From Candidatus Moraniibacteriota bacterium (lineage in GTDB: Bacteria; Patescibacteriota; Minisyncoccia; Moranbacterales; UBA9337), in contig JALSQF010000010.1 of assembly GCA_026985555.1 (NCBI GenBank), forward strand, positions 26,112-90,111: 64,000 nt of DNA. The letters are read 5' to 3'. Below the pieces are notes generated by a model. That model was not told where the DNA came from. It searched no databases and saw only the letters and a program-made list of their open reading frames with translations. This document shows positions 1-64,000 of the stretch, one piece after another. How positions within the stretch are numbered: position 1 is the first letter of the stretch; each line of letters begins with the position of its first letter. The translations under genes and the position numbers were made by a program.

Positions 1-2
1 TA

Positions 3-125
3 AGTAATCTAACTGATTCATCTGCATTGGATAAAGCAATGGGATTAGGAATTACATACCACATGCTAAAAAGTAACCATGAACTTTCAGAAATTACAGA
101 TAAAATCAATTCAATTTTAAATTAA
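3..125 (+). CDS. 3' end of a CDS that begins upstream of the window (product unknown)
   Basis: Open frame from the window edge to TAA at 123-125 (translation ...SNLTDSSALDKAMGLGITYHMLKSNHELSEITDKINSILN). No recognisable motif. Confidence 0.3.
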   Translation, partial: SNLTDSSALDKAMGLGITYHMLKSNHELSEITDKINSILN

Positions 126-167
126 ATATTTTAAAATCCAACAAAAAACAAAAATAATTTAAATTTA

Positions 168-1949
168 ATGGTAATTAAAAATAAACAATTAAAGAATTTT
201 CTTGCAGATACAGGATTGGTAGATATTAAGAAGCTCAACGAAGCGTTAAAAGAAGCTGAAAAATCTAAACAACCATTGGGAGATATATTGTTAAAGCAAA
301 AACTTATTACTAATACAGAACTAAAAAAAGTAATGGCCTATATTTATGGCATTCCTTTTGTTGATTTAACTAAAGAAAAAATTCCTAAAGATATTCTTCA
401 AATAATTCCTCAGCCAGTGGCAAAAAAATATAATGTAGTAGCTTTTAAAAAAATAAAAGATGAATTAAGTGTGGCCATGTTAGATCCGGATGATTTACAA
501 ACAATAGACTTTATTAAGAAAAAAAGTGGTTTAAAAATAATTCCTTGTTTATCTACGGAAGAAAGTATCAATGCTGTTTTAAGACAATATGAAAAAAGTT
601 TGGAAGCTGAATTTGGTGATATGATTAGTAAAGAGGAAACAGAAGAATTAACTAAAGGTGTTAAAGAAGGAGAAAATGAAAAACAAAATGCTAGTAAAAA
701 AGACTTAGAAGAAATTGCTGAAGATGTTCCGGTAGTAAAAATAGTAGATACACTGCTAAAACATGCTATTTTGGAATCAGTAAGTGATATTCATATTGAA
801 CCAGGAGAAAAGGAAGTGATTGTAAGATTTCGTATAGATGGAATATTGCATGATGCTATGATTTTGCCTAAGAAATTAGCGGCTGGTATCGTAGCTCGTG
901 TTAAAGTTTTATCTAATTTAAAATTAGATGAACATCGTTTACCTCAAGATGGACGTTTTAAAATTCAAAAAGATGAATATAAAATTTCTTTCCGTGTCAG
1001 TATTTTACCTGTATTTGATGGGGAGAAAATAGTAATGCGTTTATTGGATGAATCTTCTAAAGGTTTAACTTTGGAACAAATGGGAATAGAAGGGAAAATG
1101 CTAGAATTAGTTCACAGAGAAATAAAACGTCCTAATGGAATTATATTGATTACTGGTCCAACTGGTTCAGGTAAAACGACTACTTTGTATACTATTTTAG
1201 ATATTTTAAATACTCCAGAAGTTAATATTAGTACAGTGGAGGACCCTGTTGAGTATAGGATGGCGAGAATTAATCAAACTCAAGTTAAAGCAAAAATAGG
1301 AATGACTTTTGCGGCTGCTTTGAGATCATTGCTACGTCAAGATCCAGACATCATAATGGTGGGGGAAATTAGAGATAAAGAAACCTTAGAAATTGCTTTA
1401 CATGCTGCTATGACAGGCCACATGGTGTTATCCACTTTACATACAAATAGCGCAGCTGCTTCTCTGCCTAGAATGTTAGATATGGGAGCAGAACCATTTT
1501 TGATTGCATCTTCAGTAAACTTAATTGTAGCGCAACGTTTAGTAAGGAGAATTTGTAATGATTGTAAAGAAAAATATAATTTATCAGAAAAAGAAGTAGA
1601 AAATCTAAATAAATCTTTTAAGTTAGATGAGATTTTTGATTTTTTAAAAAACAACAAAGAAACAAAAAAATATTTAAAAGGAAAAAAATCTTGGACAGAG
1701 GTTGATTTTTATAGACCTAAAAAAAATTGTCCTGATTGTAGCGGAGGATATAAGGGTAGAGTAGGTATCTATGAAATGTTAAAAGTAGATGATGACATTA
1801 AAAAATTGGTTCAAGAAAGCGCAAGTACAGAAGAAATAGAAGAAAAGGCCAAAGAGAACGGAATGATTACTTTAGCAGAAGATGGTTTTGTTAAAATAAT
1901 CAAAGGGATAACAACTATAGAAGAAGTATTAAGAGTTACAGCCGAATAA
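168..1949 (+). CDS. pilB: Type IV pilus / type II secretion assembly ATPase (PilB/GspE family)
   Basis: N-terminal GspE_N-like region, Walker A GPTGSGKTTT, a C-terminal tetracysteine CxxC...CxxC, and an ORF length of 593 aa. Confidence 0.85.
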   Translation: MVIKNKQLKNFLADTGLVDIKKLNEALKEAEKSKQPLGDILLKQKLITNTELKKVMAYIYGIPFVDLTKEKIPKDILQIIPQPVAKKYNVVAFKKIKDELSVAMLDPDDLQTIDFIKKKSGLKIIPCLSTEESINAVLRQYEKSLEAEFGDMISKEETEELTKGVKEGENEKQNASKKDLEEIAEDVPVVKIVDTLLKHAILESVSDIHIEPGEKEVIVRFRIDGILHDAMILPKKLAAGIVARVKVLSNLKLDEHRLPQDGRFKIQKDEYKISFRVSILPVFDGEKIVMRLLDESSKGLTLEQMGIEGKMLELVHREIKRPNGIILITGPTGSGKTTTLYTILDILNTPEVNISTVEDPVEYRMARINQTQVKAKIGMTFAAALRSLLRQDPDIIMVGEIRDKETLEIALHAAMTGHMVLSTLHTNSAAASLPRMLDMGAEPFLIASSVNLIVAQRLVRRICNDCKEKYNLSEKEVENLNKSFKLDEIFDFLKNNKETKKYLKGKKSWTEVDFYRPKKNCPDCSGGYKGRVGIYEMLKVDDDIKKLVQESASTEEIEEKAKENGMITLAEDGFVKIIKGITTIEEVLRVTAE

Positions 1950-1961
1950 ATTTTGATTGTT

Positions 1962-2822
1962 TCATTTTTTTAAATGACTTCTCATTTTTTTAAGTAGCTC
2001 TATATCTTGTTTAATTTTATCGTACCTAGTTTCTAGAATCATATTAATCTTTTGTTTGTGGGCAAATCTAACAATATTTTGAAAAGCTTTTTTTCCTATT
2101 TTTCCTTCTCCTATATGAGCATGACGATCTATATGACTACCACAATCTGACAAGCTATCATTAGCGTGGATTACTTTTATTTTATTTAATTCTACTTCCT
2201 GTTTAATTTTAGAGAGTGTTTTTTTCCAATCTTTCCAATTGTATCCTGAAGCAAATGAATGTTGAGTATCTAAACAGATGCCACCTAAAGCTGAGTGATT
2301 AACTTTTTCTAAAATATAGTTAAGCTCTGAAAATCTATCTCCTATGATAGAACCTGATCCAGCAGTATTTTCTAAAAGCAGTTGTGCTTTTCCCTTATAA
2401 TTTTTTAATGTTTTTTGAAGCATTTCAATTGTTTTTTTTATACCCTTTTTTTCTCCTAAATCTTTAGTAGAACCTAAGTGAGTAATGACATATTTTATTT
2501 TTAATGAATTAGCTATAGCTAATTCTTCTTGAATAGTTTTTAATGATCCATAACGAATGCGATTATTACTAGAAGCAAAATTTATATAATAAGGGGAATG
2601 AATGTAAGTATCTCTTATATTATATTTAATAACGTTTCTTTTAAATTTATTAGCGATTTCAGAATTTATTTCTCTTTTTTTTCCTCCCTGAGGAGAACGA
2701 GAAAAAATTTGCATTATTTCAGCACCTATTTCAGCTGCACGTTGAGGAGCTTTTTCTATGCCACCAGCAATAGAAATATGGCAACCAATATATGGATAAA
2801 AAGAGTTAGATTTCTTTTTCAT
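1962..2822 (-). CDS. nfo: Endonuclease IV (AP endonuclease, TIM barrel)
   Basis: The N-terminus GCHISIAGG and the overall Nfo-like metal-binding His/Asp/Glu pattern; 286 aa. Confidence 0.75.
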   Translation of the reverse strand: MKKKSNSFYPYIGCHISIAGGIEKAPQRAAEIGAEIMQIFSRSPQGGKKREINSEIANKFKRNVIKYNIRDTYIHSPYYINFASSNNRIRYGSLKTIQEELAIANSLKIKYVITHLGSTKDLGEKKGIKKTIEMLQKTLKNYKGKAQLLLENTAGSGSIIGDRFSELNYILEKVNHSALGGICLDTQHSFASGYNWKDWKKTLSKIKQEVELNKIKVIHANDSLSDCGSHIDRHAHIGEGKIGKKAFQNIVRFAHKQKINMILETRYDKIKQDIELLKKMRSHLKK

Positions 2823-2843
2823 ATTTATTGTTGTTAATTCTAT

Positions 2844-3803
2844 TTAAATAATTTTCCACTGATTATTTTTTTCTAAAATTCTTCCTTTAATAGTAAAGCC
2901 ACTAGCTAATTTATGACCTCCTCCTCCTAGTTTATGAGCAATAGCAGAAACATCTATGCCTTTATATTCTTCACTGCGTAAACTTCCTTTTATAGTGAAA
3001 TCGTCTTTTTGAGTTAATACTAAGGAAAAACGAGTTCCAGGTATAGTGTTTAAAATAGAAGCTATTTCTCCAATATCTTCTGCCTTAGCTTTACATTCTT
3101 TTAAATCAGCTTGAGTAATAACGGTTGTAATCATTTTATTTTTAGGATTAATTTGAGCTTTATCAAAAGCGCGTCCCCAGAGTTTTAAAGTAGAAATCTT
3201 TTTGTTAGCAAAAGTTGAATTAATAATTTTAGGCAAAGACGCCCCTCTCCTAATCAATTCTGCTACTGCAGACATAACTTTTGCGGTGGTATTGGTATGT
3301 TGTAGATTTCCCGTATCACCTAAAATTCCTGTTAAAATTAAAGAAGCTATTTGCGGTGTTATGGGGGCATGTACAAAGGTTAGAAAATCAAAAACTATTT
3401 CACAAGCAGAGGAATAGGAAGCATCAACTATATTAATATCTTCCTGAATAGAAATGTCAGGATGATGATCAATAATAACAGTAACTGTATTTTGAGGCAG
3501 TTTGTTTTTAATTCTATTAAATCCACGTTCAACACTATCGCAAGCAATAACTGCCTCGTATTGATTAAAATCTATTTTATCAGCTGGTAATAATTCTTTT
3601 GGTTTAATTGTTTTTTGCAGATAATTAGGCAAGGGAGTAAAACAAGCTACATCAGCTTTTTTATTTAATCCTTCTAGGTAATATTTTAAAGCAAAATTAC
3701 TTCCTATAGCATCACCATCTGGATCATCATGAGCGAAAAGAAGAATATGAGAAGCTTTTTTGATTACATATTGAAGCGTTTTGAATTCTGATTGAAATTT
3801 CAT
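2844..3803 (-). CDS. nrnA: DHH-family phosphoesterase (NrnA-like oligoribonuclease/pAp phosphatase)
   Basis: DHH motif (IIDHH) and a C-terminal DHHA1-type GGGH motif; 319 aa. Confidence 0.65.
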   Translation of the reverse strand: MKFQSEFKTLQYVIKKASHILLFAHDDPDGDAIGSNFALKYYLEGLNKKADVACFTPLPNYLQKTIKPKELLPADKIDFNQYEAVIACDSVERGFNRIKNKLPQNTVTVIIDHHPDISIQEDINIVDASYSSACEIVFDFLTFVHAPITPQIASLILTGILGDTGNLQHTNTTAKVMSAVAELIRRGASLPKIINSTFANKKISTLKLWGRAFDKAQINPKNKMITTVITQADLKECKAKAEDIGEIASILNTIPGTRFSLVLTQKDDFTIKGSLRSEEYKGIDVSAIAHKLGGGGHKLASGFTIKGRILEKNNQWKII

Positions 3804-3908
3804 AAAACATTTAACATTTTATTTTATAGCAGTGCTAGTTTAGTTTAAATTAGTTAAACGAAAAGTTGTTTAATTTTTTTAGTTTTTATTTTATAAAATA
3901 AAAATAAT

Positions 3909-4247
3909 TTATAAATTTATTTTTTTGAGAATTTTTTCTATCTTATCTGCATTTTTTTCTGTGGTATCTAAATAAAAACGAATACGAGGAAATTTTTTAA
4001 TTACCAACGTTTGATTTAGTTTTTTCTGAATATTGTAGATTTCATTATCAAGTGTTTTTAATAAATAATTTGTCCTTTCTTCTGGAAAAACACTAACGAA
4101 TACATCAGCATAGCTTAAATCTTTGCTGGTGTCAACTTTAGTGATAGTTATGATAAGATTGTTTTTTAAATTTAATTCTTCTGAAATAATATGGGCTATT
4201 TGTTGTTTGATTAAACTATTTAATTTAGAAATACGATGAGATGACAT
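3909..4247 (-). CDS. rbfA: Ribosome-binding factor A
   Basis: Size of 112 aa, RbfA-like sequence, and the conserved position directly downstream of infB. Confidence 0.75.
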   Translation of the reverse strand: MSSHRISKLNSLIKQQIAHIISEELNLKNNLIITITKVDTSKDLSYADVFVSVFPEERTNYLLKTLDNEIYNIQKKLNQTLVIKKFPRIRFYLDTTEKNADKIEKILKKINL

Positions 4248-4270
4248 AGAATAAATAGTATTTTTATTTT

Positions 4271-6064
4271 TTAAATCTTTCTTCTTTTTTCTTCTTCTTG
4301 ATAAAAAACTAAAATATCTCCAATCTCTATTTTTGTTTTGGTTTCAATAGTTAAACCACACTCATTTCCTTGTTTAACTAATGTAACATTGTTTTTATTA
4401 TGTTGAAGGTTAGTTAGTGTTCCTTGTCCTATATTTTCTTTTTCTCTTACAATATCAACCAGACAATTTTTTTCTATTTTTCCTTGCGTAACTAAACCAC
4501 CTACTATCATATCCTTTTTTCCTCTTTTGAATATTGCTAAGACCTTAAGTTTTCCTAGATCTGTGCGGATAATTTCTGGAGGCAATAGTCCTGATAGCTT
4601 ATTTTTGATAGCATCTATTAGTTCGTAAATTATAGTGTATGTTTCTATATTTATATTACTATTTTCTGCCATTCTTTTTGCTACGGTAGTGGTATGAACA
4701 TTAAATCCTATAATTTCTGCTTGAGAACTTTCTGCAATTTTAACGTCCGATTCAGTAATGTTTCCTATTCCCTCAAAAATATATTCAATAGCAACCTCCT
4801 TAGATTTAATTGTGTCTAAAATTTGATGAATGGCCTCTAAGGATCCTTGAACATCTGTTTTAATAATTAAATTTAGTTTTTTTAGTTTGTTTTCATCTAT
4901 TTTTTGATAAATTTTTTCTTTATTGAGAATTTTTTTATCAAAGCCCAGTCTGTTTTTTAAAAGATTATTTTTTTTGTGTGATAAGGTTTGAGTATCAGTT
5001 ACATATAAAACATCATTAACTTGTGGAACTTTATTTAATCCCATTAAAGTAACCGGGGAAGAAGGTAGGGCCTTGTTTATTTTTTTTCCTGTAAAGTCTT
5101 CTAATCTTTTAATTCTTCCAAAAGCATTTCCTGCTATAATATCTTGGCCTGTCTGCAGAAAACCAGTTTTAACTAAAACAGTAGCAATAGGTCCTTTATG
5201 TTTATCTAAATGTGATTCTAAAACCACAGCTAATCCTGGTCTTTGAAAATCGGCTTTTAATTCTAATATTTCAGTAACTAAAAGAATGCTTTCCAATAAT
5301 TTATCAATTCCCAAATTATTTTTAGCGCTAATTTCATTGGCAATTATATCTCCTCCCCATTCTTCTATTACTATTTCATTTTCAGCTAATTCTTGTTTTA
5401 CTTTAGTAGGATTGGCTTCAGGTTTGTCAATTTTATTAATAGCAACAATAGTAGGTATTTTTTTCTCTTTAAGATACTCAATTACTTCTTTTGTTTGAGG
5501 TCTTACTCCATCATCAGCAGCTACTACTAGTATAGCAATATCAGCTAAGCTGACGCCCCGTTCGCGCATAGCAGAAAAAGCTTCATGACCAGGCGTATCA
5601 ATAAAAGTGATTAATTGCCCCTTTTTTTTAACTTGATAAGCGCTAATATGTTGAGTAATTCCGCCAGCTTCCTTATTGGTTATGTGCGATTTGCGAATAG
5701 TATCCAGTAGAGTAGTTTTTCCATGATCAACATGACCTAAAATAGTAACCACAGGAGGACGTGTCTGAAGATTTTTCTTGCTTTCCTTTTCTTTTTGGCA
5801 AATGTCTAATAATTTTTCTAGAGTAATATTTTCATCCGCTTGAATAGATAAATCTCTTTCTGTTTTAAAACCCAAATCCTCGGCTATAATACTAGCTGTT
5901 TCAAAATCTATTTCCTCATTAATAGTGGCAATAATTCCATTTTTAATTAGTTCTGTTATAACTTGTGAAGCGGGTAAATTTAAAAGTTCACTAAGGTGCT
6001 TAACGGTTAGTGTTTCTGGGATAGAAATTACTTTATTCTGTTTTAACTCTTTGATATCATTCAT
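4271..6064 (-). CDS. infB: Translation initiation factor IF-2
   Basis: GTPase motifs [12 protein letters not shown] and DTPGH; typical length and the infB-rbfA gene order. Confidence 0.92.
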   Translation of the reverse strand: MNDIKELKQNKVISIPETLTVKHLSELLNLPASQVITELIKNGIIATINEEIDFETASIIAEDLGFKTERDLSIQADENITLEKLLDICQKEKESKKNLQTRPPVVTILGHVDHGKTTLLDTIRKSHITNKEAGGITQHISAYQVKKKGQLITFIDTPGHEAFSAMRERGVSLADIAILVVAADDGVRPQTKEVIEYLKEKKIPTIVAINKIDKPEANPTKVKQELAENEIVIEEWGGDIIANEISAKNNLGIDKLLESILLVTEILELKADFQRPGLAVVLESHLDKHKGPIATVLVKTGFLQTGQDIIAGNAFGRIKRLEDFTGKKINKALPSSPVTLMGLNKVPQVNDVLYVTDTQTLSHKKNNLLKNRLGFDKKILNKEKIYQKIDENKLKKLNLIIKTDVQGSLEAIHQILDTIKSKEVAIEYIFEGIGNITESDVKIAESSQAEIIGFNVHTTTVAKRMAENSNINIETYTIIYELIDAIKNKLSGLLPPEIIRTDLGKLKVLAIFKRGKKDMIVGGLVTQGKIEKNCLVDIVREKENIGQGTLTNLQHNKNNVTLVKQGNECGLTIETKTKIEIGDILVFYQEEEKRRKI

Positions 6065-6091
6065 CTTGTTTTAAGGTGGTTTTATTAAAAA

Positions 6092-6673
6092 TTAATTTAA
6101 AGCCTTAGTAATGGCTTTTTTCTCTTCTTCGGTAAGAGGGTGTTTAGGAGAAACTCCTTTAATAATTGATTTAGTATATATACGTGTTCCTTCACGCGTA
6201 TATAGAGAGGAAATAACTAAACCATTATTTTTTCCATCTAAAAGAGCAATTGCAAAACTTTGATCTCCTCCCACATCTTTAAAAGGATTAAAACGGATTA
6301 CTCCTATTTTATGAATTCCTTTATGAGCTAATTTATAAATTTTTTCTGATCCTTTGTAAATCTTTTCAATATCTTTGTCCAATTTTTCAATTTCTTTTTG
6401 TTGATTGAGAATAATTTCTTCTAAGTTAGTTCCCTTTTTGCCACTAAAAAATAATTCACTTTTTTTATTTAGTTGTCTTATTTTTAAAAAGGACCAAAAA
6501 TTAGCAACTATTAAAATTATTCCTAAAATAGAAAATAATATCCAACCTAATAATATGTTTTGTGAATCCAATCCTTGCATAAGAAAATAAAATCGTTTAA
6601 GTTTTGTTATCTTAACATTAAAATTAGTGAATGTAAATAGTTTTAAAGTATCTATCAATAAAATTTTATTCAA
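6092..6673 (-). CDS. Hypothetical membrane-anchored protein (DUF4446-like)
   Basis: One TM helix followed by a coiled-coil segment and a conserved C-terminal block (GVIRFNPFKDVGGDQSFAIALLD). The true start may be the internal Met (MQGLDSQ). Confidence 0.45.
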   Translation of the reverse strand: MNKILLIDTLKLFTFTNFNVKITKLKRFYFLMQGLDSQNILLGWILFSILGIILIVANFWSFLKIRQLNKKSELFFSGKKGTNLEEIILNQQKEIEKLDKDIEKIYKGSEKIYKLAHKGIHKIGVIRFNPFKDVGGDQSFAIALLDGKNNGLVISSLYTREGTRIYTKSIIKGVSPKHPLTEEEKKAITKALN

Positions 6674-6722
6674 AATTAAAAGCCTCTAATAAAAAATACT
6701 TTATTAGAGGCCTATTTTTTTT

Positions 6723-7025
6723 TTATTCTAAAAGACTGAAGAAAAAATTAATAAATTTTAAAATAAATTTTCTGGTTATAAATAAAAATATCTCAAAAAC
6801 CAGAAAAATCAAAAAAGAATTTATACAAGAAGTTTTTCCCATAACAAGAAAAATGATTGTTAGCGGGAAACTAGTTGTAATTGCAACTAGTACAGCATAA
6901 GGAAGATAAAGAATAAATCCTATAACGCCGTCCCTTATGCTTACATTCATTTCTATTTTGTTCGCTATAAACAGAAACATAGGTAGCCATGCTATGATGG
7001 CTAAAAAAATTTGACAATCAGTCAT
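6723..7025 (-). CDS. Small integral membrane protein, hypothetical
   Basis: 100 aa with three hydrophobic segments; no identifiable domain. Confidence 0.35.
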   Translation of the reverse strand: MTDCQIFLAIIAWLPMFLFIANKIEMNVSIRDGVIGFILYLPYAVLVAITTSFPLTIIFLVMGKTSCINSFLIFLVFEIFLFITRKFILKFINFFFSLLE

Positions 7026-7323
7026 TTTTATTTTCCTCCTTATTATTTCTATTTTTTTATTAAATAACTAAATATTCAAACGATTTTATAATATTTTTCT
7101 TTTTTTGTCAATCTTTCTATAGTAGCATTTTGAACAAGAGAAAAAGAATTATTTAGGTATCGTTGTTAAATGATTTGATATAGTTTTGCCTTATTTATTT
7201 TTCAATATTACTTATTGAAATATTAAGACTAGAGAGTGTAAAAAAAATAATTTTTTGTAAGATATTTATTTGATTTGATAAAAAAAATATGTAACAATTA
7301 GTACATTAAAATAAAAAAACATT

Positions 7324-7998
7324 ATGCTAAATTTTTATATCATTACTATTTTTCCAGATATGTTTCAGAGCTATTTTAATTATTCCATTATAAAAAGAGC
7401 TCAAGAAGAGAATAAAATTAAAATTCACATAATCAATTTACGTGATTATGCAGCCGATAAACGTGGAACCATAGATGATACTCCTTATGGAGGTGGTGCG
7501 GGAATGGTAATGAAAGTGGAGCCAATATTTAAAGCGGTTAGAGAGATTAAAAAACAAATAAAAGATCAAAAAAAAATAAAGACCATTCTTTTTTCAGCTA
7601 AAGGAAAAACGTATGTTCAGCAAAAAGCAGTTCAATTAACTCAATATAAACATATTATTTTAATTTGTGGACGTTATGAAGGAGTAGATGAAAGAGTAGC
7701 TCATTATATTGCTGATGAAGAAATTTCTTTAGGAGATTATGTTTTAACGGGAGGAGAAATTCCAGCTATGGCTTTGGTGGATTCAACTACACGTCTTTTA
7801 GCGGGCGTGCTTGGCAATAGTGATTCTCTCAAAGAAGAAAGCTTTAGTTCTTCAGTGGGAAAAAAGAAGTATTTAGAATATCCTCAATATACTAAGCCCA
7901 ATAATTTTAAGGGATGGAAAGTGCCAGAAGTTTTATTAAGTGGTGACCATAAAGCTATTTTAAGTTGGAGACAAAAAAATAAAAAAATAAAAAAGTGA
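7324..7998 (+). CDS. trmD: tRNA (guanine37-N1)-methyltransferase
   Basis: The N-terminus IITIFPDMF..., a SPOUT/TrmD signature (YGGGAGMVM, GRYEGVDERV) and 224 aa. Confidence 0.9.
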   Translation: MLNFYIITIFPDMFQSYFNYSIIKRAQEENKIKIHIINLRDYAADKRGTIDDTPYGGGAGMVMKVEPIFKAVREIKKQIKDQKKIKTILFSAKGKTYVQQKAVQLTQYKHIILICGRYEGVDERVAHYIADEEISLGDYVLTGGEIPAMALVDSTTRLLAGVLGNSDSLKEESFSSSVGKKKYLEYPQYTKPNNFKGWKVPEVLLSGDHKAILSWRQKNKKIKK

Positions 7999-8108
7999 TA
8001 TATTATTGACAGTTATTTAAATAAAGATATATTTATAAAGAGCTTTGTTGGTTTAAGTAAATAGCATCAACTGAAGTTTTGTTTAATTTTAAGTTTATTT
8101 AATGAATA

Positions 8109-9173
8109 ATGAATTTTTTAAATAATTTAATTAATCATATTCAGAAAAATCTTTTTCAGTGGATAGTGGCTGTAATTATTTTGGGATTATTTCAGGTAAG
8201 TATAAATAAAGGAATAGAATTTACACCCCTAATTTGTTTACTGGCTGCTTTTATTATGATTTATCCTTCTTTAGTTCCGCTTTCCTTTGGAAAGCTGAAA
8301 AAAATTACAGAAAATTATCAATTGATTTTTATTTCTATTTTATTAAATTTTATTTTAGCTCCTTTTTTTGCTTGGTTGCTAGGATATTTTTTTCTTAAAG
8401 AATATCCTGTTTTGTGGTTAGGATTATTTTTAATTTCCATTTTACCGGGAGGCGGGATGGTAACTACTTGGGCATTGAGATCTAAATCTGATATGCCAGC
8501 TACAGTGAGTATTATTATTTTTAATCTGTTGCTGGCTATTTTAATAGTTCCTTGGGGACTAACTAAGGTGATAGATTATTTAAATTTAGAAACGGTTAAC
8601 GCTAGCAAGCAGTGTTCAATAGAGACAATTAGTTTAGGCGTGCTATCTTGTGGAGGAGGAGAAATAAATTATCAAACGGTAGCAATATCTATGCTTTTTA
8701 TTATAGTAATTCCTTTGATATTAGCTTATTTTACTCAATTTTTTTTGAAAAAAAATTCTCAGTATTCAAAAATACAAAATTTTTTTGGAAAGATTAGCAA
8801 TCTTGGATTATTGATCGTTCTTTATTTTTTAATGAGTTTAAAAAATAATGCTATAATTTTTGATTCTCCTTTTTTAATTACAAAAATATTGTTTCCCTTA
8901 ATTTTATTTTATTTATTGAATTGGATAGCAATATGGATAATTCATAAAAGATATTTTTTTAATTCTAAAGGGCGGGCTTTAGTTTGGGGAAGTTATCTTA
9001 AATATATTACCTTAGCTTTAGGATTAGCTATTTCTTTAATATATCAAAATGAAAGTTTATCTTTAATTGTAATTGTGATTGTTTTATCTTATTTCATACA
9101 AATTCCTACTGCTTTTTGGTTGGCAGATTATTGGAGGCAGAGTAATAAGGAAAAACATAATTTTAATTTATAG
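8109..9173 (+). CDS. Polytopic membrane transporter (bile acid:Na+ symporter / ACR3-like superfamily, putative)
   Basis: About 10 predicted TM segments and a PGGG motif reminiscent of BASS/ACR3 carriers. Weak, by-eye similarity only. Confidence 0.4.
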   Translation: MNFLNNLINHIQKNLFQWIVAVIILGLFQVSINKGIEFTPLICLLAAFIMIYPSLVPLSFGKLKKITENYQLIFISILLNFILAPFFAWLLGYFFLKEYPVLWLGLFLISILPGGGMVTTWALRSKSDMPATVSIIIFNLLLAILIVPWGLTKVIDYLNLETVNASKQCSIETISLGVLSCGGGEINYQTVAISMLFIIVIPLILAYFTQFFLKKNSQYSKIQNFFGKISNLGLLIVLYFLMSLKNNAIIFDSPFLITKILFPLILFYLLNWIAIWIIHKRYFFNSKGRALVWGSYLKYITLALGLAISLIYQNESLSLIVIVIVLSYFIQIPTAFWLADYWRQSNKEKHNFNL

Positions 9174-9181
9174 TAAACAAT

Positions 9182-10357
9182 ATGTTGAAAAAAATTTTAA
9201 AAAAATTATTTAATCTTTTTTTGATCATAGCTTTAATAATAGTAGTAAATATTATATTAGAAAATTATATATTGTCTAGGTTAGCACAAAATCATTATTG
9301 GTCTCAATTCAGTTTTGTTCAAAAAGTAAATAAACCAGTAAAGATTATCAATAAAATAGAAAAAGTAACTCTTCCTCAAGATAAATCCATTAAAGAAATT
9401 GTTTCTCAAACCAATACTGCTATGGTAAATATTCTTTCTTTAAAAACAACTACTAACAGTATTAAAACAAAAACAAAAGAAACAAAATTTAAATTATTGC
9501 AAAATGGAACTGGTGTTATATTAACTAGCGATGGATTAATAATAGCAAATAAAAATTCTTTAGTTTTGGGAGAAGATGTTAATTATAAGGTTTTAGTTTT
9601 CAATGGAAAAAGTTATACTGCTAAAATTACTTGGTTAGATAATTTTTCCAATTTAGTTTTTTTAAAACTTGATAATGTTAACAATTTACCTGTTATAGCT
9701 TTAGCCAATTCTGATGATTTTATGTCTGGTCAAAAAATAATTGCTATTAGCAACAAAGGAAAAGAATATAATAATTTTTTAGCGGAGGGAAATCTTGAAA
9801 CTAAAGATAGAACATTTAATTTATCTACAAGTGTTGTTAATTCATCAGAAAAATTAGAGGGTGTTTTTCGTTTAAATTTAGCTAATACTGATGATTTTGA
9901 TGGAGGAATAGTAACTAATTATAAAGGGGAAGTAGCGGGATTAATTAGCTCTCTTAAAAAAAATAATCAAACAGAGTATTTAGTTATACCAAGTAATAAA
10001 TTAAAAAATATATTTGAATTTTATCTTAATTATCAGGAAGACAAAAAGGAAAGAGCGCGTTTAGGTGTGTCTTATTTATCAATTAATCCTTCATTAGTAT
10101 TAAGCAAACAACTTCCTGTTAACGAAGGGGCTTTAATTTATTCTCCTTCAGGTAGACAAGGGCTGGCTATATTAAAAAGTTCTTCTGCGGATAAAGCAGG
10201 CATTGAAGTAGGGGATATAATTATATCTGTTGATAATCATTTAGTAAATCTAGATAATCCTCTTTCTAATATAATTGCTCAATATCATCAAGGAGAAAGA
10301 GCGAAAATAATTATTCTAAGAAAAAAAGAAAAAAAAGAACTGATAGTAAATTTTTAA
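9182..10357 (+). CDS. HtrA/DegP-like trypsin-fold protein with a C-terminal PDZ domain; catalytic motifs look degenerate
   Basis: N-terminal TM anchor, a trypsin-like core (GTGVILTSDGLIIAN...) and a C-terminal PDZ (GDIIISVDNHLV). The canonical TNNHV and GNSGGPL motifs are replaced (ANKNS and DDFDGG). Confidence 0.6.
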   Translation: MLKKILKKLFNLFLIIALIIVVNIILENYILSRLAQNHYWSQFSFVQKVNKPVKIINKIEKVTLPQDKSIKEIVSQTNTAMVNILSLKTTTNSIKTKTKETKFKLLQNGTGVILTSDGLIIANKNSLVLGEDVNYKVLVFNGKSYTAKITWLDNFSNLVFLKLDNVNNLPVIALANSDDFMSGQKIIAISNKGKEYNNFLAEGNLETKDRTFNLSTSVVNSSEKLEGVFRLNLANTDDFDGGIVTNYKGEVAGLISSLKKNNQTEYLVIPSNKLKNIFEFYLNYQEDKKERARLGVSYLSINPSLVLSKQLPVNEGALIYSPSGRQGLAILKSSSADKAGIEVGDIIISVDNHLVNLDNPLSNIIAQYHQGERAKIIILRKKEKKELIVNF

Positions 10358-10395
10358 TTAAATAATTTGAAATAATAAATAAAAGATAATTCTAA

Positions 10396-10453
10396 TCCTT
10401 TCAATCAATAATAAAAAATCTTAATTGAATTAAGATTTTTTATTATTGAAAGG
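10396..10453. terminator. Near-perfect palindrome of about 56 bp between convergent genes (bidirectional terminator candidate)
   Basis: tcctttcaat...aaaaaatcttaattgaattaagatttttt...attgaaagga; the arms are reverse complements except for a 4-nt insertion. Confidence 0.6.
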
Positions 10454-10463
10454 ATATATTTTC

Positions 10464-10499
10464 GGGGTCATTAAAGGGGTCATTAAAGGGGTCATTAAA
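10464..10499 (+). repeat. Tandem 12-bp direct repeat GGGGTCATTAAA x3
   Basis: Three exact head-to-tail units abutting the stop codon of rpmE. The same unit recurs at 57571-57598. Confidence 0.9.
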
Positions 10500-10502
10500 T
10501 TT

Positions 10503-10811
10503 TTATTGTTTTTGTTTTTTCTTTTTTTTAGTTTGATTAGCTTTTTTTAAATTTTCTTTCTTTCTTTTTTGACGCGCTTGTTGAATTTTCTTTTTTTCAA
10601 TCTGTTTTTCTCTAGCTTTTTTAGCTATATGCTTAAAACGATCAACTCTTCCAGCTGTATCAACAACTTTCTTTTTTCCAGTATAAAAGGGATGACACTG
10701 GGAACAAATTTCTACTTCAATATTTTCTTGAGTAGAGCCCACTTCTAAAACAGCGCCACAAGCGCAAGTGATAGTAGTAGTTTTATATTGAGGATGTATC
10801 TCTTTTTTCAT
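10503..10811 (-). CDS. rpmE: 50S ribosomal protein L31 with a lysine-rich C-terminal extension
   Basis: [12 protein letters not shown]..., CxC...CxxC zinc ribbon, then a K-rich tail. Confidence 0.85.
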
Positions 10812-11002
10812 TTTTTTAAATTTTCATTTTAAAACAATAAGGTCAGTTTAATAAAAAAAACATTTTTTGTCAACTTTTTTCATAAATTTTAAAAATTTAA
10901 ATAGAATTTATTTTGTTGATTTTTGACTTGACTATTTTTTTAAATTTAATTTAAATTAAGATAGTAACTTAACAAATTTTAATTAGAATAAAAGGAGGAG
11001 AA

Positions 11003-11638
11003 ATGAAAAAATATGATGTGCGTTTTGTATTTTTTACACTATTAGCTAATGCCTTATCTCTGAGTAGATTTGCAGGGATATGGATCTTTTTCTTTTCTGA
11101 CATAGATATTGAAAATAAAATGTGGATATACCTAGTTTTATCCTTAACTGATGCTATTGATGGAACTATGGCCAGATTTGCTAGAAAAAATTTTCAAGGA
11201 GGTACAAAATGGGGAAGCATAATAGAGCATACAGCTGATAAGGCTTTGCATATTCCAGGAGTTATTTTTTTGTATTCAGTGGGAGCTCTAGAGTGGTGGA
11301 TTGTCTGGCCAATAGCGGTGGGAGAAATTTATATATCATTAACTGTTTCTAGACATATTTACATCCAGTTTAAACAGATTTTAATGAAACAAATAGTGGA
11401 AAAGAATAAAGATAAGTCAGAATGGCAGATCTTACTAAAGGTGGCTGGAGAAAATTATATTTCAGAGAGCGGTAAGAAAAAGATGGTAGCTTATACTTTA
11501 GCTGGATTTTTTGTTTTTTTGAATTACTTAAAAAGTTCTTTGATTTTTCATGGTTTTTATTTAACATTTTTTCTAGCTGGTTTGATATTTTGTTGGGAAT
11601 CTCGCAAAGATTATGTTTCTCGTAAAGATTATGTTTAA
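11003..11638 (+). CDS. CDP-alcohol phosphatidyltransferase family protein
   Basis: Motif DAIDGTMARFARKNFQGGTKWGSIIEHTAD matches D-x2-D-G-x2-A-R...G-x3-D/E-x3-D. The C-terminus carries a tandem SRKDYV duplication. Confidence 0.7.
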   Translation: MKKYDVRFVFFTLLANALSLSRFAGIWIFFFSDIDIENKMWIYLVLSLTDAIDGTMARFARKNFQGGTKWGSIIEHTADKALHIPGVIFLYSVGALEWWIVWPIAVGEIYISLTVSRHIYIQFKQILMKQIVEKNKDKSEWQILLKVAGENYISESGKKKMVAYTLAGFFVFLNYLKSSLIFHGFYLTFFLAGLIFCWESRKDYVSRKDYV

Positions 11639-11732
11639 TTAAGCAACTATTTTTTATTTAAAATTTTAAAAGATAGTTGCTTTTTTTATATAAATTAGTT
11701 TAATATGTTATAATAAAGTATAAAATTTTTTT

Positions 11733-13535
11733 ATGAGTCAAGTTACCGATGAAATAAAATCTAGAATTAATTTAGTTGATTTGGTAGGGGAATATGTGCG
11801 TTTGCAAAAAGCGGGAACGAATTGGAAAGGACTCTGCCCTTTTCATAACGAAAAAACCCCTTCTTTTGTAGTAAGTGAAGAGAAACAGATTTGGCATTGT
11901 TTTGGTTGCGGGAAGGGAGGAGATATTTTTAGTTTTTTAATGGAAATAGAGGGTCTAGATTTTAAAGATGCTCTAAAAATTTTAGCTGAAAAATCAGGAG
12001 TGCAATTATCAAACTATTTAAAAAACGATTTTTCATCTAAGAAAAAAAATGAAATTAGAGACATATTAGAATTAGCTACAAAATTTTACGAAAAACAATT
12101 ATGGAAAGGAGCTGGCAAAAAAAAAGCTTTAAATTACTTAAAAGAACGAGGATTGAAAGATGATATTATTAAGAAATTTCGTTTAGGATATGCTTTGCCA
12201 GGATGGCATTATCTTCAAAATTTTTTGTTAAAAAAAGGATATTCTTTAGAACAAATAGAATCCACAGGTTTATTGGTAAGACGTCAAGATAATAACAAAA
12301 TTTATGATCGTTTTCGTGAAAGAATTATCTTTCCTATTTTAAACACGCAGGAACAAGTTGTTGGTTATTCAGCGCGAACAATTTCTCAAGAAGAAAAAAC
12401 ACAAGCAAAATATATCAATACTCCCGAAACAATCCTTTATCATAAAAGTCAAATACTGTATGGGATTGATAAAGCAAAATTAGCTATTAAACAAAACAAT
12501 CAGGTAGTATTAGTGGAGGGCAATATGGATGTAATAGCTTGTCATCAAGCAGGTTTAAATTTTGTGGTAGCTGTTTCGGGAACAGCTCTTACTTTAGATC
12601 AATTAAAAATTTTAAAACGTTATACTAGAAATTTAAAATTATTTTTTGATATGGATGAAGCTGGACAACAGGCTGCTCAAAAAAGCGCTAAATTAGCTTT
12701 TCAAGAAGAATTTAATGTAGAATTAATTTCTTCTACGCAAGGAAAAGATGCGGCTGAAATAGCAAAAGAAAATCCTAATAAATTAGTAAAAAGCATTAAA
12801 GAATCTCAACCAGCTATGCAATATTTTTTAAAAGTATTTTTAAAAAAATATGATATTAATACAGCTTCAGGTCAAAAAAAAATAGTAGCAGAAAGTTTAG
12901 AAATGATTAAGAATTTTAATAATCCTATAGAAAAAGAATATTGGTTAAAAGAATTAGCAAAGATAATTAAAATAGAAAAAGATATTTTATTAGGATTATT
13001 AAATGATTTAAAAAATGAACCAGTTATTTCAAAGAAAACTATTGAAAAAAGATTATTATCTAAAGAAAACAAAGACAAAAAAAATAGAATAAAAATTATT
13101 TTAAAGGAGATAACCGGATTAATTTTAAATGATTCTTCTTTATGGAAAAAAATAGTTATTAAAAATGAAAAATATCCTTTATTAAAATTAGATAATTATC
13201 TGTGGAACAAAATTATTTTAGAGTATGGACCAAAAATTAATTATAATTTTGACGAATTAAGAATTTATTTACAGGATGAAAAAATAAGGCAAGAATTAGA
13301 AAGGCAATATTTCAATACACGTTATGATTTTGAAAATGAAAGCCTAAACGATTTTAATTCGGTAGGTATTGAAAAAAAATTTAAAAAACTCTATAATGAG
13401 TTAGAGAAAGAAATAGCAAAAAATAAATTAACCGAATTGGAAAAACAAATAAAAGAAGCAGAAGCTAAAGGTGATCATAAACTTCGTCAACAATTGATGA
13501 AGGAATTTGTTTATTTCTCTAAAAAGACTACTTAA
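11733..13535 (+). CDS. dnaG: DNA primase
   Basis: Zinc-binding CPFHNEKTPSF...CFGCG, a TOPRIM region (VLVEGNMDV), and the dnaG-rpoD synteny. Confidence 0.9.
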   Translation: MSQVTDEIKSRINLVDLVGEYVRLQKAGTNWKGLCPFHNEKTPSFVVSEEKQIWHCFGCGKGGDIFSFLMEIEGLDFKDALKILAEKSGVQLSNYLKNDFSSKKKNEIRDILELATKFYEKQLWKGAGKKKALNYLKERGLKDDIIKKFRLGYALPGWHYLQNFLLKKGYSLEQIESTGLLVRRQDNNKIYDRFRERIIFPILNTQEQVVGYSARTISQEEKTQAKYINTPETILYHKSQILYGIDKAKLAIKQNNQVVLVEGNMDVIACHQAGLNFVVAVSGTALTLDQLKILKRYTRNLKLFFDMDEAGQQAAQKSAKLAFQEEFNVELISSTQGKDAAEIAKENPNKLVKSIKESQPAMQYFLKVFLKKYDINTASGQKKIVAESLEMIKNFNNPIEKEYWLKELAKIIKIEKDILLGLLNDLKNEPVISKKTIEKRLLSKENKDKKNRIKIILKEITGLILNDSSLWKKIVIKNEKYPLLKLDNYLWNKIILEYGPKINYNFDELRIYLQDEKIRQELERQYFNTRYDFENESLNDFNSVGIEKKFKKLYNELEKEIAKNKLTELEKQIKEAEAKGDHKLRQQLMKEFVYFSKKTT

Positions 13536-13590
13536 TTTTTTTTGAATATTTTTTTAGAAATTTCTTTAAAATATGTAACATTATTAAAAT

Positions 13591-14991
13591 ATGGCTAAAA
13601 AAACAAATCAAACTAAATCTAAATCTTCTTGTAAATCAAAAAGGAGATTAAAAAAAGCAAAAACCAAAAAACGAACTAAGTCTAAAAAAAGTCAAAAGAA
13701 AAAAATTGTTACAAAGACTACTGCTAAAAGAAAAAAAACTAATAAAAAAAGAAAGTTGAGTTCTAGAGGTAGAAAGAAAACCAGAAAAAAACAATTAAAA
13801 TCTAGAAGAACTACAAAGCAAAAAAGAAAAACTGCAAGCAAAAAAAGCAAAAAAAATATTAACAGTTTTTTTGACGATTTAATAATGCGTGGTAAACAAA
13901 GAGGTTTTATCACGGAAGATGAAATTATTCATTCCTTTCCAGAAATAGAAAAAGAATTAGATGAACTGGAAAATCTTTATGAAAAATTAGAAAAATTAGG
14001 TATTAAGGTGATTACTTCAGGAGAAATGATAAAGATTGATACAGAAAAAATTGCAGAAGACTTTGAAAAAAAGAAAAAAAACAAAAAGCAAAAAAAGAAT
14101 AAAACTAAAAAAGAAAATATTAAAGAAGAAGTAAATAAAGCAACAGATATTCCAGAAAAAAATCCTAATGACCTCGTTCAAATGTATTTGCAAGAAATTG
14201 GAAAGGTTGATTTACTTACTCCTGAGGAAGAAGTAAAATTAGCTAAACGAATAGAAAAAGGAGATCAAGCGGCTAAACAAAAACTGACAGAAGCTAATTT
14301 AAGATTAGTGGTGAGTATTGCTAAAAAATATGTGGGAAGATCTCAAAATATGTCTATGTTAGATTTAATTCAAGAAGGAAACATGGGACTTTTTAGGGCG
14401 GTAGAAAAATTTGATTATCATAAAGGTTATAAATTTTCTACTTATGCAACTTGGTGGATTAGGCAGGCTATTACACGCGCTTTAGCGGATCAATCTCGCA
14501 CTATTCGTATTCCTGTGCATATGATTGAAACAATTAATAAGTTTGTTCAAATAACTCGTCGTTTGGTGCAAGAATTAGGAAGGGAACCATTAGTAGAAGA
14601 GATAGCGGCTGAAATGAATTTGCCGGCTGATAAAGTAAGGCATATTCAAAAAATTTCCCAAGAAACGGTTTCCTTAGAAACAACCATCGGTAGTAGTGAT
14701 GATGATAGTGTTTTAGGAGATTTTATTGAAGATACAGAAACATTAATGCCCCATAAAGCGGCTGCGCGTAAATTATTAAAAAAACATCTCTCAGAAGTGT
14801 TAAGTGAATTAAATCCACGAGAACAAAAAATTTTAAAAATCAGGTTTGGTTTAGAAGATGGAGTAATTCATACTTTAGAAGAAGTTGGACAAGAATTTGG
14901 AGTAACGAGAGAAAGAATTAGGCAAATAGAATCTAAAGCCTTAGAGAAAATTCGCAAACAACAAGGGATGGAAAAATTAAAGGATTATTGA
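13591..14991 (+). CDS. rpoD: RNA polymerase sigma-70 factor with a lysine-rich N-terminal extension of about 95 aa
   Basis: Region 2 ([10 protein letters not shown]..., [10 protein letters not shown]) and region 4 (LTPREQKIL...RERIRQIE) signatures. Confidence 0.92.
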
Positions 14992-15009
14992 TATGAAAAA
15001 GGAGGTAAA

Positions 15010-15207
15010 ATGAAAGAGTGCGCCTATGTTTTTTCAGGAAAGCAAATATATTATTGCGACAACTGTAAACAACATTTAGTAGAAATAAAAGAGAGTGAAG
15101 GATTAGTTTTTTTACAATGCAATAACTGCGAAAAAAAATTTTTTAAAATAAAAGGAAGTCAAAATATATATCCTTATGTTAAAATTTTATGTAAAAGAAA
15201 TAGCTGA
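15010..15207 (+). CDS. Small zinc-ribbon protein, hypothetical
   Basis: Two CxxC pairs (CDNCKQH...CNNCEKK) and a strong RBS (aaaggaggtaaaATG). Confidence 0.45.
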   Translation: MKECAYVFSGKQIYYCDNCKQHLVEIKESEGLVFLQCNNCEKKFFKIKGSQNIYPYVKILCKRNS

Positions 15208-15219
15208 TAATTTTCTTTA

Positions 15220-15270
15220 GGCAAACAGTTTGTTTGCTAATAGCACCAGTCTTTAAGACTGGTTTTTTTA
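15220..15270 (+). terminator. Rho-independent terminator (two hairpins plus a T-run)
   Basis: gcaaacagtttgtttgc and accagtctttaagactggt, followed by ttttttt. Confidence 0.7.
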
Positions 15271-15331
15271 TTCATTAATCAATGATATTATTATAAATAA
15301 GCATTTTCTATGTAATAAATAATTTTCAAAA

Positions 15332-16069
15332 ATGAAATCAGAAAAAATATTAGGAGTTAAGATAGATAATCTTTCTAAAAAAGAAATTAAAGAAAAAATA
15401 AATTTTTATTTGTTTAATCAAAAAAATAAGACTCATCAAATAGCAACTATTAATCCAGAATTTATTTTATTAGCGCAAAAAAATAAAGTTTTTAAGGAAG
15501 TATTAAATAAAAGTAGTCTAAAAGTGACAGACGGTTTTGGAATAAAAGTGGCTTTCTGGCTAAAAAGAAAAAAAAATAAAACACGTTGGACAGGAGTAGA
15601 TTTATTAAATTACATTTTATTTTTAAGCAATAAAAATAATCTGAAAATTTTTCTTTTAACTAATAAAAAGGGATTATCTTTATGGAAAGAAACAGCTCAA
15701 GCTATAGAAAAAAAATATCCTTATCTTTTAATTAGGGGATATGATTATGAAATTAAACTGGATAATACAACAATAAAAAATATTCAAGATAAAGTAAAAA
15801 ATTCTCAGGCAGATATTTTATTTTGCAACTGGGGAGCTCCTCAACAAGAAATTATACTTTCTTATCTAGTTAATGCTAATATTTCTTTAAAATTAGTTAT
15901 GGGAGTAGGAGGAAGTTTTGATTTTTTAACACAAAAATTAAAACGAGCTCCTTTGTGGATGAGAAAAATAGGATTAGAATGGCTTTATCGTTTTTATCAA
16001 CAACCTTGGAGATGGAAAAGAATTTTTAATGCAACTATTGTTTTTCTTTGGAAAGTGATAAAATCTTAA
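15332..16069 (+). CDS. WecB/TagA/CpsF-family glycosyltransferase
   Basis: Blocks TINPEFIL, VTDGFGI, GAPQQE and MGVGGSFDF typical of the Glyco_tran_WecB family; 245 aa. Confidence 0.75.
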   Translation: MKSEKILGVKIDNLSKKEIKEKINFYLFNQKNKTHQIATINPEFILLAQKNKVFKEVLNKSSLKVTDGFGIKVAFWLKRKKNKTRWTGVDLLNYILFLSNKNNLKIFLLTNKKGLSLWKETAQAIEKKYPYLLIRGYDYEIKLDNTTIKNIQDKVKNSQADILFCNWGAPQQEIILSYLVNANISLKLVMGVGGSFDFLTQKLKRAPLWMRKIGLEWLYRFYQQPWRWKRIFNATIVFLWKVIKS

Positions 16070-16223
16070 TTAAAAAAGGATATTATAAATATTTTAAAAG
16101 CAACTAAGTTTTTTTAGCGCAATTTCCAAATTTTAATTTTTGAAAAATCCTAAAATTGAGTTTGAAAAAGTTAAGTTGAAAATTTAGTAAAAGTTTTCAT
16201 AAATTGATTAGGGTATAATTTAT

Positions 16224-16252
16224 TTGTCAATCAACAATTAGAGTGATATAAT
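16224..16252 (+). promoter_or_regulatory. Sigma-70-like promoter upstream of mraY
   Basis: TTGTCA-N17-TATAAT. Confidence 0.5.
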
Positions 16253-16274
16253 TTTTTTAGATAATTTTTTATTT

Positions 16275-17372
16275 ATGCAAGTTGCTCAAATACAAACTAT
16301 TCCAGAAGTATTTAATTTATTAAAAATTCTTTTTACGGGATTAATTAGTTTTAGTTTAGCTTTTTTCATTATTCCTTTTTGGACTAAATTTTTATATAAA
16401 AATAAAATAGGAATTAAAATAAAAAAAACTTCAGTTAACGGAGAAAAATTAAAGTTTGTTAACAAATTGCATGCTAAAAAAGAAGGAACACCGACAATGG
16501 GAGGAGCTACCATTTGGTTTTCTGTTCTTATATTGGCCTTTCTTTCTCATTATTTTTTTCCTGTTTTAGCTGATTGGTTAGATATTAATTCTTTAGCGCG
16601 TCTTGATTTTTTAAGTCGTTCTCAAACATGGTTACCGCTTTTTGCTTTAGTTGCTGCTGGTATATTAGGATTATTTGACGATGTTATGAGTGTGAAAGGA
16701 TGGGGAAAAAATAAAGGAGGAGGAATGAGATTTATTATGAGATTTGGATGGTTAGTTTTAATTGCTTCTGTGGGAGCGTGGTGGTTTTATAGTAAATTAG
16801 GTTGGGATAAAATTCATGTTCCAGCTGTGGGAGATTTTTCTATCGGTCTATGGTATATTCCCTTATTTATTTTTGTAATTTTGTTTAGTGCTATTTCATC
16901 TAACGAAACGGATGGGCTAGATGGTTTAAATGGAGGTGTTTTACTAATGGCTTTTGGTGCTTTTGCTACGATTGCTTTTTCCCAAAATAAAATGGATTTA
17001 GCTTCTTTTTGTTTGGCTATTGATGGTGCTCTTTTAGCTTTTCTTTGGTTTAATATCTATCCAGCTCGTTTTTTTATGGGAGATACAGGCGCAGTTTCTC
17101 TTGGCGCAACTTTAGGTGTTATCGCTATGCTTACTAATTCAGTAATTATTTTATTTATTGCTGTTTTGATTTATGTTATAGAATCTCTTAGTGTTATTAT
17201 TCAATTAACTAGTAAAAAATTTTTTCATAAAAAAGTGTTTTTAGCTGCACCAATCCATCATCATTTTGAAGCTAAGGGGTGGCCAGAACCTAAGGTTGTG
17301 ATGCGAGCTTGGATTTTTACTATTTTAACCAGTGTATTAGCTGTGATTATTGGAATCATAGGAAAAGGATAA
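16275..17372 (+). CDS. mraY: Phospho-N-acetylmuramoyl-pentapeptide transferase
   Basis: MraY signatures NETDGLDGL, FMGDTGAVSLGA and PIHHHFE; about 10 TM helices. Confidence 0.85.
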   Translation: MQVAQIQTIPEVFNLLKILFTGLISFSLAFFIIPFWTKFLYKNKIGIKIKKTSVNGEKLKFVNKLHAKKEGTPTMGGATIWFSVLILAFLSHYFFPVLADWLDINSLARLDFLSRSQTWLPLFALVAAGILGLFDDVMSVKGWGKNKGGGMRFIMRFGWLVLIASVGAWWFYSKLGWDKIHVPAVGDFSIGLWYIPLFIFVILFSAISSNETDGLDGLNGGVLLMAFGAFATIAFSQNKMDLASFCLAIDGALLAFLWFNIYPARFFMGDTGAVSLGATLGVIAMLTNSVIILFIAVLIYVIESLSVIIQLTSKKFFHKKVFLAAPIHHHFEAKGWPEPKVVMRAWIFTILTSVLAVIIGIIGKG

Positions 17373-17393
17373 TTTTTTTATTATTTTAAATTT

Positions 17394-18293
17394 ATGCCAG
17401 AACTACCAGAAGTAGAAACCATTGTTAGAGATCTTCAAAAGAATATTCAAGGAGATGTTATTGTTGATTTTTGGAGTGATTGGAAAAAGTCTTTAAAAAA
17501 TATTAGTTTTAGTAAGTTTAAAAAAGAAATTCAAGGAATAAAAATTTTAGAAATTAAAAGAATAGGAAAAAATATTTTTCTTAACTTAAGCAATAAGAAA
17601 ACAATCTATATCCACTTAAAAATGACCGGACATTTATTGATAAAAACTAAAAAGAAAAAGAATAAGTATTTTGAAGAAAAAGTTAATCAATATATCCATC
17701 ATATTTGGTTTTTATGTTCTGTAAATTGTCAACAGAAAAAAAGGCAGAGAAAAATTAAAAAAAATGATTATGATAAAACATTAGCATTTTCTGATTTAAG
17801 AAAATTTGCTAAAATAAAATTAATTGATACAAGTAAAATAGAAAATTTATCTGAAATTAAAAATTTAGGAACAGATGTTAATAGTAAAGAATTTACTTTG
17901 AAAAATTTTTTAAAACTTTTAGAAAGGAAACCTCAAAGTTTAATTGGAAATATATTGATGAATCAAAAGGTAATGGCAGGAATAGGTAATATTTATAGAA
18001 GTGAAATTTTATTTGATGCTAAAATTAGTCCTTTTCGTAAGGTAAAAGATTTAAGCGCAAAAGAAAAGAAAAATATTTATAAAAGTATTAAAAAAATAAT
18101 TCAAAAGGCTATTCAAAAAAGAGGAACATCAGATAGTGATTATCGCGATACGCAGGGACGCAAGGGAAATTTTCATAATTATTTACGTGTTTATCATAAA
18201 GAAGGAGAAAAGTGTTGGCGTTGTCCAGGAAGGATAGTTCGTGATAAAATAGGACAGAGAAGTGTTTTCTGGTGCAAAGAATGTCAAAAATAA
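17394..18293 (+). CDS. fpg: Formamidopyrimidine-DNA glycosylase / endonuclease VIII family
   Basis: The N-terminus PELPEVE, a H2TH region and a C-terminal zinc finger CWRC...CKEC. Confidence 0.8.
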   Translation: MPELPEVETIVRDLQKNIQGDVIVDFWSDWKKSLKNISFSKFKKEIQGIKILEIKRIGKNIFLNLSNKKTIYIHLKMTGHLLIKTKKKKNKYFEEKVNQYIHHIWFLCSVNCQQKKRQRKIKKNDYDKTLAFSDLRKFAKIKLIDTSKIENLSEIKNLGTDVNSKEFTLKNFLKLLERKPQSLIGNILMNQKVMAGIGNIYRSEILFDAKISPFRKVKDLSAKEKKNIYKSIKKIIQKAIQKRGTSDSDYRDTQGRKGNFHNYLRVYHKEGEKCWRCPGRIVRDKIGQRSVFWCKECQK

Positions 18294-18325
18294 ATTAATT
18301 TTAATTCTAATTAAAATAAAAAAAT

Positions 18326-19423
18326 ATGGAAAAAAAATATAAATATCTAATTGCTTTATTAGCGATAATAATTATAGGAATAGGATATTATTTTATTAGT
18401 GCAAGGCAAACATTAAGACAAAAAAGAATTAGAGAAATCAAACAAAAGGATGAAAAATTAGTTAAAGAAATGCCAGTGGTTAATCAAGGTCCTGTTAGTC
18501 CAATTAGTGGATTAAGTTGTGAAAATTGGAACCGTCGCCCTCTAGCTGTTATGCAGGCAGCTGATGTAGAAGCGCGTCCAGCAGCAGGATTTTCTCAAGC
18601 CGATATGGTAATAGAAATGCCGGTCATTACAGCTTCTATTACTCGGTTAATGGGAATTTATATTTGTAATTTGCCTCCAGAAGTAGGATCAATGAGAAGT
18701 TCGCGACATGATTTTATTCATTTAGCTAAAGGTTTAGATGCTATTTATGCCCATTGGGGCGGATCTCATTTTGCTAAAGAGATTTTAAATAAAAAAGTGA
18801 TAGATAATTTAAATTGTAATGATGATGGAGGAAGATCAGCCGGAAAATGTTGTTTTCGTAAGGCAGGAATGTCTAGAGGTGTAGATAGTGGTTATGCTCA
18901 TCCAACTAAATTATTAGAATGTGCTAAAGATTTTGGTTATAGATTAAAAGGGGAATTTTCTGGTTATCAACATCAAAAAGAATTAGCTCGCGACGAACGT
19001 CCTAAAGGTGGACATTTAAGAGTTGGTTTTGCTGGACCTTATGGTGTAAGTTACGATTATGATCCAGAAACAAACACTTATTTAAGAACATGGGGAGGAA
19101 AAGAAGATACTGATCGTAACAACGGACAACGATTAGCTCCTAAAAATGTTGTTGTGATGATGGCTAATAGTGAACAAATTGAAGGACAATACAATAATGT
19201 TCAGCTAGGTGATCCTTGGTATGATGTTACTGATTCTGGAGAAGCTCATTATTATCTTAACGGAAGAGTTTATAGAGGAACCTGGAAAAAGGACAAATCT
19301 AACATAGCTAGTAAATTATTTTTTTATGATGAAAAGGGAGAAGAAATGAAGTTTGTTCCTGGTCAAATTTGGGTAGAAATTCTAGAGCCAGGGCAAAATT
19401 TGAAATGGACCCCGGCGCTATAA
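18326..19423 (+). CDS. Membrane-anchored/secreted protein, DUF3048-like (YerB-like)
   Basis: N-terminal TM/signal anchor, Cys-rich region and GFSQADMVIEMPV block. Family assignment is by eye only. Confidence 0.4.
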   Translation: MEKKYKYLIALLAIIIIGIGYYFISARQTLRQKRIREIKQKDEKLVKEMPVVNQGPVSPISGLSCENWNRRPLAVMQAADVEARPAAGFSQADMVIEMPVITASITRLMGIYICNLPPEVGSMRSSRHDFIHLAKGLDAIYAHWGGSHFAKEILNKKVIDNLNCNDDGGRSAGKCCFRKAGMSRGVDSGYAHPTKLLECAKDFGYRLKGEFSGYQHQKELARDERPKGGHLRVGFAGPYGVSYDYDPETNTYLRTWGGKEDTDRNNGQRLAPKNVVVMMANSEQIEGQYNNVQLGDPWYDVTDSGEAHYYLNGRVYRGTWKKDKSNIASKLFFYDEKGEEMKFVPGQIWVEILEPGQNLKWTPAL

Positions 19424-19845
19424 ATAATATTCAACTTTTTAGCAGTTAAAATTTTTTATTTATTTTAAAACCCCCTGTTAGCAAAAAGCTACCAGGGGGA
19501 TTGTATTAGTCAATTAAATGGATATTCTTCTACGAAAAATATTAACAACAAAAAAGTTTGTACAAAGTAATCATTTTATAATTTTATATATGCTTTTATT
19601 ACACTTTTAATGGTAATGGCAATAAAATTTTGGTTATAAAATTTTACTAAATTTTTAAAAGCATTAATAATTGACAATGAATTAAGTTTAATTTTTTGAT
19701 TAGATTAATAAAATTATTCTAGAAATTATATAGGTTGTCCATATAAATTATTTTTATTTTTATCCTATTGTATATTATTTTTTCCTTATTCAATGTTAGT
19801 CTTTTTGTAAAAATAAAACTTATTTTTAATATTTATTCTTCTCTT

Positions 19846-19883
19846 TTTCTGGCTATTTAAATATCCATTTAAATAGCCAGAAA
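19846..19883. repeat. Palindromic repeat element, copy 1 (TTTCTGGCTATTTAAAT-ATCCAT-TTAAATAGCCAGAAA)
   Basis: Perfect 14-nt arms, intergenic position, flanked by T- and A-runs. Confidence 0.9.
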
Positions 19884-20028
19884 GAATTAATTTTGAAAAT
19901 ATACATATAAAACTAATAAAAATTTAATGTTTTAGAAGGTATTGACAGAACAGAAAAAATGTACTAAAACAACAGGTTAATTTAGTTATTTAAAAACTTA
20001 ATAAAAAATAAAAATCAAGGAGGAAAAG

Positions 20029-20850
20029 ATGAAAAAGATTATTTTGTTATTATTTTTATTTCTAGTCCAGGGTGGTTTTGTTGCATCTAGTTATTCTGGG
20101 CAACCAGAACAAAAAGAAGTAGTAAAGATGGAAGGAAATAATTTGATTATCTATCAAATTATTTCCTTGAAAATAGAGAAAAAACGTTTTTTAAATATAT
20201 TTTCACCAGAAGCATTGGCTCTAGTAACACAAATAACACAAACGCCAGAAATAAATTTAAAAAAAATTTATATGCTGGCGGAGGGGAAAGCCGAAAAGAT
20301 ATTATTTTCTCAAAAATTAGAGAAAATAATATTTGGATTTCCTTTGAAATATAAACTGAGAAATAATTACCTGTTCTTAAACAAAAGAACAGGTAGAATA
20401 GAAAAGAGGATAGAAATTGGAGAAGAGGATGCGTCAATTCTAACTCTAATGGCTGTATTGTCTATTCTTTCTCCGGGTGTATTTATATTTATGTATTATT
20501 TGCATTGCAAAGACTATTATTGCAAGCAAAATCAGATTATTTGGTTGTGTTGTTTATTACTTGTGGGCGCATTACTGAGCGCCTTATTTGGATTATTTGG
20601 TGGCGTTATTAGTTTGGTAGTGCCACTGTTTCTAGGTGCAGTGTTGGGATATGTTGCAGAATTCTATTTAAAAGAATTAAATGGAATTCTGTTTGGAGTA
20701 TATATGACATTATTTATTTATTTGCCAATCAGTTTTTTAGTTGAAAAAATAGGATGGCAAAATGCCATGGCCACTCAATATCTGCTAATGCTATTGTTAA
20801 TTTGTGTTATTGCTATAGCATTGGCGCAATTTATAAAAAAAAGAAAATGA
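20029..20850 (+). CDS. Integral membrane protein, hypothetical (signal peptide plus multiple TM)
   Basis: Strong RBS (aaggaggaaaagATG) and a hydrophobic profile. Confidence 0.45.
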   Translation: MKKIILLLFLFLVQGGFVASSYSGQPEQKEVVKMEGNNLIIYQIISLKIEKKRFLNIFSPEALALVTQITQTPEINLKKIYMLAEGKAEKILFSQKLEKIIFGFPLKYKLRNNYLFLNKRTGRIEKRIEIGEEDASILTLMAVLSILSPGVFIFMYYLHCKDYYCKQNQIIWLCCLLLVGALLSALFGLFGGVISLVVPLFLGAVLGYVAEFYLKELNGILFGVYMTLFIYLPISFLVEKIGWQNAMATQYLLMLLLICVIAIALAQFIKKRK

Positions 20851-20862
20851 ATAAAAATTTTA

Positions 20863-20900
20863 ACCCTCTCTAAAAAATTTCTTTTAGAGAGGGTTTTTAT
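20863..20900 (+). terminator. Rho-independent terminator
   Basis: accctctctaaaa / ttttagagagggt, followed by ttttatt. Confidence 0.7.
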
Positions 20901-20984
20901 TATAAAATAATAATTTACAAGTTTTAATTGGAATTTAAAGGTTGATTGATTTAATTTTAATCTTATTTCAATAGAAAGAAAAAA

Positions 20985-22082
20985 TTATAATCCTACTTCT
21001 TTTAATTTTTTAGCAACTTGTTTTTGTTGTCTATTTAGTTTTTGAGGAATATCAACGATAATTTTTACTAAATGATTTCCTCTTCCTCGTCGTCCTAAAT
21101 GAGGAATACCTTTTCCACGAATACGAAATATTTCTCCAGAAGCAGTGCCAGCAGGAATTTTTATTTTTACAAATCCATCAATAGTTTCTACATTTATTTT
21201 ATCTCCTAAAATAGCTTGAGATATTTTAATGTGTTCTTCAGAAAGAATATCATCATTTTCTCTTTTAAATTTAGGATGATTTTTTATATGAACAGTAACG
21301 TATAAATCGCCAGCCGGAGCTCCTATTTCTCCAGCTTCACCTTGTCCTTGAATAGAAATAGTTTGACCATCGTGAATACCAGCAGGAATTTTTACTAAAA
21401 CAGTGGTTTCTTTTTTAATTCTTCCATCACCACCACAACGAGAACATTTTTGAGAATAAGTTTTTCCAGTGCCATGGCAGTAGGGACAAGTGGAAACCTG
21501 TTCAAAAACACCTAAAATAGTTCTAACTTGTTTTTTAATTTTTCCTTTTCCTCCACAATGTGGACAGGGAATAGTTTGACTTCCAGGCTCTCCTCCTGTT
21601 CCATGACAATGATCGCAAACAGTAGCTTTATAAAGTTTAATTTCTTTTTCTGTTCCACGCACCATTTCTTCAAAGGTGATATCAATATCAACTTGAATAT
21701 CATTTCCTCGTTGTCTAGTGTTTCTAGAACTTCTTTGATTTCCTCCAAAAATATCGGAAAATATATCCCCAAATTCTTCACTGCTAAAATTAAAATCATT
21801 AAAACCAAATCCACCTGAAAAACCTTCTGAAGAAAATCCTCCAAATCCATTAGCGCCACCGCCAGCTCCCTCAAATGTTTGACCAAATTGATCATATTGT
21901 TGTCGTTTCTGTTTGTCGGATAATATTTGGTAAGCTTCATTTATTTCTTTAAATTTGGTTTCATCTCCTCCTTTTTTATCAGGATGATATTTATGAGCTA
22001 GTTTGCGAAAAGCTTTTTTAATTTCTTCATCACTGGCATCTTTAGATACTCCTAAAATTTCATAATAATTTTTATTTTTCAT
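20985..22082 (-). CDS. dnaJ: Chaperone DnaJ
   Basis: J domain (YYEILGV...HPDK), G/F-rich linker and four CxxCxGxG zinc-finger repeats. Confidence 0.92.
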
Positions 22083-22226
22083 AGTTTTATTTTAAAGTTA
22101 TCAATTTTATAAATTGTATTGTTATTTTTCAAAAAAATCATAGCACATAAAATAAAAATTAGCAATCCCATTAAGAGAGTGCTAATTGTTATTTTAATTT
22201 TATTAAAAAATATTTTTGAATTTAAA

Positions 22227-22490
22227 TTAAAGTTGTTTAATTTTTCTTTCAACTTGATGTAGCTCTTCTTGGAAATAATTTATCTCGTTGTCTATTTTTT
22301 TAATTAAGGCATTTTTATCTAAAATTTGAGTGTTTATTTCTTTGATTTGACGTTGTAATTGTTTTATTTCTATCAAAAGAGTTTCTTTTTTTCTTTCTTG
22401 CTTTTTTATCTCAGATTTTAATATAATACTTTGTCTCCAAAGATCCTTAGATTTTTTATTGTTATAAAAAGAATTGTTTTCTTCAGTCAT
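22227..22490 (-). CDS. Small coiled-coil protein, hypothetical
   Basis: 87 aa with heptad-like K/E/Q composition. Confidence 0.35.
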   Translation of the reverse strand: MTEENNSFYNNKKSKDLWRQSIILKSEIKKQERKKETLLIEIKQLQRQIKEINTQILDKNALIKKIDNEINYFQEELHQVERKIKQL

Positions 22491-22496
22491 ATTTTT

Positions 22497-22787
22497 TTAT
22501 TCCCAATGTTTATTAAAATTGTCTGGTAATTTTACAGCATCTTTCATTTTTTCTGCCGTTCTGCTACTTATGTATCCTCCTTGATGGGCCTTATTAATTA
22601 TTTCATTCATTTCTTTAGCTTCTAATCTTCCACTATTATCAATTTTGCGCGCTAAGTATTCTTTAGCATGAGAGGTTAGATGCAAATTTCCAAATTGTTT
22701 TTCAATTAAATCACGGGCGCTTTTACGCGAAAAAGAACGAGAAAAAGAAGAGGATCGTCTTCTAAAATTTAAGCGAGGAATAGACAT
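22497..22787 (-). CDS. Hypothetical protein
   Basis: 96 aa with a basic N-terminus, tightly coupled to the downstream ORF. Confidence 0.35.
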   Translation of the reverse strand: MSIPRLNFRRRSSSFSRSFSRKSARDLIEKQFGNLHLTSHAKEYLARKIDNSGRLEAKEMNEIINKAHQGGYISSRTAEKMKDAVKLPDNFNKHWE

Positions 22788-22960
22788 ATTTTTAACATTA
22801 TTTATTATTACAAAGATATTATTATTTTAGCACGATATTTTTAATGAGTAAATTAGGGACAATTATAGATTTGATCTTTTATTTTTAAATTTAATTTGTA
22901 AGGGTATTTAAATTAAATTATAATAATTTAATAAAGATTAGTTTAATATATTTATATAAT

Positions 22961-24970
22961 ATGTCTACAAAAAAAAATAATTATTTAATAACGGTAGTTC
23001 CTTTAGTAAAGATTCCTTTTTTGCGCAATCAATCTTTTTTTTATAGTCATTCTAAGAATTTAAAAGAAGGGACGTTAGTTAAGATCTCGTTTGGAAAAAG
23101 AAATCTTAAGGGAATAGTTTTAAAATCTCAAAAAGATTTTCCGCGAAAGGGTAATTTGCACATTAAACAAATTAAAGAAGTAGAAGAAGAGAATTTTCTT
23201 TCTACGGAACAAATTAAATTAGCTAAAAAAGTTGCAGAATATTATTTAGTTTCTTTAGGGTTAATTTTAAAAACCATTGTTCCTAGTAGAACAAAAGAAA
23301 GGAAAAATTTATCTCAAAAAATGAAAACATTGTCTTCCAATAAATTACTTCTTAATAATTCTCAATTAAAAACAGCGAAAAAAATTTTAAACTCTAAAAA
23401 TCAATTACCTTTTTTGCTGTTTGCTCCAGCTTCTTCTGGTAAAACCAATCTTTATATTTATTTAATTCAAAAGTTTATTCAAAAAAATAAACAAATACTT
23501 ATTTTAGTGCCAGAATTAACCATTCTTATTCAAGACAAGGAACGTTATCAAAAATATTTTCCTCAGGAAGAAATAGGGATATTGCATGGCAAAATAAGTA
23601 AGGGAAAAATTTTTTCTTTTTGGCAAAAAATTAAGCAAGGAAAAATAAAAATTATTTTAGGAACTCGTCAAGCCGTTTGGGCGCCTTTTAAAAAATTAGG
23701 ATTAATTATAATAGATGAAGAACAAGATATTTCTTTTAAACAATGGGATATGAATCCACGTTATGATGCGCGTCAGGTGGCTTTAATTTTAAGCAATATT
23801 TATAAAGCAAAAGTGGTATTAGGAAGCGCTACTCCTCGCATAGAAGATTATTATTTAACTCAAAAAAAATTTTATCAGTTGATAACTTTGCCTAAATTAA
23901 GAAAAAAAAAGACAGAAACCATTATAGTAGATATGAGAAAAGAGTATTATCAAAAAGGTAAAAAACAGAAGACCATTTCTGTTTTTTCTCAAACCTTAAA
24001 AGATGAAATTAGTTATTATTTAAAACAGAAACAACAAATAATGCTTTTAATTAATCGTCAAGGAATGAGTGCTTTTTCTGTTTGCAATAATTGTGGAAGT
24101 GTTTTGCGTTGTCCACGTTGTGAAAGAGCTTTGGTTTATCAAAAAGAAGGAAATTATCAATGTTTACATTGCAACTATCAAACAGATATTTTTCCTGTTT
24201 GTTCTCAATGTCAAGGAGTTAATTTCCATAATTATGGCATAGGAACGCAAAAAATAGAAAAGGAAATTAAAAAAATTTTTCCTTCGGCTAAAATAAAGAG
24301 GGTAGATAATCAAACAATGAAATCTTCTATTAAAAGCCAAGAAGAATTGTGGAAAGATTTTTCTCAAAAAAAAGTTGATATTTTAATTGGCACTCAGATG
24401 ATTACTAAGGCATGGGATCTTTCTTCAATAGGATTAATAGGAATTATTGATACGGATAGTCTTTTTGATTGGCCAGATTTTTTTACCAACGAAAGAGCTT
24501 TTAGTTTTATTTCTCAGGCTAAAGGAAGATTAAATCGTTTAGGTAATCAAATTTCAGGAAAAATTATTTTGCAAACTTTTCATCCTGAAGAAGAAATTTT
24601 AAAGTGGATTAAAGAAGATAATTATTTAAAATTTTATAAGGAAGAAATAGAAGATAGGCAAAAATTATTTTTTCCTCCTTTTAGCCAAATAATTAAACTT
24701 GTTTATCAAAACAAAATACCTCAGAAAGTAAACGAAAAAACAGAAAAAATTTATCAGCAACTTAAAAAAAATCTAGCTGAAAAAGAAAAGGAAACATTTC
24801 GTTTAATTCCTCCTTTTGATCCTTTAGTGTCTAAAATAAGAGGTCGCTGGAGAAAACAAATAATTTTGCAAATTCCTAAAAACGAAAAAATACCTTTTTT
24901 TTGGAAAAAAATAATTAGTAGTCTGGATTCAGCTTGGATAGTGGATGTTGATCCTGTTAATTTAAGCTAA
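22961..24970 (+). CDS. priA: Primosomal protein N' (PriA helicase)
   Basis: Helicase core with a degenerate Walker A (SSGKT), DEEQD box and the PriA-specific Cys-rich insert CNNCGSVLRCPRCERAL...CLHC...CSQC. Confidence 0.8.
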   Translation: MSTKKNNYLITVVPLVKIPFLRNQSFFYSHSKNLKEGTLVKISFGKRNLKGIVLKSQKDFPRKGNLHIKQIKEVEEENFLSTEQIKLAKKVAEYYLVSLGLILKTIVPSRTKERKNLSQKMKTLSSNKLLLNNSQLKTAKKILNSKNQLPFLLFAPASSGKTNLYIYLIQKFIQKNKQILILVPELTILIQDKERYQKYFPQEEIGILHGKISKGKIFSFWQKIKQGKIKIILGTRQAVWAPFKKLGLIIIDEEQDISFKQWDMNPRYDARQVALILSNIYKAKVVLGSATPRIEDYYLTQKKFYQLITLPKLRKKKTETIIVDMRKEYYQKGKKQKTISVFSQTLKDEISYYLKQKQQIMLLINRQGMSAFSVCNNCGSVLRCPRCERALVYQKEGNYQCLHCNYQTDIFPVCSQCQGVNFHNYGIGTQKIEKEIKKIFPSAKIKRVDNQTMKSSIKSQEELWKDFSQKKVDILIGTQMITKAWDLSSIGLIGIIDTDSLFDWPDFFTNERAFSFISQAKGRLNRLGNQISGKIILQTFHPEEEILKWIKEDNYLKFYKEEIEDRQKLFFPPFSQIIKLVYQNKIPQKVNEKTEKIYQQLKKNLAEKEKETFRLIPPFDPLVSKIRGRWRKQIILQIPKNEKIPFFWKKIISSLDSAWIVDVDPVNLS

Positions 24971-25073
24971 TGATTAATGAATTGACAAGTAGCAAAAAGT
25001 AGGATATACTAAAAAAGTTATTAGTATAAATAAAACTTATTTGATCTAAATAAATTTGTTTTAAGCATTTAAA

Positions 25074-25712
25074 ATGTCAAATGCAAGTGATAATAATTTG
25101 AAAAATAATAATGAATATACGGTCGCTACTTTTCTTTGGGAAATGGTGAAATTGTTTTTTTTGGCTCTGGTTATTATTGTACCCATTCGTCTTTTTTTGT
25201 TCCAACCATTTTTTGTAGAAGGTAGTAGCATGCGTCCTAATTTTACAGATGGAGATTATCTGATAGTCAATGAGATAGGATATAAAACAACTGCTTTAAA
25301 TATTTCGGGAAGAAATATTTTTACTGTGAAATCATTTAGGAACTTAAAGAGAGATGATGTAGTTGTTTTTCGTTATCCACGTGATCCATCTAAATTTTTC
25401 ATTAAAAGAATAATTGGATTGCCAGGAGAAACAGTAAAAATTAAGAATGGTTTTGTTTATATTTACAATAACGCTCACCCAGAAGGAATAAAACTAGATG
25501 AAAAATCTTATTTAAGCAATAAGGTAAAAACAGTAGATAGAGGAAAAGATACATTTATTTTAAAAAACAATGAATATTTTGTTTTAGGTGATAATAGAAA
25601 TGGAAGTTCTGATTCGCGAGTTTGGGGTCCAGTAAAAAAGAAATATATAGTAGGAAAAGTAATAATTAGAGCTTGGCCAATAAATAATTTTAAAGTATTT
25701 ACTGGTTTTTAA
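25074..25712 (+). CDS. lepB: Signal peptidase I
   Basis: S26 motifs GSSMRPNF, GDNRNGSSDSR and RIIGLPGE; N-terminal TM. Confidence 0.85.
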   Translation: MSNASDNNLKNNNEYTVATFLWEMVKLFFLALVIIVPIRLFLFQPFFVEGSSMRPNFTDGDYLIVNEIGYKTTALNISGRNIFTVKSFRNLKRDDVVVFRYPRDPSKFFIKRIIGLPGETVKIKNGFVYIYNNAHPEGIKLDEKSYLSNKVKTVDRGKDTFILKNNEYFVLGDNRNGSSDSRVWGPVKKKYIVGKVIIRAWPINNFKVFTGF

Positions 25713-25798
25713 TTTTTTTAAAAAATGTTATAAAGATTTATTTTACGATAAATCTGATGTTTATTTTTTAATGTCAGTGTTTTATCGCTTTACTATTT

Positions 25799-27397
25799 AT
25801 GCCTAGGAAAAAGAAAGCTACTAAAACTAAAAAAACAACGTCAACTCAAAGAAAAAAAAGAAAGTTAACAAAAAAGAGACCTAAAAAAAATCAAAAGAAA
25901 ACATTAAAAAAACAGCAAAGAAAAAGAACTACTCAAAAAAAAACAACCAAAACAAAAACGAAGCAATTAAAAAGAAAATCTAAAGCTAGCAAAAAACAAA
26001 GTCAAAAAAAGGAAATTAAACGGAAAAAACAATCAGGAAAAAAGAAGTTATATTCTTCCAAGAAAGCTAAAAAAATTAAAATAGAAGAAGCTATTTTGCT
26101 GCAACCTCCTAGAGGAATGAGAGATATTTTACCTGGAGAACAATCTTATTGGAATAAGGTCAGAAAGGTTTTAGAAAAAGTTTATCAAGATTATGGTTTT
26201 CAAAGAATTGATTTGCCTTTGTTAGAATATGAAAAGTTATTTATTCGTTCTTTAGGAACAGGAACAGATGTAATTGAGAAAGAAATTTATTCTTTTACTA
26301 CTAAGGGTAAAGATAGAGTTGCTTTAAGGCCAGAATTTACAGCAGGGATTGCTCGCGCTTATATTCAACATGGTATGAATGTATTGCCAAAACCAGTAAA
26401 ATTATTTTCTATGGGAACCGCTTATCGTTATGATCGTCCTCAAGATGGTCGCTACAGAGAATTTTATCAGGCTAATTTTGATATTTTAGGAGAAGAAGAT
26501 CCTATTTTAGATGCGCAATTAATTCAATTAGCTGCTAGAGTAGTAAAGGCCTTAGGAATTAAAAATATTCAATTTCAAATAAATAGTATTGGTTGTCAAG
26601 AATGCAGGGTTGATTACTTGGATCTCTTAAAAAGCTACTTTGAATCTAAAAAGCATAAATTGTGTCAAAATTGTAAAAAAAGACTTAAAACCAATCCTTT
26701 ACGAATTTTAGATTGCAAAGAAGATAAATGTATGCAAGTTTCAGCTAATGCTCCTAAAACTGTAGATCACTTATGTGATAGTTGTCATACTCATTTTAAA
26801 AATCTTTTAGAATATTTGGATGAATTGGGTGTTTCTTATGTAATTAATTCTAATTTAGTAAGGGGATTAGATTATTATACTAAGACTGTTTTTGAAATTT
26901 GGTCATTAAGAGAAAGTGGTAAGCGAGCTTTAGGTGGAGGTGGTCGTTATGATATGCTAATAGAAAATATAGGAGGAGAACCTACTCCGGCTATTGGTTT
27001 TGCTTTAGGTTTGGATAGAGTAGTTTTGGAAATGAAAAAAAACAAAATAAAAGGTTATCAAGAACCACGTCCAAAAGTTTTTTTAGCTCAATTAGGAAAT
27101 TTGGCTAAAAAGAAAAGTTTAAAAATATTTTCTAATTTAGAAAAAAGTGGTATCTTAGTAGCAGAAAGTTTTGGACGAGGAAGTTTACGTTCACAAATGC
27201 GTGCCGCTGATCGTTTAAATGTTGATGTTACTATTATTATTGGGCAAAAAGAAGCTTTAGATGGGACAGCTATTATTAAAAATATGTCAACAGGTACTCA
27301 AGAAATAATAACTCAAGAAAAGATGGTAGAAATGGTAAAGAAAATATTAAAAAATAATAAACCTAAAATTTTTTCTCAAAAGAAAAAGAGAAAATAA
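25799..27397 (+). CDS. hisS: Histidine--tRNA ligase with a lysine-rich N-terminal extension of about 100 aa
   Basis: Class II aaRS motifs (RGMRDILPGE, FQRIDLP..., GGGGRYD) and a C-terminal anticodon-binding domain. Confidence 0.9.
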   Translation: MPRKKKATKTKKTTSTQRKKRKLTKKRPKKNQKKTLKKQQRKRTTQKKTTKTKTKQLKRKSKASKKQSQKKEIKRKKQSGKKKLYSSKKAKKIKIEEAILLQPPRGMRDILPGEQSYWNKVRKVLEKVYQDYGFQRIDLPLLEYEKLFIRSLGTGTDVIEKEIYSFTTKGKDRVALRPEFTAGIARAYIQHGMNVLPKPVKLFSMGTAYRYDRPQDGRYREFYQANFDILGEEDPILDAQLIQLAARVVKALGIKNIQFQINSIGCQECRVDYLDLLKSYFESKKHKLCQNCKKRLKTNPLRILDCKEDKCMQVSANAPKTVDHLCDSCHTHFKNLLEYLDELGVSYVINSNLVRGLDYYTKTVFEIWSLRESGKRALGGGGRYDMLIENIGGEPTPAIGFALGLDRVVLEMKKNKIKGYQEPRPKVFLAQLGNLAKKKSLKIFSNLEKSGILVAESFGRGSLRSQMRAADRLNVDVTIIIGQKEALDGTAIIKNMSTGTQEIITQEKMVEMVKKILKNNKPKIFSQKKKRK

Positions 27398-27417
27398 TTA
27401 AATAATAATAAGAAAAT

Positions 27418-27822
27418 ATGTTAAATGAAAATGAAAACAATAAAAGTAATCAAGAAAATAATGATAACTGTGTTTTTTGTAAAATAGTTCAAAAAGAACT
27501 TCCAGCTGAAATAGTTTTTGAAAATAAAAACATTTTAGTTTTTAAAGACATCCATCCTATAGCTCCAATACATCTATTAATTATCCCTAAAAAACACATT
27601 AAAAGTCTTAATGAACTTACAGAAAAAGATCAACAATTAGTTGGGGAAATGATTATAGTGGGAAAGAATCTTGCTCATGACTTGAAAATTTCTGAAAAAG
27701 GTTATAAAATATTATTTCGTATTGGCGAGGATGGTGGACAAGAAGTTCCTCACTTACATCTTCATCTGATCGGAGGAGCTCCTTTATACGAAGAAATTAG
27801 ACCATTAAATAATTCTGTTTAA
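27418..27822 (+). CDS. HIT-family (histidine triad) hydrolase
   Basis: HLHLHLIGG histidine-triad motif and an N-terminal CxxC. Confidence 0.8.
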   Translation: MLNENENNKSNQENNDNCVFCKIVQKELPAEIVFENKNILVFKDIHPIAPIHLLIIPKKHIKSLNELTEKDQQLVGEMIIVGKNLAHDLKISEKGYKILFRIGEDGGQEVPHLHLHLIGGAPLYEEIRPLNNSV

Positions 27823-27881
27823 TTTTTTAGTTTAAATTTTAATTTATTTATAATTATATTATTTAGAAGGGAGGGATTATT

Positions 27882-28136
27882 ATGATTGAAGTAAAAAAGA
27901 AAGAAAAGGAAACTAATGAAAGTCTTATTAGGCGTTTTTCTCGTAGAGTTCAACAAAGCGGTATTTTAATGAATGCTCGTAAAGCGCGTTTTCAAGAAAG
28001 AAAAAAGAGTAAAAAACAACAAAGAGAAGAAGCTTTATATAAAATTAAAATTAGAAAAGAAATAGAAAAACTAAAAAAACTAGATAAGTTTGACGAAGAA
28101 GCGCTCAAAGCTATTAAGAAAAAAATTGATAATTAA
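27882..28136 (+). CDS. rpsU: 30S ribosomal protein S21
   Basis: ESLIRRFSRRVQQSGIL...ARKARFQE; RBS gaagggagggattattATG. Confidence 0.8.
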   Translation: MIEVKKKEKETNESLIRRFSRRVQQSGILMNARKARFQERKKSKKQQREEALYKIKIRKEIEKLKKLDKFDEEALKAIKKKIDN

Positions 28137-28157
28137 TTTTAGATTTAAATTTAAAAC

Positions 28158-28613
28158 ATGCTAGCTTTAAAAGAAAAAATTAAAACTGATTTAATAAAAG
28201 CAATTAAAAGTGGAGACAAAGAGAAAAGAAATGTTTTGCGTGAGTTAAATAGTCAAATTAAAAATTTAGAAATTGAAAAAAAGAAAAGAGAAGAAGGATT
28301 ATCAGAAGAAGAAATTATTAGTATTCTAACGCGTTTAGTCAAGCAACATAAAGAGAGCATAAAACAATATTCTGAGGGAAAAAGAGATGATTTAGTAGTG
28401 CAGGAAGAGAAAGAATTAAAAATAATTCAAAGCTATTTGCCACAACCATTGACGGAAAAAGAAATCCTTGATGAAATAAAAGATGCTATAAAAAAAGTTG
28501 ATGCTCAAGGTCCTCAAGATTTAGGTAGAGTAATGTCTTTAGTTATGGGAAAAAATAAGGGTAGGGTGGATGGAAACCAAGTTCGTGAATTATTTTTAAA
28601 TTATTGGAAATAA
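28158..28613 (+). CDS. GatB/YqeY-domain protein
   Basis: 151 aa with YqeY-like helical composition and a conserved C-terminal block. Confidence 0.6.
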   Translation: MLALKEKIKTDLIKAIKSGDKEKRNVLRELNSQIKNLEIEKKKREEGLSEEEIISILTRLVKQHKESIKQYSEGKRDDLVVQEEKELKIIQSYLPQPLTEKEILDEIKDAIKKVDAQGPQDLGRVMSLVMGKNKGRVDGNQVRELFLNYWK

Positions 28614-28640
28614 TTTTTTATTGTTAATTATTAATTATTA

Positions 28641-29123
28641 ATGGATATTAATTTAGAGATAAATAGAAGAGTTAAGTGCTGGAAAGAAAATGTTTTTTTT
28701 AAAAAAATAGCTCAATTAACAATTCAAAATGTTTTTGATTGTAATGAAAATGAAGAAGATAATCTAGTAGAAATTAGTGTAGCTTTAGTTTCCAAAAAAG
28801 AAATAAAAAAAATAAATTGGAACTGGAGAGGTGTAAATAACTCTACAGACGTGCTCTCTTTTGCTGAAAGAGAAGTTAAAATAAAAAAAACAATTTCTCA
28901 AAAAAATCAGCGACCTAAAGCAAACAAGCAAGAATACTTAGGTGAAATTATTTTATGTTGTGATTTTATTGCAGAATCTGCTATAATGAAGAAGCGGAAT
29001 AAGGAAAAAGAATTAGCCGAAGTTTTTTCTCATGGTATATTGCATTTATTAGGATTAAGTCATGGCAAAAAGATGTTTGATATTCAAAAAAAAGTATGTC
29101 AAAAAATAAGCGGTTTAAAATAA
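28641..29123 (+). CDS. ybeY: Endoribonuclease YbeY (rRNA maturation)
   Basis: HGILHLLGLSH zinc-binding motif; ybeY-dgkA adjacency. Confidence 0.85.
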   Translation: MDINLEINRRVKCWKENVFFKKIAQLTIQNVFDCNENEEDNLVEISVALVSKKEIKKINWNWRGVNNSTDVLSFAEREVKIKKTISQKNQRPKANKQEYLGEIILCCDFIAESAIMKKRNKEKELAEVFSHGILHLLGLSHGKKMFDIQKKVCQKISGLK

Positions 29124-29491
29124 AAAAAAATTCAATTAGTCAATTTGCTAGTAGCTTAAATTATGCCTGGAGTGGTTTGAAATATGCCTTTAAGCACGAG
29201 AGAAATTTTAGAATAGAAATCATGCTGACCAGTTTAGTAATTTTTTTAATGTTATATTTTTCTTTAAAAAGTTGGGAAATAATAATTTTATTTTTAATGA
29301 TAGTGTGGGTTATTACAGTGGAATTAATAAATACAGTTTTGGAGAGAGTGGTAGATATTCTTAAACCAAGATTTCATCCTTATGCAAAATTAATTAAAGA
29401 TATTATGGCCGCAGTGGTGTTAATTTCAGCTTTAGCAGCTTTAGTTGTAGCTATTATTATATTTTTACCACATATAAAATCTCTTTTTTAA
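29096..29491 (+). CDS. dgkA: Diacylglycerol/undecaprenol kinase (DgkA family)
   Basis: Three TM helices, a prokaryotic DAGK signature (ELINTVLERVVD), and an overlap with ybeY. Confidence 0.7.
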   Translation: MSKNKRFKIKKNSISQFASSLNYAWSGLKYAFKHERNFRIEIMLTSLVIFLMLYFSLKSWEIIILFLMIVWVITVELINTVLERVVDILKPRFHPYAKLIKDIMAAVVLISALAALVVAIIIFLPHIKSLF

Positions 29492-29499
29492 TATAATAT

Positions 29500-30753
29500 A
29501 TGAATAAAAAAAATATTATTGCTGGAATAGATATTGGAAGTTATGCTATTAAAACAGTTATTGCGCAAGCGCCTGCAGAAGAAAGCGTATGGCGTGTTTT
29601 AGGTGCTAGTTCAATTTTATCTAAAGGAGTAAGAAAAGGAGTGGTGGTAGATCCAGAAGAAACGGCTAAAGCAATAAAAGAATCGTTACAAATAGCGCAA
29701 CAGATGTCTGATATAAAGCCTAATAAATTTTGGGTGAGTGTTACTAGTCATAATATAGAAATGAGACAAGCAAAAGGAGTGGTAGCTATTGGTCGTTCTG
29801 ATGGAGAAGTAACTAAAAATGATTTAGAAAGAGTGTTGGAATCTTCACGTAACACCCTAAGTGTCTCTAATAGAGAAATTATTCATAGTTTTCCTAGCAG
29901 TTATCGTTTAGATGATCAGGAAAATATAAAAGATCCCTTAGGAATGAAAGGAGTTCGTTTAGAATTGCAAGCTATTTCTATAGAAGGACCAATTAATCAA
30001 ATTAAAAACTTAATTAAAAGCGTCCAACAGACTAAAATAGAACCCGATGGATTAGCGCTTAATTCCTTAGCTGCTTCAGAAGTTATTCTTGATAAACAGC
30101 AAAAAGAACTAGGAGTAGTTTTAATAGATATAGGAGCAACTACTACTTCTCTAATAATTTTTGAAGAAGGAGAAATAGTGTATATAGCTAGTATACCAAT
30201 AGGATCGGGACATATAACTAATGATATTGCCATAGGATTAAGAACATCAATAGAAACAGCCGAAAAAATTAAGTTAAAATATGGTAATGCTTTTAGTAAA
30301 GAAGTTAGCAAAAAAGAAGAAATAGATCTTTCAGAAGTTGATTCTAATGAATCAGAATCTGTTTCACGTTATCATGTATCGGAAATTATAGAAGCTCGTT
30401 TGGAAGAGATATTTGAATTAATTAATAAAGAACTAAAGAAAGCAGGCAAAGCTAGTCTTTTGCCAGCCGGTGCAGTACTTGTTGGCGGTGGTGCGCAACT
30501 ACCTCAAATAGTTGAATTTACTAAAGAAAAATTAAGATTACCAGTTCAATTAGGTTACCCACATAGTTTAGGAGGAGTTTTAGATAAAGTTGATGAAACA
30601 TCTTTTGCGGTGGCTTTAGGACTAATAATGTGGGGAAATAAAACGGAGGGAAAAATTGAAAATAGTCAAAATGTTTTTTGGGACAAAATATTAAATAGAG
30701 ATAATGAATTATGGAATAAATTAAAAGATTGGAGTAAAAAATTTTTGCCTTAA
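29500..30753 (+). CDS. ftsA: Cell division protein FtsA
   Basis: Actin-like ATPase fold (GIDIGS, DIGATTT, VGGGAQLP); immediately upstream of ftsZ. Confidence 0.88.
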   Translation: MNKKNIIAGIDIGSYAIKTVIAQAPAEESVWRVLGASSILSKGVRKGVVVDPEETAKAIKESLQIAQQMSDIKPNKFWVSVTSHNIEMRQAKGVVAIGRSDGEVTKNDLERVLESSRNTLSVSNREIIHSFPSSYRLDDQENIKDPLGMKGVRLELQAISIEGPINQIKNLIKSVQQTKIEPDGLALNSLAASEVILDKQQKELGVVLIDIGATTTSLIIFEEGEIVYIASIPIGSGHITNDIAIGLRTSIETAEKIKLKYGNAFSKEVSKKEEIDLSEVDSNESESVSRYHVSEIIEARLEEIFELINKELKKAGKASLLPAGAVLVGGGAQLPQIVEFTKEKLRLPVQLGYPHSLGGVLDKVDETSFAVALGLIMWGNKTEGKIENSQNVFWDKILNRDNELWNKLKDWSKKFLP

Positions 30754-30859
30754 TTTAAGGATAATAATTTAAAGTAACTTGACACTTTTTGAATAAGTAT
30801 GTTAGATTGAATTATTAGAAGTTTTTTATTTTAATTTATTTATTATTTGTTATAAAACT

Positions 30860-32104
30860 ATGGGAGAAATTAAACCAGAAATAGAAACATTTGCTCGTAT
30901 TAAAGTTGTAGGAGTAGGTGGATCAGGTAATAATGCTATTAGTAGAATGATAGAATCCAAAATAAAAGGAGTAGAATTTGTGGCTATCAATACAGATTCT
31001 CAAGCATTACATCATTCTAGAGCAGCAGAAAAAGTGCATATAGGAAAAAATTTGACTAAGGGATTAGGCGCTGGCATGAATCCAGAAATTGGAAGGCAAG
31101 CTGCTGAAGAAAACAGAGATGAAATTCAAGAAGTATTAAAAGGCGCAGATATGGTTTTTGTTACGTGTGGCTTAGGTGGCGGAACTGGAACAGGAGCGGC
31201 GCCAATTGTAGCTGAAACAGCTAAAGAATTAGGAGCTTTAACAGTAGCAGTAGTCACTAAACCGTTTACTTTTGAAGGAGCGCAAAGAAGAGCTATTGCA
31301 GAGGAAGGCTTAGAAATTTTAAAAGAAAGAGTAGATACTCTAATTACCATTCCTAACGACAAATTACTTTCTATTATTGATAAGAAAACTACTTTAATTA
31401 ATGCCTTTAAAATTGTAGATGATATTTTGAGACAAGGCGTGCAAGGTATTTCTGATTTAATTACTAAGCCGGGAATTGTTAATGTAGATTTTGCTGATGT
31501 AAGAGCTATTATGAGTGATAGTGGTTCTGCACTAATGGGAATAGGTATTGCGAGTGGAGAAAATAGGGCAGCGGAAGCAGCTAAAGCGGCTATTAATAGT
31601 CCTTTGCTAGAACTTTCTATAGATGGAGCGCATGGAGTTCTTTTTAATGTTTCAGGCTCTAGTGATTTAACTATGTTAGAAATAAACGAAGCAGCTAATA
31701 TTATTACAGAAAATGTTGATCCTAATGCTAAGGTGATTTTTGGAGCTGTTACCGATGAACAAATTAGAAAAGGAGAAATACATATTACGGTAGTAGCAAC
31801 AGGTTTTGATTTAAATGATTCTGATACATCTGTAGCTGATCAAATTTCTCGTTCTTCTTATTCTGGTTCCCAATCTCAAACATCTAAAGACAATAATCAG
31901 TTAGAGGGTAATTCTTTAGAAAAAAAAGAAGAGGAAAATTTAGCCAAAAAAAACAAGGTTACTTTTCCTTCTAAAAAATTAGAACCTAAAATGATTATTG
32001 AAGAAAAAGTGCAACCATCAAATATTTCCATACAGGAAGAAGATGAACTTGATGATAATGATTTAGAAATTCCCGCTTTTATTAGACGCAAAATGAATAA
32101 ATAA
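30860..32104 (+). CDS. ftsZ: Cell division protein FtsZ
   Basis: Tubulin signature [10 protein letters not shown], the NTD (Q)AL motif and a C-terminal variable tail. Confidence 0.95.
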
Positions 32105-32206
32105 GTTGTTAAAAAAGGTAAAGAATTTAATCTCTTGCCTTTTTTTATTTATTATATATAATAAATAAGTATTGTGATTAAATTTTTTTAATTTAATCAA
32201 CATTAT

Positions 32207-32281
32207 TCCGCGGTAGCTCAGTGGTAGAGCAGGTGGCTGTTAACCACTTGGTCGGGGGTTCGAATCCCTCCCGCGGAGCCA
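32207..32281 (+). tRNA. tRNA-Asn (anticodon GTT), CCA encoded
   Basis: Cloverleaf folded by hand: acceptor TCCGCGG/CCGCGGA, anticodon loop CTGTTAA, T-loop TTCGAAT, discriminator G. Confidence 0.85.
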
Positions 32282-32423
32282 AATTGTATGTTGTTGTTCT
32301 GCCGCCTCGGCGCTTCATGCTTCGGCAAACAAATTCGCTAGTATTTTCTAAAGATTTTTAAAAGAAATAGAATTTTTTTCATTTTCGCAAAAGATTTATT
32401 ATTTGATAGTTTTAAAAGATTCA

Positions 32424-32454
32424 ACTCGTTTGGTTTTTAACCAGACGAGTTTTT
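32424..32454 (+). terminator. Rho-independent terminator hairpin (part of the left direct repeat flanking the GC-rich gene)
   Basis: ctcgtttgg-ttttta-accagacgag plus ttttt. A second copy with compensatory base changes lies at 33334-33366. Confidence 0.7.
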
Positions 32455-32455
32455 C

Positions 32456-32493
32456 TTTCTGGCTATTTAAATGGATATTTAAATAGCCAGAAA
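32456..32493. repeat. Palindromic repeat element, copy 2
   Basis: TTTCTGGCTATTTAAAT-GGATAT-TTAAATAGCCAGAAA; the centre is inverted relative to copy 1. Confidence 0.9.
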
Positions 32494-32570
32494 GAATTAG
32501 TTTTACAAATCTATTTATTATAAAAAACTAATAAGAATCTAATATTTAAACAATACAAAAATGCAAGGTA

Positions 32571-32599
32571 TTGACAAAAAAGAAAAAATAAGCTATAAT
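32571..32599 (+). promoter_or_regulatory. Consensus sigma-70 promoter (TTGACA-N17-TATAAT) driving the GC-rich ORF
   Basis: Exact -35 and -10 hexamers with a 17-nt spacer. The upstream context aggtattgaca is shared with the promoter at 19942. Confidence 0.7.
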
Positions 32600-32662
32600 G
32601 GTCGGTTAGTTTGAGTGAAGTTCTTTAAAAATTTTTTAAAAAATTTAACAAAGGAGGAAAAA

Positions 32663-33325
32663 ATGAAAACAACAGAAAAAAGAAGAGAGCTGGTGAACAT
32701 GGTTAAAGAAATTCTCCTTTCTAAAGGAGAGGAGAAAAAAAATTCCCTTCTTGCTGCCAAGGTGGCAGTGAAGATGGGGAAAAAGAAGCTTGACAAAGAG
32801 GTCATCTCCATTGTCAGGCAGGCCAGGGCCGAATTGGCTTACGCCAAGGAGGCCAGGGAGACTATTCTTAATTTTTGTCAAAAAAACAGGGACTTCAGCA
32901 GGAGTCCCTACAAATTAGCGGATGCGGTTTTTCGGACAGAGCATCCGCACTGTCCCTTTTCGGCTGTTATGGCAGAGGCGAAAGCCCTTCTGGCCGACTG
33001 GAAGAAGGATCTGGAAATCTTTGGTAAGGATTGGCGCCGACGTGTCAATTATGCCAAGGATATTTTGGAGGAAGAAAATAGTGTTGCCAAAACGAACGAG
33101 TTGTATGCGGTTCGTTTTGACGATAATCCCCTTTTGCGTCAGAAGGTTTTTCGAATGGCGCTGAGGGAGTTAGAGAGAAATGCTTCTGATTTTAAGGCCA
33201 GAGTATCTCAAATAAAAATCCCTTCTCCTCCAAGTGGGGAGGGAAAAAAGAAAAAGAAAATAAAAAAGAAAAAAAGGCGTCAACGTGACGCCAAAATTCG
33301 CAACAATGTGTTGCGAATGTTTTAA
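32663..33325 (+). CDS. Hypothetical alpha-helical protein encoded by a compositionally foreign (GC-rich) gene; AT-rich lysine-rich C-terminal tail
   Basis: Perfect RBS (AAGGAGG-N7-ATG at 32663). Codon usage (AGG, GCC, AAG, CTG) is unlike every other gene in the window. The ORF-track start at 32615 is probably an upstream extension. Confidence 0.6.
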   Translation: MKTTEKRRELVNMVKEILLSKGEEKKNSLLAAKVAVKMGKKKLDKEVISIVRQARAELAYAKEARETILNFCQKNRDFSRSPYKLADAVFRTEHPHCPFSAVMAEAKALLADWKKDLEIFGKDWRRRVNYAKDILEEENSVAKTNELYAVRFDDNPLLRQKVFRMALRELERNASDFKARVSQIKIPSPPSGEGKKKKKIKKKKRRQRDAKIRNNVLRMF

Positions 33326-33333
33326 AAAAATCA

Positions 33334-33366
33334 ACCCGTCTGTGGTTTTTAACCAGGCGGGTTTTT
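33334..33366 (+). terminator. Rho-independent terminator hairpin (right direct-repeat copy)
   Basis: cccgtctgtgg-ttttta-accaggcggg plus ttttt. Confidence 0.65.
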
Positions 33367-33367
33367 C

Positions 33368-33405
33368 TTTCTGGCTATTTAAATGGATATTTAAATAGCC
33401 AGAAA
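33368..33405. repeat. Palindromic repeat element, copy 3
   Basis: Identical in sequence to copy 2. Confidence 0.9.
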
Positions 33406-33513
33406 AAGAGTTGGTTTTCTATTTTTTATATTTATTATATTTTTTTATTTCAGCAGTTGATTTTTAATAATAAGAAAGTTAAAATTAAAAGGATTTTTTA
33501 ATTAAAATAATTT

Positions 33514-34194
33514 ATGTCAAATAATAAGAAAAAAATACTGTTAGGGTTAACAACTACTTCGGGATCTAATTGGCGAGAAAAAATTGAAGAAATTAAAAAA
33601 TACAATATTCAAGATATAGCTTTGTTTTTAACAGGTATTCAAAAAAAGGAAAGAGAAGAATTGTATTATCTTTTAGAAAAAACAAAAATTGATTTCATTT
33701 ATCATATTCACATTAGAAGTGATATGGCAGAAAAAGAATTAGAGTATTTAGTAAAGAAATACAGAGTGCAAGCTTTGAATATTCATTCTCAACGTTCTCG
33801 GTTTGCTTTTCCAAATTTTCCAACAAGATTTAAAAAAATTACTTATATAGAAAATACAGTCGTAGTTCCAACTTTTCAAGAATTAAATCAATTTGCGGGG
33901 GTGTGTATAGATTTCTCTCATTGGGATGTGTATAAATTTTTTCACTGGAAAGAATATCAAAGAATGAAAAGAGTAGTTAAACAATATCCCATAGGATGTT
34001 GCCATGTTTCAGCGGTGCGTTATTTTAAAAAAATTAGAATTTCTTTTGATAAACATAAAGCCAGACGCCAACAAGAATTTGATTACTTAAAAAAATATAA
34101 AAATTATTTACCTCAATACATTAGTTTAGAATTAGAAAATAGTTTTCAAGAACAATTAGTTTATAAAAAATATATAGAATCTTTTTTAAACTAA
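33514..34194 (+). CDS. Hypothetical protein
   Basis: 226 aa with no recognisable motif; only His/Cys-containing blocks (FIYHIHIRSD, IGCCHVSAV). Confidence 0.4.
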   Translation: MSNNKKKILLGLTTTSGSNWREKIEEIKKYNIQDIALFLTGIQKKEREELYYLLEKTKIDFIYHIHIRSDMAEKELEYLVKKYRVQALNIHSQRSRFAFPNFPTRFKKITYIENTVVVPTFQELNQFAGVCIDFSHWDVYKFFHWKEYQRMKRVVKQYPIGCCHVSAVRYFKKIRISFDKHKARRQQEFDYLKKYKNYLPQYISLELENSFQEQLVYKKYIESFLN

Positions 34195-34289
34195 TAATTT
34201 TTAAATAAAAAAAATAAAAAATTATTATACAAAAGGTTGCTTTTTGTTTTTTTTATGCTACTCTATAACAAATTAATCTTATTAAAATT

Positions 34290-34604
34290 ATGTTTGATCC
34301 AGGTCCCAGTGATTTTAATGTGCTCATCTTTTTTTTAATTATTTCCTTTATTATTTCTATTTTGATTTATTCTTTTTTTAAAAAAATGGATTGGGCTTTT
34401 TTTTCTTTTTCTGTTTTGAGTAATGTTAGTTTTTATATTTTATCAAACTCTCTAATGTTTGTTGAAAATGATGCAATTTGGATTATGAAATTTACTTTTA
34501 ATTATTGGCCATGGTTAAATGGTTTTCTTTTAATCTTTTTAATTATTAAGTGGTTTAGAAAAAGGAGGCTGAACAGTAAAGAAAATGGGAAAAAATTTTT
34601 TTAG
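34290..34604 (+). CDS. Small membrane protein, hypothetical
   Basis: 104 aa with 3 hydrophobic segments. Confidence 0.35.
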   Translation: MFDPGPSDFNVLIFFLIISFIISILIYSFFKKMDWAFFSFSVLSNVSFYILSNSLMFVENDAIWIMKFTFNYWPWLNGFLLIFLIIKWFRKRRLNSKENGKKFF

Positions 34605-37206
34605 AATTTTATTTATCTTTCTTTTTTTATTAGCTCCTGAAGTTTCTTGGTTAGAATCTTTCGCTCAACCATATTCTCAATATTCTCAACCAATTATAAT
34701 TTCTTTAAATACGGTTTGGCATAAAGAAGATAAATTGATTTTTCAAAGACCGATAGTTATAGTTAATGGCGCCACTTTAACTATTGAAAAAGGAACTCAA
34801 ATTATTTTTAAAAATAAAAAAGACTTTAGAGTCCCTCTTGGCATTAAGGTTCTGAAAGGGAAAATAATTGCTCAAGGAGAAACTCAGTCCAAAATTATTT
34901 TTCTTTCTCAAGATAAAACTCCTTTTAGCCTTTCCATAGAAAGCAAAGAACAACAATCTTTTTTTCGCTATGTAAAAATTATTGGCGGAGGATATCAATT
35001 AGCTTTTCATAGCCATAATTCTAATTTTAATTTTTTTTCTAAAGCTTACGCTTTTAGGGGTATCCTAGGGCAAGCAGCTTTGGAAGTTAGGGGTGGAAAA
35101 ATTAAAGTAGAAAATACAGAGTTTTTAAATAGCCATTATGCAGATGTAGAAACAGGAATAGGAACAGAATATGATAAGGAAAATCAAGAATTGAAAAATG
35201 TTTATTTACCTCAAGTAACCATTGTGAATAGTAATTTTTCTTTTACACCTGCTCTTGTAGGTAATCAATGTAGAGAGTATAAGGAGATGTTAGGAAAGAA
35301 TAATCCTCAAGAATGTTCTCAAAGTGTTTTTTTAAAAGATAATTGGTATGGTTTTTCTCAAGAGGAAAAAAAGGAAAAGTTTAAATTGCAAGGAGACTAT
35401 TTAAAAAAGGGTTCTAGAAAAAGTAGTTTGATTTTAGATCCAGTGGTTTTTATTCCAGGAATTTTAGGATCAGATTTTAATAGAGAAGGAGAATTAAAAA
35501 TAGATCCCATCTGGCATCAATACGATGATCTACTTCAATCATTGCAAAAAAATGGTTTTCCAGAAAACAAAAAATTATTTCTTTTTCCTTATAACTGGCG
35601 TTTTAAGAATGAAGTTAGCGCTGCGCTTTTAAGAGAAAAGATTAAACAAATTCAAAAAGAAACACAAATTTCTAAAGTAGACATAGTGGCTCATTCTATG
35701 GGCGGATTAGTAGCGCGAGCCTATGCGGAAAAAAAAGACTATGCTAATAATATTGATCAAATGATTTTTTTAGGAACGCCTCATCAGGGAGCGCCAAAAG
35801 CTTTTTTAATGTGGGAAGGAGGAGAGGGCTATCAATTTTTATTGGCTAGGCATTTGCGTCATGAAGCAGAAGAAAATAATTATGATGAATTGTATCAATA
35901 TGTTCAAGAAAAAACTCCTTCTGTTAAAGAACTACTGCCAGTTTATAGTTATTTGTTTGATCTGGAGAAAAATAATCTTGAAAAATATCCTCAAGGTTAT
36001 CCGGTTAATTCTTTTTTAGAAAAATTAAACGCAACGGATAATTTATATAAATTAGAAAAAATAAATATAATTAATATTATAGGAAAAACTAGGAAAAATA
36101 ATACCATTGGTAAAATTAGAGTAAATAAAAGTATTTCTTTTGCTGAAAAAAAATGGGTAGATGGTTATCCAGAAAAATTTGATGATAAAAAAACAGATAG
36201 AGGTTTAGAACTTGTTTCTGGTGATGGGACTGTGCCCTTTCAAAGCGCTGAAAAAATTCCATTTAATAAAGAAATAATTTTGGAAACTACACACACTAAT
36301 CTACCTACTGAAGCTCAGTGTGAAATTTTTTCAGAACTAACTTTATTAGAAAAAAATAAGTGTCAATTTATTGATAATTGGCATAGTCCTAACTGGTTAT
36401 TATTTCATATTTTTTCTCCCGTAGATGTCCAAGTAATAGATCCTTTAAAAAGGAAAATTGGAAAGGATTTTTCTACAGGGAAAATTTTTAATGAAATTTA
36501 TGGAGCTTATTATAGTGGATATAAAACAAAGAAAGAATTCTTAGCTATTCCTTTTCCTCAAGAAGGGAAGTATAGAATTTTAACTCAAGGAGTAGGTCAA
36601 GGAAAATATAGAATTGAAGTAGCTTATCTTTCTCAAAATAAAAACGGAGAAATAATTGATAGCCAAATTATTTATCAAGGAAAAACTTCTCTTCAAGAAG
36701 AAAATCAACAGGTTTTTTTCTTGAAAGATAATTTGTTATCAAAAGAAGAAACCAATCAAAAAGATTATCAAGAAGAGAACAAAGATAATATCAATCATAA
36801 TGTGGACAATAATGTTATTTTAGAAAGTTTAAATAATTCTTCGGTGTCTCAAAACAAGCACCAAAAGAAAGATTCTTCTGATTCTCAAAAACAAAAAAAG
36901 AAAAACCCAAAAAAAAATTTAAAATCAAAGAAAATAATTCAATCAAAAAAGAAGCTATCTTTCTCTAAAAATAAAACTAATTATTCGGAAAAAATAAAGG
37001 AAGAGAATTATCAGAGTAAAGAAAATCTAGTTACAGAAAAGAAAGTGAAAGGAGAGGAAAATAATATTTATAAAATCAAAAAAAATAATTCGCAGAAAAC
37101 AAAAAAGAATTTTTTAAAAAGATTATTACTAATTATAGGTATAGTAGTTTTAACTCTTATAATTTTTGGATGGAAAAAAATATTTGGAAAAAAAACCAAA
37201 GAATAA
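34585..37206 (+). CDS. Large secreted/surface-anchored alpha/beta-hydrolase (lipase/esterase) with a lysine-rich spacer and a C-terminal TM anchor
   Basis: Signal peptide, a beta-rich N-terminal region, an oxyanion-hole-like PVVFIPGILGS, the nucleophile elbow AHSMGG (GxSxG), a K-rich low-complexity tail and a terminal hydrophobic helix (LLLIIGIVVLTLIIFGW). Confidence 0.65.
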   Translation: MGKNFFRILFIFLFLLAPEVSWLESFAQPYSQYSQPIIISLNTVWHKEDKLIFQRPIVIVNGATLTIEKGTQIIFKNKKDFRVPLGIKVLKGKIIAQGETQSKIIFLSQDKTPFSLSIESKEQQSFFRYVKIIGGGYQLAFHSHNSNFNFFSKAYAFRGILGQAALEVRGGKIKVENTEFLNSHYADVETGIGTEYDKENQELKNVYLPQVTIVNSNFSFTPALVGNQCREYKEMLGKNNPQECSQSVFLKDNWYGFSQEEKKEKFKLQGDYLKKGSRKSSLILDPVVFIPGILGSDFNREGELKIDPIWHQYDDLLQSLQKNGFPENKKLFLFPYNWRFKNEVSAALLREKIKQIQKETQISKVDIVAHSMGGLVARAYAEKKDYANNIDQMIFLGTPHQGAPKAFLMWEGGEGYQFLLARHLRHEAEENNYDELYQYVQEKTPSVKELLPVYSYLFDLEKNNLEKYPQGYPVNSFLEKLNATDNLYKLEKINIINIIGKTRKNNTIGKIRVNKSISFAEKKWVDGYPEKFDDKKTDRGLELVSGDGTVPFQSAEKIPFNKEIILETTHTNLPTEAQCEIFSELTLLEKNKCQFIDNWHSPNWLLFHIFSPVDVQVIDPLKRKIGKDFSTGKIFNEIYGAYYSGYKTKKEFLAIPFPQEGKYRILTQGVGQGKYRIEVAYLSQNKNGEIIDSQIIYQGKTSLQEENQQVFFLKDNLLSKEETNQKDYQEENKDNINHNVDNNVILESLNNSSVSQNKHQKKDSSDSQKQKKKNPKKNLKSKKIIQSKKKLSFSKNKTNYSEKIKEENYQSKENLVTEKKVKGEENNIYKIKKNNSQKTKKNFLKRLLLIIGIVVLTLIIFGWKKIFGKKTKE

Positions 37207-37225
37207 GTCTTATCTTTTCTTTAAT

Positions 37226-37275
37226 TTTCTGGCTATTTAAATATCCATTTAAATGGATATTTAAATAGCCAGAAA
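37226..37275. repeat. Palindromic repeat element, copy 4 (longest form, perfect 44-nt palindrome core)
   Basis: ctggctatttaaatatccatttaaatggatatttaaatagccag. Copies 1-3 look like centre-deleted versions. Confidence 0.9.
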
Positions 37276-37584
37276 AGATTTTGTTTTTCTAAAAATAAAA
37301 GTTTATTTAAATTATTTATAAGTATAAAGATAAAGCAGATTGTATTTTGAAAATACTGAATTGAAAGTTAGTAAAGTTGTTTACGAAAACTATTGACAAG
37401 AAAAAAATATTTTGTTAGTTTATACAAGGTGTTGTCAAAAAATAAATGTTATGCTAAAGTAAAAAATAAGTAAGGAGGTTTTTTTATTTGTTTTATTTTT
37501 TATTAATTTTTTAAATAATAAATATTAAAAAATATTAAACGATAGGCAGGGTGGTTAATCTCTGTCAATCGTCCAATAAAATCT

Positions 37585-38775
37585 ATGGCGGAAAAATTTG
37601 AACGTAACAAAACCCATGTCAATGTAGGAACAATAGGACATGTTGATCATGGTAAAACAACCTTAACAGCGGCTATTTTGCATGTGTTAAGTTTGAAAGG
37701 AATGGCTCAAGAGAAAAAAGTGGAAGATATTGACAATGCGCCAGAAGAAAAAGAAAGAGGAATTACCATTGCAACAGCTCATTGTGAATATGAGTCAGAA
37801 GGACGTCACTATGCTCATGTAGATTGTCCTGGTCATGCTGATTATATCAAAAATATGATTACAGGAGCAGCTCAAATGGATGGAGCTATTCTTGTAGTAA
37901 GTGCTACTGATGGTCCTATGCCTCAAACACGTGAGCACATTTTGTTAGCGCGTCAAGTAGGTGTGCCAGCTATTGTTGTTTTTATAAATAAAGTAGACAT
38001 GGTAGATGATCCTGAATTAGTAGATTTAGTAGAAGAAGAAGTAAGAGAATTACTAAATAAATATGAGTTTGATGGTGATAATGCAGCTGTTATTAGAGGT
38101 TCTGCCATGAAAGCGCTAGAAGCTAAATCTGTTGATGATGAAGCAGCTAAACCAATTATAGAATTAATTAAGGCTTTAGATGAAAAAATTCCAGAACCAG
38201 TGCGTGATACAGATAAGCCATTTTTAATGCCAATAGAAGATATTTTTTCCATTGAAGGAAGAGGAACTGTAGCCACAGGTAGAATTGAAAGAGGAGTAGT
38301 TAATGTAAACGATGAAGTGGAAATAGTGGGACTAAGAGATACACAAAAAACAGTGGTAACGGGAATTGAAATGTTTAATAAATCATTGGATCAGGGTGTA
38401 GCAGGAGATAATGCGGGAGTTCTTTTAAGGGGAATTAAAAAAGAAGATATTGAGAGAGGTCAAGTTGTAGCTAAACCAGGATCTATAACTCCTCATACGG
38501 AATTTGAAGGAGAAGTATATATTTTAACTAAAGAAGAAGGTGGAAGACATACCCCATTTTTCAAAGGGTATAAACCACAATTTTATATTAGAACTACTGA
38601 TGTAACAGGAGAAGTAGAGCTTCCAGAAGGAACAGAAATGGTTATGCCAGGAGATACAGTTAATTTGAAAATTAAATTAGTTTCTCCAGTGGCCATGGAA
38701 GATGGAATGAGATTTGCTATTCGTGAAGGAGGACGTACTGTAGGAGCAGGAGTAGTAACTAAAATTATCAAATAA
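37585..38775 (+). CDS. tuf: Elongation factor Tu
   Basis: [25 protein letters not shown] and a highly conserved full-length EF-Tu. Confidence 0.97.
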
Positions 38776-38785
38776 ATTTTATTTG

Positions 38786-38830
38786 AGAGAATATAGCTAG
38801 CGTAAGTTTTTGCGCTAGCCCTTATTCTCT
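38786..38830 (+). terminator. Extended hairpin between tuf and rpsJ (attenuator/terminator candidate; no clean T-run)
   Basis: agagaata-t-agctagcg-loop-cgctagc-cc-ttattctct. Confidence 0.45.
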
Positions 38831-38884
38831 TAAAAGTAATAAATAACAAAAAGAGAATATTTAACAAATCAGTCATTTTATTCA

Positions 38885-39208
38885 ATGAAAAGTTCAACAG
38901 AGGAAAAATCAAGAATTAGAATTAAAATTAGAGCTTATGACAATAAAGTTATTGATCAATCAGCTCAAAAAATTATTGAAGTAGCTAAAAGAACAGACGC
39001 TGAAATATCTGGTCCAGTTCCTTTGCCGACAGAAATCCATAAAATGACAGTTAATAAATCTACTTTTGTGCATAAAGATTCTCGTGATCAATACGAGATG
39101 CGCGTGCATAAAAGATTAATTGATATTTGGAACCCTAAACCAAAAACAATTGATGATTTAACCAATCTGGATTTACCGGCAGGAGTAGATATTGAAATTA
39201 AAATGTAG
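38885..39208 (+). CDS. rpsJ: 30S ribosomal protein S10
   Basis: [16 protein letters not shown]...; first gene of the S10 cluster. Confidence 0.9.
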
Positions 39209-39371
39209 ATTTTTAATTAAAATATTCTAGTTAAAGTCTTTCTTTAAGAAAGATACTTGACTAGCCAAAACTTTCATAATAGTATTATATTATGAAGTAA
39301 GTTTTTTAGAAACTGGCTAGTAAGCCATTTTTTGTTTAGCTATTTTTATTAGTTTATAGATACAAGAAATT

Positions 39372-39944
39372 ATGAAATTTATTTTAGGAAAAAAATTAGG
39401 AATGACTACTCTTTATGATGAAGAAAGAGGAGCTCTAAATATTACTTTAATTGAATGTGAACCAAACGAAGTAACACTGAAAAGAGAAGAGAAAAAAGAT
39501 GGATATTTAGCCGTTCAATTAAAAGTAAAAAAAACAGCTAAAAAAGATTATTTAAAAGAGTTTCGTTGTAAAGAGGCAAAAGAATTAGATAAATTTAAAG
39601 TAGGAGATAAGATTAAAGTAGATGTTTTTGAATTAGATGAGAAAGTTAAAATTTCTGGAATAACCAAAGCAAAAGGATTTCAAGGAGTAATGAAAAGACA
39701 TGGATTTCATGGTTCTCCAGCTACTCATGGACATCGTCATGATCATCGCGCGCCTGGTTCTATCGGAAGCGCTTTTCCAGAACATGTCCTAAAAGGTAAG
39801 AAAATGGCAGGAAGAATGGGAGCGAGAAAATTTACAGTTTCAAATTTGAAAATAGTTTTTATTGATAAAGAAAAAAATTTAATTGGAGTAAAAGGAGCTG
39901 TTCCAGGAATAGAAAAAGGAATAGTTTCATTAGTAGTTGAATAA
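39372..39944 (+). CDS. rplC: 50S ribosomal protein L3
   Basis: GKKLGMTTLYDE..., FQGVMKRHGFHG. Confidence 0.9.
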   Translation: MKFILGKKLGMTTLYDEERGALNITLIECEPNEVTLKREEKKDGYLAVQLKVKKTAKKDYLKEFRCKEAKELDKFKVGDKIKVDVFELDEKVKISGITKAKGFQGVMKRHGFHGSPATHGHRHDHRAPGSIGSAFPEHVLKGKKMAGRMGARKFTVSNLKIVFIDKEKNLIGVKGAVPGIEKGIVSLVVE

Positions 39945-39948
39945 ACAT

Positions 39949-40587
39949 ATGACAAAAATTTCAATTTATAGTTTAAATGGCAAAAAGGTTGGAGAAGAAA
40001 AAATTTCTTCCGAAGTTTTTGGATTATCTGATAATGATCAACTTTTACATCAAGTTTATGTGAGTCAAAGAGCTAATCAAAGACAAGTCATAGCACATAC
40101 AAAAAATCGTTCTGAAAGAGCTGGTTCTGGGAAAAAACCTTGGAAACAAAAAGGAACAGGTAATGCAAGAACAGGATCTATCCGTAATCCTATCTGGAGA
40201 GGGGGAGGAATTGTTTTTGGTCCTACTAAAAATAGAAATTTTAAAAAAAATATCAATCAGAAAATGAAACAAAAAGCTATTAAAATAGCTTTGAGCGCTA
40301 AAATTAGAAATGAGAGAATGATTGTTGTAGATAAATTAGAAATTAAAGAAAAAAAGACGCAAGCCTTTGCAAAAGCTCTGGAAAAATTAAAAATAAAAGG
40401 AAGTTTATTAGTAGGATTTAATCAAAAAGAAAGTGATAATTATCTTTATTTACGTAATATTGCCAATACCAAAGGTATTTTAGAAAATCAAATCAATGTA
40501 TTAGATATGTTAAATTACAAATATTTATTATTAAGTATAGATTCAGTTAAGTCTATTGAAAAACGTTATAGTAAAAGTAAGAAATAG
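39949..40587 (+). CDS. rplD: 50S ribosomal protein L4
   Basis: KPWKQKGTGNARTGSIRNPIWRGGG; the ATG at 39949 is preferred over the TTG start of the ORF track. Confidence 0.85.
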   Translation: MTKISIYSLNGKKVGEEKISSEVFGLSDNDQLLHQVYVSQRANQRQVIAHTKNRSERAGSGKKPWKQKGTGNARTGSIRNPIWRGGGIVFGPTKNRNFKKNINQKMKQKAIKIALSAKIRNERMIVVDKLEIKEKKTQAFAKALEKLKIKGSLLVGFNQKESDNYLYLRNIANTKGILENQINVLDMLNYKYLLLSIDSVKSIEKRYSKSKK

Positions 40588-40601
40588 TTAAAATTTTTAA
40601 T

Positions 40602-40973
40602 ATGGGAATTTTTCAATCAAAAAAAGAGGAAAAAAAGAAAAATATTAAGAAAGAAAAATCTGTTACTGAAAAGAAAATGGTAATAAAAGAGGATAAAGGG
40701 GCGGCTAGAGTATTGCTTTCTCCTTGGATTACTGAAAAAACTCATAATCTTATGGATGATAGACAATATGTTTTTAAAGTTTTTCCTAAAGCTACTAAAA
40801 AAAATATTAAACAAGCCATTAAAAGTATTTATAATGTAACTCCAGAATCAGTAAAAATTATTAATATTCATCGTAAAAAGAAAAAGGCAGGACTAAAAAC
40901 AGTTTATCGTTCTGGATTTAAAAAAGCTATAATTAAATTAAAACCTAAAGATAAAATTGAAATATATGAGTAG
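40602..40973 (+). CDS. rplW: 50S ribosomal protein L23 (K-rich N-terminal extension)
   Basis: An L23 core ([10 protein letters not shown]..., [10 protein letters not shown]) preceded by a roughly 30-aa basic extension. Confidence 0.8.
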
Positions 40974-41292
40974 AAGTTTAAAAAAGGGTCCTTATATAGA
41001 TCCACGTTTGCTAAAGAAAATAGAAAATTTAAAACCTGGTGATAAAACAGTGATTAAGACTTGGTCTCGTGCTTCTACAATTAGTCCAGAAATGGTGGGT
41101 TTTACTTTTGGTGTTCATAATGGGAAAGAGTTTATCAAAGTTTATGTAACTGAAGAAATGGTGGGTCATAAATTAGGAGAATTTTCTCCAACAAGAAAAT
41201 TTTTCCGTCATGGTGGTAGAATGCAAAAAGAATTAGAACAAGCTGCTAAACAAAGAGAGATTGAAGCGGCTAAAGCAGCTAAAAAATCATAA
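40966..41292 (+). CDS. rpsS: 30S ribosomal protein S19 (directly after L23; L2 is not in its canonical slot)
   Basis: [28 protein letters not shown] and [13 protein letters not shown]. Confidence 0.9.
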
Positions 41293-41314
41293 AAAGTGTT
41301 AATATTTAATTACT

Positions 41315-41953
41315 ATGAAAGTAAAAGCTCAATTAAATAGAATAAGAATAGCTCCCCGCAAAGTAAGATTAGTTGCTGATTTAATACGAGGAAAAAAGGT
41401 AGAAGAAGCTCTAGTGCTTCTAGGTAATGCTGTTAAAAAAAGCAGTTTACCTCTAGAAAAGTTAGTAAAAAGTGTTGTAGCTAACGCAGAAAATAATTTC
41501 AAATTAAAGAAAAGTGATTTGTATATTACAGAAATATTAGTTAATGAGGGTCCGACTTTGAAAAGATGGATGCCACGCGCTTATGGTAGAGCTAGTAAAA
41601 TTTTAAAAAGAACATCTCATGTTACTTTAGTGGTGGAAGAAAAAGTAGAAGAAAAAATTGATACAGATAAAAATAATAAGGAAAAAAATAAATTAAAACA
41701 AACTAATAAAATTTCTGCAAAGAACGAAAAAATGTTAAAGGAAAAACAGAAAAAAGAAATTGAAAAAGATGAAGAAAAAGCTCTAGATAAATTGACAGAA
41801 GGAAGTCAGAAAATTGAAGAAAAAATTTCAGAAAAGAAAGAGAAATTGTCTCAAAAAGAAGTGATTAAACATAAGGAAGTAGTAAATCCACGGAATGCAA
41901 GCAGAGAAACAGGCAGAACGCAAAAAATTTTTAAAAAAACAAGTAAGAAATAA
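41315..41953 (+). CDS. rplV: 50S ribosomal protein L22 with a K/E-rich C-terminal extension of about 100 aa
   Basis: [33 protein letters not shown]..., then a low-complexity tail. Confidence 0.85.
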
Positions 41954-41968
41954 TAAATTAAAGTTTAT

Positions 41969-42814
41969 ATGGCTATAAAGGTTTACAAAAGAAATACTGC
42001 GGGGAGAAGAAATATGTCGGTGGTAAAACACAGCAAAGAAATAACTCGTCAAAGACCAGAGAAGTCTTTGTTGCGCAAAAAAACTAAAAAAGCCGGCCGT
42101 TCTCAAGGAAAAATTTCTGTAAGACATAAAGGAGGAGGACATAAACAACGTTATCGTTTAGTTGATTTTAAACAAGATAAATTTGGTGTTCCAGGAAAAA
42201 TAATTGCTTTAGAAAAAGATCCTAATCGTTCAGCGTTAATTGCTTTAATTTCTTATTTTGATGGAGAGAAAAGATATGTTTTAGCTACAGAAGGAATGAA
42301 AGTGGGAAAAAATATTATAACTGATAAAAAAGTTCCAGTTAAAAAAGGTAATAGAATGTTATTAAAAAATATTCCCGTAGGAACAGTGGTATCTTTAATA
42401 GAGTTAATTCCTGGAAAAGGAGCACAAATGATTAGAAGTGCTGGATCAGGCGCAAGTTTAATGGGTATTGATGGTAAAATGGCACAATTAAAAATGGCTT
42501 CTGGAGAAATAAGGTTGGTGCCTAATAATTGTTATGCTACTATTGGACAAGTAAGTAATTTTGAACATAATGCTATTAAGATAGGAAAAGCAGGAAGAAA
42601 AAGATGGATGGGTATCCGTCCAACTGTAAGAGGAAGCGCTATGAATCCTGTAGATCATCCACACGGAGGAGGAGAGGGAAGACAAGGTGTAGGATTGAAA
42701 CATCCTAAAACTCCTTGGGGTAAACCGGCTTTAGGTAAAAAAACTCGTGCCAAAAAGAAAATTACTAATAAATTTATAATTCAAAGAAGGAAAAAGAGAA
42801 AAAAAAGACGTTAA
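41969..42814 (+). CDS. rplB: 50S ribosomal protein L2 (relocated downstream of S19-L22)
   Basis: MAIKVYKRNTAGRR..., GNRMLLKNIP, HPHGGGEGRQ; a C-terminal K/R tail. Confidence 0.9.
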   Translation: MAIKVYKRNTAGRRNMSVVKHSKEITRQRPEKSLLRKKTKKAGRSQGKISVRHKGGGHKQRYRLVDFKQDKFGVPGKIIALEKDPNRSALIALISYFDGEKRYVLATEGMKVGKNIITDKKVPVKKGNRMLLKNIPVGTVVSLIELIPGKGAQMIRSAGSGASLMGIDGKMAQLKMASGEIRLVPNNCYATIGQVSNFEHNAIKIGKAGRKRWMGIRPTVRGSAMNPVDHPHGGGEGRQGVGLKHPKTPWGKPALGKKTRAKKKITNKFIIQRRKKRKKRR

Positions 42815-42865
42815 AATTTAATTTTTAATTTATTTAATTGATTATATTATTTTTTATAAAATATT

Positions 42866-43546
42866 ATGGGACAAAAAATTAATCCAAAAAATTTCCGATT
42901 AGGTATTACTACAACATGGAGATCACGTTGGTTTAGTGATAAGAAAAACTATGTTCAAAAATTAAAGGAAGATATAAAGTTAAGAGAATTGATAATAGAT
43001 AAATGGAAGACTGCTGGCATTGCTGATGTTGAAATAGAACGTTCTACTAATTCTGTTAAAATTATTATTTATACTTCTCGTCCAGGAGTGTTAATTGGTA
43101 GAGGAGGAAGTGGTTTAGAAGATCTTAATCGCATTGTGAAAAATAAATTTTTTGCAGGACAACGATTGGAAATTAAGGTAGAAGTTAAAGAAGTGCGTAA
43201 ATTTGAAGAAAATGCTTCTTTGGTAGCGCAGAACATAGTAGAACAAATAGAAAAAAGAATTCCTTTTCGTAGGGTAATGAAATCAATGTTGGATCAGGTA
43301 GAGAAAAATAAGAAAGTGCGAGGAGTAAAAATTGAATTATCAGGACGATTAGGAGGAGCGGAAATGTCAAGAGTAGAATGGCTTTCTCGCGGAAGAATAC
43401 CTTTACATACATTGAGAGCTGATGTTGATTATGCTAAGGCAGTGGCTAGAACTACTTATGGGGCGATTGGTGTAAAAGTGTGGATTTACAAAGGGGATGT
43501 TTTTAAAAAAGATAATTCTGAAAAAAATATTAAAGAAAAGAGATAA
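42866..43546 (+). CDS. rpsC: 30S ribosomal protein S3
   Basis: MGQKINPKNFRLGITTTWRSRWF..., KH and S3-C domains. Confidence 0.9.
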   Translation: MGQKINPKNFRLGITTTWRSRWFSDKKNYVQKLKEDIKLRELIIDKWKTAGIADVEIERSTNSVKIIIYTSRPGVLIGRGGSGLEDLNRIVKNKFFAGQRLEIKVEVKEVRKFEENASLVAQNIVEQIEKRIPFRRVMKSMLDQVEKNKKVRGVKIELSGRLGGAEMSRVEWLSRGRIPLHTLRADVDYAKAVARTTYGAIGVKVWIYKGDVFKKDNSEKNIKEKR

Positions 43547-43579
43547 TAATTAATAGAAAATATTTATTTTGACAAATAT

Positions 43580-43993
43580 ATGTTAATGCCTAAAAAAGTA
43601 AAACATAGAAAGATTCACAGAGGCGGTAAGTTAAAAGGAGTAGCTACTAAAGGAACTCAGATAAATTTTGGAAGTTATGGGTTAAAAGCTTTAAATGGAG
43701 GTTTAATTTCAGCACGTCAGATTGAAGCTGCTCGTCGCGCAATGACGCGTTATATTCAAAGAGGAGGGAAAATTTGGATAAGAATATTTCCTGATAAACC
43801 AATGACAAAAAAAGGAGATGAAACTCCTATGGGTAAAGGTAAAGGAACAGTAGATCATTATGTGGCTAAGATTAAAAGTGGAAAAATAATGTTTGAAATG
43901 GACGGCGTAGAAAGAGATGTGGCTAAAAGAGCTATGGAATTAGCTTCCTATAAGCTAAGTGTAAAAACTAAATTTGTAGAAAAGAATAAGTAA
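43580..43993 (+). CDS. rplP: 50S ribosomal protein L16
   Basis: [13 protein letters not shown]..., [24 protein letters not shown]. Confidence 0.9.
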
Positions 43994-44015
43994 TTAAAAA
44001 ATTAAGAAAAGATTT

Positions 44016-44201
44016 ATGAAATTTCAAGAAATTAAAGAAAAAAATGAAGGAGAATTGAAAAAACTTTTAGCGGAAAAAAGAGAGGAATTGCGTCGGATAC
44101 GTTTTCAATTATATGCTAAACAATTGAAAGAAAATCATCAGTTTAAGGAAGTAAAAAAGGATATCGCGCGTATATTAACCCAACTTAATGCTAGTAAATA
44201 A
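44016..44201 (+). CDS. rpmC: 50S ribosomal protein L29
   Basis: 61 aa, elevated Lys/Glu content, canonical position after L16. Confidence 0.8.
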   Translation: MKFQEIKEKNEGELKKLLAEKREELRRIRFQLYAKQLKENHQFKEVKKDIARILTQLNASK

Positions 44202-44228
44202 AATTTGTTTGAATAAAAAATTATAATT

Positions 44229-44537
44229 ATGAAGAAAGAAAAAAAAGTTAAACAAGAAAAAATGAATAATTCTAAATCTAAAAATGGTAACAGTGATAAG
44301 GAAAAGATTTTACGAAAAAGAAAAGGAATTGTGGTAAGCGCTAAAAATGATAAAACAATAGTAGTGGCAGTAGAAAGTTTTAAAACTCATCCTAAATATT
44401 TGAAAAAATATAAGTCTACAAAAAAGTACCATGTGCACGATGAGAATAATGAATATAAGGAAGGAGATAGAGTGGAATTTATAGTAAGTCGTCCTTATAG
44501 TAAAAAAAAGAAATTTAAAGTTTTGAAGAGTAAATAA
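44229..44537 (+). CDS. rpsQ: 30S ribosomal protein S17
   Basis: RKGIVVSAKNDKTIVVAVESFKTHPKY; position after L29. Confidence 0.8.
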   Translation: MKKEKKVKQEKMNNSKSKNGNSDKEKILRKRKGIVVSAKNDKTIVVAVESFKTHPKYLKKYKSTKKYHVHDENNEYKEGDRVEFIVSRPYSKKKKFKVLKSK

Positions 44538-44560
44538 TTTATTAATAAAGAATTAATTTT

Positions 44561-44926
44561 ATGATACAAGCAGAAACTAAAGTTAAAGTAGCTGATAATA
44601 CTGGCGCAAAAATAATTGAATGTTTTAAAGTTTTAGGCGGAAGTCGTAAACGTTATGCTTATATTGGTGAAGTTTTTGTAGCTTCTGTAAAAGAGGCTGA
44701 ACCGCGAGGAACTGTAAAAAAAGGAGATGTAGTTAAAGCAGTTTTAGTAAGACAAAAGCAAGCCTTAAAAAGAAAAGACGGATCTTTAATTCGTTTTGAT
44801 GAAAATGCAGCAGTTATTGTAGATGGAGTGGATCCTAAAGGAACTCGTATTTTTGGTCCAATTGCTAGAGAAGTAAAAGAAAAAGGGTTTAATAAGATTG
44901 CTTCTCTTGCGGTGGAAGTATTATAA
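44561..44926 (+). CDS. rplN: 50S ribosomal protein L14
   Basis: [17 protein letters not shown]... over a 121-aa full-length match. Confidence 0.9.
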
Positions 44927-44966
44927 ATAAGATTTTTTAATATATTAATTTCTGGAAAAAAGTTTT

Positions 44967-45281
44967 ATGAAAATGAAAATTAAAAAAGGAGATAAAGTTA
45001 AAATATTATCAGGAAAGGATAGAGGGAAAAAGGGAAAGGTAATTGAAGTCTTACCTCGTCAAGGAAAGTTAATTGTGGAAAATTTAAATTTAGCTAAAAA
45101 ACATTTACGTCCACAAAAAGAAGGAGAAAAAGGAAAAAGAGTAGAAGTAGCTATTCCTTTACCTGCATCTAAAGTAATGTTGATTTGTCCTAATTGCGGA
45201 AAACCAACGCGGATAGGATATAAAATAGAAGGAAAAAAGAAATTTAGAATATGTAAAAAGTGTCACAAAGAAATAATGTAA
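44967..45281 (+). CDS. rplX: 50S ribosomal protein L24 (KOW) with a Cys4 C-terminal extension
   Basis: IKKGDKVKILSGKDRGKKGKV; extra CPNCG...CKKCH. Confidence 0.85.
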   Translation: MKMKIKKGDKVKILSGKDRGKKGKVIEVLPRQGKLIVENLNLAKKHLRPQKEGEKGKRVEVAIPLPASKVMLICPNCGKPTRIGYKIEGKKKFRICKKCHKEIM

Positions 45282-45312
45282 TTTATTAAGTTTATTTTTC
45301 AAGAAAAAGATT

Positions 45313-45885
45313 ATGAAAATTCAAAATATGAAAATTAAATATGAAAAGGAAGTAGTTAAAGCTATGCAGAAAGAATTTGATTATAAGAATGTTTGGGAAG
45401 TGCCTACCATTAAAAAAGTAACCATTAATGCTGGAATTGGAAAAATAAATAAAGAAAAAGAAAAAATTGAAGAATTAGTTGGTTATTTAAAGGATATTAC
45501 TGGACAAGCTCCTGTAAAAACAAAAGCGAGAAAAGCAATTTCTGGTTTTAAGGTGAGAGAAGGCGCTGATGTAGGATTAAAGGTTACATTAAGAGGAAAA
45601 AAGATGTGGGACTTTTTAGATCGTTTGGTGCACATAGCTCTTCCTAGAACAAGAGATTTTCAAGGAATTAAATTGAGTGCTTTGGGAGCAAGAGGGAATC
45701 TAAATTTAGGCATTAAAGAAATAGTAATTTTTCCAGAAATAAATCCAGAAAATGTTCGTAATAATTTTGGATTACAAATAAGTGTTAGCAACTCAGCTAA
45801 TAATCCAATTGAAGGAGAAAAACTGTTCCGTTTGTTAGGTTTTCCTTTAGCGGAAAATAAAAAAAAGAATAAATCAAATAATTAA
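45313..45885 (+). CDS. rplE: 50S ribosomal protein L5
   Basis: Conserved L5 blocks (NVWEVPTIKKVTIN, FPEI). Confidence 0.9.
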   Translation: MKIQNMKIKYEKEVVKAMQKEFDYKNVWEVPTIKKVTINAGIGKINKEKEKIEELVGYLKDITGQAPVKTKARKAISGFKVREGADVGLKVTLRGKKMWDFLDRLVHIALPRTRDFQGIKLSALGARGNLNLGIKEIVIFPEINPENVRNNFGLQISVSNSANNPIEGEKLFRLLGFPLAENKKKNKSNN

Positions 45886-45925
45886 AATATTAAAAGTAAA
45901 AAATATTTAAAAATAATTAAATTAT

Positions 45926-46111
45926 ATGGCAAAAAAATCAGTTCAAGCAAGAGCAGAAAAAAAACCGAAATATTCTACAAGAGTAGTAAATAGATGTTGG
46001 CGTTGTGGAAGAAAACATGGTTATATGAGAAGGTTTGGATTGTGTAGAATTTGTTTTCGGGAATTAGCTAGTCAAGGAGAAATACCGGGAGTTAAAAAAA
46101 GCAGTTGGTAA
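45926..46111 (+). CDS. rpsN: 30S ribosomal protein S14, short zinc-binding type
   Basis: 61 aa with [20 protein letters not shown]. Confidence 0.85.
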
Positions 46112-46169
46112 ATTTTTTCTCAAAATTAATAATTAATTTTTTAATTTTATAATAATTATATATAGTTAT

Positions 46170-46577
46170 ATGTTAGATCCTATTGCAGATATGTTAACCA
46201 GAATTAGAAATGCTCAGAAAGCTGAGCATCAAGAAGTGGTTATTCCGTTTTCTAAATTGAAAATGGCTATAATTACTATTTTTCAAAAAAAAGGTCTTAT
46301 AGAATCATTTCAAAAAGTAAAAGAAGAAAAGTCTAATTTTTATAATATAATTTTAACACTTAAATATAAACAAATAGGAAACAAGAAAGTTCCTACTTTT
46401 CGCTCATTAAGACGTGTAAGTAAAGAAGGGCAAAGAATTTATGTTAAAAAGAATGATATTCATAAGATAAAAAATGGATTAGGGTTTAGTATTATTTCTA
46501 CTTCTCAAGGAGTGTTAACTTCTGAAGAAGCTAGGAAAAAAGGAGTAGGAGGAGAAATTATTTGTGAAGTGCGTTAA
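46170..46577 (+). CDS. rpsH: 30S ribosomal protein S8
   Basis: MLDPIADMLTRIRNA... Confidence 0.9.
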   Translation: MLDPIADMLTRIRNAQKAEHQEVVIPFSKLKMAIITIFQKKGLIESFQKVKEEKSNFYNIILTLKYKQIGNKKVPTFRSLRRVSKEGQRIYVKKNDIHKIKNGLGFSIISTSQGVLTSEEARKKGVGGEIICEVR

Positions 46578-46615
46578 TTATTAATTAAATTTTAATTTTT
46601 TTAAATTTAGAAATT

Positions 46616-47158
46616 ATGAGTCGTTTAGGTAAAAAACCAGTCATTATTCCCAACGGAGTTGAAGTAAAAGAAAATCAACACCTAATAGAAGTTAAGGGCG
46701 CAAAAGGAACCTTAACCTTGCCTCTTAGTTATGACTTATCAATAGAAATAAAAGAAAATAAAATATTTATTAAAAAATTAGGAAAAACCAAAAAAGCATC
46801 CGCTATGTGGGGAACTACAGCGCGTCTTTTAGAGAATATGATTAAGGGAGTTACAGAAGGATTTGAAAGAAAATTAGAATTAAATGGAGTAGGTTATAGG
46901 ATGGCGGTTAAAGGCAATAAATTAGATTTAGCTTTAGGATTTTCTCACCCAGTGGAAGTAGAAATTCCTCAAGATTTAAAAGTGCAGATAGAAAAGAATA
47001 TACTTACTGTTAGTGGAATAGATAAACAAAAAGTAGGCCAATTTGCAGCTAAAATTAGAGACTTAAAACCAGTAGAACCGTATAAGGGAAAAGGGTTTAA
47101 ATATGATGATGAAATTGTTAGAAGAAAAGAAGGTAAAAAAGCGGTTGCATCAGAATAG
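46616..47158 (+). CDS. rplF: 50S ribosomal protein L6
   Basis: MSRLGKKPVIIPNGVEV..., two L6 repeats. Confidence 0.9.
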   Translation: MSRLGKKPVIIPNGVEVKENQHLIEVKGAKGTLTLPLSYDLSIEIKENKIFIKKLGKTKKASAMWGTTARLLENMIKGVTEGFERKLELNGVGYRMAVKGNKLDLALGFSHPVEVEIPQDLKVQIEKNILTVSGIDKQKVGQFAAKIRDLKPVEPYKGKGFKYDDEIVRRKEGKKAVASE

Positions 47159-47214
47159 TAATCTATAAATAAAATAAATTGATAAATTAAAATTTTATAA
47201 TATTAAATAATAAT

Positions 47215-47577
47215 ATGGGAGTAATTAAAAATCGCAATCAACAACGTTTGCATCGCAAAAGAAGAATTAGAAGTAAAATTAAAGGAACTGCGCAACGTCC
47301 TCGTTTAGTGGTTTTTCGTAGTTTAAAAGGTGTAACAACGCAAGTAATAGATGATACCAAAGGACATACATTAGTAGCTACAAGTTTAAAAGAAATATAT
47401 TCTTCTCCAAAAGTAAAAAATGATGTGAAGACAGCGGGAAAAGTAGGAGAATTGATTGCTCAAAAATGTTTAAAAGCTAATATTAAAGAAGTAGTTTTTG
47501 ATAGAGGTGGATATAAATATCACGGAAAAATTAAAGCTTTAGCAGATGGAGCCAGAAAAGCAGGTTTAAAATTTTAA
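47215..47577 (+). CDS. rplR: 50S ribosomal protein L18
   Basis: RPRLVVFRSLKGVTTQVIDD...FDRGGYKYHGKIKALADGAR. Confidence 0.85.
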   Translation: MGVIKNRNQQRLHRKRRIRSKIKGTAQRPRLVVFRSLKGVTTQVIDDTKGHTLVATSLKEIYSSPKVKNDVKTAGKVGELIAQKCLKANIKEVVFDRGGYKYHGKIKALADGARKAGLKF

Positions 47578-47600
47578 AAATTAACTAATTTATTATTTTT

Positions 47601-48092
47601 ATGAAAACTAAGAATAAGAAAAAACAATTTATTCGCAAAAGAGAGAAACCAGAATTTGATCAACGTTTATTAGATTTAGCTAGAGTAACTCGCGTAGTAA
47701 AAGGTGGAAGACGTTTTCGTTTTCGCGCTACTATGGTTATTGGTAATCGCAAAGGAAAAATTGGAGTAGGAGTAGCCAAAGGAGCTGATGTGTCAGACGC
47801 TATTAATAAAGCTGTCAATGATGCCAAGAAACATTTAGTAGAAGTTAATATGTGGAAGACAACTATTCCTCATGACATTAAAGTAAAATTAGGTAGCGCT
47901 AAAGTAATGTTACGTCCTGTAAAAGAAGGACGAGGAATTGTAGCTGGTGGAGCTATGAGGATGGTAGTAGAATTAGCAGGAATAAAAGATGTTGTAGCTA
48001 AGTCACTAGGAACTTCTAATAAATTAAATGTAGCCAGAGCAACTTTATTAGCTCTTTCTCGTTTGGAAGCTTTAGAAAAAAATGAAAGATAA
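47601..48092 (+). CDS. rpsE: 30S ribosomal protein S5
   Basis: VTRVVKGGRRFRFRATMVIGN..., S5 dsRBD and C domain. Confidence 0.9.
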   Translation: MKTKNKKKQFIRKREKPEFDQRLLDLARVTRVVKGGRRFRFRATMVIGNRKGKIGVGVAKGADVSDAINKAVNDAKKHLVEVNMWKTTIPHDIKVKLGSAKVMLRPVKEGRGIVAGGAMRMVVELAGIKDVVAKSLGTSNKLNVARATLLALSRLEALEKNER

Positions 48093-48134
48093 TTAAATTT
48101 ATTTTATAATTTATAAGGAACTAATTTTAAAAAT

Positions 48135-48572
48135 ATGCAGATACATGAATTAAAAGTTAAAGCTAAAAAAACGCGTAAGAGAATTGGCAGAGGAGGAAAA
48201 AGAGGAACCTATTCTGGTAGAGGAATGAAGGGACAAAAATCTCGTTCTGGAGGAAATGTAGATCCTCTTTTTGAAGGTGGTCGTTCTTCTTTAATGCAAA
48301 GAATGAAGAAATTACGTGGTTTTAAATCCATTCATCCTAAAAAAGTGGTTGTTAGTTTAGACGCGCTAGAAAAACATTTTTCTGAAGGAGAAACAGTTAA
48401 TCTAGAAACATTAAAAAAGAAAGGATTGTTAAACAATAAAAACAAGGATTATGGTGTTAAAATTTTAAACAATGGAAAAATTACTAAAAAACTTGTTATA
48501 GCTAAAGAAATATTAGTTTCTCAAAAAGCAAAAGAAGCCATAGAAAAAGCTAAAGGAGAAATTAAAAAATAA
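48135..48572 (+). CDS. rplO: 50S ribosomal protein L15 (L30 absent; followed by no secY)
   Basis: L15 motif RIGRGGKRGTYSGRGMKGQKSRSGG. Confidence 0.85.
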   Translation: MQIHELKVKAKKTRKRIGRGGKRGTYSGRGMKGQKSRSGGNVDPLFEGGRSSLMQRMKKLRGFKSIHPKKVVVSLDALEKHFSEGETVNLETLKKKGLLNNKNKDYGVKILNNGKITKKLVIAKEILVSQKAKEAIEKAKGEIKK

Positions 48573-48608
48573 TTTAGTTGTTTAAAAAAAATAGAGGAGG
48601 AGGAAGAA

Positions 48609-48878
48609 ATGTATTATCTAGATTCTTTTTTAAAGTGGTTTCAAAGAGGGGAAATTGGCTTAAGTTTGGTTATTTTAATAACTTTAATAGTTATTTTAAT
48701 AATCGTATTAATAAAAAACGAACAAAAACATTATCAATCAAAAAAAGATTTTTTCTGTCCTGCTTGCGGACAAAAATTAATTTTGAATAACGAAATTTTT
48801 ATTTGTCCGAAGTGTGGATGGAAGGAAGAATTGATAATTATTAAAGGACTGTTTTCTAACTTTAAAAAAGAAACTTAA
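48609..48878 (+). CDS. Small membrane-anchored zinc-ribbon protein, hypothetical (occupies the slot where secY normally follows L15)
   Basis: Strong RBS (gaggaggaggaagaaATG), a single TM helix, CPACGQ...CPKCGW, and a terminator directly downstream. Confidence 0.5.
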   Translation: MYYLDSFLKWFQRGEIGLSLVILITLIVILIIVLIKNEQKHYQSKKDFFCPACGQKLILNNEIFICPKCGWKEELIIIKGLFSNFKKET

Positions 48879-48887
48879 CTTCTCATA

Positions 48888-48930
48888 AAAAACAGGTTAT
48901 TTTTTTTGAAAACTAACCTGTTTTTTTTAT
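48888..48930 (+). terminator. Rho-independent terminator ending the r-protein cluster
   Basis: acaggtta...taacctgt followed by tttttttt. Confidence 0.75.
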
Positions 48931-48991
48931 TTTTTTAGAATGTATTTCTATGCTAAACTAAAGTTAATAAAAATTAATTAACTTTTAAGCA

Positions 48992-51697
48992 ATGAAGAAA
49001 GAAAAAAAAGAAAGAAAAAAAGATATTTTACTTATTTTGGATAGTAACGCTATTATTCATCGCGCTTATCATGCTCTACCACCATTAACTACAAAAAAAG
49101 GAGAGTTAGTCAATGCTGTTTATGGCTATCTTTTAACATTATTAAATGTTATTGAAAAATTTAAACCAACTTATTTAGTGGCTAGTTTTGATTTAGCAGG
49201 GCCCACTTTTCGGCATAAGGAATATAAAGAATATAAAGCTACACGAGTAAAGGCTCCTGATGAACTTTACGAACAGATAGATAAAGTAAAAAATGTTTTA
49301 AAAGCTTTTCAAATACCTATTTTTGAGAAGCAGGGTTTTGAAGCGGATGACGTAATTGGAACTATAGCCAAAAAGATAACTCAAAAAAATAAAAATATAG
49401 AAGTAATTATTGTAACTGGAGATTTAGATGCTTTGCAATTAGTGGATGATAATATTAAAGTGTATACAATGAGCCGAGGTATTAGTCAAGCAGTTTTATA
49501 TAATAAAGAAAAAGTTAGAGAAAGATATTCTTTAGAACCAGATCAACTCAAAGATTATAAAGGATTAAGAGGTGATGCTTCGGATAATATACCAGGAGTA
49601 AAGGGAGTAGGAGAAAAAACAGCCATTAAGCTTTTAAAGGAATTTGGTAGTTTAGAAAATGTTTTTGCTCATTTAAATGAAATTAAGGGAAGTTTAAAGG
49701 AAAAACTAGAAAAAGACAAAGCGCAAGCTTTATTATCTAAACAGCTAGGGATTATTAAAACTAATTTAAAATTAAAAATTGAATTAAAAAAACTTCTTTG
49801 GAAAAAAGATTTTGATAAAAATAAGATAATTAAAATTTTTCAAGAATTAAATTTTTTCAGTTTATTAAAACGTTTAAATAATTTCTTGCCTGACAAAAAT
49901 AAAAATTCTTTAAATTTGGATACAGAAAATAATCCTTCAATAGTAAGTGACTTTAAATATAAAATTTTAAAAGATGAAAATGATTTTAAAAAATTTACTC
50001 AGGAATTAAACCTTCAAAAAGAAGTAGCGATTTTTCAAAAAGATAATTATTGGGCTTTCTCTTGGAAAACTGGTAGAGCAACAATTTTTAAAGATTCTTT
50101 ATTAAAAAATGAAAAAAATTCTGAAGAGAATTTTAAAAAATGGCTAGCAAATTCGGAAAATAAAAAAATTTCTTTTGATTTTAAAAAACTTTATAAAAAA
50201 ATAAAAAGAGAAAATAAAATTATTTTAAAAGGAATTTATTTTGATTTAGAAATTGCTTATTATTTATTACACTCAGGCAAGAAAATAGAATGGGAGAGGA
50301 TAGTTTTAGAGGAACTAGGAGAAGAAATTTTAGAAGAAAAAGGTCAATTAGGATTTAATTTTGAAAACAATATTAAAAACAAAGAAGAAAAAATAGCGCA
50401 AAAAGTTATTAATTATTGGAAGCTAAAAAAAATATTAAGTAAAGAATTGAATTCTATAAAAAGTAATCAAAAAAATAAATTAGAAAAGCTTTTCTATAAT
50501 TTAGAAATTCCTTTAATTTCTGTTTTAGCCGAAATGGAATTGAAAGGAATTAAGACTAACCCTTTAGTTTTAAAGGGTATTAATGCAAAAATCTCTCAAA
50601 AAATAGAAAAACTAAAAACTCAAATTTATCAATTAGCCGGAGAAAAATTTAATCTAAATTCCCCTCAACAATTAAGGGTGATTCTTTTTGAAAAATTGAA
50701 ATTAGCTACGGATGATATTAAAAAGACAAAAACAGGATTTTCTACGGCTATTTCAGAATTAAGTAAATTAAAAGGGAAACATAAAATAATAGAAAAAATA
50801 GAAACATACCGAGAATTATTTAAACTAAAAACAACTTATTTAGACACTTTACCAGAATTGATTGAAAAAGACGGTAGAATTCATACAACTTTTAAACAAA
50901 CTACTACAGCTACGGGCAGACTAGCTTCAGAAAATCCTAATTTACAAAATATTCCCATTAAAACTGCTTTGGGTAAAATGATTAGAACAGCTTTTGTGGC
51001 TGAAAAAAATTATAAATTAGTATCTCTAGATTATTCTCAAATAGAGCTAAGAGTAGCCGCTCACTTAAGTGGCGATAAAAAACTAATTCAATTTTTTCAA
51101 GAAGGCAAAGATATTCATCAAGCTACCGCCGCGGAAGTTCACCATATATCTCTTTCTCAAGTAACTCAAGCGATGCGGAGATCGGCTAAGGCCTTAAATT
51201 TTGGAATAATTTACGGAATGAGTACTTATGGTTTTGCTCAATCGGCTAATATATCTCAAGAAGAAGCGCAAAAGTTCATACAAGAATATATGAAGAAATT
51301 TCCTCAAGTAGCCCAAATGATAAAAGAAATCAAAGAAGAAGCGCGTAAAAATGGCTATGTAGAAACAGAAACAGGAAGGAGACGTTATGTTCCAGAAATA
51401 AATTCTCCTAATTTTCAAGTTAGATCAAGCGCGGAAAGAATGGCTGTTAATATGCCTTTACAAGGATTAGCCGCTGATATTATGAAAATAGCTATGTTGC
51501 AAGTAGATAATTATTTAAAAAATATTTCTTCTGCTAATATAATTTTACAAATTCACGATGAATTAATTATAGAAATAAAAGAAAATTTAATAGAAAAAAA
51601 TATTCCCAAAATCAAAAAAATAATGGAGAATGCTTATCAATTAAAAGTGCCTTTAATTGTAGATGTTAGTCAAGGAGACAATTGGGGAGAGTTGTAA
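48992..51697 (+). CDS. polA: DNA polymerase I
   Basis: 5'-3' exonuclease/FEN domain at the N-terminus; pol motifs A (DYSQIELR), B (RRSAKALNFGIIYG) and C (QIHDELI). Confidence 0.9.
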   Translation: MKKEKKERKKDILLILDSNAIIHRAYHALPPLTTKKGELVNAVYGYLLTLLNVIEKFKPTYLVASFDLAGPTFRHKEYKEYKATRVKAPDELYEQIDKVKNVLKAFQIPIFEKQGFEADDVIGTIAKKITQKNKNIEVIIVTGDLDALQLVDDNIKVYTMSRGISQAVLYNKEKVRERYSLEPDQLKDYKGLRGDASDNIPGVKGVGEKTAIKLLKEFGSLENVFAHLNEIKGSLKEKLEKDKAQALLSKQLGIIKTNLKLKIELKKLLWKKDFDKNKIIKIFQELNFFSLLKRLNNFLPDKNKNSLNLDTENNPSIVSDFKYKILKDENDFKKFTQELNLQKEVAIFQKDNYWAFSWKTGRATIFKDSLLKNEKNSEENFKKWLANSENKKISFDFKKLYKKIKRENKIILKGIYFDLEIAYYLLHSGKKIEWERIVLEELGEEILEEKGQLGFNFENNIKNKEEKIAQKVINYWKLKKILSKELNSIKSNQKNKLEKLFYNLEIPLISVLAEMELKGIKTNPLVLKGINAKISQKIEKLKTQIYQLAGEKFNLNSPQQLRVILFEKLKLATDDIKKTKTGFSTAISELSKLKGKHKIIEKIETYRELFKLKTTYLDTLPELIEKDGRIHTTFKQTTTATGRLASENPNLQNIPIKTALGKMIRTAFVAEKNYKLVSLDYSQIELRVAAHLSGDKKLIQFFQEGKDIHQATAAEVHHISLSQVTQAMRRSAKALNFGIIYGMSTYGFAQSANISQEEAQKFIQEYMKKFPQVAQMIKEIKEEARKNGYVETETGRRRYVPEINSPNFQVRSSAERMAVNMPLQGLAADIMKIAMLQVDNYLKNISSANIILQIHDELIIEIKENLIEKNIPKIKKIMENAYQLKVPLIVDVSQGDNWGEL

Positions 51698-51765
51698 TTT
51701 ATAACTTAATTGTGGAGTTGATTTTTTTGTTGTAGTATAAAATTAAACATATTTAAATTAAAATT

Positions 51766-53835
51766 ATGCAATTAATAAAAAAACTTATAAAAACCAATGA
51801 CAAATATGATTTATCAGTTTTTAGTAAGGAAAGTGTAGATGAACTAGAAAAAAGAATTTATGAAAAAAATAATAAACTTTATTTTGATTGTTTAGTCAGA
51901 GAAAAATCAATCCAAGTAAAACCAGAAGAAATTGTAAGACAACTAATGATTGATAAACTTTTGAAAGAATATAATTATCCCAAAGAACTTTTACAAGTAG
52001 AGTATACAGTTACTTTTGGAAGAGAGAAAAAATCAGCTGATATTGTTATTTTGAATAAAAAAGATAAAACAAGTCCTTATATAATTGTTGAAGTTAAAAA
52101 AGCAAGTGCCAAAGATGGCAAAGAGCAATTAAAATCATATACAAATGCAACAGGCGCACCTCTTGCTGTATGGACTAATGGTCAAGAAATAAATATATAT
52201 GAAAGGCTTGACCCAAACTATTTTGAGCCACTTTCAGATTTACCAAAATATGAAGAAACTATTGAAGATGTAAAACAAGAAATTTTCACTTATCTTGATT
52301 TGATGGTGAAAGACAAGCTTGCAAATGAAAGAAAATCTTTAAAAGATTTGATTTTAGAGCTTGAAGATGAAGTTTTGGCAAATGCAGGTGTAGATATTTT
52401 TGAAGAAGTTTTTAAACTGATTTTCACAAAACTTTATGATGAAATGCAAAGTGCAGATGATAGAATTCAGATAGAAAGAGATTTTGTTAGACTAAAAAGA
52501 CAAAAGCCAGAGCTTACAGATAAAGAAATTTTGCAAGGATTATTAAAAGAAAACAAAAATAATGTAGAAGGATACAGAAAACTTGAATTTAGAAGTAGGG
52601 GAGATGCTCATCATACAAAAGAAGTGATAAATAAGCTTTTTGAAAAGGCAAAAAGAAAATGGCCGGGTATTTTTGATGATGGAGAACCTCTTAGAATTAC
52701 CGATGAAAATCACTTACAAATTTGTGTTGGTTATTTACAAAATGTAAAACTTTTTAACTCAAATTTGCAAGTAATTGATGAAGCATTTGAATATCTTGTA
52801 AATAAATCAGCAAAAGGTGATAAAGGTCAATATTTCACACCAAGAAATGTTATAGATATGGCTGTTTATATGATAAACCCGAAGCCAAATGAATATGTAA
52901 TAGATACAGCAGCCGGCAGTTGCGGTTTTACAGTGCATACACTATTTAATGTTTGGAATAAACTTAAAAATCAAGGAAAAGCAAATTTTCATAATTTTTC
53001 AAATCAGAGGTTAACTCCTGAACAAATAGAATATACAAGTAAAGTTTTTGGTATTGATTTTGATGAAAAAGCAGTAAGAGTAGCAAAAACTCTAAATATG
53101 ATTGCAGGAGACGGAAAAACAAATGTAATTCATCTAAACTCACTTGATTTCACAAGATGGAATGAAAAGATAAAAGATAGAGAGTGGATGAGAAAATATG
53201 GCGAGGGGTATTATAGGCTGCTTGATTTAGCAGTAAATAGAGATGAACCAAAAGAATTCAATTTTGATATAGTTTTGACTAATCCTCCTTTTGCGGGAGA
53301 TATAAAAGATAATAGACTTTTAGCTCAATATGAAATAGCATATAAAGAAAATGGAAAAAGAGTATCAAAACTTAGTAGAGATATTTTATTTATAGAAAGA
53401 AATCTAAATATGCTAAAACCTGGTGGTAGAATGGCAATAATTTTACCACAAGGTAGATTTAACAATACTTCAGATGAAAGAGTCAGAGAATATATAATGA
53501 GTAAAGCAAGACTTATTGCTGTAATAGGACTTCATGTTAATACTTTCAAACCACATACAGGAACAAAAACTTCTGTTTTGTTTGTGCAAAAATGGAATGA
53601 TGACCCAAACAAAGGTCCATTAAATCCTTATAAAGAAGATTATGAAGTTTTTATGGCAGTAAGCGAAAAACCAGGAAAAGATAATTCAGGGCAAGAAGTT
53701 TACAAAACAGATCCTGAAACGGGAGAAAGGTTGCTTGACGAGCATGGGCATTTAATACAAGATCATGATTTGGAAGAAATAGCAAAAGAGTTTGAGAAGT
53801 GGGCTAAGAAGGAAGGGTTGAGTTTTTGGAAATAA
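51766..53835 (+). CDS. Restriction-modification subunit: N-terminal PD-(D/E)xK nuclease-like domain fused to a gamma-class N6-adenine DNA methyltransferase (HsdM-like; Type IIB/BcgI-A-like architecture)
   Basis: N-terminal D92...E109-V-K111 (SADIVILNKKDKTSPYIIVEVKK), resembling the HsdR_N endonuclease fold. MTase motif I VIDTAAGSCGF and motif IV TNPPFAG. No hsdR in the window. Confidence 0.7.
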   Translation: MQLIKKLIKTNDKYDLSVFSKESVDELEKRIYEKNNKLYFDCLVREKSIQVKPEEIVRQLMIDKLLKEYNYPKELLQVEYTVTFGREKKSADIVILNKKDKTSPYIIVEVKKASAKDGKEQLKSYTNATGAPLAVWTNGQEINIYERLDPNYFEPLSDLPKYEETIEDVKQEIFTYLDLMVKDKLANERKSLKDLILELEDEVLANAGVDIFEEVFKLIFTKLYDEMQSADDRIQIERDFVRLKRQKPELTDKEILQGLLKENKNNVEGYRKLEFRSRGDAHHTKEVINKLFEKAKRKWPGIFDDGEPLRITDENHLQICVGYLQNVKLFNSNLQVIDEAFEYLVNKSAKGDKGQYFTPRNVIDMAVYMINPKPNEYVIDTAAGSCGFTVHTLFNVWNKLKNQGKANFHNFSNQRLTPEQIEYTSKVFGIDFDEKAVRVAKTLNMIAGDGKTNVIHLNSLDFTRWNEKIKDREWMRKYGEGYYRLLDLAVNRDEPKEFNFDIVLTNPPFAGDIKDNRLLAQYEIAYKENGKRVSKLSRDILFIERNLNMLKPGGRMAIILPQGRFNNTSDERVREYIMSKARLIAVIGLHVNTFKPHTGTKTSVLFVQKWNDDPNKGPLNPYKEDYEVFMAVSEKPGKDNSGQEVYKTDPETGERLLDEHGHLIQDHDLEEIAKEFEKWAKKEGLSFWK

Positions 53836-53856
53836 TTTATTTTTAATGGAGGAGAT

Positions 53857-56115
53857 ATGATTAAAAAAATTAAAAAAATAAAAAACCTTGGAATATTTAA
53901 TGAATTTAGATGGAATTCATCTATTTTAGAATTTAAAAGATATAATTTATTTTATGGATGGAATGCATCAGGAAAAACTACTTTGACTACTATTTTTGAG
54001 TCATTGAATTTAAATATTACGAAATATTTTAAAGATGCGGGATATGAGATAGAAACTAATAATGGTGATATTTATAAACAAAATGATATTTTTCCAACAA
54101 AAGTTAGAGTTTTTAATCAGCATTACATAGATGAAAATATACATATTTCTAATGGAAAAACAAAACCTATTTTTTTATTGGGTGAAGAAAGTAAAGAATT
54201 AAAAGAAAAAATAGATAATTGGGAAGATGAAAAAATCAAATTAAAAAATATAAAAATAGAATTAGAAAGAGTGAAAGAGCAAAAGGAAAAAGATATTAAT
54301 AATATTTTTACAAATACTGCTAGAATTATAGGTGAAAATTTATCTGGTTCATCAGTCAGAAATTATAGAAGAAATGATGCAAAAGATGATTTTGAAAAAT
54401 TAGCTCAGAAAGAACTATTGTCACAAGAAGATTTAGAAAAATATAAAAAGATAAAAGAACAAAAGAAAAAAGAAAAGATTGATGAAATAGTATTTACTTT
54501 AAGGCAAGACAAAATTTTAGAAGAAATAAAAAACATTTTAAAAAAATCTGTTAATTCTATTATAATAGCAAGACTAAAAAATAATCCAGATATTTCTGCT
54601 TGGGTTGAGAAAGGTATTGAAATTCATAAAAAACACAATTCTAAAACTTGTGAATTTTGTGGTCAAAGTTTACCAAATGGTTTAATAGAAAAACTTTTGC
54701 TTTATTTTAATGAAGAAGATAAAAAATTAAAGCAAATTATTGATGAAAAAATAAATTTTTTAAATAATAAATTTAATGAATTAAATAATTTAAACATACC
54801 TAAGAAAGTTGAATTATATGATGACTTGTATAATGATTTTGAAAGCAGATTAAGTTCCTTTAATAAAGAAAGGATAAATTTATCAAATGAGATTTCAGAA
54901 TTAATCAAACATTTACAAAACAAAAAATTTAAGACTAGTGAACCTATGAAAATTACATTTTATTTTAACAATTCATTTGAAGAAGCATTAAAAAATTTAA
55001 ATGAAATAATAAAAAAGCATAATAATAAAACAGAAAATTTACAAGAGCAAAAAGATGAGGCATTTAAAAAAATAAAAAACCATTATCTAAGTGAGATATG
55101 GGATAAGGTGAAAGAAAATGAAAGTAAAATTAGTGAAATAAACAATAATATAACTATCATTAATAATGGTGGTAGTTTTACTTATAAAGGTAAAAACATT
55201 GAAACAATTGAAACAATAGGGCTTTCAAAATTAAATAATGAAATTTTAGAGGCAAAGGCTAAAATATCTGATTTACATAAATCAGTTGATAAATTGAATA
55301 AGTATTTAGAAACATTTTTAGGTAGAAATGAAATAAAATTTAAGGTATCTGATGAGCAAGATGGATTTATAATATTAAGAAATAATGAGATTGTAAGCAA
55401 TTTGAGTGAAGGTGAAAAAACAGCAATTGCTTTTGTTTATTTTATAATTCATTTGCAAGATAAAGATTTTAATATAAACAATGGAATTGTAGTTGTAGAT
55501 GATCCTGTATCTAGTTTTGATTCAAGTTCTGTTTTTCAAGCCTTTGCATTTATGAGAGAAGCTGTTAAAGATGCAAAGCAAATCTTTATTTTTACTCATA
55601 ATTTTGATTTTTTTAAATTAACTTTAAATTGGTTTAAGAATTCAAGAAGAAATTGGAGTTGTTATCAAATTAAAAATAAAATGATTAAAGAAAAAGAGAA
55701 TACAAAAAGAATAGCTTATATAGATAAAATCGATCATTTTATTGAAAAATATACTACAGAATATGAATATTTGTTTAAGGTATTGTATGAATTTAATAAT
55801 TCAGACCCAAGTAATATAGAAGATGTTTATAATATACCAAACATTGGTAGAAAAGTTTTGGAAACATTTTTAACATTTAGAATTCCTACTTCAGAAAGTT
55901 TGTATCAAAAATTACAGAAAATAAATTTTGATGAAAATAAAAAGACCTCAATATACAAGTTTTTTAATGATTTATCACATTTGACAGGTAGTGGTTTTCA
56001 CCCATCATTGATACAAGAATCTAAGAAAAATGTAAAATATTTGTTAGAAATGATAAAAAGTTCTTTTAAGGAACATTATGATATTTTAGAAAATACTTTA
56101 TCTAACCAAAACTAA
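53857..56115 (+). CDS. RloC/PrrC-like ABC-type ATPase with a coiled-coil CxxC zinc-hook insert and a C-terminal R-x3-E...H module (putative anticodon nuclease)
   Basis: Walker A GWNASGKTT (residues 34-42), a long coiled-coil insert containing CEFC (residues 265-268), Walker B IVVVDDPVSSFD, and a C-terminal GRKVLETF...LSH. It sits between the MTase and S genes, and its stop is 2 nt before the hsdS start. Confidence 0.55.
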   Translation: MIKKIKKIKNLGIFNEFRWNSSILEFKRYNLFYGWNASGKTTLTTIFESLNLNITKYFKDAGYEIETNNGDIYKQNDIFPTKVRVFNQHYIDENIHISNGKTKPIFLLGEESKELKEKIDNWEDEKIKLKNIKIELERVKEQKEKDINNIFTNTARIIGENLSGSSVRNYRRNDAKDDFEKLAQKELLSQEDLEKYKKIKEQKKKEKIDEIVFTLRQDKILEEIKNILKKSVNSIIIARLKNNPDISAWVEKGIEIHKKHNSKTCEFCGQSLPNGLIEKLLLYFNEEDKKLKQIIDEKINFLNNKFNELNNLNIPKKVELYDDLYNDFESRLSSFNKERINLSNEISELIKHLQNKKFKTSEPMKITFYFNNSFEEALKNLNEIIKKHNNKTENLQEQKDEAFKKIKNHYLSEIWDKVKENESKISEINNNITIINNGGSFTYKGKNIETIETIGLSKLNNEILEAKAKISDLHKSVDKLNKYLETFLGRNEIKFKVSDEQDGFIILRNNEIVSNLSEGEKTAIAFVYFIIHLQDKDFNINNGIVVVDDPVSSFDSSSVFQAFAFMREAVKDAKQIFIFTHNFDFFKLTLNWFKNSRRNWSCYQIKNKMIKEKENTKRIAYIDKIDHFIEKYTTEYEYLFKVLYEFNNSDPSNIEDVYNIPNIGRKVLETFLTFRIPTSESLYQKLQKINFDENKKTSIYKFFNDLSHLTGSGFHPSLIQESKKNVKYLLEMIKSSFKEHYDILENTLSNQN

Positions 56116-56117
56116 CT

Positions 56118-57467
56118 ATGGCACAAATAAGCATAATAAACATAAAAAATATAATCCAAGCAAAAAGGTTTGATGCTGAGTATTTTAAACCGGAGTATTT
56201 GAAGGATGATTTTTATTTAGAAAATAAAGGCTTTTTCTTATTGTATGAAATTTCAAATGTTAAAGGGGGGAAAAGATTACCATTAGGAGAAAAGTTTTCA
56301 GAAAAAGGAGTTCCTTATATTAGGGCAGAAGATATAAAAAATGATTTTGTTGAATATGAAAATGTACCAAGAATTTCTTTACAATTACATGAAAAATTAA
56401 AAAAATATCAAACTAAAAAAGATGATATATTGTTAACTATTGTAGGTTCTGTTGGAGCTATTGGTATTGTAAATTTTAATTTAGAAAGATGCAATTTAAC
56501 AGAAAATGCAGCTAAAATAACTAATTTAGATTTTAATAAATATAAATCAGAAGTGATATTTTCTTTTTTGTTATCTAAATATGGTCAAAATCAAATAAAA
56601 AGAGAAAAAGTAGGAACAGTTCAAGAAAAATTATCATTAGATAGACTAAGAAAATTTAAAATTCCTCTTCTCCCTCAATCCTTCCAACTCCAAATAGAAA
56701 AAATAGTAAAAGAAGCTTATGAAAAACAATCTCTTTCAAAAGAACTTTACAAAGAGGCAGAACAGATTTTGCTTAAAGAATTGGATTTGAAAGATTTCAA
56801 ACCAAAACATAAATTGACTTTCACCACAACAAAAAAAGAAATAGAACAGGATAAAAGATTTGATGCAGAATATTTTCAGCCAAAATATGAAGAAATTATT
56901 GAGAAAATAAAAAGTTATAAGGGGGGATTTGATAAAGTTGGGGAAGTAGTAAATATAAAAGATAAAAATTTTACATCAAAAGATTATGTAAAATATAAAT
57001 ATGTTGCATTAGCTGATATTTCAAATGATGGATATATTCAAAGTTTTGAAGAAGATTTCGGTAAAAATTTACCTACAAGAGCAAGAAGACTTATAAATAA
57101 AGGAGATGTAATTATTTCTTCTATTGAAGGTTCTTTAAATTCTTGTGCTTTAATTGAAGAAGAATTTGATAATTCAATTTGTTCTACAGGTTTTTATGTT
57201 GTAAATTCTGAAAGAATAAATCCTGAGACATTATTAGTTTTAATGAAATTATATCCAATACAAAAACTGTTGAAAAAAGGGTGTAAAGGAACAATACTTA
57301 CTGCAATACCAAAAGATGAATTAGAAAAAATTGTTTTACCAATTATTGACAATCAAACCCAACAAAAAATTTCTCAAAAAATACAAGAGAGCTTTAAACT
57401 TAAAAAAGAGTTAAAAGAGCTTTTGGAAAAAGCCAAAAAAATGGTAGAAGAGGAAATAGAAAAATGA
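56118..57467 (+). CDS. hsdS: Restriction-modification specificity subunit (HsdS-like, two target-recognition domains)
   Basis: Duplicated conserved segments RFDAEYFKPEYL and RFDAEYFQPKYEEI separating two variable TRDs. Central and C-terminal conserved helices (LQIEKIVKEAYEKQ, ELKELLEKAKK). Confidence 0.8.
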   Translation: MAQISIINIKNIIQAKRFDAEYFKPEYLKDDFYLENKGFFLLYEISNVKGGKRLPLGEKFSEKGVPYIRAEDIKNDFVEYENVPRISLQLHEKLKKYQTKKDDILLTIVGSVGAIGIVNFNLERCNLTENAAKITNLDFNKYKSEVIFSFLLSKYGQNQIKREKVGTVQEKLSLDRLRKFKIPLLPQSFQLQIEKIVKEAYEKQSLSKELYKEAEQILLKELDLKDFKPKHKLTFTTTKKEIEQDKRFDAEYFQPKYEEIIEKIKSYKGGFDKVGEVVNIKDKNFTSKDYVKYKYVALADISNDGYIQSFEEDFGKNLPTRARRLINKGDVIISSIEGSLNSCALIEEEFDNSICSTGFYVVNSERINPETLLVLMKLYPIQKLLKKGCKGTILTAIPKDELEKIVLPIIDNQTQQKISQKIQESFKLKKELKELLEKAKKMVEEEIEK

Positions 57468-57570
57468 TTTCTTTTTTATATTAAAATTTCCAAACATTTT
57501 GTAAAAATCTTAAATTATGTTAGAGTTAATTAAAGTTAACGCAATTGAAAGATAAATTTAAAAACGACCA

Positions 57571-57598
57571 CATTAAAGGGGTCATTAAAGGGGTCATT
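57571..57598 (+). repeat. Tandem 12-bp repeat GGGGTCATTAAA (about 2.7 units), second locus
   Basis: ccacattaaaggggtcattaaaggggtcatt. Same unit and orientation as 10464-10499; 34 bp upstream of the AbrB-like ORF. Confidence 0.9.
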
Positions 57599-57631
57599 TT
57601 TTAATTTTAAATAATAAGCAATAATAAAACT

Positions 57632-57808
57632 ATGTCTAGAAGAAAATTAAAGGATAGAAATATCCGTGAACTATCTAAACGAAGCAATGGAACTTATGCT
57701 CTTACTTTACCCATTGAATTAATACGTGAATTAAAATGGAGAGATAAACAAAAATTAGTGGTGGAAAAAGCAGATAAAAAAATAATTATTAAAGATTGGA
57801 AAAAATAA
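57632..57808 (+). CDS. Small AbrB/MazE/SpoVT-type DNA-binding protein (58 aa; absent from the ORF track, probably below its length cutoff)
   Basis: MSRRKLKDRNIRELSKRSNGTYALTLPIELIRELKWRDKQKLVVEKADKKIIIKDWKK; this is a swapped-hairpin-like segment (TYALTLPIELIRELKW...KLVV). Confidence 0.5.
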   Translation: MSRRKLKDRNIRELSKRSNGTYALTLPIELIRELKWRDKQKLVVEKADKKIIIKDWKK

Positions 57809-57833
57809 ATAAATAATTTTAAAAATAAAAACC

Positions 57834-58742
57834 ATGCAAAAAATAATTGAATTTTTTCAAAAAATCGGTTTGTTGCGAATTAACTCCGGAGATTATTATA
57901 CCGGAGAATTTTCATCAAAAGTTAAAAAAAATAAGAACGAAGAAAAAGTTACCCCTAATCAATCTAATAAAAACAAGGATAAAAAAAAATCAAGTTTACC
58001 TTTAATTTTTTGGATAATAATTTATTTATTATTAGCTATTTCCTTTTTCTTGTCTATATTTTCTAGTTTTACAGCTGTAATTATTATCTTAATTATTTGG
58101 CTCTTTTTTATTTTTATTTTAAAAAGATTTTCGTTTAGTTTGCCAGTGGCTATAGTTAGTTTGGTTTTAGTTTTCTCTTTCTCCTTTTTTTATTTGATAT
58201 TTTTTACAAACAATCATCAAGATAATCAGCAGAAAAAAACTGTCAGTCAAAAAAACTTACCTCAATTAGAAATGGTTGTAATTAAATCTCCCGCTGTTAT
58301 TAATTGTGACAAAGAAAAAAGCATACTTGAAGTGAAAGCTAAGAATGTTGGTAAAAAAGCGTTAACTTTTAACGAATTTCAAAATCATCAATATGATTTT
58401 GAAATTTGCGATGGAGACAAGGAACATAAAAATGGTGGTCGTTCTTGTTTTTCGGCTTTAGGCGGTTATTTAAAGGTGAATGATTTTGGAATAATTAAAG
58501 AAGGGGAGAGTAAAATTATTCAATTAGTTACACCAACGGCAACTAAACCAGATAATGCTATTGCCAGTTTTTTAGATAAAACTAAAATCAACGGAAAATA
58601 CAAATATTATATCAGTTTTGTTAAAATGGAATCAGCCAAAAAGAAACCACTCATTAGTCAATCTAATCTTTTCACTGTGCAAACCAATATAATGAACGCT
58701 ACCAATGAATACATTAAAACTGATTGTTATAAGACAAATTAG
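57834..58742 (+). CDS. Membrane protein with 3 TM helices and a C-terminal extracytoplasmic domain, hypothetical
   Basis: A Cys-containing C-terminal domain (CDKEKS...CDGDKEH...RSCFSALGG) with no recognisable family. Confidence 0.4.
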   Translation: MQKIIEFFQKIGLLRINSGDYYTGEFSSKVKKNKNEEKVTPNQSNKNKDKKKSSLPLIFWIIIYLLLAISFFLSIFSSFTAVIIILIIWLFFIFILKRFSFSLPVAIVSLVLVFSFSFFYLIFFTNNHQDNQQKKTVSQKNLPQLEMVVIKSPAVINCDKEKSILEVKAKNVGKKALTFNEFQNHQYDFEICDGDKEHKNGGRSCFSALGGYLKVNDFGIIKEGESKIIQLVTPTATKPDNAIASFLDKTKINGKYKYYISFVKMESAKKKPLISQSNLFTVQTNIMNATNEYIKTDCYKTN

Positions 58743-58760
58743 TTCTTATAATTTTTTATT

Positions 58761-58830
58761 CCAATTATCTCTAAAAATCAGTATTTAGTATTTAAAAGTT
58801 AAAAAATAATTTTTACAAAAATTTTATTCT
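58761..58830. repeat. Left arm of an imperfect inverted-repeat pair of about 75 bp (partner at 63769-63846)
   Basis: ccaattatctctaaaaatcagtatttagtatttaaaagttaaaaaataatttttacaaaaattttattct; by eye about 85% reverse-complement identity to the partner, including an exact 21-mer. Confidence 0.8.
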
Positions 58831-59750
58831 TGTTTCTCTTGTTTTTTGTTTTTTTTGTTATGAAACTTTTGATGAATTTTTTTTAATTGCTGATTGGTAA
58901 TGTGAGTGTAAATTTGAGTAGTGGTAATAGAAGAATGGCCTAACATACTTTGCACGCTTCTGATATCAGCACCATTAGATAAAAGATCAGTGGCAAAGCT
59001 ATGTCTTAAAGTATGAGGATGAACATCTTTAGTGATACCAGCTTTAGTAGCGTAATATTTAACAATTCTTTGTATACTTCTAGATGTTAAACGTAAATTA
59101 TCTTCCTTTTTATTTTTAGTTAGACGAATAAAAAGAGCTTCATCTATATCAGTCCGCTGTTGCAAATATTTTAAAAGCGCTTGACGGGCAGTTTCCGAAA
59201 GGAAAACTAGTCTTATTTTCCCGCCTTTTCCTTTAACACTAAACTCTTGTTTATCTAAATTAATTTGATCGCGATTTAAATTAACTAGTTCGGAAACACG
59301 CAAACCAGTGGAGAAGAGTAATTCTAAAATTGCTCTATCACGTAAACCTTTAAAGCCGTTTTCATCGGGAGATTGAAGTAATTTTTCTAATTCATCTTTG
59401 GTTAGAAATTCAATTTCTTTTTGTGGATTTTTACCTACTTCTATTTTTTCTGCTGGTAAAGTTTTTATATCACGAACGGCCAGATATTTTAAAAAATTGC
59501 GTAAAGCAATAATGTGATAATTTTGAGTAGATTTTTCTAGTTTTTTTCCTTTTTCATCTTCAAAACGATTTAAATACAAACGATATTGTCTTACTTTTTC
59601 TAGGGTGATATCTTCTGGTTGGCTAATTTGAGTAAAATCTAAAAAACGTTTTAAATAATGATGATAATTTTCTATGGTTTTAAGGGAACGGTTTACTTCT
59701 ATTTCTAAATGCTCTAAAAATTGATTAACTAATTTTTCTAAAGTAGTCAT
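58824..59750 (-). CDS. xerC: Tyrosine site-specific recombinase (XerC/XerD family)
   Basis: N-terminal core-binding domain; catalytic R...HxxR...Y region (HTLRHSFAT, GHSSITTTQIYTH). The stop codon lies inside the left inverted-repeat arm. Confidence 0.8.
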   Translation of the reverse strand: MTTLEKLVNQFLEHLEIEVNRSLKTIENYHHYLKRFLDFTQISQPEDITLEKVRQYRLYLNRFEDEKGKKLEKSTQNYHIIALRNFLKYLAVRDIKTLPAEKIEVGKNPQKEIEFLTKDELEKLLQSPDENGFKGLRDRAILELLFSTGLRVSELVNLNRDQINLDKQEFSVKGKGGKIRLVFLSETARQALLKYLQQRTDIDEALFIRLTKNKKEDNLRLTSRSIQRIVKYYATKAGITKDVHPHTLRHSFATDLLSNGADIRSVQSMLGHSSITTTQIYTHITNQQLKKIHQKFHNKKNKKQEKQE

Positions 59751-59911
59751 AAGGATTTATTAATTGATTATATTATTATAACATTGTTTGAAAAATATGA
59801 AAAATTGTAATTTTTTGCTAATTATGTTTATGTGTAAAACATTATAAACATTGAAAAATATTAAAAATAGTATTATGATAATTAATATTTAAACTCTTTT
59901 AGGAAAATATT

Positions 59912-61447
59912 ATGTCAGATTTAGAAAAAAAGAAAAAAGAAATTAGAGTAAGATTTGCTCCTTCTCCCACAGGTGAACTTCACATTGGAGGTTTAAGAAC
60001 AGCTTTAACTGATTTTCTTTTTGCCCAACAAAATAAGGGTAAATTTATTTTAAGAATAGAGGATACCGATCAAAAAAGATTAGTAAAGGGATCTATTAAA
60101 AGAATTATCCATTCCTTAGAATGGTCTGGAATAAAAATTGATGAGGGGGTTTTTTTAAATCAAAAGGGAGAAATTATTCAAAAGGGGAAGTTTGGACCTT
60201 ATATTCAATCTCAACGTTTAAAAATTTATCAAAAATATGTAGAAAAATTACTTCAAGAAGGAAAAGCTTACCGATGTTTTTGTTCTGCTCAAAGATTAGA
60301 AAAAATGAGAAAAGAACAATTAGCTCAAGGAGAAGCTCCTCATTACGATAGAAAATGTCTTAATCTTACTCAAAAAGAAATTGATGAAAAAATTCAAAAA
60401 GGAGAAAAATATGTTGTTCGTTTTAAAATTCCTTCAGGAAAAACTAGTTTTAATGATTTAGTTTATGGAAAAATAGAAGTAAAAAATGAAACTTTAGATG
60501 ATCAAGTTATTTTAAAATCAGATGGTTTTCCCACCTATCATCTCGCTTCTGTGGTGGATGATTATTTAATGAAAATAACTCATGTTTTTCGGGGAGCAGA
60601 ATGGATTTCTAGTACACCTAAACATATATTACTTTATCAAGCTTTAGGATGGGAGAAAAGTCAGCCGTATTTTTGCCATATGCCTAATATTTTGAACAAA
60701 AATAAACGAAAGCTTTCCAAAAGAGAGGGAAGTGTTAGTGTGCAAGATTTTAAACAACAGGGTTATCCTGCTGAAGCGTTAATTAACTTTATTGCTTTAT
60801 TGGGCTGGAACCCTAAAACAGAACAAGAAATTTTTACCTTAAAAGAACTAATAGAGCAGTTTGATATTAAAAAAATGAATAAATCAGGAGGAATTTTTGA
60901 TTTAGATAGATTAAACTGGATTAGTGCCCAACACATAAAAAGAATGTCCGTGGAAAAACTTTATGGATTAGCTTTGCCTTTTTTAGAAAAAAAGAATTTC
61001 TTTCAAGAGTGGAAAGAAAAAAATAAATTTATAAATCAAGAAGAATATCTAAAAAAAGTTTTAGAAGTTGAAAAAGAACGATTAGAAAAATTTACTGATG
61101 TAGGAGAAAAAAATAAATTTTTCTTTCAAGAAAGCGGGACTATAAAAATTTCTTTTGATGAAATGCGTTGGAAAAAGCAAACTAATCAAGATATTCAAAA
61201 AAATCTTAAAAAAGCTTATAATACATTATATAATATATCAAAAAACAACTGGACAAGAGCTAATATTGAAAAAGAATTATTAAAAACAGCTCAAGAGAAG
61301 AGAGGAGAGCTTCTTTTTCCCTTAAGAGCAGTTTTAACTGGTCAAAAATATTCTCCTTCTCCCTTTGAAGTGGCTTGGGTCTTAGGAAAGAAAGAAACAC
61401 TAAGTAGAATTAATCGGGCATTGGATTTGTTTAAAAATTTAGATTAA
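59912..61447 (+). CDS. gltX: Glutamate--tRNA ligase
   Basis: HIGG motif (PSPTGELHIGGLRTAL) and KMSKS-like KLSKR; class I aaRS catalytic domain plus an anticodon-binding tail. Confidence 0.9.
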   Translation: MSDLEKKKKEIRVRFAPSPTGELHIGGLRTALTDFLFAQQNKGKFILRIEDTDQKRLVKGSIKRIIHSLEWSGIKIDEGVFLNQKGEIIQKGKFGPYIQSQRLKIYQKYVEKLLQEGKAYRCFCSAQRLEKMRKEQLAQGEAPHYDRKCLNLTQKEIDEKIQKGEKYVVRFKIPSGKTSFNDLVYGKIEVKNETLDDQVILKSDGFPTYHLASVVDDYLMKITHVFRGAEWISSTPKHILLYQALGWEKSQPYFCHMPNILNKNKRKLSKREGSVSVQDFKQQGYPAEALINFIALLGWNPKTEQEIFTLKELIEQFDIKKMNKSGGIFDLDRLNWISAQHIKRMSVEKLYGLALPFLEKKNFFQEWKEKNKFINQEEYLKKVLEVEKERLEKFTDVGEKNKFFFQESGTIKISFDEMRWKKQTNQDIQKNLKKAYNTLYNISKNNWTRANIEKELLKTAQEKRGELLFPLRAVLTGQKYSPSPFEVAWVLGKKETLSRINRALDLFKNLD

Positions 61448-61475
61448 TTATATACAAAACTAAAACTAAATAAAA

Positions 61476-62810
61476 ATGTTAAAATTATTAAAATTTGTTT
61501 CTGTTAGTATAATTTTATTCTTTTTTCTTTTTTCTCCTTATTATATTTTTGCTGAAGATACTACCAATTATACAGATAATACAAATGGATTGAGTAAGCA
61601 AAAACAAAAAGAATATGAAAGTAAAACAAAAAAAATTGAAAAGCTTAATGAAAAAGCTAGAATTTATCAAAAAATTTTAGATATTAAACGCAATCAAAAA
61701 ACAACACTTTATCAACAATTACAAAATATAAATAATGAAATAAAATCATTACAAGAAGAAATAACCACTCAAAAAGAAAAAATAATCACACTCAATGATA
61801 AGATTGCTGTTTTAGAAAAAAGAATTACAGAAAATCAAAAAAAAATTAAAGAACAAAAAAAGCTTTTATCTTATATGGTGCGTTCTTATTATGAATACGC
61901 TCAACATGATTGGTATCCTGCCATTTTAAGTAATGAAGGTGTAGCTGGTTTTCTAACTAATAAAGATAGATTAACACAATCAGGAGATAAGATTAAAAAA
62001 TTATTGGGAGCATTGAAGTCTCTTAAAAATAATTTAGAAAACAAAAAAAGATCTTTAACTAACAAAAAGAAAGAAGTTATAGAGATGCAAAGGAAATTAG
62101 AAGAAAAAAATCTTTATTTGATAAGCAATAAACAACGGAAAAACAATTTATTAATTCAAACCAAAGGAGAAGAAGCTAGATATCAAAAAAAACTAGAGAG
62201 AATAAAGGCAGAAAAAATGCAATTGTTAGGTGATATTGATGAGTTATTTAATGCTAATAGTGCTAATATTAATGTATGGAAAGCTAATCTTCCGCAACCA
62301 AAAAGTGGTTTAGCTTCTTTACGTTGGTATTATTCACAAAAAGACTCTCGTTGGGGAAATAAAACTATAGGTAACTCTAACAGTTTGATGAAAAATTATG
62401 GATGTGCTATTACATCTATTTCCATGGTCTTTACTTATCATGGTAATCGTATTTCTCCAGGATTAATGTGTAAACAATCCATTTTTGATTGGGATTTAAT
62501 TAAATGGCCTAATACTTGGGGCGGATTGTCTTTGGATAAGGGTGTAGGACATTTTCATGGAAACATAAACTGGAAAACTATAGATAAAAACTTAAAAAAG
62601 AAAAATCCAGTGGTAGTTTATATTAGAGCAGGGCGCAAAGGGGGTCATTATGTCGTAATTCATCATAAGGATAAAAAAGGAAGATATATAGTTCACGATC
62701 CTTATTTTGGACCGAACATTTTTTTAAGCTCTACAATGTCGTTGCTTTCTAAATTATATAAAGTTCCTATTTCAAAAAGATCAATAGATCAAATGATTTT
62801 ATATAAATAA
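61476..62810 (+). CDS. Secreted coiled-coil protein with a C-terminal papain-like (C39-like) cysteine-peptidase domain (PcsB-like architecture; putative cell-wall hydrolase)
   Basis: A signal peptide, roughly 230 aa of coiled coil, and a C-terminal domain with NYGCAITSISMVFTYHG (Cys), GGHYVVIHH (His) and HDP. Confidence 0.55.
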   Translation: MLKLLKFVSVSIILFFFLFSPYYIFAEDTTNYTDNTNGLSKQKQKEYESKTKKIEKLNEKARIYQKILDIKRNQKTTLYQQLQNINNEIKSLQEEITTQKEKIITLNDKIAVLEKRITENQKKIKEQKKLLSYMVRSYYEYAQHDWYPAILSNEGVAGFLTNKDRLTQSGDKIKKLLGALKSLKNNLENKKRSLTNKKKEVIEMQRKLEEKNLYLISNKQRKNNLLIQTKGEEARYQKKLERIKAEKMQLLGDIDELFNANSANINVWKANLPQPKSGLASLRWYYSQKDSRWGNKTIGNSNSLMKNYGCAITSISMVFTYHGNRISPGLMCKQSIFDWDLIKWPNTWGGLSLDKGVGHFHGNINWKTIDKNLKKKNPVVVYIRAGRKGGHYVVIHHKDKKGRYIVHDPYFGPNIFLSSTMSLLSKLYKVPISKRSIDQMILYK

Positions 62811-62848
62811 AAAATTTAAGAATGTCTATTTTTTATTAAGTAAAGAGA

Positions 62849-62875
62849 GGGTTGTGTCGCACAACCTTTTATTAT
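62849..62875 (+). terminator. Rho-independent terminator
   Basis: ggttgtg-tcg-cacaacc followed by ttttattattattttttt. Confidence 0.7.
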
Positions 62876-62937
62876 TATTTTTTGATATATATTTGCTAAA
62901 AAATATTTTTTTAGTGATTGATAAGAATTTTTTGATG

Positions 62938-63011
62938 TGGGCGTATTCCGACTTGAACGGAAGACCTCTTGCGTGTCGAGCAAGCGCTCTAACCAGCTGA
63001 GCTATACGCCC
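62938..63011 (-). tRNA. tRNA-Val (anticodon GAC), CCA not encoded; unusual C at position 33
   Basis: Reverse complement folds as acceptor GGGCGTA/TACGCCC, D-stem GCTC/GAGC, anticodon stem CTTGC/GCAAG, loop TCGACAC and T-loop TTCAAGT. Confidence 0.7.
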
Positions 63012-63768
63012 AAATTTAAATTTTAAATAAATATATTTTTTGTAATTTTAATTAATTTATTTATTTAGTTAAAACTAAATATTATATTATATCATAATAT
63101 GTAATATGTATAGTATTATAAATTTTTTTATATATATTTATATATGAAATTACATAAACCATATACATACTTGTATAAATCATATACATATATGTATATG
63201 ATTATATAACAAATAGTATGTTGTAATGAAATAATAAAAAGAAAAAACAAAAAAGGAAATAAATTAAATATAGAAACATAAATATATAATATAAATATTT
63301 AATATATATCAAAATGATAACTAAATTTAATTTTATATATTTTTTATAATATAAAAAATATATAAAATTAAAAAACAAAACTTAATCTAATAAAAAACAA
63401 GTAAACAAAAAATTTTTATATACGTTACATGTATAATCACAATAAAGATATTTAAAACAAATAAAAGATAAAAAATAAAAGTAATTTTATTTGTGTAAAT
63501 GTCGTCCAATCTACATTGTGCGACACATATAATATAAGTATCTATGTATGTATATATAAATATATACGAAAGCAATAAGTAAAAATATAAACAAGCCATT
63601 TATATATTTATTTGTATATATATAAATATTACCCTATTCCCTTTTTTAAAACTCTTAAAATTAAAAAAAATTTAAAAGATTAAAAGTGAAGTTTTATTTT
63701 TAATTAAAATTAATTAGAATAAAAAAAATTATTATTATATAGAAAATAGAAAATAAAAAAACAAAAAT
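63012..63768. repeat. Extremely AT-rich low-complexity tract with short TA/CATA-type micro-repeats
   Basis: Runs of atatacata and tatgtatatg and poly-A/T; only a dubious 70-aa antisense ORF. Confidence 0.6.
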
Positions 63769-63846
63769 AAAAATAAAATATTTTTTGCAAAAAATATTTT
63801 TTAAATTTTAAATACTAAATACTGATTTATTTTTAGAGATAATTTA
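63769..63846. repeat. Right arm of the inverted-repeat pair (partner of 58761-58830)
   Basis: aaaataaaatattttttgcaaaaaatattttttaaattttaaatactaaatactgatttatttttagagataatt. Confidence 0.8.
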
Positions 63847-64000
63847 TATTTTATATATTTAATTTAAATTCTAGTAATGAATAATAATTGAGTTAAAAGA
63901 AGTCCTATTATATCAAAATTGTCTAAATATTTCATTTGATTTTTGTTTAATATTAATAAGACTGAATAATTATTTATTTTTTGATGAGATGGAATCAATA

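Follow-up and report, generated by a model that had tools for sequence, protein, structure and literature searches.

The question raised by this locus is why the same 12-bp sequence is repeated in tandem at two distant intergenic sites in the window, i.e., the whole 64,000-nucleotide stretch of DNA analysed here, and whether these repeats are sites for a protein. A sequence-only reading had reported repeat arrays at both sites, and both are real. Array 1 (10464-10499) consists of three exact head-to-tail units of GGGGTCATTAAA, which Tandem Repeats Finder describes as period 12, 3.0 copies and 100% match with a score of 72. Array 2 (57571-57598) reads ACATTAAA + GGGGTCATTAAA + GGGGTCATT and is placed between hsdS (56118-57467) and a 58-aa ORF (57632-57808). 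The exact sequence GGGGTCATT is present in six copies in the 64-kb window, where 0.19 would be expected, and no shuffle out of 100 had as many, in agreement with the earlier judgement that such repeats are very unlikely to arise by chance. Five of the six copies make up the two arrays, and the sixth lies within an ORF at 62641.

The register in which the units are read matters for their interpretation. The earlier description of array 2 as about 2.7 units in the same orientation holds for the sequence but not for the third tile: in the register AAAGGGGTCATT, the apparent 0.7 unit appears better taken as a degenerate inverted tile, AACGACCACATT. The tiles seem to be pseudo-palindromic 12-mers that can face either way rather than pure direct repeats. 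In this register the window tile is AAAGGG.GTCATT, a half-degenerate form of the palindrome AATGAC.GTCATT, whose perfect form is found in the orphan array of locus L105. The features of the window are as follows.

10400-10455, no strand assigned: 56-bp palindrome with a strong fold on both strands (-26.5 and -24.7 kcal/mol; z -3.1 and -5.4).
10461-10499, plus strand: array 1, direct tiles TTCGGGGTCATT / AAAGGGGTCATT / AAAGGGGTCATT, then AAA; an orphan array between convergent genes.
57563-57598, plus strand: array 2, tiles AACGACCACATT / AAAGGGGTCATT / AAAGGGGTCATT in inverted-direct-direct order; proposed autoregulatory operator of the AbrB-like gene.
57620-57625, plus strand: putative -10 hexamer AATAAT as read from the sequence, 6 nt before the ATG.
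57632-57808, plus strand: 58-aa stand-alone AbrB/MazE-domain protein with a PF04014 match; proposed tile binder.

Array 2 had been placed 34 bp before the ATG of the 58-aa ORF; its upstream position stands, but the distance to the ATG (57632) is 33 nt. Both arrays are found in close relatives, and array 2 is identical in three of them (L005, L020 and L021). Beyond these relatives the exact core is rare, because an exact scan with the 21-mer GGGGTCATTAAAGGGGTCATT matched only four metagenome loci, with no match in species-representative genomes and none in viral contigs.

The 58-aa protein matches the Pfam family PF04014 (MazE_antitoxin/SpoVT-AbrB) just above threshold (E=1.1e-5; 25.7 bits against a cutoff of 24.7), and most of its database homologues have a precomputed PF04014 match. 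It has no NCBIfam match, and its PHROGs matches are weak and unannotated. A shallow AlphaFold2 monomer model is weak (pLDDT 64) and predicts a strand-strand-helix-strand-strand order, which is compatible with the AbrB-type swapped-hairpin fold. The top Foldseek matches of this model in the PDB are AbrB, MazE and SpoVT, at E values of about 0.7-1.4 that are not significant. The protein belongs to a family of compact, stand-alone proteins of 55-80 aa, with 324 loci in GTDB species-representative genomes by a pattern scan and 498 clusters at 50% identity by a profile search. Its hosts are mostly Patescibacteria (Moranbacteria, Saccharibacteria, Paceibacterota and others) and Bacteroidota, with some loci in Bdellovibrionales and Gammaproteobacteria, and no relatives in viral contigs. 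A literature search on AbrB with Patescibacteria/CPR or with 12-bp repeats returned no description of this family.

Nearly all family genes that were compared have a short array of 12-bp period in front of them. A few close homologues were compared first, then 80 loci from representative genomes, and 87 loci entered the tile count, in which an array was defined as at least three contiguous 12-mers of at least 9/12 mutual identity, direct or inverted, no more than 80 nt before the ATG. Such arrays were present in 52 of the 87 loci. In contrast, periods of 10, 11, 13 and 14 gave 0-2 loci, shuffled sequences gave 0.7, and random 80-nt genomic windows from the same loci contained tiled arrays in only 4 of 1525 cases. 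The repeats thus lie just upstream of their own gene, as expected for an autoregulatory operator, and the position is kept in homologues specifically for period 12, with the array ending 0-33 nt before the ATG. Family tiles usually take the form AA-core-TT with TTAA junctions between units (37/51 units versus 15.8 in shuffles). Perfect 12-bp palindromes are common among them, for example AATTAC.GTAATT, AACTCT.AGAGTT and AAATAC.GTATTT. The core varies widely from lineage to lineage. The orientation of the tiles relative to the gene also varies, being inverted throughout in L103 and inverted-direct-direct in the window, and this variability is consistent with a symmetric dimer that recognises double-stranded DNA. 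Short-read (Logan) contigs L006, L022 and L108-L110 end inside or at the edge of arrays, probably because tandem 12-mers break k-mer assembly, which calls for caution with unit counts.

The tile core follows the protein. Protein identity and tile similarity are correlated across the family (Mantel r=0.36, a value reached in 0 of 2000 permutations), and the mean identity of the tiles, 0.61 for proteins 40-50% identical, reaches 0.76 for those 70-80% identical. The correlation falls to r=0.19 for protein pairs below 70% identity, and shared ancestry can be the source of part of the signal. Per-column protein-DNA association placed the top residuals at residues 3-4, 17-20 and 39 with small effects, and the association of tiles with the recognition loop was weak at this level. 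Loop classes, together with the Mantel test, bear out the co-variation of site and regulator. The window protein has the loop motif xNG[ST]Y (SK-x-x-NG-[ST]-Y), and all six independent homologues with this loop have GGTCATT/AATGACC tiles. L003, from another organism and 60% identical to the window protein, has tiles identical to those of the window, AAAGGGGTCATT, and L023 (74% identity) has AATGACCGTATT, AATGTGGTCATT and AATGACATCATT. Proteins P0040, P0020 and P0025 were then picked by the xNG[ST]Y loop alone and their contigs fetched afterwards; the predicted core lay upstream of the gene in all three newly fetched loci, with the following tiles.

L103: AATGACCCATTT, AATGACCTATTT, AATGACATCATT, AATGACGTCGTT.
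L104: AATGATCACATT, AATGTGGTCATT, AAAGGGGTCATT.
L105: AATGACCACATT, AATGTGGTCATT, AAATGGGTCATT.

The L104 contig also carries a second paralogue with another loop, and its tiles are of the AATTACGTAATT type.

The arrays are most likely DNA-binding sites of the AbrB-type protein encoded beside array 2, because hundreds of its relatives in other bacteria have similar 12-bp arrays ahead of their own gene. We consider it probable (roughly 70%) that both arrays are contiguous 12-bp binding tiles of the 58-aa AbrB/MazE-fold protein and that array 2 is its operator for self-repression. The sequence-only reading had already suggested that array 2 may be the operator of the AbrB/MazE-type ORF, and the family arrays, the co-variation of core and protein, and the three loop-based predictions all argue for it. 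Comparison establishes the architecture, its conservation in the family and the core-protein co-variation; binding, stoichiometry and repression are what we infer from there. By analogy with MraZ and MazE, one swapped-hairpin dimer would occupy each 12-bp tile, and neighbouring dimers would bind cooperatively over two to four tiles. The bound stretch at array 2 would end 33 nt before the ATG and would cover or abut the -35 and the upstream part of the gene's own promoter, so that the 58-aa protein would repress its own gene. A consensus scan of the plus strand detected no sigma-70-type promoter between array 2 and the ATG, and promoter scanning of the relevant strand gave nothing of use at array 1 either. 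TGnTATAAT is found between array and ATG in homologues L013, L014, L030 and L048, and a search for this motif at a fixed position across the family gave no positional peak. With no promoter detected between array 2 and the ATG and no fixed position of the -10 element, we therefore only infer repression by occlusion.

The neighbouring genes do not offer another partner for the array. Downstream of the family genes, 66 loci hit 81 Pfam families, and upstream, 67 loci hit 89; on neither side does any Pfam family occur in more than three loci. Since no neighbour is conserved on either side, the array goes with the AbrB-like gene itself. In the window, the gene downstream of the 58-aa ORF encodes a 302-aa membrane protein without a Pfam match. 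A type II toxin-antitoxin module was considered and rejected, as there is no adjacent cognate toxin, the family neighbours are heterogeneous, and PADLOC returned no match. The units are head-to-tail without spacers, so the arrays are not CRISPR arrays, as the earlier reading had also concluded, and the Cas12a repeat of relative L005 is unrelated to them.

Array 1 lies in a different setting, and no gene begins beside it that it could regulate. It is flanked by convergent genes, a gene for an HtrA-like protease with Trypsin_2 and PDZ domains (9182-10357, plus strand) and rpmE (10503-10811, minus strand), whose product is L31. As noted from the sequence earlier, it adjoins the rpmE stop codon, with a gap of 3 nt, and the 56-bp palindrome, which ends 8 nt before the array. 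The palindrome is probably a bidirectional terminator for the htrA-like gene and rpmE, with array 1 as its neighbour and not a part of it, and array 1 itself is unpaired in the centroid fold. The earlier suggestion to compare unit number among related strains could be followed in the two strains available, and both have three units. In GCA_054024795.1 (L107 1816-1851, corresponding to window 10464-10499), a single T-to-C change, GGGGTCACTAAA, is shared by two of the three units; it hits the otherwise invariant GTCATT half-site and leaves unit number unchanged. Such a concerted change is typical of tandem-repeat turnover. Array 2, unlike array 1, is identical in both strains, and the change in the array 1 half-site thus suggests that array 1 is under weaker constraint. 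The adjacent palindrome differs by small indels in L107.

As an orphan of the same tiles 47 kb from array 2, array 1 would probably be bound by the same protein. It may act as a terminator-side roadblock or insulator, serve as a titration site, or be a functionless copied operator. Orphan arrays with the window's core are also found in other organisms (L001, L002, L004, L105:6781 and L023:7334). A search for orphan arrays within 5 kb on either side of family members at stringent settings scored only L023 and the window. Three of the orphans in other organisms are placed as follows.

L001: between convergent parB and relA/spoT-like genes, with about 42 nt identical to the L003 operator.
L002: upstream of rpsP, a strong hairpin followed by a T-run (-21.4 kcal/mol, z -4.1).
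L004: downstream of nusB in another organism, two units with the same flanks as window array 1.

These orphans bear on the strongest of the alternatives, in which the arrays are a dispersed intergenic repeat, either REP- or MITE-like or a terminator-associated hairpin, that has spread by copying and whose placement is unrelated to protein binding. We regard this as unlikely, while some of the orphans do resemble such elements. The flanks shared between L001 and L003 (about 42 nt) and between array 1 and L004 (TTTC...TTTTTATTGTTTTTGTT) suggest copying as small blocks, and near-identical orphans with common flanks look copied rather than independently selected. L002 and L023:7334 form a strong hairpin followed by a T-run, and the window holds four near-identical intergenic copies of the CTGGCTATTT family, described below, with no cognate gene. 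However, the hairpin and T-run are confined to these few orphans elsewhere: a scan of both window arrays gave no terminator-like site, so an intrinsic terminator was rejected here, and the region of array 2 folds weakly (-9.1 kcal/mol, z -1.6). Neither a transposase nor a RAYT gene was seen nearby. Dispersal by copying leaves unexplained the 12-bp arrays found at one and the same position before the ATG in hundreds of diverged homologues, and the cores that track protein class. Judged by these comparisons, a dispersed repeat or terminator could account for some orphans, whereas it fails for the arrays that lie close to the gene across the family and match its protein. Under the preferred reading as protein-binding tiles, the orphans could be second targets, terminator-side roadblocks, titration sites or copied operators.

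Read on the opposite strand, the T-rich flank of array 1, TTTTTATTGTTTTTGTT (10500-10516), supplies the final codons of rpmE and its stop. The same sequence follows the orphan array of an unrelated organism (L004 259-280), where it is non-coding, and a copied element may be the origin of the last part of the Lys-rich tail of L31.

The window contains a second 12-bp tile family at four intergenic sites (19846-19883, 32456-32493, 33368-33405 and 37226-37275). These near-identical CTGGCTATTT arrays take the form TTTCTGGCTATTT / AAAT(GGATAT or ATATCC)ATTT / AAATAGCCAGAAA; three sites have three tiles and the fourth has four, forming a perfect 48-bp palindrome. The exact sequence CTGGCTATTTAAAT occurs in eight copies in the window against 0.09 expected. 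Two of the sites come straight after a terminator-like hairpin, and the distance from each of the four to a downstream promoter of a plus-strand gene, tuf being one such gene, is about 70-160 bp. The inner core of this family, ATGGATAT, is the operator core of homologue L026. An AbrB-like paralogue for the CTGGCTATTT/ATGGATAT arrays was found neither in the window nor in the fetched contigs of relatives. The binding model predicts such a paralogue, its ATG preceded by an array of the CTGGCTAT/ATGGATAT type, and few GGGGTCATT arrays in the genome.

The arrays might instead act in RNA, as 5'-UTR or 3'-UTR elements such as hairpins controlling translation or termination. In many family loci the array reaches to within 0-10 nt of the ATG and could be transcribed, and arrays with inverted tiles can fold. 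Yet no fold is seen in direct-only arrays (window array 1, L060 and L083), the orientation of the tiles relative to the gene is not fixed, as the comparison of L103 with the window shows, and there is no Rfam match. We consider a function in RNA very unlikely.

Recombination sites had also been put forward from the sequence, and in this form the arrays would be att- or dif-like sites of the tyrosine recombinase at 58824-59750, marking one border of an exchangeable defence island. Strains do differ upstream of array 2, with a type I restriction-modification system here versus a Cas12a CRISPR-Cas system in L005, and the Xer-like recombinase lies 1.2 kb downstream of array 2. However, the breakpoint relative to the L005 strain lies inside hsdS, about 370 bp upstream, and not at the array, and array 1 stands beside no variable segment. 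The recombinase neighbours the arrays in close relatives only and is not a conserved neighbour of the family arrays. Sites of the dif type have an 11-6-11 layout, and the tiles lack it. A Xer/dif or integrase att site was accordingly rejected, and the recombination reading is highly improbable.

The island upstream of the AbrB-like gene (51766-57467) encodes hsdM, an AAA_13/PDC-S06 ATPase and hsdS. The 752-aa AAA_13 ATPase between hsdM and hsdS (53857-56115) matches PADLOC PDC-S06, a candidate defence family, at E=4.5e-231 and has weak similarity to LmuB. In GCA_054024795.1 (L005 1-9190), the same island holds the Cas12a-type CRISPR-Cas system (Cas4, Cas1, Cas2 and 25 repeats ending AATTTCTACTTTTGTAGAT) with a GIY-YIG gene, and about 300 bp of the hsdS 3' end persist as a remnant. 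Small GIY-YIG genes (about 70-85 aa) occur near AbrB-like genes at L005 8542-8796, L104 11775-12020 and L013 6133-6339, and the one in L104 is directly upstream of the AbrB-like gene with an 8-nt gap. The apparent link of the family to defence genes (restriction-modification, TIR, NERD and DpnI in some loci) is anecdotal. Farther along the window, the stretch at 63100-63800, after tRNA-Val (62937-63011), is very AT-rich and of low complexity, with many short TA-rich inverted repeats, no credible ORFs and a weak resemblance (about 75%) to two stretches of L004.

Replication slippage noise or replication-origin iterons, the latter proposed earlier from the sequence, are barely credible and already largely refuted: the units are perfect tandem repeats, two L107 array 1 units share one change and dnaG lies 1.2 kb from array 1, but the same 21-mer recurs in three or more other organisms at sites that are not orthologous, and iterons are unlikely because GC skew is positive throughout the window, its cumulative curve rising monotonically without a switch at the arrays, and no rep, dnaA or other replication gene lies beside either array.

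The repeats are thus very probably regulatory protein-binding sites rather than noise, a CRISPR array or a replication origin, as far as comparative sequence evidence reaches. To our knowledge, only a handful of transcription factors can be recognised in Patescibacteria (CPR), and their gene regulation is almost unstudied. Here, a tiny, widespread AbrB-type protein is linked to a sharply defined DNA site, with dozens of natural protein-site pairs that form a data set on how the swapped-hairpin fold reads sequence. The operator predictions are testable with the 58-aa protein and a 36-bp DNA. Orphan arrays hint at possible further targets or an architectural role. A wider proposal, which we offer tentatively and regard as possible rather than probable, is an undescribed, widespread family of 55-80-aa stand-alone AbrB-fold regulators, with most members in Patescibacteria and Bacteroidota, each reading its own 12-bp AA-core-TT tile through a short variable loop, with orphan arrays as protein-dependent insulators or roadblocks. 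If true, nature would here have a protein-DNA recognition code that is easily re-targeted, and the orphan arrays by terminators and promoters (array 1 and the four CTGGCTATTT arrays) would organise transcription in very small genomes.

Repeated-site operators of AbrB-superfamily proteins are already known. We did not find in the searchable literature a description of this stand-alone family, of contiguous 12-bp tiles that occur in both orientations and differ in core by lineage, or of the orphan arrays. The Omega repressor of inc18 plasmids, a ribbon-helix-helix protein, binds contiguous direct and inverted heptads at promoters with one dimer each; the likeness is one of working principle only, as Omega has an unrelated fold, 7-bp units and a plasmid context. 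AbrB, Abh and SpoVT of Bacillus would have their N-terminal swapped-hairpin domain in common with the window protein and give its closest, though weak, structural matches. AbrB carries a further multimerisation domain at its C terminus, and no clear consensus unites the many promoters that it binds, whereas the family described here shows sharply defined 12-bp tiles.

The MazE/VapB antitoxins belong to the Pfam family of the window protein and are small AbrB-fold dimers that repress their own promoter, as we propose for the window protein. The window protein differs in having no toxin gene and no disordered toxin-binding C-terminal tail, because its whole 58 aa make up the DNA-binding domain. 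The E. coli mazEF operator comprises three consecutive MazE dimer sites in 47 bp with one palindromic core (PMC4333400). MraZ of the dcw operon, another member of the AbrB superfamily, has three to four evenly spaced GTG[G/T] boxes with 6-nt spacers just upstream of its own gene and promoter, and binds them cooperatively with one subunit or domain pair per box (PMC12957436); a comparable mode is proposed for the window protein. In contrast, MraZ has two domains and about 150 aa and assembles into octameric or larger rings, and its boxes are direct only, have a 10-bp period and are conserved across phyla. The family here would achieve a comparable operator with a single domain, 58 aa long in the window, on tiles of 12 bp that occur in either orientation and carry a hypervariable core.

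Follow-up and report, generated by a model that had tools for sequence, protein, structure and literature searches.

A species-specific family of intergenic palindromes, possibly REP/SPRITE-like, in a Candidatus Moranbacteria genome

The intergenic DNA of a Candidatus Moranbacteria species contains a dispersed family of palindromes, here termed P, that are 100% identical to one another while the homologous sequence beside them has diverged by 16-32%. We see about an even chance that P is a species-specific REP/SPRITE-like repeat that is propagated or homogenised as DNA, with a secondary role as a hairpin terminator or insulator on the sense strand. The family was noticed by a reading of the sequence alone (the sequence-only reading) in the window, that is, the whole stretch of 64,000 nt analysed, which belongs to MAG GCA_054022635.1. 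The REP/MITE-type behaviour proposed there was borne out: the palindromes are dispersed and intergenic, and they form a real family.

A standard copy has the form TTTCTGGCTATTTAAAT-ATCC/GGAT-ATTTAAATAGCCAGAAA and comprises 38 nt, of which 34 nt are perfect inverted arms with a 4-nt centre between them, not the 6-nt centre (ATCCAT or GGATAT) originally read. Three of the four positions first reported hold exact copies (c1 to c3) and the fourth, 37226-37275, a compound one (c4; Table 1) that equals a standard P plus 12 bp (ATTTAAAT+GGAT). This copy is indeed a perfect palindrome, of 52 nt rather than the 44 nt proposed. ATTTAAAT boxes, spaced 12 bp apart, occur twice in each standard copy and three times in c4. 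All ten known copies share an identical 32-nt core, nine being standard and one carrying the 12-bp insertion. Because nine of the ten have the short form, the long form is derived and not, as had been suggested, the ancestor from which the others arose by central deletion. The orientation of P relative to transcription is 3:3. Comparison with shuffled sequence showed that the 14-nt arm matches the window 15 times against 2.1 expected, a number that none of the shuffles reached, and that the palindrome arms of the copies (17-26 bp) exceed the longest palindrome of 20 shuffles (9-13 bp).

At least 10 copies of P are known in this species, whose genome is readable over ~130 kb; their density is ~1 per 13-18 kb. 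Six of them, all exact, were located on contigs of the species other than that of the window, whereas a genome without additional copies would have refuted the sequence-only reading. P was found in two NCBI MAGs and one JGI metagenome, and k=31 Logan contigs break exactly at its copies; it is therefore not an artefact. Beside the JGI copies lies an IleRS for which a different contig of the same MAG encodes a 100% identical protein, so that the copies belong to one species only. No other species among 185,579 species representatives had a copy, and P was absent from other JGI metagenomes, IMG/VR, phage and plasmid collections and the syntenic loci of four relatives. By nhmmer, the nine standard copies scored 52-56 bits and the long copy 33 bits as two half-matches, while the next match in 129 kb scored 6 bits; neither decayed copies nor isolated single arms were found. 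Target-site duplications at P were likewise absent, and neither presence/absence nor orientation polymorphism was seen between two 99.3%-identical strains or other assemblies, so that P is at most a putative mobile element.

Table 1. Positions of P copies and associated features in the window.
Feature	Position	Strand	Description
Fourth R-type promoter/5′-UTR	~7026..7111	-	TTGACAAAAAAAGAAAAAT...; precedes 100-aa ORF 6723-7025; no P adjoining
P copy c1	19846..19883	.	17-bp perfect arms, centre ATCC; DUF3048 gene ends 19423, then c1, then ORF 20029-20850
R module at c1	19884..20028	+	spacer, promoter (-35 at 19942-19947), 5′-UTR; precedes 273-aa membrane-protein ORF
tRNA-Asn	32207..32281	+	ends 174 nt upstream of c2
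Left direct repeat, H + P	32409..32496	+	H part 41/49 and P part 38/38 identical between repeats
Terminator H	32423..32451	+	canonical intrinsic, 13-bp stem then TTTTTC, directly 5′ of c2
P copy c2	32456..32493	.	centre GGAT; 20-bp perfect arms reach 32453-32496; left cassette boundary
R module at c2	32494..32662	+	spacer, consensus promoter (-35 32571-32576, -10 32594-32599), 5′-UTR, ribosome-binding site
Cassette gene	32663..33325	+	220 aa, 44% GC vs 27% GC for genome
Right direct repeat, H′ + P	33319..33408	+	partner of left repeat
Terminator H′	33333..33363	+	H homologue with compensatory stem changes; directly after cassette gene stop, directly 5′ of c3
P copy c3	33368..33405	.	centre GGAT, oriented as c2; right cassette boundary
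P copy c4	37225..37276	.	compound 52-nt perfect palindrome, ATCC-ATTTAAAT-GGAT, 26-nt arms, no spacer; begins 19 nt past stop of 873-aa hydrolase gene; tuf 309 nt beyond its end

We compared P with the sequence next to it. The arms were identical at 34 of 34 positions, against 68-79% in collinear homologous flanks (Fisher p=7e-4 to 1e-5), and terminator H, which adjoins P, was identical at 41 of 49 positions (84%), with compensatory changes (p=0.008 vs P). Moreover, the same flanking module occurs with a flipped centre, ATCC at c1 and at copy L022b and GGAT at c2. Since the flanks have drifted, the centre flips relative to them and decayed copies are absent, the copies look as if they were held letter-identical by a process at the DNA level and not by a role in each transcript. 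Such a process would work through the hairpin or cruciform form of P: an enzyme that recognises hairpins might copy it, or the copies might undergo short-patch conversion or template switching with one another. Template switching would in addition account for the stem reaching 2-11 bp past the core with extra sequence that differs from copy to copy. In ~130 kb of readable genome we found no transposase, RAYT or other mobilising enzyme, the sole recombinase being of the Xer type, encoded 21 kb away within the window. Also against the repeat reading, classical REPs are more heterogeneous than P, and identity over at least 34 nt, loop included, is also expected of a protein-binding or recombination site under selection.

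As the sequence-only reading held, P is always intergenic: all ten copies lie between genes, and each has a start codon 88-355 nt downstream. Seven are in tandem (same-strand) and three in divergent contexts, with none between convergent genes. The copies are confined to promoter-distal intergenic DNA, and the four in the window occupy its largest intergenic gaps. This placement would suit a long symmetric putative protein-binding site under selection. One candidate partner is a global regulator or a nucleoid protein, for which P would be an operator or UP-like site; another is the ParB-family protein whose gene lies 5.5 kb upstream of the window, for which P would serve as an occlusion site or a diverged centromere. 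Perfect conservation beside drifting flanks, the symmetry, a centre whose orientation is indifferent to context, the regular spacing of the ATTTAAAT boxes and copy L007, centred between two divergent -35 boxes 18-19 nt from either end, all fit this explanation, as does the presence of parB in a region where no canonical parS (<=3 mismatches) was found in 74 kb around it. However, bacteria normally share a conserved parS specificity, 38 bp far exceeds known dimer sites, the centre lacks palindromic symmetry, the -35 box lies 18 to 121 nt from P with no sign of helical phasing, and the downstream genes (tuf, gyrA, smc, ndk and ORFans) form no coherent regulon. We therefore regard a binding site as unlikely.

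Two direct copies of P bracket the GC-rich gene noted by the sequence-only reading, in support of that reading. The 912-bp cassette is enclosed by ~88-nt direct repeats that comprise a terminator plus the palindrome, more than P alone, and its gene encodes a basic, all-helical protein of a small uncharacterised family. In the nearest relative, the tRNA-Asn is followed by a plain terminator without P. Involvement of P in the insertion of the cassette is plausible, with identical dispersed copies serving as recombination anchors. A stronger version, in which P is a lox/FRT-like site where a tyrosine recombinase inserts and excises small gene cassettes, appears improbable. It would account for the arm-core-arm geometry, for a cassette between direct copies that both have GGAT, the outcome expected if a circle had integrated, and for small genes without Pfam, PHROG or NCBIfam match within 97-170 nt after five of the ten copies; two of these genes are missing together with their P copies in a syntenic relative. 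The window also encodes the Xer-type recombinase, and in a different Moranbacteria lineage a homologue of the cassette gene lies within direct repeats too. Those repeats, of 58 nt, are nevertheless unrelated to P, and the duplicated segment here includes the diverged H, so that it is not the clean product of a P-to-P crossover. Furthermore, no recombinase gene adjoins any copy, an active recombinase with at least 10 sites in both orientations would scramble a small chromosome while all assemblies agree in gene order and orientations, and the centre flip between c1 and c2 on the same flank is impossible by conservative recombination. P resembles loxP/FRT and integron attC/VCR sites in its inverted arms about a short asymmetric core and in the small gene between direct copies. 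It differs from them in having no adjacent recombinase or integrase, no attI/Pc and no observed rearrangements between sites, in lacking R″/R′ core motifs and extrahelical bases, and in being identical in sequence rather than merely conserved in structure.

The sequence-only reading had proposed that P is a bidirectional terminator which, with the ~130 bp downstream, forms a reusable terminator-plus-promoter insulator cassette. The RNA folding it had suggested did give very stable hairpins (-21 to -33 kcal/mol, z -5.5 to -11), in which the T-rich stretch 5′ of P and the A-rich stretch 3′ only lengthen the stem. In the seven tandem copies, 4-9 of the 12 nt of the sense-strand tail are U (mean 5.7), a simple terminator scan called c1, c2 and c4 terminator-like, and P shares with native terminators such as that at 20862-20895 a GC clamp and an AT-rich stem top. 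Behind the genes that precede c1, c4 and L022a (upstream of IleRS), P was the one hairpin of terminator type seen. Bidirectionality, in contrast, did not hold: the scan made its calls on the plus strand only, with none on the minus strand at P, antisense tails average 2.7 U in 12 nt (0-3 in five of the seven, 5-6 in L003 and L006), the three divergent copies are enclosed by promoters, and c2, c3 and L003 directly follow a separate canonical terminator. Nor does a generic hairpin role account for stems and loops that are identical at every base, or for the two orientations being used equally.

Homologous promoter/leader (R) modules accompany c1, c2 and L022b (on another contig) and precede unrelated genes; the downstream flanks of c1 and c2 alone align over 106 nt by blastn (73.6%, E=2e-12) and have AAGGTATTGACA in common. 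This homology had been placed within 60-80 bp and in fact continues to the start codon. The hairpin-spacer-promoter unit is thus present at three of the ten copies, but it is not fixed: R is missing at seven, among them the tuf copy c4, which had been assigned one, and the 33.4-kb copy, and occurs once without P. The shared position of R relative to P at three copies fits inheritance plus selection better than independent insertion, a further point against the repeat reading. Weighing these results, we consider a bidirectional terminator within such a reusable cassette doubtful, if somewhat less so than a binding site. To judge from the tails and stems, P behind genes is probably a one-directional, sense-strand terminator or 3′-end stabiliser shielding the next promoter; there (seven of the ten copies), read-through RNA would fold into the hairpin followed by a moderately U-rich tail. 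Like intrinsic terminators, P forms in these contexts a GC-clamped hairpin followed by U-rich sequence, although its stem base is A-U rich, its U tract is interrupted and offset, and at three copies there is no gene upstream whose transcript it could end.

Inverted pairs of DNA-uptake signals behind genes are known in Neisseria, and P might be a competence signal of this kind, doubling as a terminator. P is species-specific, PilB (type IV pilus) is encoded in the window and a relative has a ComEC-like Competence domain. Yet the density of P compares with ~1 per kb for DUS/USS, no sub-motif of P is over-represented outside the ten copies and P never lies within genes; we give this explanation hardly any weight.

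A REP/SPRITE-like repeat is the reading that we prefer. Like the REP/REPIN elements of enterobacteria and pseudomonads, which are mobilised by RAYT transposases, P is a short hairpin-forming repeat (about 20-40 nt), strictly extragenic, dispersed in both orientations, without target-site duplication and at times with copies near one another, and it is predicted to stabilise or terminate upstream transcripts, as REPs may. Unlike them, it lacks a GTAG-type foot motif, its stems are perfect and show zero variation among copies, only tens of copies are known, no RAYT/Y1 transposase was seen in ~130 kb and the host has a reduced CPR genome. SPRITE is a repeated intergenic terminator-like element that tends to cluster and is thought to influence neighbouring transcription (PMC10969869). 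P shares its repeated, intergenic, intrinsic terminator-like character, but has another sequence and host, a much longer stem (17-26 bp) and a merely moderate U tail, and also occurs between divergent promoters. The Correia elements (CREE) of Neisseria, inverted repeats that form long RNA hairpins, carry sigma-70 promoters driving the next gene and lie mostly just upstream of genes (PMC10969869), are functionally near the hairpin-plus-promoter arrangement of c1, c2 and L022b. They are, however, units of 100-200 bp that have TIRs, a TA duplication and an IHF site and enclose their promoter, whereas R is a module separate from P. Taken together, P looks like an ordinary kind of element that is new for this group, here an uncultured CPR bacterium with a tiny genome.

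The palindromic repeat, here called P, has the sequence TTTCTGGCTATTTAAAT-(ATCC or GGAT)-ATTTAAATAGCCAGAAA. At least ten copies are present in one species, on at least five contigs: the four copies of the window (c1 to c4) and six more exact copies on other contigs. In an unbiased stretch, the density is four copies per 74 kb. The 14-nt arm gave 15 matches against 2.1 expected, and the perfect stems of the copies measure 17-26 bp, compared with a maximum of 13 in shuffled sequence. The copies fold into stable hairpins as RNA (-21 to -33 kcal/mol, z-scores of -5.5 to -11) and also as DNA (-15 to -23 kcal/mol). All ten copies share an invariant 32-nt core, CTGGC...GCCAG. The sequence-only reading had described a palindromic intergenic repeat family and proposed RNA folding and a genome-wide search for further copies as checks; this observation is borne out, and the outcome named there as refuting it, a lack of copies elsewhere in the genome, did not occur.

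Coordinates of the P copies, of the repeats bracketing the GC-rich cassette and of further palindromic features in the window
Feature	Coordinates	Details
P, copy c1	19846-19883	centre ATCC
P, copy c2	32456-32493	centre GGAT
P, copy c3	33368-33405	centre GGAT
P, copy c4 (longer form)	37225-37276	perfect 52-nt palindrome; ATCC and GGAT flank a third ATTTAAAT box
Left direct repeat of the cassette (terminator H plus P)	32409-32496	about 88 nt
Right direct repeat of the cassette (terminator H plus P)	33319-33408	about 88 nt
Palindromes in ORF 20029-20850	20132-20168, 20299-20332, 20368-20395	stems of 16, 13 and 11 bp
Convergent genes around the palindrome at 10405-10449	9182-10357; 10503-10811	plus strand; L31, minus strand

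Nine of the ten copies have a 38-nt form and only the 37.2-kb copy has a 50-nt form, which is therefore derived, by a 12-bp insertion or duplication; the earlier proposal that this long copy is the ancestor thus fails. With nhmmer, the nine standard copies scored 52-56 bits and the long copy 33 bits as two half-matches. Because the next best match in 129 kb reached only 6 bits, there are no decayed relics of P, and an isolated arm was not found in the same 129 kb either. Past the core, the stem is extended by a copy-specific 2-11 bp, as in the copies at L007 (TTATTTATCTTT and AAAGATAAATAA on the two sides) and L009 (AATTTTCTT and AAGAAAATT), two loci on other contigs. No direct target-site duplication was found at the copies, their flanks being inverted-symmetric instead of direct repeats. 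A reverse-complement relation between the left flank of c1 and the right flank of c3 was discarded, since the identity of about 60% outside P is background for AT-rich DNA. The orientation of the centre is unchanged between independent assemblies and, relative to the direction of transcription, is split 3:3.

The window is 100% identical to contig JBPMRF010000020.1 of the MAG GCA_054022635.1, and a second MAG is 99.3% identical to it; FtsZ relatives place the lineage in Candidatus Moranbacteria, within Patescibacteria/CPR. An exact-pattern scan of 185,579 species representatives returned a single unrelated, chance-like site, IMG/VR gave no match, and phage and plasmid collections gave no meaningful one. 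Among JGI metagenomes, eight stretches matched; L004 and L008 were rejected as an unrelated tandem repeat, and the remaining six have exact P, always with an ATCC/GGAT centre, and come from four contigs of a single sample, Ga0256833. These four contigs belong to the same species, because the isoleucyl-tRNA synthetase (IleRS) adjoining two of the JGI copies is matched at 100% identity by a protein that another contig of the same MAG encodes. This enzyme (L022 10001-13564) carries an inserted His_Phos_1 (histidine-phosphatase) domain at residues 512-671, an architecture common to many Patescibacteria homologues. The nearest relative (FtsZ 83% identical) has no P and shows a plain terminator after tRNA-Asn, and P was also absent from the loci of three further relatives; at these relatives' loci (L013, L024, L025 and L026) neither a P-like element nor an analogous family of repeated palindromes was found. 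Beside the tRNA-Asn of the nearest relative (GCA_026990435.1, L013 7730-8022), a gene for a 75-aa GIY-YIG endonuclease is inserted and is preceded by a duplicate of the tRNA's 5′ part, which looks like a homing-endonuclease insertion. An assembly artefact or adaptor origin of P is ruled out by its presence in independent assemblies, and Logan contigs (k=31) stop exactly inside P copies, as expected of a true repeat longer than k. Two contigs of one metagenome share an identical 127 nt at their ends (L007 10110-10236, L009 8018-8144), from a canonical terminator onwards (AAAAAAGCAAACAA...TTGTTTGCTTTTTT); the sharing reflects an assembly fork or else another terminator region that is repeated. 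Rfam searches at the P copies, by gathering threshold and by E-value, returned only chance matches of microRNA/snoRNA type.

All copies are intergenic, 88-355 nt upstream of a start codon, and the four in the window occupy its largest intergenic gaps. Of the ten, seven have both neighbours on the same strand, three are flanked by divergent genes and none by convergent ones. The neighbouring genes (tuf, gyrA, smc, ndk, a phosphoribosyltransferase, surface proteins and five small genes without a family match) form no functional group, and no paralogy was found among the small genes adjoining P. The distance from P to the next -35 box varies from 18 to 121 nt without helical phasing; at L007, two divergent -35 boxes lie 18-19 nt from either end of P.

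P had been read as a bidirectional terminator, and this is not supported as the reason for the existence of the family. A consensus scan with a lenient tail was positive for c1, c2 and c4 on the plus strand only. The stem base is A-U rich, and the T-rich 5′ and A-rich 3′ sequences of P only lengthen the stem. In the 12 nt after the stem, the seven tandem copies have 4-9 U in the sense direction (mean 5.7) and 0-6 in the antisense direction (mean 2.7); an intrinsic terminator has a stable stem with a U tract directly after it, and the sense tail of P is only moderately U-rich. The three divergent copies have nothing to terminate, and a separate canonical terminator precedes each of c2, c3 and the copy at L003, on another contig. 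The seven other copies do stand at the 3′ end of a transcription unit, and for c1, c4 and the copy upstream of IleRS, no terminator-like hairpin other than P was seen behind the preceding gene. A one-directional role, as a secondary terminator or 3′-end hairpin, is plausible on these sequence features.

Downstream of some copies lies a promoter/5′-UTR module, R. The homology between c1 and c2 covers the whole stretch from P to the ATG (flank-only alignment of 106 nt, 73.6%, E=2e-12) and includes the blocks TTGACA-AAAAAGAAAAAAT, a TTTAGTTATTTAA-like leader block and AAGGAGG. A third R, on another contig, stands between P and a 173-aa gene; the three genes downstream of the P-R modules are unrelated to each other. 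R is missing at the tuf copy, at c3 and at the other five P copies, and a fourth R, with no P beside it, precedes ORF 6723-7025. P and R are thus two distinct modules, found side by side in some cases only. Of the cassette of about 130 bp that had been proposed, the homology at 19.8 and 32.4 kb is real, and longer than the 60-80 bp first noticed, but the cassette is not one fixed unit, as the tuf copy without R illustrates.

P has stayed constant while its neighbours drifted. Across the three P-R modules, identity is 34 of 34 positions in the arms and 68-79% in the collinear flanks (Fisher p=7e-4 to 1e-5). Within the direct repeat that encloses the GC-rich cassette, terminator H, directly 5′ of P, is identical at 41 of 49 positions, with compensatory stem changes, compared with 38 of 38 for P (p=0.008). 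A passive duplicate would be expected to drift along with its flanks, nor would a generic hairpin function hold each base of stem and loop constant in either orientation. Relative to the same flank, the centre is ATCC at c1 and in the third P-R module and GGAT at c2. The constancy could reflect selection on a long sequence-specific site. Over this rival we favour copying or homogenisation of P at the DNA level, to which we give roughly an even chance, because there are no decayed copies, orientation is random, promoter geometry varies, the neighbouring genes do not form a coherent set and P occurs in one species only. In such a process, any other P copy could act as donor in conversion and pair in either orientation, which would flip the centre, and template switching on the hairpin would extend the stem into the flanks.

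P comes closest in behaviour to REP/REPIN and SPRITE, and the REP/MITE-like label of the sequence-only reading was reasonable. As in REP/REPIN, it is a short hairpin-forming palindrome, extragenic and dispersed, with both centre orientations. In REPs, the GTAG-type tetranucleotide at the 5′ foot of the hairpin is the context of recognition and cleavage by RAYT. The foot of P, in contrast, is TTTCTGGC / GCCAGAAA, with no GTAG in or beside any copy. REP/REPIN number tens to hundreds per genome; of P, at least ten copies are known. No gene for RAYT, the Y1 HUH transposase that REPs typically flank, turned up in the window, in the 10 kb upstream of it or at L022. The arms could serve as the TIRs of a MITE, but no direct target-site duplication accompanies them. 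SPRITEs are terminator-like pneumococcal repeats, and Correia elements, which the three P-R modules recall, join a hairpin to a promoter (PMC10969869).

Arms of 14-17 bp around an asymmetric ATCC/GGAT also resemble lox/FRT, in geometry only, and no cognate recombinase was seen; the only recombinase gene seen, of Xer type, lies 21 kb away. The cassette between direct P copies is compatible with a site of this type, but its repeat also spans the diverged terminator. No inversion or excision between P copies was found, order and orientation being identical in all assemblies. Integron attC sites, which P does not fit, have R''/R' core sites (RYYYAAC...GTTRRRY), an imperfect stem with extrahelical bases and an IntI/attI/Pc platform. 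The stem of P is perfect, a direct reading of 32409-32510 and 33319-33420 showed no GTTRRRY at the 3′ boundary, and no integron integrase adjoins P. A parS site is a 16-bp palindrome of conserved consensus, bound by ParB and clustered near the origin; P is unrelated to its consensus, TGTTTCACGTGAAACA. A ParB-family gene lies 5.5 kb upstream of the window (L019 4484-5476); no parA adjoins it, and canonical parS (three or fewer mismatches) is absent from the 74 kb around it. A dif or Ter site is ruled out by the many copies, their mixed orientation within one replichore and a monotonic GC skew, and a sigma-54 promoter, CRISPR or TIGR repeat does not fit, on direct reading, in sequence and arrangement.

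Between c2 and c3 lies a 912-bp cassette, composed of R, a 220-aa gene and terminator H', which starts 213 nt downstream of tRNA-Asn; its gene has 44% GC, compared with 27% for the genome. A word-indexed search returned no relatives of the gene; an exhaustive HMMER search gave four, at 39-43% identity, with the motifs HPxCP, WRxRVxFAKD and DNPxL in common, one of them on a contig from a sample that also holds the lineage with 83% FtsZ identity. The family has no match in Pfam, PHROG, NCBIfam, PDB sequences or viral contigs. An alignment-based model of the protein (pLDDT 77.5) is all-helical, with no HUH fold, and no structural neighbours were found. The protein, which has an HPH motif, was considered as the mobilising enzyme, but it was rejected as a HUH enzyme on the all-helical models and the lack of a structural or family match.

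The relative from the sample with the 83% FtsZ lineage, in another Moranbacteria lineage (L029), is enclosed together with the 455 nt before it by 58-nt direct repeats (441-498 and 1629-1686, 88% identical). These start 8 nt after its stop codon, contain a small hairpin with a T run behind it and have no relation to P. The 220-aa gene thus looks like part of a small mobile cassette that ended up between duplicated terminator-region sequence; P may be part of a homology or recombination anchor at this cassette and, judged from the L029 repeats, is not a general feature of the cassette family. The cassette is present in both strains and in every assembly, so that an empty site was not seen, and the nearest relative lacks P yet is too distant to define an insertion. 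Differences between the two strains (99.3% identical overall) are patchy, with 15 substitutions within 90 nt inside the cassette gene (32965-33052) and 14-35 per 500 nt at 31000-31500, 34000-34500 and 36000-36500, which suggests recombination tracts from diverged alleles. That P marks the boundary of a cassette-acquisition system, in which small promoter-bearing genes are inserted beside P copies, we regard as improbable. Such a system would act through site-specific recombination (e.g. by a single Xer-type recombinase) or P-anchored recombination of transformed DNA, and the 912-bp cassette would be its latest event. If so, the 220-aa gene family, bracketed by long direct repeats in another lineage too, would be a new small mobile unit.

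Other features of the window were also noted. A 79-nt inverted repeat (58775-58853 and 63750-63828, 84% complementary) brackets a 4.9-kb segment with the Xer-type tyrosine recombinase gene mentioned above (58824-59750, minus strand), gltX, a C39-like peptidase gene, tRNA-Val and an extremely AT-rich spacer; the segment could be invertible, integrated or a dif-like region beside its recombinase. About 1 kb of non-coding sequence with 13% GC (63020-64000), with AT-only palindromes (e.g. 63326-63372, 23-bp stem) and ATATACAT-type repeats, could represent an origin-like region or a structural one of another kind. In the type I restriction-modification locus (51766-57467), a 752-aa AAA_13 ATPase gene is inserted between the hsdM-like gene (51766-53835) and hsdS (56118-57467), and the Xer-type recombinase lies 1.4 kb downstream. 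The ribosomal protein operon at 40602-43546 has the order L23-S19-L22-L2-S3 instead of the usual L23-L2-S19-L22-S3, and its L22 is unusually long (212 aa). The first 370 nt of the ORF downstream of c1 contain three long perfect palindromes, odd for coding sequence, and a unique AT-only palindrome (10405-10449; 22-bp stem, 1-nt loop) lies between convergent genes.

P is a real, well-defined, species-specific palindromic repeat family and likely an ordinary REP/SPRITE-like element; its value is descriptive unless the cassette-capture or protein-binding readings are true. The literature searched held no description of the P sequence or of dispersed palindromic repeats in Patescibacteria/CPR, whose genomes are considered streamlined, with little mobile DNA. 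The family accounts for breaks in assemblies of this lineage, offers a neat test of how repeats persist in a genome of roughly 1 Mb and may reveal how they influence the limits of transcription units and the gain of genes.

Follow-up and report, generated by a model that had tools for sequence, protein, structure and literature searches.

The window analysed, a stretch of 64,000 nucleotides from a Candidatus Moraniibacteriota bacterium, contains at 32663-33325 on the forward strand an unbroken open reading frame of 220 codons for an all-helical protein whose tail is rich in Lys/Arg, a GC-rich and hairpin-dense CDS as judged from composition, family searches, AlphaFold2 (AF2) modelling, dN/dS and ORF statistics. 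As originally predicted, the gene is located downstream of a tRNA-Asn (GTT; 32207-32281, forward strand; ARAGORN, 72 bits for the Rfam tRNA family), which lies directly upstream of the unit, and its neighbourhood comprises ftsA, ftsZ, the tRNA and three further genes, none of which is of a recombinase type. Sequence scans delineate a promoter, leader and ribosome-binding site (RBS) module at 32497-32662 (forward strand) with a TTGACA -35 element (32571-32576), a TATAAT -10 element (32594-32599) and the motif AAGGAGG (32651-32657) 5 nt before the ATG. The exact consensus promoter and the perfect AAGGAGG that had been predicted are both present, with TTGACA-N17-TATAAT at 32571-32599 being the sole copy in the window (0.02 expected) and AAGGAGG sites of this kind numbering 7 versus 0.76 expected. 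In the sister metagenome-assembled genome (MAG), the -10 element reads TATAAC, so maximal expression is not fixed.

Two terminators delimit the unit. An intrinsic-terminator-like hairpin, T1, with an 11 bp stem followed by a T run (32423-32451, forward strand; terminator scan and sequence), would likely end the tRNA-Asn/ftsZ transcript, and T2, again followed by a T run (33333-33363, forward strand; sequence and repeat alignment), is the terminator hairpin of the gene itself. Comparison of T1 with T2 shows one double compensatory change in the stem (U-A to C-G) and, besides this, two single changes that wobble pairing tolerates. Read as sequence signals, these elements suggest a monocistronic unit with strong expression.

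Both terminators are part of a direct repeat of approximately 87 bp, which consists of the terminator hairpin followed by a palindrome and which was identified by repeat search and blastn. Copy 1 spans 32409-32496 and copy 2, which overlaps the final two codons and the stop of the CDS, 33319-33408, both on the forward strand. The predicted bracketing of the CDS by direct terminator and palindrome copies with compensatory stem changes was recovered; the copies are 91-92% identical with two indels, and their 3' 49 nt, including the palindrome, are identical. Repeat and palindrome searches, without assignment to a strand, place palindrome P1 (20-bp perfect arms) at 32453-32496 and P2 (17-bp perfect arms) at 33368-33405, both with the loop GGAT, and the next gene has a promoter-like site (33457-33485) 55 nt downstream of P2. 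The 44-bp palindrome is found with identical arms at four intergenic loci in the 64 kb, including also 19849-19880 and 37231-37270, as three exact matches and one nested double copy versus 0 expected. These other copies precede gene 20029 and tuf, which speaks against the repeats as cassette-specific ends; the palindrome is a dispersed element of this genome, comparable to REP/MITE-like palindromes in its several near-identical intergenic copies. All four copies are positioned 55-125 nt upstream of promoter-like sites in a single orientation, and this arrangement hints at a function in regulation or insulation. Neither a RAYT nor an IS200-type gene was found in the window. In a related lineage, L092 and L096 differ by the presence or absence of a different palindrome at one and the same spot. 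A reading of 923-bp Logan contigs as circles was rejected; their ends overlap by just 11 nt, inside the multi-copy palindrome.

Coding status and protein family

The frame at 32663-33325 is a real gene by its ORF statistics, family alignment and dN/dS. The remaining sense frames contain 8 and 11 stops, a stop-free run of at least 220 codons occurred in none of 20,000 shuffles, the family alignment possesses 28 invariant columns with all gaps in frame, and dN/dS in the CDS family amounts to 0.16-0.33. The gene of the sister MAG differs by 17 substitutions causing 9 amino-acid changes, and 15 of these substitutions with 8 of the amino-acid changes are clustered at 32965-33052 (forward strand; codons 102-130). 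On the other hand, a strongly folding GC-rich segment within an AT-rich genome is a classic signature of structured non-coding RNA, and the existence of short contigs of 923 bp might equally point to an assembly chimera. A large structured RNA with an incidental ORF, or a chimeric insert, is nevertheless highly improbable in view of the non-random frame, the conserved protein family with in-frame indels and dN/dS below 0.35, and a CDS start that is A/T-rich behind a perfect RBS. Equally, Rfam 15 at gathering and permissive thresholds matched only the tRNA in the window and did not match any of the homologous loci, and the gene is present at the same site with identical junctions in independent assemblies, two MAGs and contigs of the 0.2-1 Mb class.

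Protein searches covering roughly 15 billion proteins retrieved one match with a word-indexed search, five with an exhaustive phmmer search and nine with a profile search, which belong to a family of about 10 proteins of 165-221 aa (most 207-221) that are 36-43% identical to this protein; the exhaustive searches returned members of this family only. The lack of a recognisable motif in the first inspection is in line with the database searches, as Pfam, PHROGs, PADLOC and NCBIfam as well as a PDB sequence search gave nothing significant for this protein. A scan of viral contigs yielded no further family members, and a scan of JGI metagenomes recovered only one already known contig. The family is very rare and is without a name and without a detectable sequence or fold relative. 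An MSA-based AF2 model (pLDDT 77.5), which replaced a poor single-sequence AF2 model (pLDDT 61), predicts an all-helical protein in agreement with the initial assessment. A three-fold internal repeat of the protein was considered and rejected, as R1-R3 alone are weakly similar. The 3' end of the gene had been proposed to be chimeric or ameliorated; the Lys/Arg tail is, however, conserved across the family in the members that reach it, with one member cut short by an IS and another incomplete. The product could be an abundant nucleic-acid-binding protein translated from a stabilised mRNA. A literature search revealed no description of such genes in the Candidate Phyla Radiation (CPR), and with its maximal expression signals and lack of a fold relative, this unnamed family is a reasonable structural and functional target in CPR biology.

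GC excess and genomic context

The windowed GC and codon analysis identified the CDS as the strong outlier it had been claimed to be. Its GC content is 43.9% versus 27.8% for the 64-kb window, the top of all 663-bp windows (z approximately 4), and GC at third codon positions (GC3) reaches 0.484 versus 0.169±0.032 in 63 other ORFs of the window (maximum 0.255; z 9.8). For GC1 and GC2 the increase is mild (z 1.3 and z 0.8), which locates the excess at synonymous positions. The direction of the predicted codon bias holds for AGG (32% of the codons for its amino acid versus 8% in other window genes), GCC (50% versus 9%), AAG (41% versus 16%) and CTG (21% versus 3%), but these codons are not essentially absent elsewhere, as had been stated. 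Predicted-unpaired third positions still possess a GC content of 0.28-0.43, about twice the host norm, so structure alone is insufficient for the GC excess and a foreign component, or one of GC-biased gene conversion (gBGC), is possible.

Anomalous composition is commonly taken as a sign of recent transfer, and the gene had indeed been interpreted as a recent horizontal acquisition. However, in every member examined the family genes have 41-51% GC versus 25-43% (mostly 25-37%) in their flanks, and L092 and L096 with near-identical flanks retain GC3 values of 0.52 and 0.49 at a dS of 1.2. GC-richness thus looks like a maintained family trait rather than the fading signal of an import, and no donor lineage was found among the roughly 15 billion proteins or in the viral and metagenome scans. 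Orthologues of the same composition at this site across the lineage would have indicated an old conserved gene; homologs of the same composition do exist, but not at the same site. In fact, a family with GC3 of about 0.5 in genomes with GC3 of about 0.2 breaks the usual inference of transfer, which fails where GC3 is kept through synonymous saturation and synonymous sites are arranged as hairpins.

The tRNA had equally been considered as an integration target, with the gene, recently taken from a GC-richer donor and not yet ameliorated, integrated beside tRNA-Asn as a small island. The extreme GC3, the adjoining tRNA, the direct repeats on both flanks, the patchy distribution and the GC enrichment extending to unpaired third positions would all fit such an event. 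No integrase was found near the gene, though, the sole ORF of the window with a Phage_integrase domain being Xer-like and 25 kb away (58824-59750), and the 3' end of the tRNA-Asn (23 nt) occurs only once in the window with up to 3 mismatches allowed, with no duplicate that could serve as a tRNA-derived att repeat. The insert spans just 0.9 kb, the flanking repeats are built on a native dispersed palindrome, and the homologs fetched with flanks do not adjoin tRNAs; in contrast to the ftsZ-tRNA-Asn context of the window, L087 is found by xseB, L093 by a histidine-kinase fragment and an ISL3 element, and L085 by a WecG-like gene. Considering also the equal GC-richness of all examined homologs in AT-rich DNA, the GC3 kept across a dS of 1.2 and the missing donor, a recent import of this kind appears quite unlikely.

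Hairpin density of the coding RNA

The segment 32700-33240 folds with a predicted z of -7.4, and at least 13 hairpins are spread along the whole CDS. The two internal palindromes pointed out at the 3' end (33276-33292 and 33296-33318) are real, yet represent only two of these hairpins. All seven family members tested are predicted to fold better than synonymous-codon shuffles (z -3.2 to -9.1), compared with z -1.0 to +2.1 for seven of eight control genes; the eighth, gene 20029, likewise stands out at -8.75. In four of five members, more structure is predicted for the sense strand than for the antisense strand. Four CDSs of the window are hairpin-dense, this gene, 20029, 6723 (no Pfam match) and a small zinc-ribbon gene. 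Coding sequences whose folding surpasses that of their synonymous shuffles by 3-13 standard deviations are far outside the range of the other window ORFs (-4.4 to +1.9). Gene 20029, with perfect stems of 11-16 bp, is equally hairpin-dense at just 30% GC, and high GC is therefore not required for hairpins. Across genes, structure z and GC3 are not correlated (rho about 0).

In a substitution-placement test, the pairs predicted for a partner were not kept beyond chance (z about 0), and compensatory examples seen by eye are consequently anecdotes rather than evidence for a conserved fold. Minimum-free-energy (MFE) pairs are hardly common to distant members. Such turnover fits a neutral mutational origin, in which template-switch (quasi-palindrome) mutations build up in accessory genes under weak constraint and high transcription but are removed from core genes, leaving an RNA structure without function. 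That template switching creates RNA hairpins has been documented (Mönttinen & Löytynoja, 2022; PMC8794818), and such hairpins resemble those of the present gene in clustered multi-nucleotide changes that perfect a stem and in turnover without conservation of specific pairs. That work concerns RNA hairpins, while here a protein-coding sequence is filled with them and carries a GC excess unexplained by switching. Consistent with the neutral explanation, a clustered multi-nucleotide change relative to the sister MAG perfects a stem in L001, the perfect stems of 20029 look young, and the dense CDSs of the window are three genes without Pfam match and the zinc-ribbon gene. Purely functionless hairpins are nevertheless rather doubtful, though a serious alternative; the trait is present in seven of seven members despite protein divergence of up to approximately 60%, dN/dS of 0.16-0.33 is not very relaxed, the GC excess is left unexplained, and the sense strand is mostly favoured, a bias that a transcription-linked C>T asymmetry could, however, mimic. 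If functional, hyper-structured CDSs would indicate that reduced CPR genomes experience an unrecognised selection at the mRNA level or a mutation process that generates hairpins.

Mobility of the unit and comparison with known systems

The account that we regard as somewhat probable is an accessory monocistronic gene of Candidatus Moraniibacteriota (CPR/Patescibacteria) with strong expression signals, which belongs to a rare family with a maintained GC excess and hairpin load and which is mobile within its clade. The unit would consist of the perfect sigma-70 promoter, a short A/T-rich leader with AAGGAGG, the 220-codon ORF and an intrinsic terminator. GC excess at third positions and hairpin density of the sense RNA appear as properties of the whole family in AT-rich hosts, and their persistence through synonymous saturation characterises them as maintained features of the gene. 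The hairpins may make the mRNA heavily base-paired and long-lived within an AU-rich transcriptome and might arise and turn over via template-switch-type mutations, and GC-biased allelic recombination may contribute to the GC excess as well. The accessory status is supported by the small number of relatives, about 10 in approximately 15 billion proteins, each of them at a locus of its own. Patchy distribution, a different locus in each genome and recombining alleles, with L093 representing a mosaic allele, indicate that the family is mobile within the clade. No empty site was found, since synteny breaks down beyond the sister MAG at the distances available. The search comprised ftsZ-anchored loci in 185k species genomes, D226 homologs with their contigs and exact-protein look-ups, whereby 80 ftsZ relatives (at most 79% identity) and the closest D226 homologs (at most 62%) differ in gene order; among the contigs listed with the exact D226 protein, all that extend upstream carry the gene.

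The layout between two 87-bp units would be compatible with insertion through recombination at that unit. A more specific model assumes a circle of 0.9-1.2 kb with terminator/palindrome unit, promoter and gene, which integrates at a matching unit in a Campbell-type manner via a host recombinase; integration would create direct repeats, resembling integron cassettes or IMEX-like elements, which use host Xer. Direct repeats flank the gene not only here but also in L085 (58 nt, 88% identical), the arms have diverged beyond the 49-nt identical core, the locus varies by genome, and L087 shares promoter, leader, CDS and terminator as one conserved block with L092/L093 (z 6.7 upstream, 8.8 downstream); the palindrome variable between L092 and L096 fits as well. 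Such a circle remains unlikely, though, as the unit is without a linked recombinase, L087 shows no clear flanking repeat, the palindrome is found in front of core-gene promoters as well, for instance that of tuf, and the repeat units, by reading of their sequence, are devoid of the integron attC core motifs (RYYYAAC/GTTRRRY). Neither an empty site nor a circular junction is seen in contigs, and the ends of the short Logan contigs fall within palindromes, as a break of the assembly graph at a repeat would produce, rather than a circle.

Over approximately 145 nt, promoter, leader and RBS share homology with the sequence preceding gene 20029 (local score 68 versus 25.8±3.7, z 11.3), the module of 20029 in turn matches that of gene 6723, and the products of the three genes are mutually unrelated. 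The promoter core also has 36 of 47 positions in common with that of L093, a distant family member, and could just be a strong promoter typical of the clade. The window contains at least three candidates (6723-7025, 20029-20850 and this gene) for a class of self-contained Moraniibacteriota expression cassettes that would combine a dispersed palindrome, shared promoter and leader, a hyper-structured cargo ORF, functional hairpins, and movement or allele swap at terminator-palindrome units. This broader proposal is speculative and improbable as a whole. The class may be so far undescribed and, if real, its hairpins could give an RNase-resistant, long-lived or dual-function RNA, or single-strand transfer intermediates.

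Among known systems, the accessory gene favoured here resembles tRNA-associated genomic islands mobilised by an integrase in being a deviant insert directly 3' of a tRNA with direct repeats at its bounds, but possesses no integrase, has repeats that are not tRNA-derived, comprises one gene in 0.9 kb and has homologs that are not linked to tRNAs. An integron gene cassette carries an attC site with RYYYAAC/GTTRRRY cores and a promoterless ORF, with IntI nearby; integron cassettes and CALINs (attC clusters without integrase) share the single ORF between direct imperfect palindromes and the varied loci, but differ from the present unit with its own consensus promoter, no IntI found in the window, no attC cores and a palindrome also upstream of core genes. 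The dispersed palindromes are similar to REP/BIME- or MITE-like elements by their several identical-arm intergenic copies and the presence/absence of another palindrome in a related lineage, except that a RAYT-type transposase (REP-associated tyrosine transposase) is missing from the window. Mobile promoter modules are promoters propagated upstream of unrelated genes, and the module common to this gene and 20029 likewise stands before genes with unrelated products, whereas the promoter core here is found also in a distant family member of another genome. Obelisks are rod-like, heavily paired RNAs of approximately 1 kb which encode a helical orphan protein. With such Obelisk-type or RNA-phage-like structured coding RNAs, the gene has in common the unit size of about 1 kb, an orphan helical product of about 200-220 aa and a heavily paired RNA, but it is encoded by chromosomal DNA with a sigma-70 promoter and terminators and forms local hairpins rather than a rod.

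Composition and setting of the gene downstream of tRNA-Asn

The window belongs to the core chromosome of a Candidatus Moraniibacteriota (CPR/Patescibacteria) MAG; it matches contig JBPMRF010000020.1 of GCA_054022635.1, and its nearest ftsZ relatives are labelled Moraniibacteriota. The gene under study (32663-33325) is embedded among housekeeping genes in the order priA, lepB, aminoacyl-tRNA synthetase, ybeY, ftsA, ftsZ, tRNA-Asn, the gene itself, three lineage-restricted genes, tuf and the S10 operon, with pilB, infB, trmD, dnaG, rpoD and dnaJ at greater distance. Divergence from the sister MAG (GCA_054024795.1, locus L001; strains 99.3% identical) is very patchy, with 35 differences in the 500 bp at 34000-34500 and 24 in those at 36000-36500, 19 synonymous and no non-synonymous differences in ftsZ and almost none in priA, a sequence pattern that suggests frequent recombination patches. 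A GC-rich hairpin (32294-32332; TTGTTcTGCCG...CGGCAAACAA) located 13 nt 3' of tRNA-Asn differs by two substitutions from its sister-MAG counterpart. Elsewhere, a non-coding region of about 1 kb after tRNA-Val (63012-63950; 11-15% GC) contains short repeats in tandem and is predicted to fold strongly (z down to -9), and the 12-mer GGGGTCATTAAA or its rotation occurs as perfect tandem copies in two distant intergenic regions (10464-10499 and 57571-57598).

The features described for 32282-33420 in the original prediction were all found on re-examination. With 43.9% GC versus 27.8% for the window, the open reading frame is a GC outlier, the highest among windows of 663 bp. As its GC3 of 0.484 departs from that of the 63 other ORFs (0.169±0.032; z 9.8) while GC1 and GC2 stay within 1.3 SD, the excess resides at synonymous sites. 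Equally, the perfect TTGACA-N17-TATAAT promoter is present at 32571-32599, with no second copy in 64 kb (0.02 expected), as is the ribosome binding site AAGGAGG 5 nt upstream of the ATG. The -10 hexamer ending at 32599 reads TATAAC in the sister MAG, so the perfect promoter is not fixed between strains.

An accessory protein family and the question of import

The stretch 32663-33325 is a protein-coding gene. Its frame is open while the other sense frames contain 8-11 stops, and an open frame of such length arose in 0 of 20,000 shuffles. When 1.84 billion representative proteins were searched exhaustively with phmmer, the sister-strain copy and four distant homologs were retrieved, and a profile search added five more. 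The homologs are 165-221 aa long (most 207-221) and share 36-43% identity with the gene's protein. Their alignment runs from end to end, its gaps all keep the frame and 28 of its positions are invariant. The gene's dN/dS relative to the sister MAG is 0.33, and three closer relatives give 0.16-0.20 among themselves. Because the Lys/Arg-rich tail is kept in all members extending that far, the proposal of a chimeric or ameliorated 3' end proved wrong, for the protein has long carried this conserved tail. No significant match to the protein was obtained in Pfam, PHROGs, PADLOC, NCBIfam or PDB sequences, nor by Foldseek of the AlphaFold2 model built from the alignment (pLDDT 77.5, pTM 0.60, ten helices) against PDB and BFVD. 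The basic tail, a helix-turn-helix-like motif (AKLAVKFGG...VRQA) and weak database matches permit the guess that the product binds nucleic acid.

Every homolog with retrievable DNA has 41-51% GC in surroundings of 25-43% (mostly 25-37%), and GC-richness is thus a family trait and not a timestamp of transfer. Among homologs with visible flanking genes, contexts differ throughout: the L087 homolog follows xseA, a Bro-N gene and xseB, the L085 homolog follows a WecG-like gene and the L093 homolog has a histidine-kinase fragment on one side and a truncating ISL3 transposase on the other. The Bro-N domain gene of L087 (2268-3107) separates xseA from xseB a short way upstream of the homolog; Bro-N domains are associated with phage and mobile-element genes. 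At L093, the ISL3-family transposase gene (1380-2567) overlaps the homolog's 3' end, and the layout is the same in three assemblies. Loci L092 and L096 share near-identical downstream flanks, their alleles differing by a dS of 1.2 with GC3 around 0.5 in both, and the L093 allele is a mosaic of the two. The family is clearly accessory and recombining.

Searches for a GC-rich donor lineage among proteins, viral contigs and metagenomes found none. Together with the GC-rich homologs in AT-rich flanks and the GC3 of about 0.5 at a dS of 1.2, this makes long residence with active GC3 maintenance more parsimonious than repeated recent import. As third positions predicted to be unpaired still have a GC of 0.28-0.43, RNA pairing alone is insufficient for the excess, to which GC-biased gene conversion among alleles or a foreign contribution may add. 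The proposal of a foreign, recently acquired and tRNA-integrated cassette is supported in part: the gene is a GC outlier and accessory, but recency gains no support from the family-wide GC, nor tRNA integration from the window, where no att-like tRNA fragment was found.

Flanking repeats and a dispersed palindrome

As originally described, two direct copies of a unit, here of about 87 bp, flank the gene (32409-32496 and 33319-33408). Each consists of an intrinsic terminator hairpin, with pair-preserving differences between the stems, and a perfect palindrome of 44 bp, and the two copies are identical over their 3' 49 nt. The palindrome, CTGGCTATTTAAAT-N4-ATTTAAATAGCCAG with a conserved AGAAAGAATTRGTTTT tail behind it, is dispersed in this genome. 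It occurs at 19849-19880 (identical arms, inverted loop) upstream of the promoter-like site of ORF 20029, at 32459-32490 in the 5' direct repeat, at 33371-33402 before the promoter-like site of the next gene and at 37231-37270, as a nested double copy, upstream of that of tuf. All copies lie 55-125 nt upstream of a + strand promoter-like site, and the palindrome could serve as insulator, as terminator or to bind a protein. A different 46-bp palindrome in the L092/L096 lineage shows presence or absence at one spot and recurs upstream of the L093 promoter, so that such palindromes behave as independent insertable elements.

The direct repeats are compatible with Campbell-type recombination at the terminator-palindrome unit, and 58-nt direct repeats lie on either side of the L085 gene. 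The sole recombinase gene in the window is Xer-like (58824-59750), none being linked to the cassette. No empty site was found, the relatives compared differing in gene order around the locus, and no circular junction among contigs carrying the gene; Logan contigs of 923 bp terminate within the multi-copy palindrome, where a break in a de Bruijn graph would be expected.

Hairpin-dense coding RNA and a shared expression module

For the sense RNA of 32700-33240 the predicted folding energy is -205 kcal/mol, versus -161±6 in dinucleotide shuffles (z -7.4; antisense z -3.4), with G·U making up 16% of predicted pairs. Against shuffles permuting synonymous codons with protein and codon counts kept, all seven family members tested reached z -3.2 to -9.1, whereas seven of eight control genes lay at -1.0 to +2.1, the eighth, 20029, being itself an outlier (-8.75). 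Sense exceeds antisense structure in four of five members. The hairpins all differ in sequence and, in distant members, mostly in position, and substitutions between relatives preserve predicted pairs no better than random same-type placement (z ~0). As every copy is structured without preserved pairs, the structure turns over.

A synonymous-shuffle scan covering up to 660 nt from the start of each ORF detected four outliers, namely 20029-20850 (+; z -13.2), the gene under study (+; -8.9), 48609-48878 (+; -8.8) and 6723-7025 (-; -5.3), the remaining ORFs ranging from -4.4 to +1.9. The 20029 ORF (273 aa, signal-peptide and membrane-protein character by eye) is the most structured in the window, with perfect stems of 11-16 bp despite a GC content of just 30%; 6723-7025, considered upstream to about 7135, encodes 100 aa, hydrophobic and membrane-protein-like by eye, and neither matches Pfam. 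The 48609-48878 gene, far more structured in sense than in antisense, encodes an 89-aa zinc-ribbon protein between ribosomal-protein genes and a 901-aa ORF.

Over about 145 nt, promoter, leader and ribosome binding site of the gene are homologous to those of 20029 (z 11.3), whose upstream region (19849-20028) also holds the dispersed palindrome, and those of 20029 to those of 6723 (z 6.9); 36 of 47 promoter core positions match the distant member in L093. Since promoter, hairpin-rich leader of about 190 nt, coding sequence and terminator are conserved as a set in L087, L092 and L093, the entire expression cassette is the unit of inheritance there. The leader (L087 4086-4305; L093 560-775; 5' ends of L092 and L096) comprises three conserved hairpins, the first GTTCYCTCTA...TAGAGGGARC, and a possible 6-codon leader ORF; the hairpin adjacent to the ribosome binding site is changed on both arms between L092 and L093/L096 with pairing kept, and Rfam gave no match. 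Upstream of the L085 homolog (499-800), a strong ribosome binding site and a 4-codon ORF (MEIL) precede GC-rich hairpins and a terminator-like stem, an arrangement that appears attenuator-like.

On balance, the evidence leans slightly towards an accessory, clade-mobile gene that is apparently expressed at a high level and belongs to an unnamed family, in which GC excess and hairpin load are maintained properties. The hairpins might stabilise the mRNA or be a neutral by-product of template switching. Fifteen of the gene's 17 differences from the sister MAG lie inside 88 nt. Five of these differences together strengthen a weak stem, which in L001 is an 8+7-bp hairpin, and this clustered change fits a gene-conversion patch or a template-switch mutation as outlined in PMC8794818.

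Follow-up and report, generated by a model that had tools for sequence, protein, structure and literature searches.

Three closely spaced genes on the plus strand form a compact restriction-modification (RM) operon in the 64-kb stretch of DNA that we analyzed (the window). Their positions, strand, and sizes in the ORF list of the window (Table 1) confirm what an earlier note on this DNA had described. Gene 1 encodes a nuclease-methylase fusion, gene 3 encodes an HsdS-like specificity (S) subunit, and gene 2 lies between them. Judging from the sequence, the operon probably pairs a helicase-less nuclease-methylase restriction enzyme with an RloC-like protein, a predicted suicide tRNase, that is encoded between the genes of the enzyme. 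The ribosome-binding site in the spacer that follows gene 1 sits 5 nt before the ATG of gene 2, while gene 3, which lacks its own Shine-Dalgarno sequence, starts 2 nt past the gene 2 stop codon. The GC content of gene 2 is 0.219, compared with 0.298 for gene 1.

Table 1. Features of the operon, in window coordinates
Feature	Positions	Strand	Size	Basis
Gene 1, RM fusion: nuclease, helical connector, gamma-class N6-adenine methyltransferase	51766..53835	+	689 aa	Pfam, PADLOC, PDB match
Gene 1 nuclease domain (aa 53-160), PD-(D/E)xK	51922..52245	+		HSDR_N_2, E 3.7e-29
Gene 1 N6-adenine methyltransferase domain (aa 336-623)	52771..53634	+		Pfam N6_Mtase, E 2.7e-31
Spacer with GGAGGAG ribosome-binding site; upstream cargo-cassette junction	53836..53856	+	21 nt	Sequence
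Gene 2, RloC-family: ABC ATPase, coiled-coil/zinc-hook insert, C-terminal helical HEPN-type anticodon-nuclease-like domain	53857..56115	+	752 aa	
Gene 2 CxxC zinc-hook motif, C265-E-F-C268	54649..54660	+		Conservation
Gene 2 C-terminal all-helical domain (aa 627-752), R665-x3-E669-x38-S707-H708	55735..56115	+		Conservation
Gene 3, HsdS-like specificity subunit, two target-recognition domains	56118..57467	+	449 aa	Methylase_S

The restriction enzyme

The N terminus of gene 1 had been read as a PD-(D/E)xK nuclease, and our Pfam search bears this out: HSDR_N_2 was matched over profile positions 1-110 of 110, while HsdM_N was not found at E values up to 0.1. Gene 1 was matched by Eco57I in addition to N6_Mtase. 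Across 78 homologues from many phyla, E79, D92, E109, and K111 of the nuclease domain were 99-100% conserved, as were methylase motif I (VIDTAAGSCGF; D380, A382, G384, S385, G387, and F388) and motif IV (N506-P507-P508-F509). The motifs singled out in the earlier note (D92, E109, K111, motif I, and NPPF) are therefore both present and conserved, and they predict nuclease as well as methylase activity for this protein.

The best relative of gene 1 in the PDB is RM.BsaXI (8w0p), with an E value of 1e-24 when the sequence is searched by itself and of 1.6e-30 when the family profile is used. The profile alignment runs across both domains and scores 109 bits versus 62 for the runner-up, although a similarity of this size is distant. 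The nuclease domain of BsaXI has been proven by mutagenesis, and its residues E73, D90, E105, and K107 are essential for cleavage (PMC11997821). A HMMER alignment places E109 and K111 of gene 1 on E105 and K107. In the same alignment, within an ungapped stretch, D92 falls 2 columns off D90, and E79 falls on E75 rather than on E73; we infer from this alignment that E79 and D92 correspond to E73 and D90. The AF2 model obtained for gene 1 is of low quality overall (pLDDT 63), so the assignment of the nuclease fold rests on the Pfam and BsaXI matches together with the predicted order of secondary structure. For the nuclease domain, that model gives an alpha-beta-beta-beta-alpha-beta core with moderate confidence only. 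The alignment with BsaXI (916 aa), whose C-terminal part includes a knob and a paddle, stops near residue 610 of 689, and gene 1 is too short for the paddle of that enzyme. Paddle residues D816 and E823 are needed for cleavage by BsaXI (PMC11997821), and the lack of a paddle suggests that the cutting mechanism of gene 1 may differ.

Gene 3 was matched by Methylase_S in two stretches and contains, as had been noted, two copies of the RFDAEYF repeat. Its best PDB matches are Type I S subunits. The recognition domains vary among relatives, and the central and N-terminal regions are conserved.

Taken together, this architecture is that of Type IIB enzymes such as BsaXI and BcgI, in which an N-terminal PD-(D/E)xK nuclease and a gamma-class N6-adenine methylase share one chain, the HsdS-like S subunit with two recognition domains is separate, and a helicase is absent. 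Type IIB enzymes also resemble the gene 1 family in the conservation of their catalytic E/D/ExK residues and in the occurrence of single-chain RMS versions (PMC11997821). The two groups differ in that databases label members of the gene 1 family as Type I enzymes or simply as methylases and in that many of these members have an extra gene between RM and S. The Type IIB-like reading put forward earlier is nonetheless supported, as nothing that we checked ran against it, with the search for hsdR reaching about 2 kb downstream of the window.

The absence of HsdR is borne out over the same range. None was found in the window, where the sole ResIII/DEAD protein is PriA and where the ORFs of at least 590 aa, besides two genes of the locus, encode T2SSE, IF-2, DnaG, PriA, a lipase-like protein, and PolA. 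Nor was one found in a further 2 kb downstream, taken from the matching NCBI contig. Among 42 large neighbors within 10 kb of about 78 gene 1 homologues, there was likewise no recurrent ResIII or HsdR family. These findings bear on the alternative of an ordinary Type I system with hsdR elsewhere in the genome, in which gene 1 would encode no more than the M subunit and the restriction nuclease would not reside in its N-terminal domain. Such a reading would agree with the names that public annotations give to family members, "type I restriction enzyme M protein" or "N-6 DNA methylase," with the PADLOC assignment of gene 1 to MTase_I (PDLC03034; 877 bits), with the kinship of the S subunit to Type I S subunits, and with a coverage of the genome that extends to 64 kb plus about 2 kb downstream. 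Yet a Type I locus encodes HsdR, with its SF2 helicase motor, beside hsdM and hsdS, and its M subunit carries the helical HsdM_N domain. Here the window has no such neighbor, HSDR_N_2 stands in the place of HsdM_N, the catalytic residues of the nuclease are virtually invariant, and the closest solved enzyme is BsaXI.

The layouts of the family argue in the same direction. M and S are adjacent in 25 of the 78 relatives, separated by a cargo gene in 23, and fused into a single RMS chain of about 1170-1200 aa in 19, and a bare M-S pair is carried by a conjugative Klebsiella plasmid. The single-chain fusions and the plasmid-borne pair indicate that the module moves without an R gene, and we consider the Type I alternative very unlikely. 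Since this very large and poorly annotated "N-6 DNA methylase" family has a conserved nuclease, its members are, on sequence evidence, probably complete restriction enzymes.

The RloC-like protein

Gene 2 was matched end to end by Pfam AAA_13 (positions 2-712 of 713; 426 bits), which we take to be the family that includes PrrC. It was also matched end to end by PDC-S06 of PADLOC (model PDLC04894; 767 bits), but this is an undescribed defense candidate (PDC) whose label is silent on mechanism and on embedding in an RM operon. Homologues of gene 2 are named "wobble nucleotide-excising tRNase" by JGI. In the AF2 model (pLDDT 87), a head resembling those of Rad50 and SMC proteins is accompanied by a C-terminal domain made up of helices, and the top Foldseek matches were Rad50, Lamassu (LmuACB), and SMC heads.

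Published criteria for RloC are a length of 658-897 aa, ABC ATPase motifs, a coiled-coil insert with a CxxC zinc hook that divides the ATPase head as in Rad50, and a C-proximal R-x3-E-x36-52-H triad, often with Ser before the His (PMC2610378). We assessed conservation in 50 homologues with 23-96% identity to the query. The ABC motifs, which comprise Walker A, the signature, Walker B/D-loop, and the switch His (G34-x4-G39-K40-T41-T42, L516-S-E-G-E520, D548-D-P550, S553/D555, and H581), were conserved in at least 48 of the 50, except at position 41, which is T in 43 and S in 7. Cysteines C265 and C268 of the predicted zinc hook were invariant, and long predicted helices flank them (H110-162, H286-310, H322-358, and H373-437). 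In the triad, R665 and H708 were invariant, position 669 was E or D in all 50, and S707 was present in 49. Gene 2 thus has every published sequence hallmark of RloC, an assignment made by these criteria. It shares with the RloC proteins of Geobacillus kaustophilus and Acinetobacter baylyi its size range, the ABC motifs, a CxxC zinc hook within a helical insert, and the R-x3-E-x38-S-H arrangement (PMC2610378). The RloC-like identity proposed in the earlier note stands on this basis and on the full-length AAA_13 match.

PrrC was considered as another identity for gene 2. PrrC proteins have 341-416 aa, lack a coiled-coil/zinc-hook insert, and are always found with an HsdR-bearing Type Ic system (PMC2610378). 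We rejected this assignment on the 752-aa size of gene 2, its CxxC insert, and the HsdR-less host locus.

The placement of gene 2 has precedents. In the Type Ic hsd operon that encodes PrrC-EcoprrI, a gene of the ABC-HEPN tRNase type is likewise placed between RM genes, where it forms a second defense line, and rloC, rloE, and rloG are inserts in Type I loci of Campylobacter jejuni (PMC2610378). RloC is nevertheless rarely linked to RM genes, and when it is, the partners are Type I or III loci or Pgl (PMC2610378, PMC3710099). RloC-like relatives of gene 2 are usually encoded either at loci of the classical Type I or Type II kind or on their own. Homologues with 45-47% identity stand alone among housekeeping genes or lie beside unrelated Type II systems. 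For 80 operonic neighbors of RloC relatives, we counted 12 Methylase_S, 11 ResIII, and 12 methylase genes. The earlier view of RloC as specifically a guest of Type Ic loci is contradicted by these observations and by the literature (PMC2610378, PMC3710099). It follows that the coupling seen here is new in its type of partner, an HsdR-less nuclease-methylase fusion instead of a Type I or III system, and not in principle.

The slot between M and S

Gene 2 had been described as inserted between the two RM genes, and the family survey agrees, given that M and S are often direct neighbors and that other genes fill the same place in close relatives. In relatives that are 84-91% identical in gene 1, the slot holds an AAA_15/21 ATPase, an unknown gene together with a Dam methylase, or a GHKL ATPase. 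Elsewhere in the family, it contains Schlafen, HEPN_AbiU2, DUF6119, DpnII-MboI, SDH protease, DUF4145, Mrr_cat, or RhuM genes. The M-S slot is therefore a cargo hotspot in the gene 1 family. The same pairing of RM genes with an RloC-like gene was met in only one other metagenome contig, from an independent sample, and we regard it as a rare new combination of known defense modules. The gene 1 family itself is very widespread and unusually conserved.

Comparison with one relative (L088) locates the junctions. Homology with the window covers the first 27 nt of the cargo gene, is then lost, and returns 37 nt ahead of the stop codon of that gene. The relative has the 21-nt spacer as well as these 27 nt in common with the window, and its cargo gene is otherwise unrelated. 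In a second relative (L173), the spacer between M and cargo is also 21 nt. The slot might be a dedicated cassette site, in which conserved junctions allow abortive-infection effectors to be swapped while the synthesis of S continues to be tied to translation of the cargo. Double-strand cuts made by the enzyme in phage DNA would then supply the ends that activate the RloC-like tRNase, such that restriction arms the suicide layer. This combined proposal is speculative, and we hold it to be unlikely. When the slot is read as a cassette site, the upstream junction corresponds to the ribosome-binding site and start region, and the downstream junction consists of the ~37 nt at the end of the cargo gene and the start of S.

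The earlier note had invoked flanking repeats and a tyrosine recombinase as signs of a defense island. However, the repeats are not meaningful, consisting of AT-rich chance matches only, and the recombinase is a housekeeping enzyme of the XerC/XerD type, not a phage integrase. No tRNA gene was found at the borders of the locus. Because the neighbors are housekeeping genes, there is no defense island beyond the operon.

A candidate two-layer defense

Our preferred reading, which we hold with slightly better than even confidence, is a two-layer defense operon, in which a self-contained, helicase-less RM enzyme is accompanied by an RloC-family tRNase that is most likely autonomous. In the first layer, both catalytic activities, PD-(D/E)xK nuclease and N6-adenine methylase, would come from gene 1, and the Type-I-style subunit encoded by gene 3 would recognize a bipartite target. 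The enzyme probably assembles as (RM)2S, as BcgI and BsaXI suggest by analogy. Such a complex would place methyl groups on host sites and, without translocating, would cleave unmodified DNA close to its sites. The second layer draws on what has been published for RloC, which cuts the wobble nucleotide out of tRNA and whose nuclease becomes active through DNA-dependent ATPase activity or in response to DNA breaks (PMC3458546, PMC3874168). The ATPase and zinc-hook switch of gene 2 may thus sense DNA ends or breaks and free the tRNase, which would stop translation where restriction has failed or DNA is breaking. The RM operon would give its cargo co-transcription and translational coupling and may also provide DNA ends made by restriction. 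The pairing itself would have arisen by cassette exchange, with the cargo entering a slot that is occupied in relatives by different genes of the abortive-infection type. On the other hand, S is tightly coupled to the cargo in translation, and the same pair occurs in a second sample; rather than autonomy, this could point to a functional dependence of the PrrC kind.

Alternatively, the RloC-like protein could act as PrrC does with EcoprrI (PMC2610378). It would be silenced by a bound RM-S complex and would fire once a phage anti-restriction factor disables that complex, such that the RM enzyme serves as the sensor. The position of the cargo gene inside the operon, 21 nt past M and 2 nt before S, is what one would expect of such a guard, as are the retention of the same pair in an independent sample and the frequency with which RloC relatives are operonic with RM genes. 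Nevertheless, no single RM partner is conserved, with homologues at 45-47% identity found alone or beside unrelated Type II systems, and close relatives carry unrelated cargo in the slot. In addition, RloC is reported to have an internal switch (PMC3458546, PMC3874168), which fits the existence of stand-alone homologues, and its activation has been reported even in an R-M-deficient host (PMC3874168). We therefore view a guard of this kind as rather unlikely.

Finally, the AAA_13 protein might not be a tRNase but might belong to a restriction enzyme built from three parts, as its integral ATPase subunit, in the manner of the AAA ATPase MAD3, which lies between MAD2 and MAD5 in MADS (methylation-associated defense system, mad1-8). 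Rad50/SMC-like heads bind DNA, and in NCBIfam, genes 1 and 3 come closest to MAD2 (320 bits) and MAD5 (146 bits), respectively, although these scores are far under the respective cut-offs of 720 and 400. Against this, no MAD3 match was found for gene 2 in NCBIfam, M and S are adjacent with nothing between them in 25 relatives, and the conserved R-x3-E/D-x38-S-H triad points to RNase chemistry. MAD6, MAD7, and MAD8, which are mandatory in the MADS detection model (10.1101/2023.03.30.534895), are also absent, judging by the next plus-strand ORFs past S: one of 58 aa that lies 164 nt downstream, and one of 302 aa for which Pfam gave no match and NCBIfam gave only weak, unrelated ones. An ATPase-subunit role is thus highly improbable. 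We rejected the operon as a MADS system on its three-gene extent, the sub-cut-off MAD2 and MAD5 scores, and the missing MAD6-8.

Anticodon nucleases in restriction loci are a textbook case of layered immunity, yet the hosts described for them are helicase-containing Type I or III systems, whereas the host here is compact and helicase-less. If the operon works as proposed, the coupling of the two layers would be independent of a translocating R subunit. With only three genes, it represents a tractable model for asking whether DNA ends made by restriction trigger RloC. Because several of the cargo genes have no Pfam match, mining of the M-S slot could also turn up new defense genes.

The inferred operon with an RloC-like gene, and its Type IIB-like enzyme

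Our analysis describes an apparent operon in which an RloC-like gene (gene 2) separates a nuclease-methylase fusion gene (gene 1, encoding the RM protein) from a gene for an HsdS-like specificity subunit (gene 3, encoding S). The three open reading frames agree exactly with those of the earlier note. The spacer between genes 1 and 2 is 21 nt long and carries GGAGGAG 5 nt ahead of the ATG, while gene 3 starts 2 nt past the stop codon of gene 2 and lacks its own Shine-Dalgarno sequence. From these features we infer that the genes form a single operon and that S is translationally coupled to gene 2.

Coordinates of the operon, its relatives, and other features
Feature	Sequence	Coordinates	Strand	Remark
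Gene 1	window	51766-53835	+	689-aa ORF
Gene 2	window	53857-56115	+	752-aa ORF
Gene 3	window	56118-57467	+	449-aa ORF
Homology to L088 (blastn)	window	51782-53883		90%
Homology to L088 (blastn)	window	56079-56204		91%
Homology to L088 (blastn)	window	56651-56954		93%, S central conserved region
First common junction	window	53836-53883
First common junction	L088	10089-10140
Second common junction	window	56079-56204
Second common junction	L088	11892-12017
Homology to L173	window	51850-56116		93% nucleotide identity
Cargo gene	L173	2135-4390
DpnII-type operon with gene 2 homologue	L002	7222-12220
DpnII-type operon with gene 2 homologue	L003	127-5125
Slot gene, no Pfam match	L089	10095-11429
Slot gene, no Pfam match	L011	12084-13343
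Slot gene, no Pfam match	L013	12012-12572
Slot gene, no Pfam match	L016	2222-3007
Slot gene, no Pfam match	L028	12078-12701
Slot gene, no Pfam match	L070	12063-12902
Single-chain member	L091	7001-10540
ORF with lipase-like centre	window	34585-37206		873 aa
Tandem 12-nt repeat	window	10461-10496
Tandem 12-nt repeat	window	57572-57598

The earlier note had proposed that gene 1 begins with a nuclease-like domain instead of the usual HsdM_N, and this was borne out. Pfam places HSDR_N_2 at residues 53-160 (whole model covered, E 3.7e-29) and N6_Mtase at residues 336-623 (E 2.7e-31), with no match to HsdM_N. The best solved relative is the Type IIB enzyme RM.BsaXI (8w0p; E 1e-24), with which both the nuclease and the methylase regions align. 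A profile of the gene 1 family scores BsaXI at 109 bits (E 1.6e-30) versus 62 bits for the next match, a methyltransferase chain (7vru). In BsaXI, alanine mutagenesis identified E73, D90, E105, and K107 as essential for cleavage, and these residues are stated to be conserved across Type IIB enzymes (PMC11997821). When we aligned 78 gene 1 homologues taken from 80 genomes across many phyla (48-73% identity to the query), E79, D92, E109, and K111 were 99-100% conserved. In the HMMER alignment, E109 and K111 fall directly on E105 and K107 of BsaXI; D92 lies two columns off D90 and E79 stands opposite E75, not E73, in an ungapped stretch, so that the equivalence of D92 with D90 and of E79 with E73 is presumptive. 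An AF2 model built from a shallow alignment (72-91% identical) was poor (pLDDT 63) and was used solely for the order of secondary structure, which in the N-terminal domain is helix-strand-strand-strand-helix-strand; D92 lies on strand two and E109 where strand three ends. Judged by its sequence, gene 1 is predicted to fuse a nuclease to a methylase as Type IIB enzymes do.

The 64-kb window contains no HsdR, as the earlier note had also asserted: the sole ResIII match is PriA, and the ORFs of at least 590 aa, the two locus genes aside, encode T2SSE, IF-2, DnaG, PriA, a lipase-like protein, and PolA. Nor does an HsdR recur in the wider family. Scanning a genome collection with gene 1, we obtained 80 loci (flanks of up to 10 kb) for ORF mapping. 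Among the neighboring ORFs of at least 700 aa (42 of 48 scanned with Pfam), neither ResIII, HSDR_N, nor T1RH reached two members. The methylase (M) and S genes are adjacent in 25 loci and separated by one to three ORFs in 23, while 11 loci, mostly at contig ends, could not be assigned a layout. A further 19 encode single chains of about 1080-1215 aa (most 1160-1200) and are chiefly cyanobacterial (L049, L051, L054, L059, L061, L063, L064, L067-L069, L072, L073, L075-L077, L080, L081, L083, and L086). Examples include a 1179-aa fusion on plasmid pAQ6 of Picosynechococcus PCC 7002 and, among the two-gene forms, a bare M(674)-S(463) pair on a conjugative Klebsiella IncF plasmid. In this the family resembles Type IIB enzymes, for which RM+S pairs beside single-chain RMS forms have been described (PMC11997821). 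The single-chain members, among which L091 is also listed, have the order nuclease-methylase-specificity and are annotated merely as "N-6 DNA methylase."

For a restriction enzyme, the family shows unusual conservation: more than 8000 clusters (90% identity) were matched, and 215 of 689 positions are conserved to at least 97% across 78 genomes. The query is about 72-74% identical to proteins labelled Falkowbacteria, Alphaproteobacteria, Endomicrobiaceae, and Thioglobus, and 65% identical to one from a Micrarchaeota archaeon locus. Such conservation across distant taxa suggests fast horizontal spread under strong constraint.

The RloC-family protein and its hosts

The middle gene had been linked to the AAA_13 family in the earlier note, and Pfam sustains this with 426 bits over model positions 2-712 of 713. 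In addition, PADLOC matches it end to end with PDC-S06 (767 bits), and many of its homologues are named "wobble nucleotide-excising tRNase" by JGI. Davidov and Kaufmann defined RloC as a protein of 658-897 aa with PrrC-like ABC ATPase motifs, an ATPase head split by a coiled-coil/CxxC zinc-hook insert, and a C-proximal R-x3-E-x36-52-H triad in which Ser often precedes His (PMC2610378). Across 50 homologues (23-96% identity to the query), the ABC motifs (Walker A G34...G39-K40-T41-T42, LSEGE 516-520, and DDP 548-550) are invariant or nearly so, as are S553, D555, H581, the CxxC cysteines C265 and C268, and R665 and H708. All 50 have E or D at position 669, 49 have S707, and 38 residues separate E669 from H708. 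A confident AF2 model (pLDDT 87) has long helices on both sides of the CxxC and an all-helical C-terminal domain, and its best fold matches in the PDB are Rad50, a Lamassu (LmuACB) chain, and SMC heads. A sequence search of the PDB gave no match, and solved structures of PrrC or RloC were likewise missing from the fold matches. Taken together, these motifs argue that gene 2 is an RloC-family protein.

RloC-type genes were already known from restriction-modification (R-M) loci: C. jejuni has its rlo genes, Type I or III loci account for 8 of 72 RloCs, and Pgl is another such setting (PMC2610378, PMC3710099). The novelty lies in the host, which in this case is an HsdR-less system built on a nuclease-methylase fusion and not a Type I or III locus. 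A search pairing "Type IIB" with "RloC" in the full texts of the searchable library returned nothing relevant, which lends novelty weak support. Among named multi-gene systems, the closest is the methylation-associated defence system (MADS, mad1-8), yet scores fell under the cut-offs and MAD6-8 are absent, and we rejected membership. The methylation-based MANTIS / Gao_RL, a four-protein system with a helicase-nuclease, is unrelated.

Relatives of gene 2 keep varied company. In a set of 80 metagenome loci, 46 of 79 have operonic neighbors. Of the 80 neighbor proteins scanned with Pfam, 12 matched Methylase_S, 7 N6_Mtase (4 with HsdM_N), and 5 N6_N4_Mtase; 11 matched ResIII, 8 of these together with HSDR_N and 7 with T1RH-like_C, and are classical HsdR. 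None was a gene 1-type protein (phmmer at most 79 bits versus more than 300 for family members). Individual look-ups placed one homologue near a HinfI-type system, one beside N6_N4 methylases, and two alone among housekeeping genes. Another, 46-47% identical (L002 and L003), has a 4-nt overlap with the final gene of a DpnII-type Type II operon comprising an HTH regulator, a Dam-like methylase, DpnII, and a second methylase; the RloC literature that we examined makes no mention of a Type II system hosting an RloC-like gene.

The products of genes 1 and 3 would assemble into an (RM)2S enzyme, with methylation and cleavage near a bipartite site, and gene 2 would encode an RloC-type tRNase whose zinc-hook/ATPase switch answers DNA ends or breaks, in keeping with the model for RloC (PMC3458546, PMC3874168). 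The main rival is a guard relationship in which the RM-S complex silences the RloC-like protein in the manner of PrrC. Because homologues of gene 2 also occur alone, we favor autonomous regulation, with the operon supplying expression.

Proposed exchange of cargo between the methylase and specificity genes

The interval between M and S, hereafter the slot, differs in content even among relatives with 84-91% identical gene 1. In place of gene 2, these carry a 605-aa AAA_15/AAA_21 ATPase, a 444-aa unknown protein with a Dam methylase, or a 658-aa GHKL ATPase. More distant members hold AAA_15/21, Schlafen AlbA_2 with HATPase_c_4, HEPN_AbiU2, DUF6119, DpnII-MboI, SDH protease, DUF4145, Mrr_cat, RhuM, and proteins without a Pfam match. 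Several slot families (e.g., RhuM), along with AbiD/F and paraMORC/GHKL groups, have been reported as embedded in R-M operons (PMC3710099). Several slot genes without any Pfam match (see the table) may be undescribed defence genes. More generally, the members of the very large "N-6 DNA methylase" family are probably complete restriction enzymes whose loci have a cargo slot, and this may be the more useful lead.

Comparison with L088, where a gene 1 relative carries other cargo, locates the change. Homology with the window stops 27 nt inside the cargo gene and returns in its last 37 nt and the start of S; the cargo bodies are unrelated. We read this pattern as a cassette exchange, which recombination in the conserved flanking sequence would have brought about. 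On top of this exchange, S also varies in its first recognition domain. The slot is a hotspot of mobile cargo. The junctions common to both loci hold the ribosome-binding site and the cargo ends, and both cargo proteins end in ...NQN.

Across the 80 loci of the genome collection that have a gene 1 relative, the slot never contained the AAA_13 clade of gene 2. The exact pairing was seen one further time, on an ENA contig from another sample (L173), where gene 1 is 91% and gene 2 96% identical at the protein level and the spacer is likewise 21 nt. The closer match of the cargo than of the RM protein would fit recent acquisition or transfer of the cargo.

Genomic surroundings

The operon is flanked by housekeeping genes, with ribosomal proteins and PolA upstream. 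Downstream lie a 58-aa weakly MazE/AbrB-like ORF, a 302-aa ORF without a Pfam match, a recombinase, and GltX. GC content is 27.8% in the window, 29.8% in gene 1, 21.9% in gene 2, and 25.3% in gene 3. Two supports that had been offered for a defence island fell away: the tyrosine recombinase is of the XerC/XerD type (262 bits against the XerD model) and was rejected as a sign of mobility, and the search for flanking repeats or att sites yielded only low-complexity AT-rich matches. No tRNA gene was found at the locus borders. In sequence of 28% GC, scans for promoters (64 promoter-like sites versus 48 expected) and terminators (one site, on the wrong strand) were uninformative.

Two further features of the window were recorded. 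In the 873-aa ORF, the sole match is a central lipase/alpha-beta-hydrolase (LCAT, PGAP1; residues about 285-418), the other ~700 residues being without a match. A 12-nt unit (GGGGTCATTAAA) is repeated in tandem, two to three times, at just two intergenic sites of the window, one between convergent genes and adjoining rpmE, the other 34 nt upstream of the 58-aa ORF, and has 4 matches versus 0.41 expected by chance.
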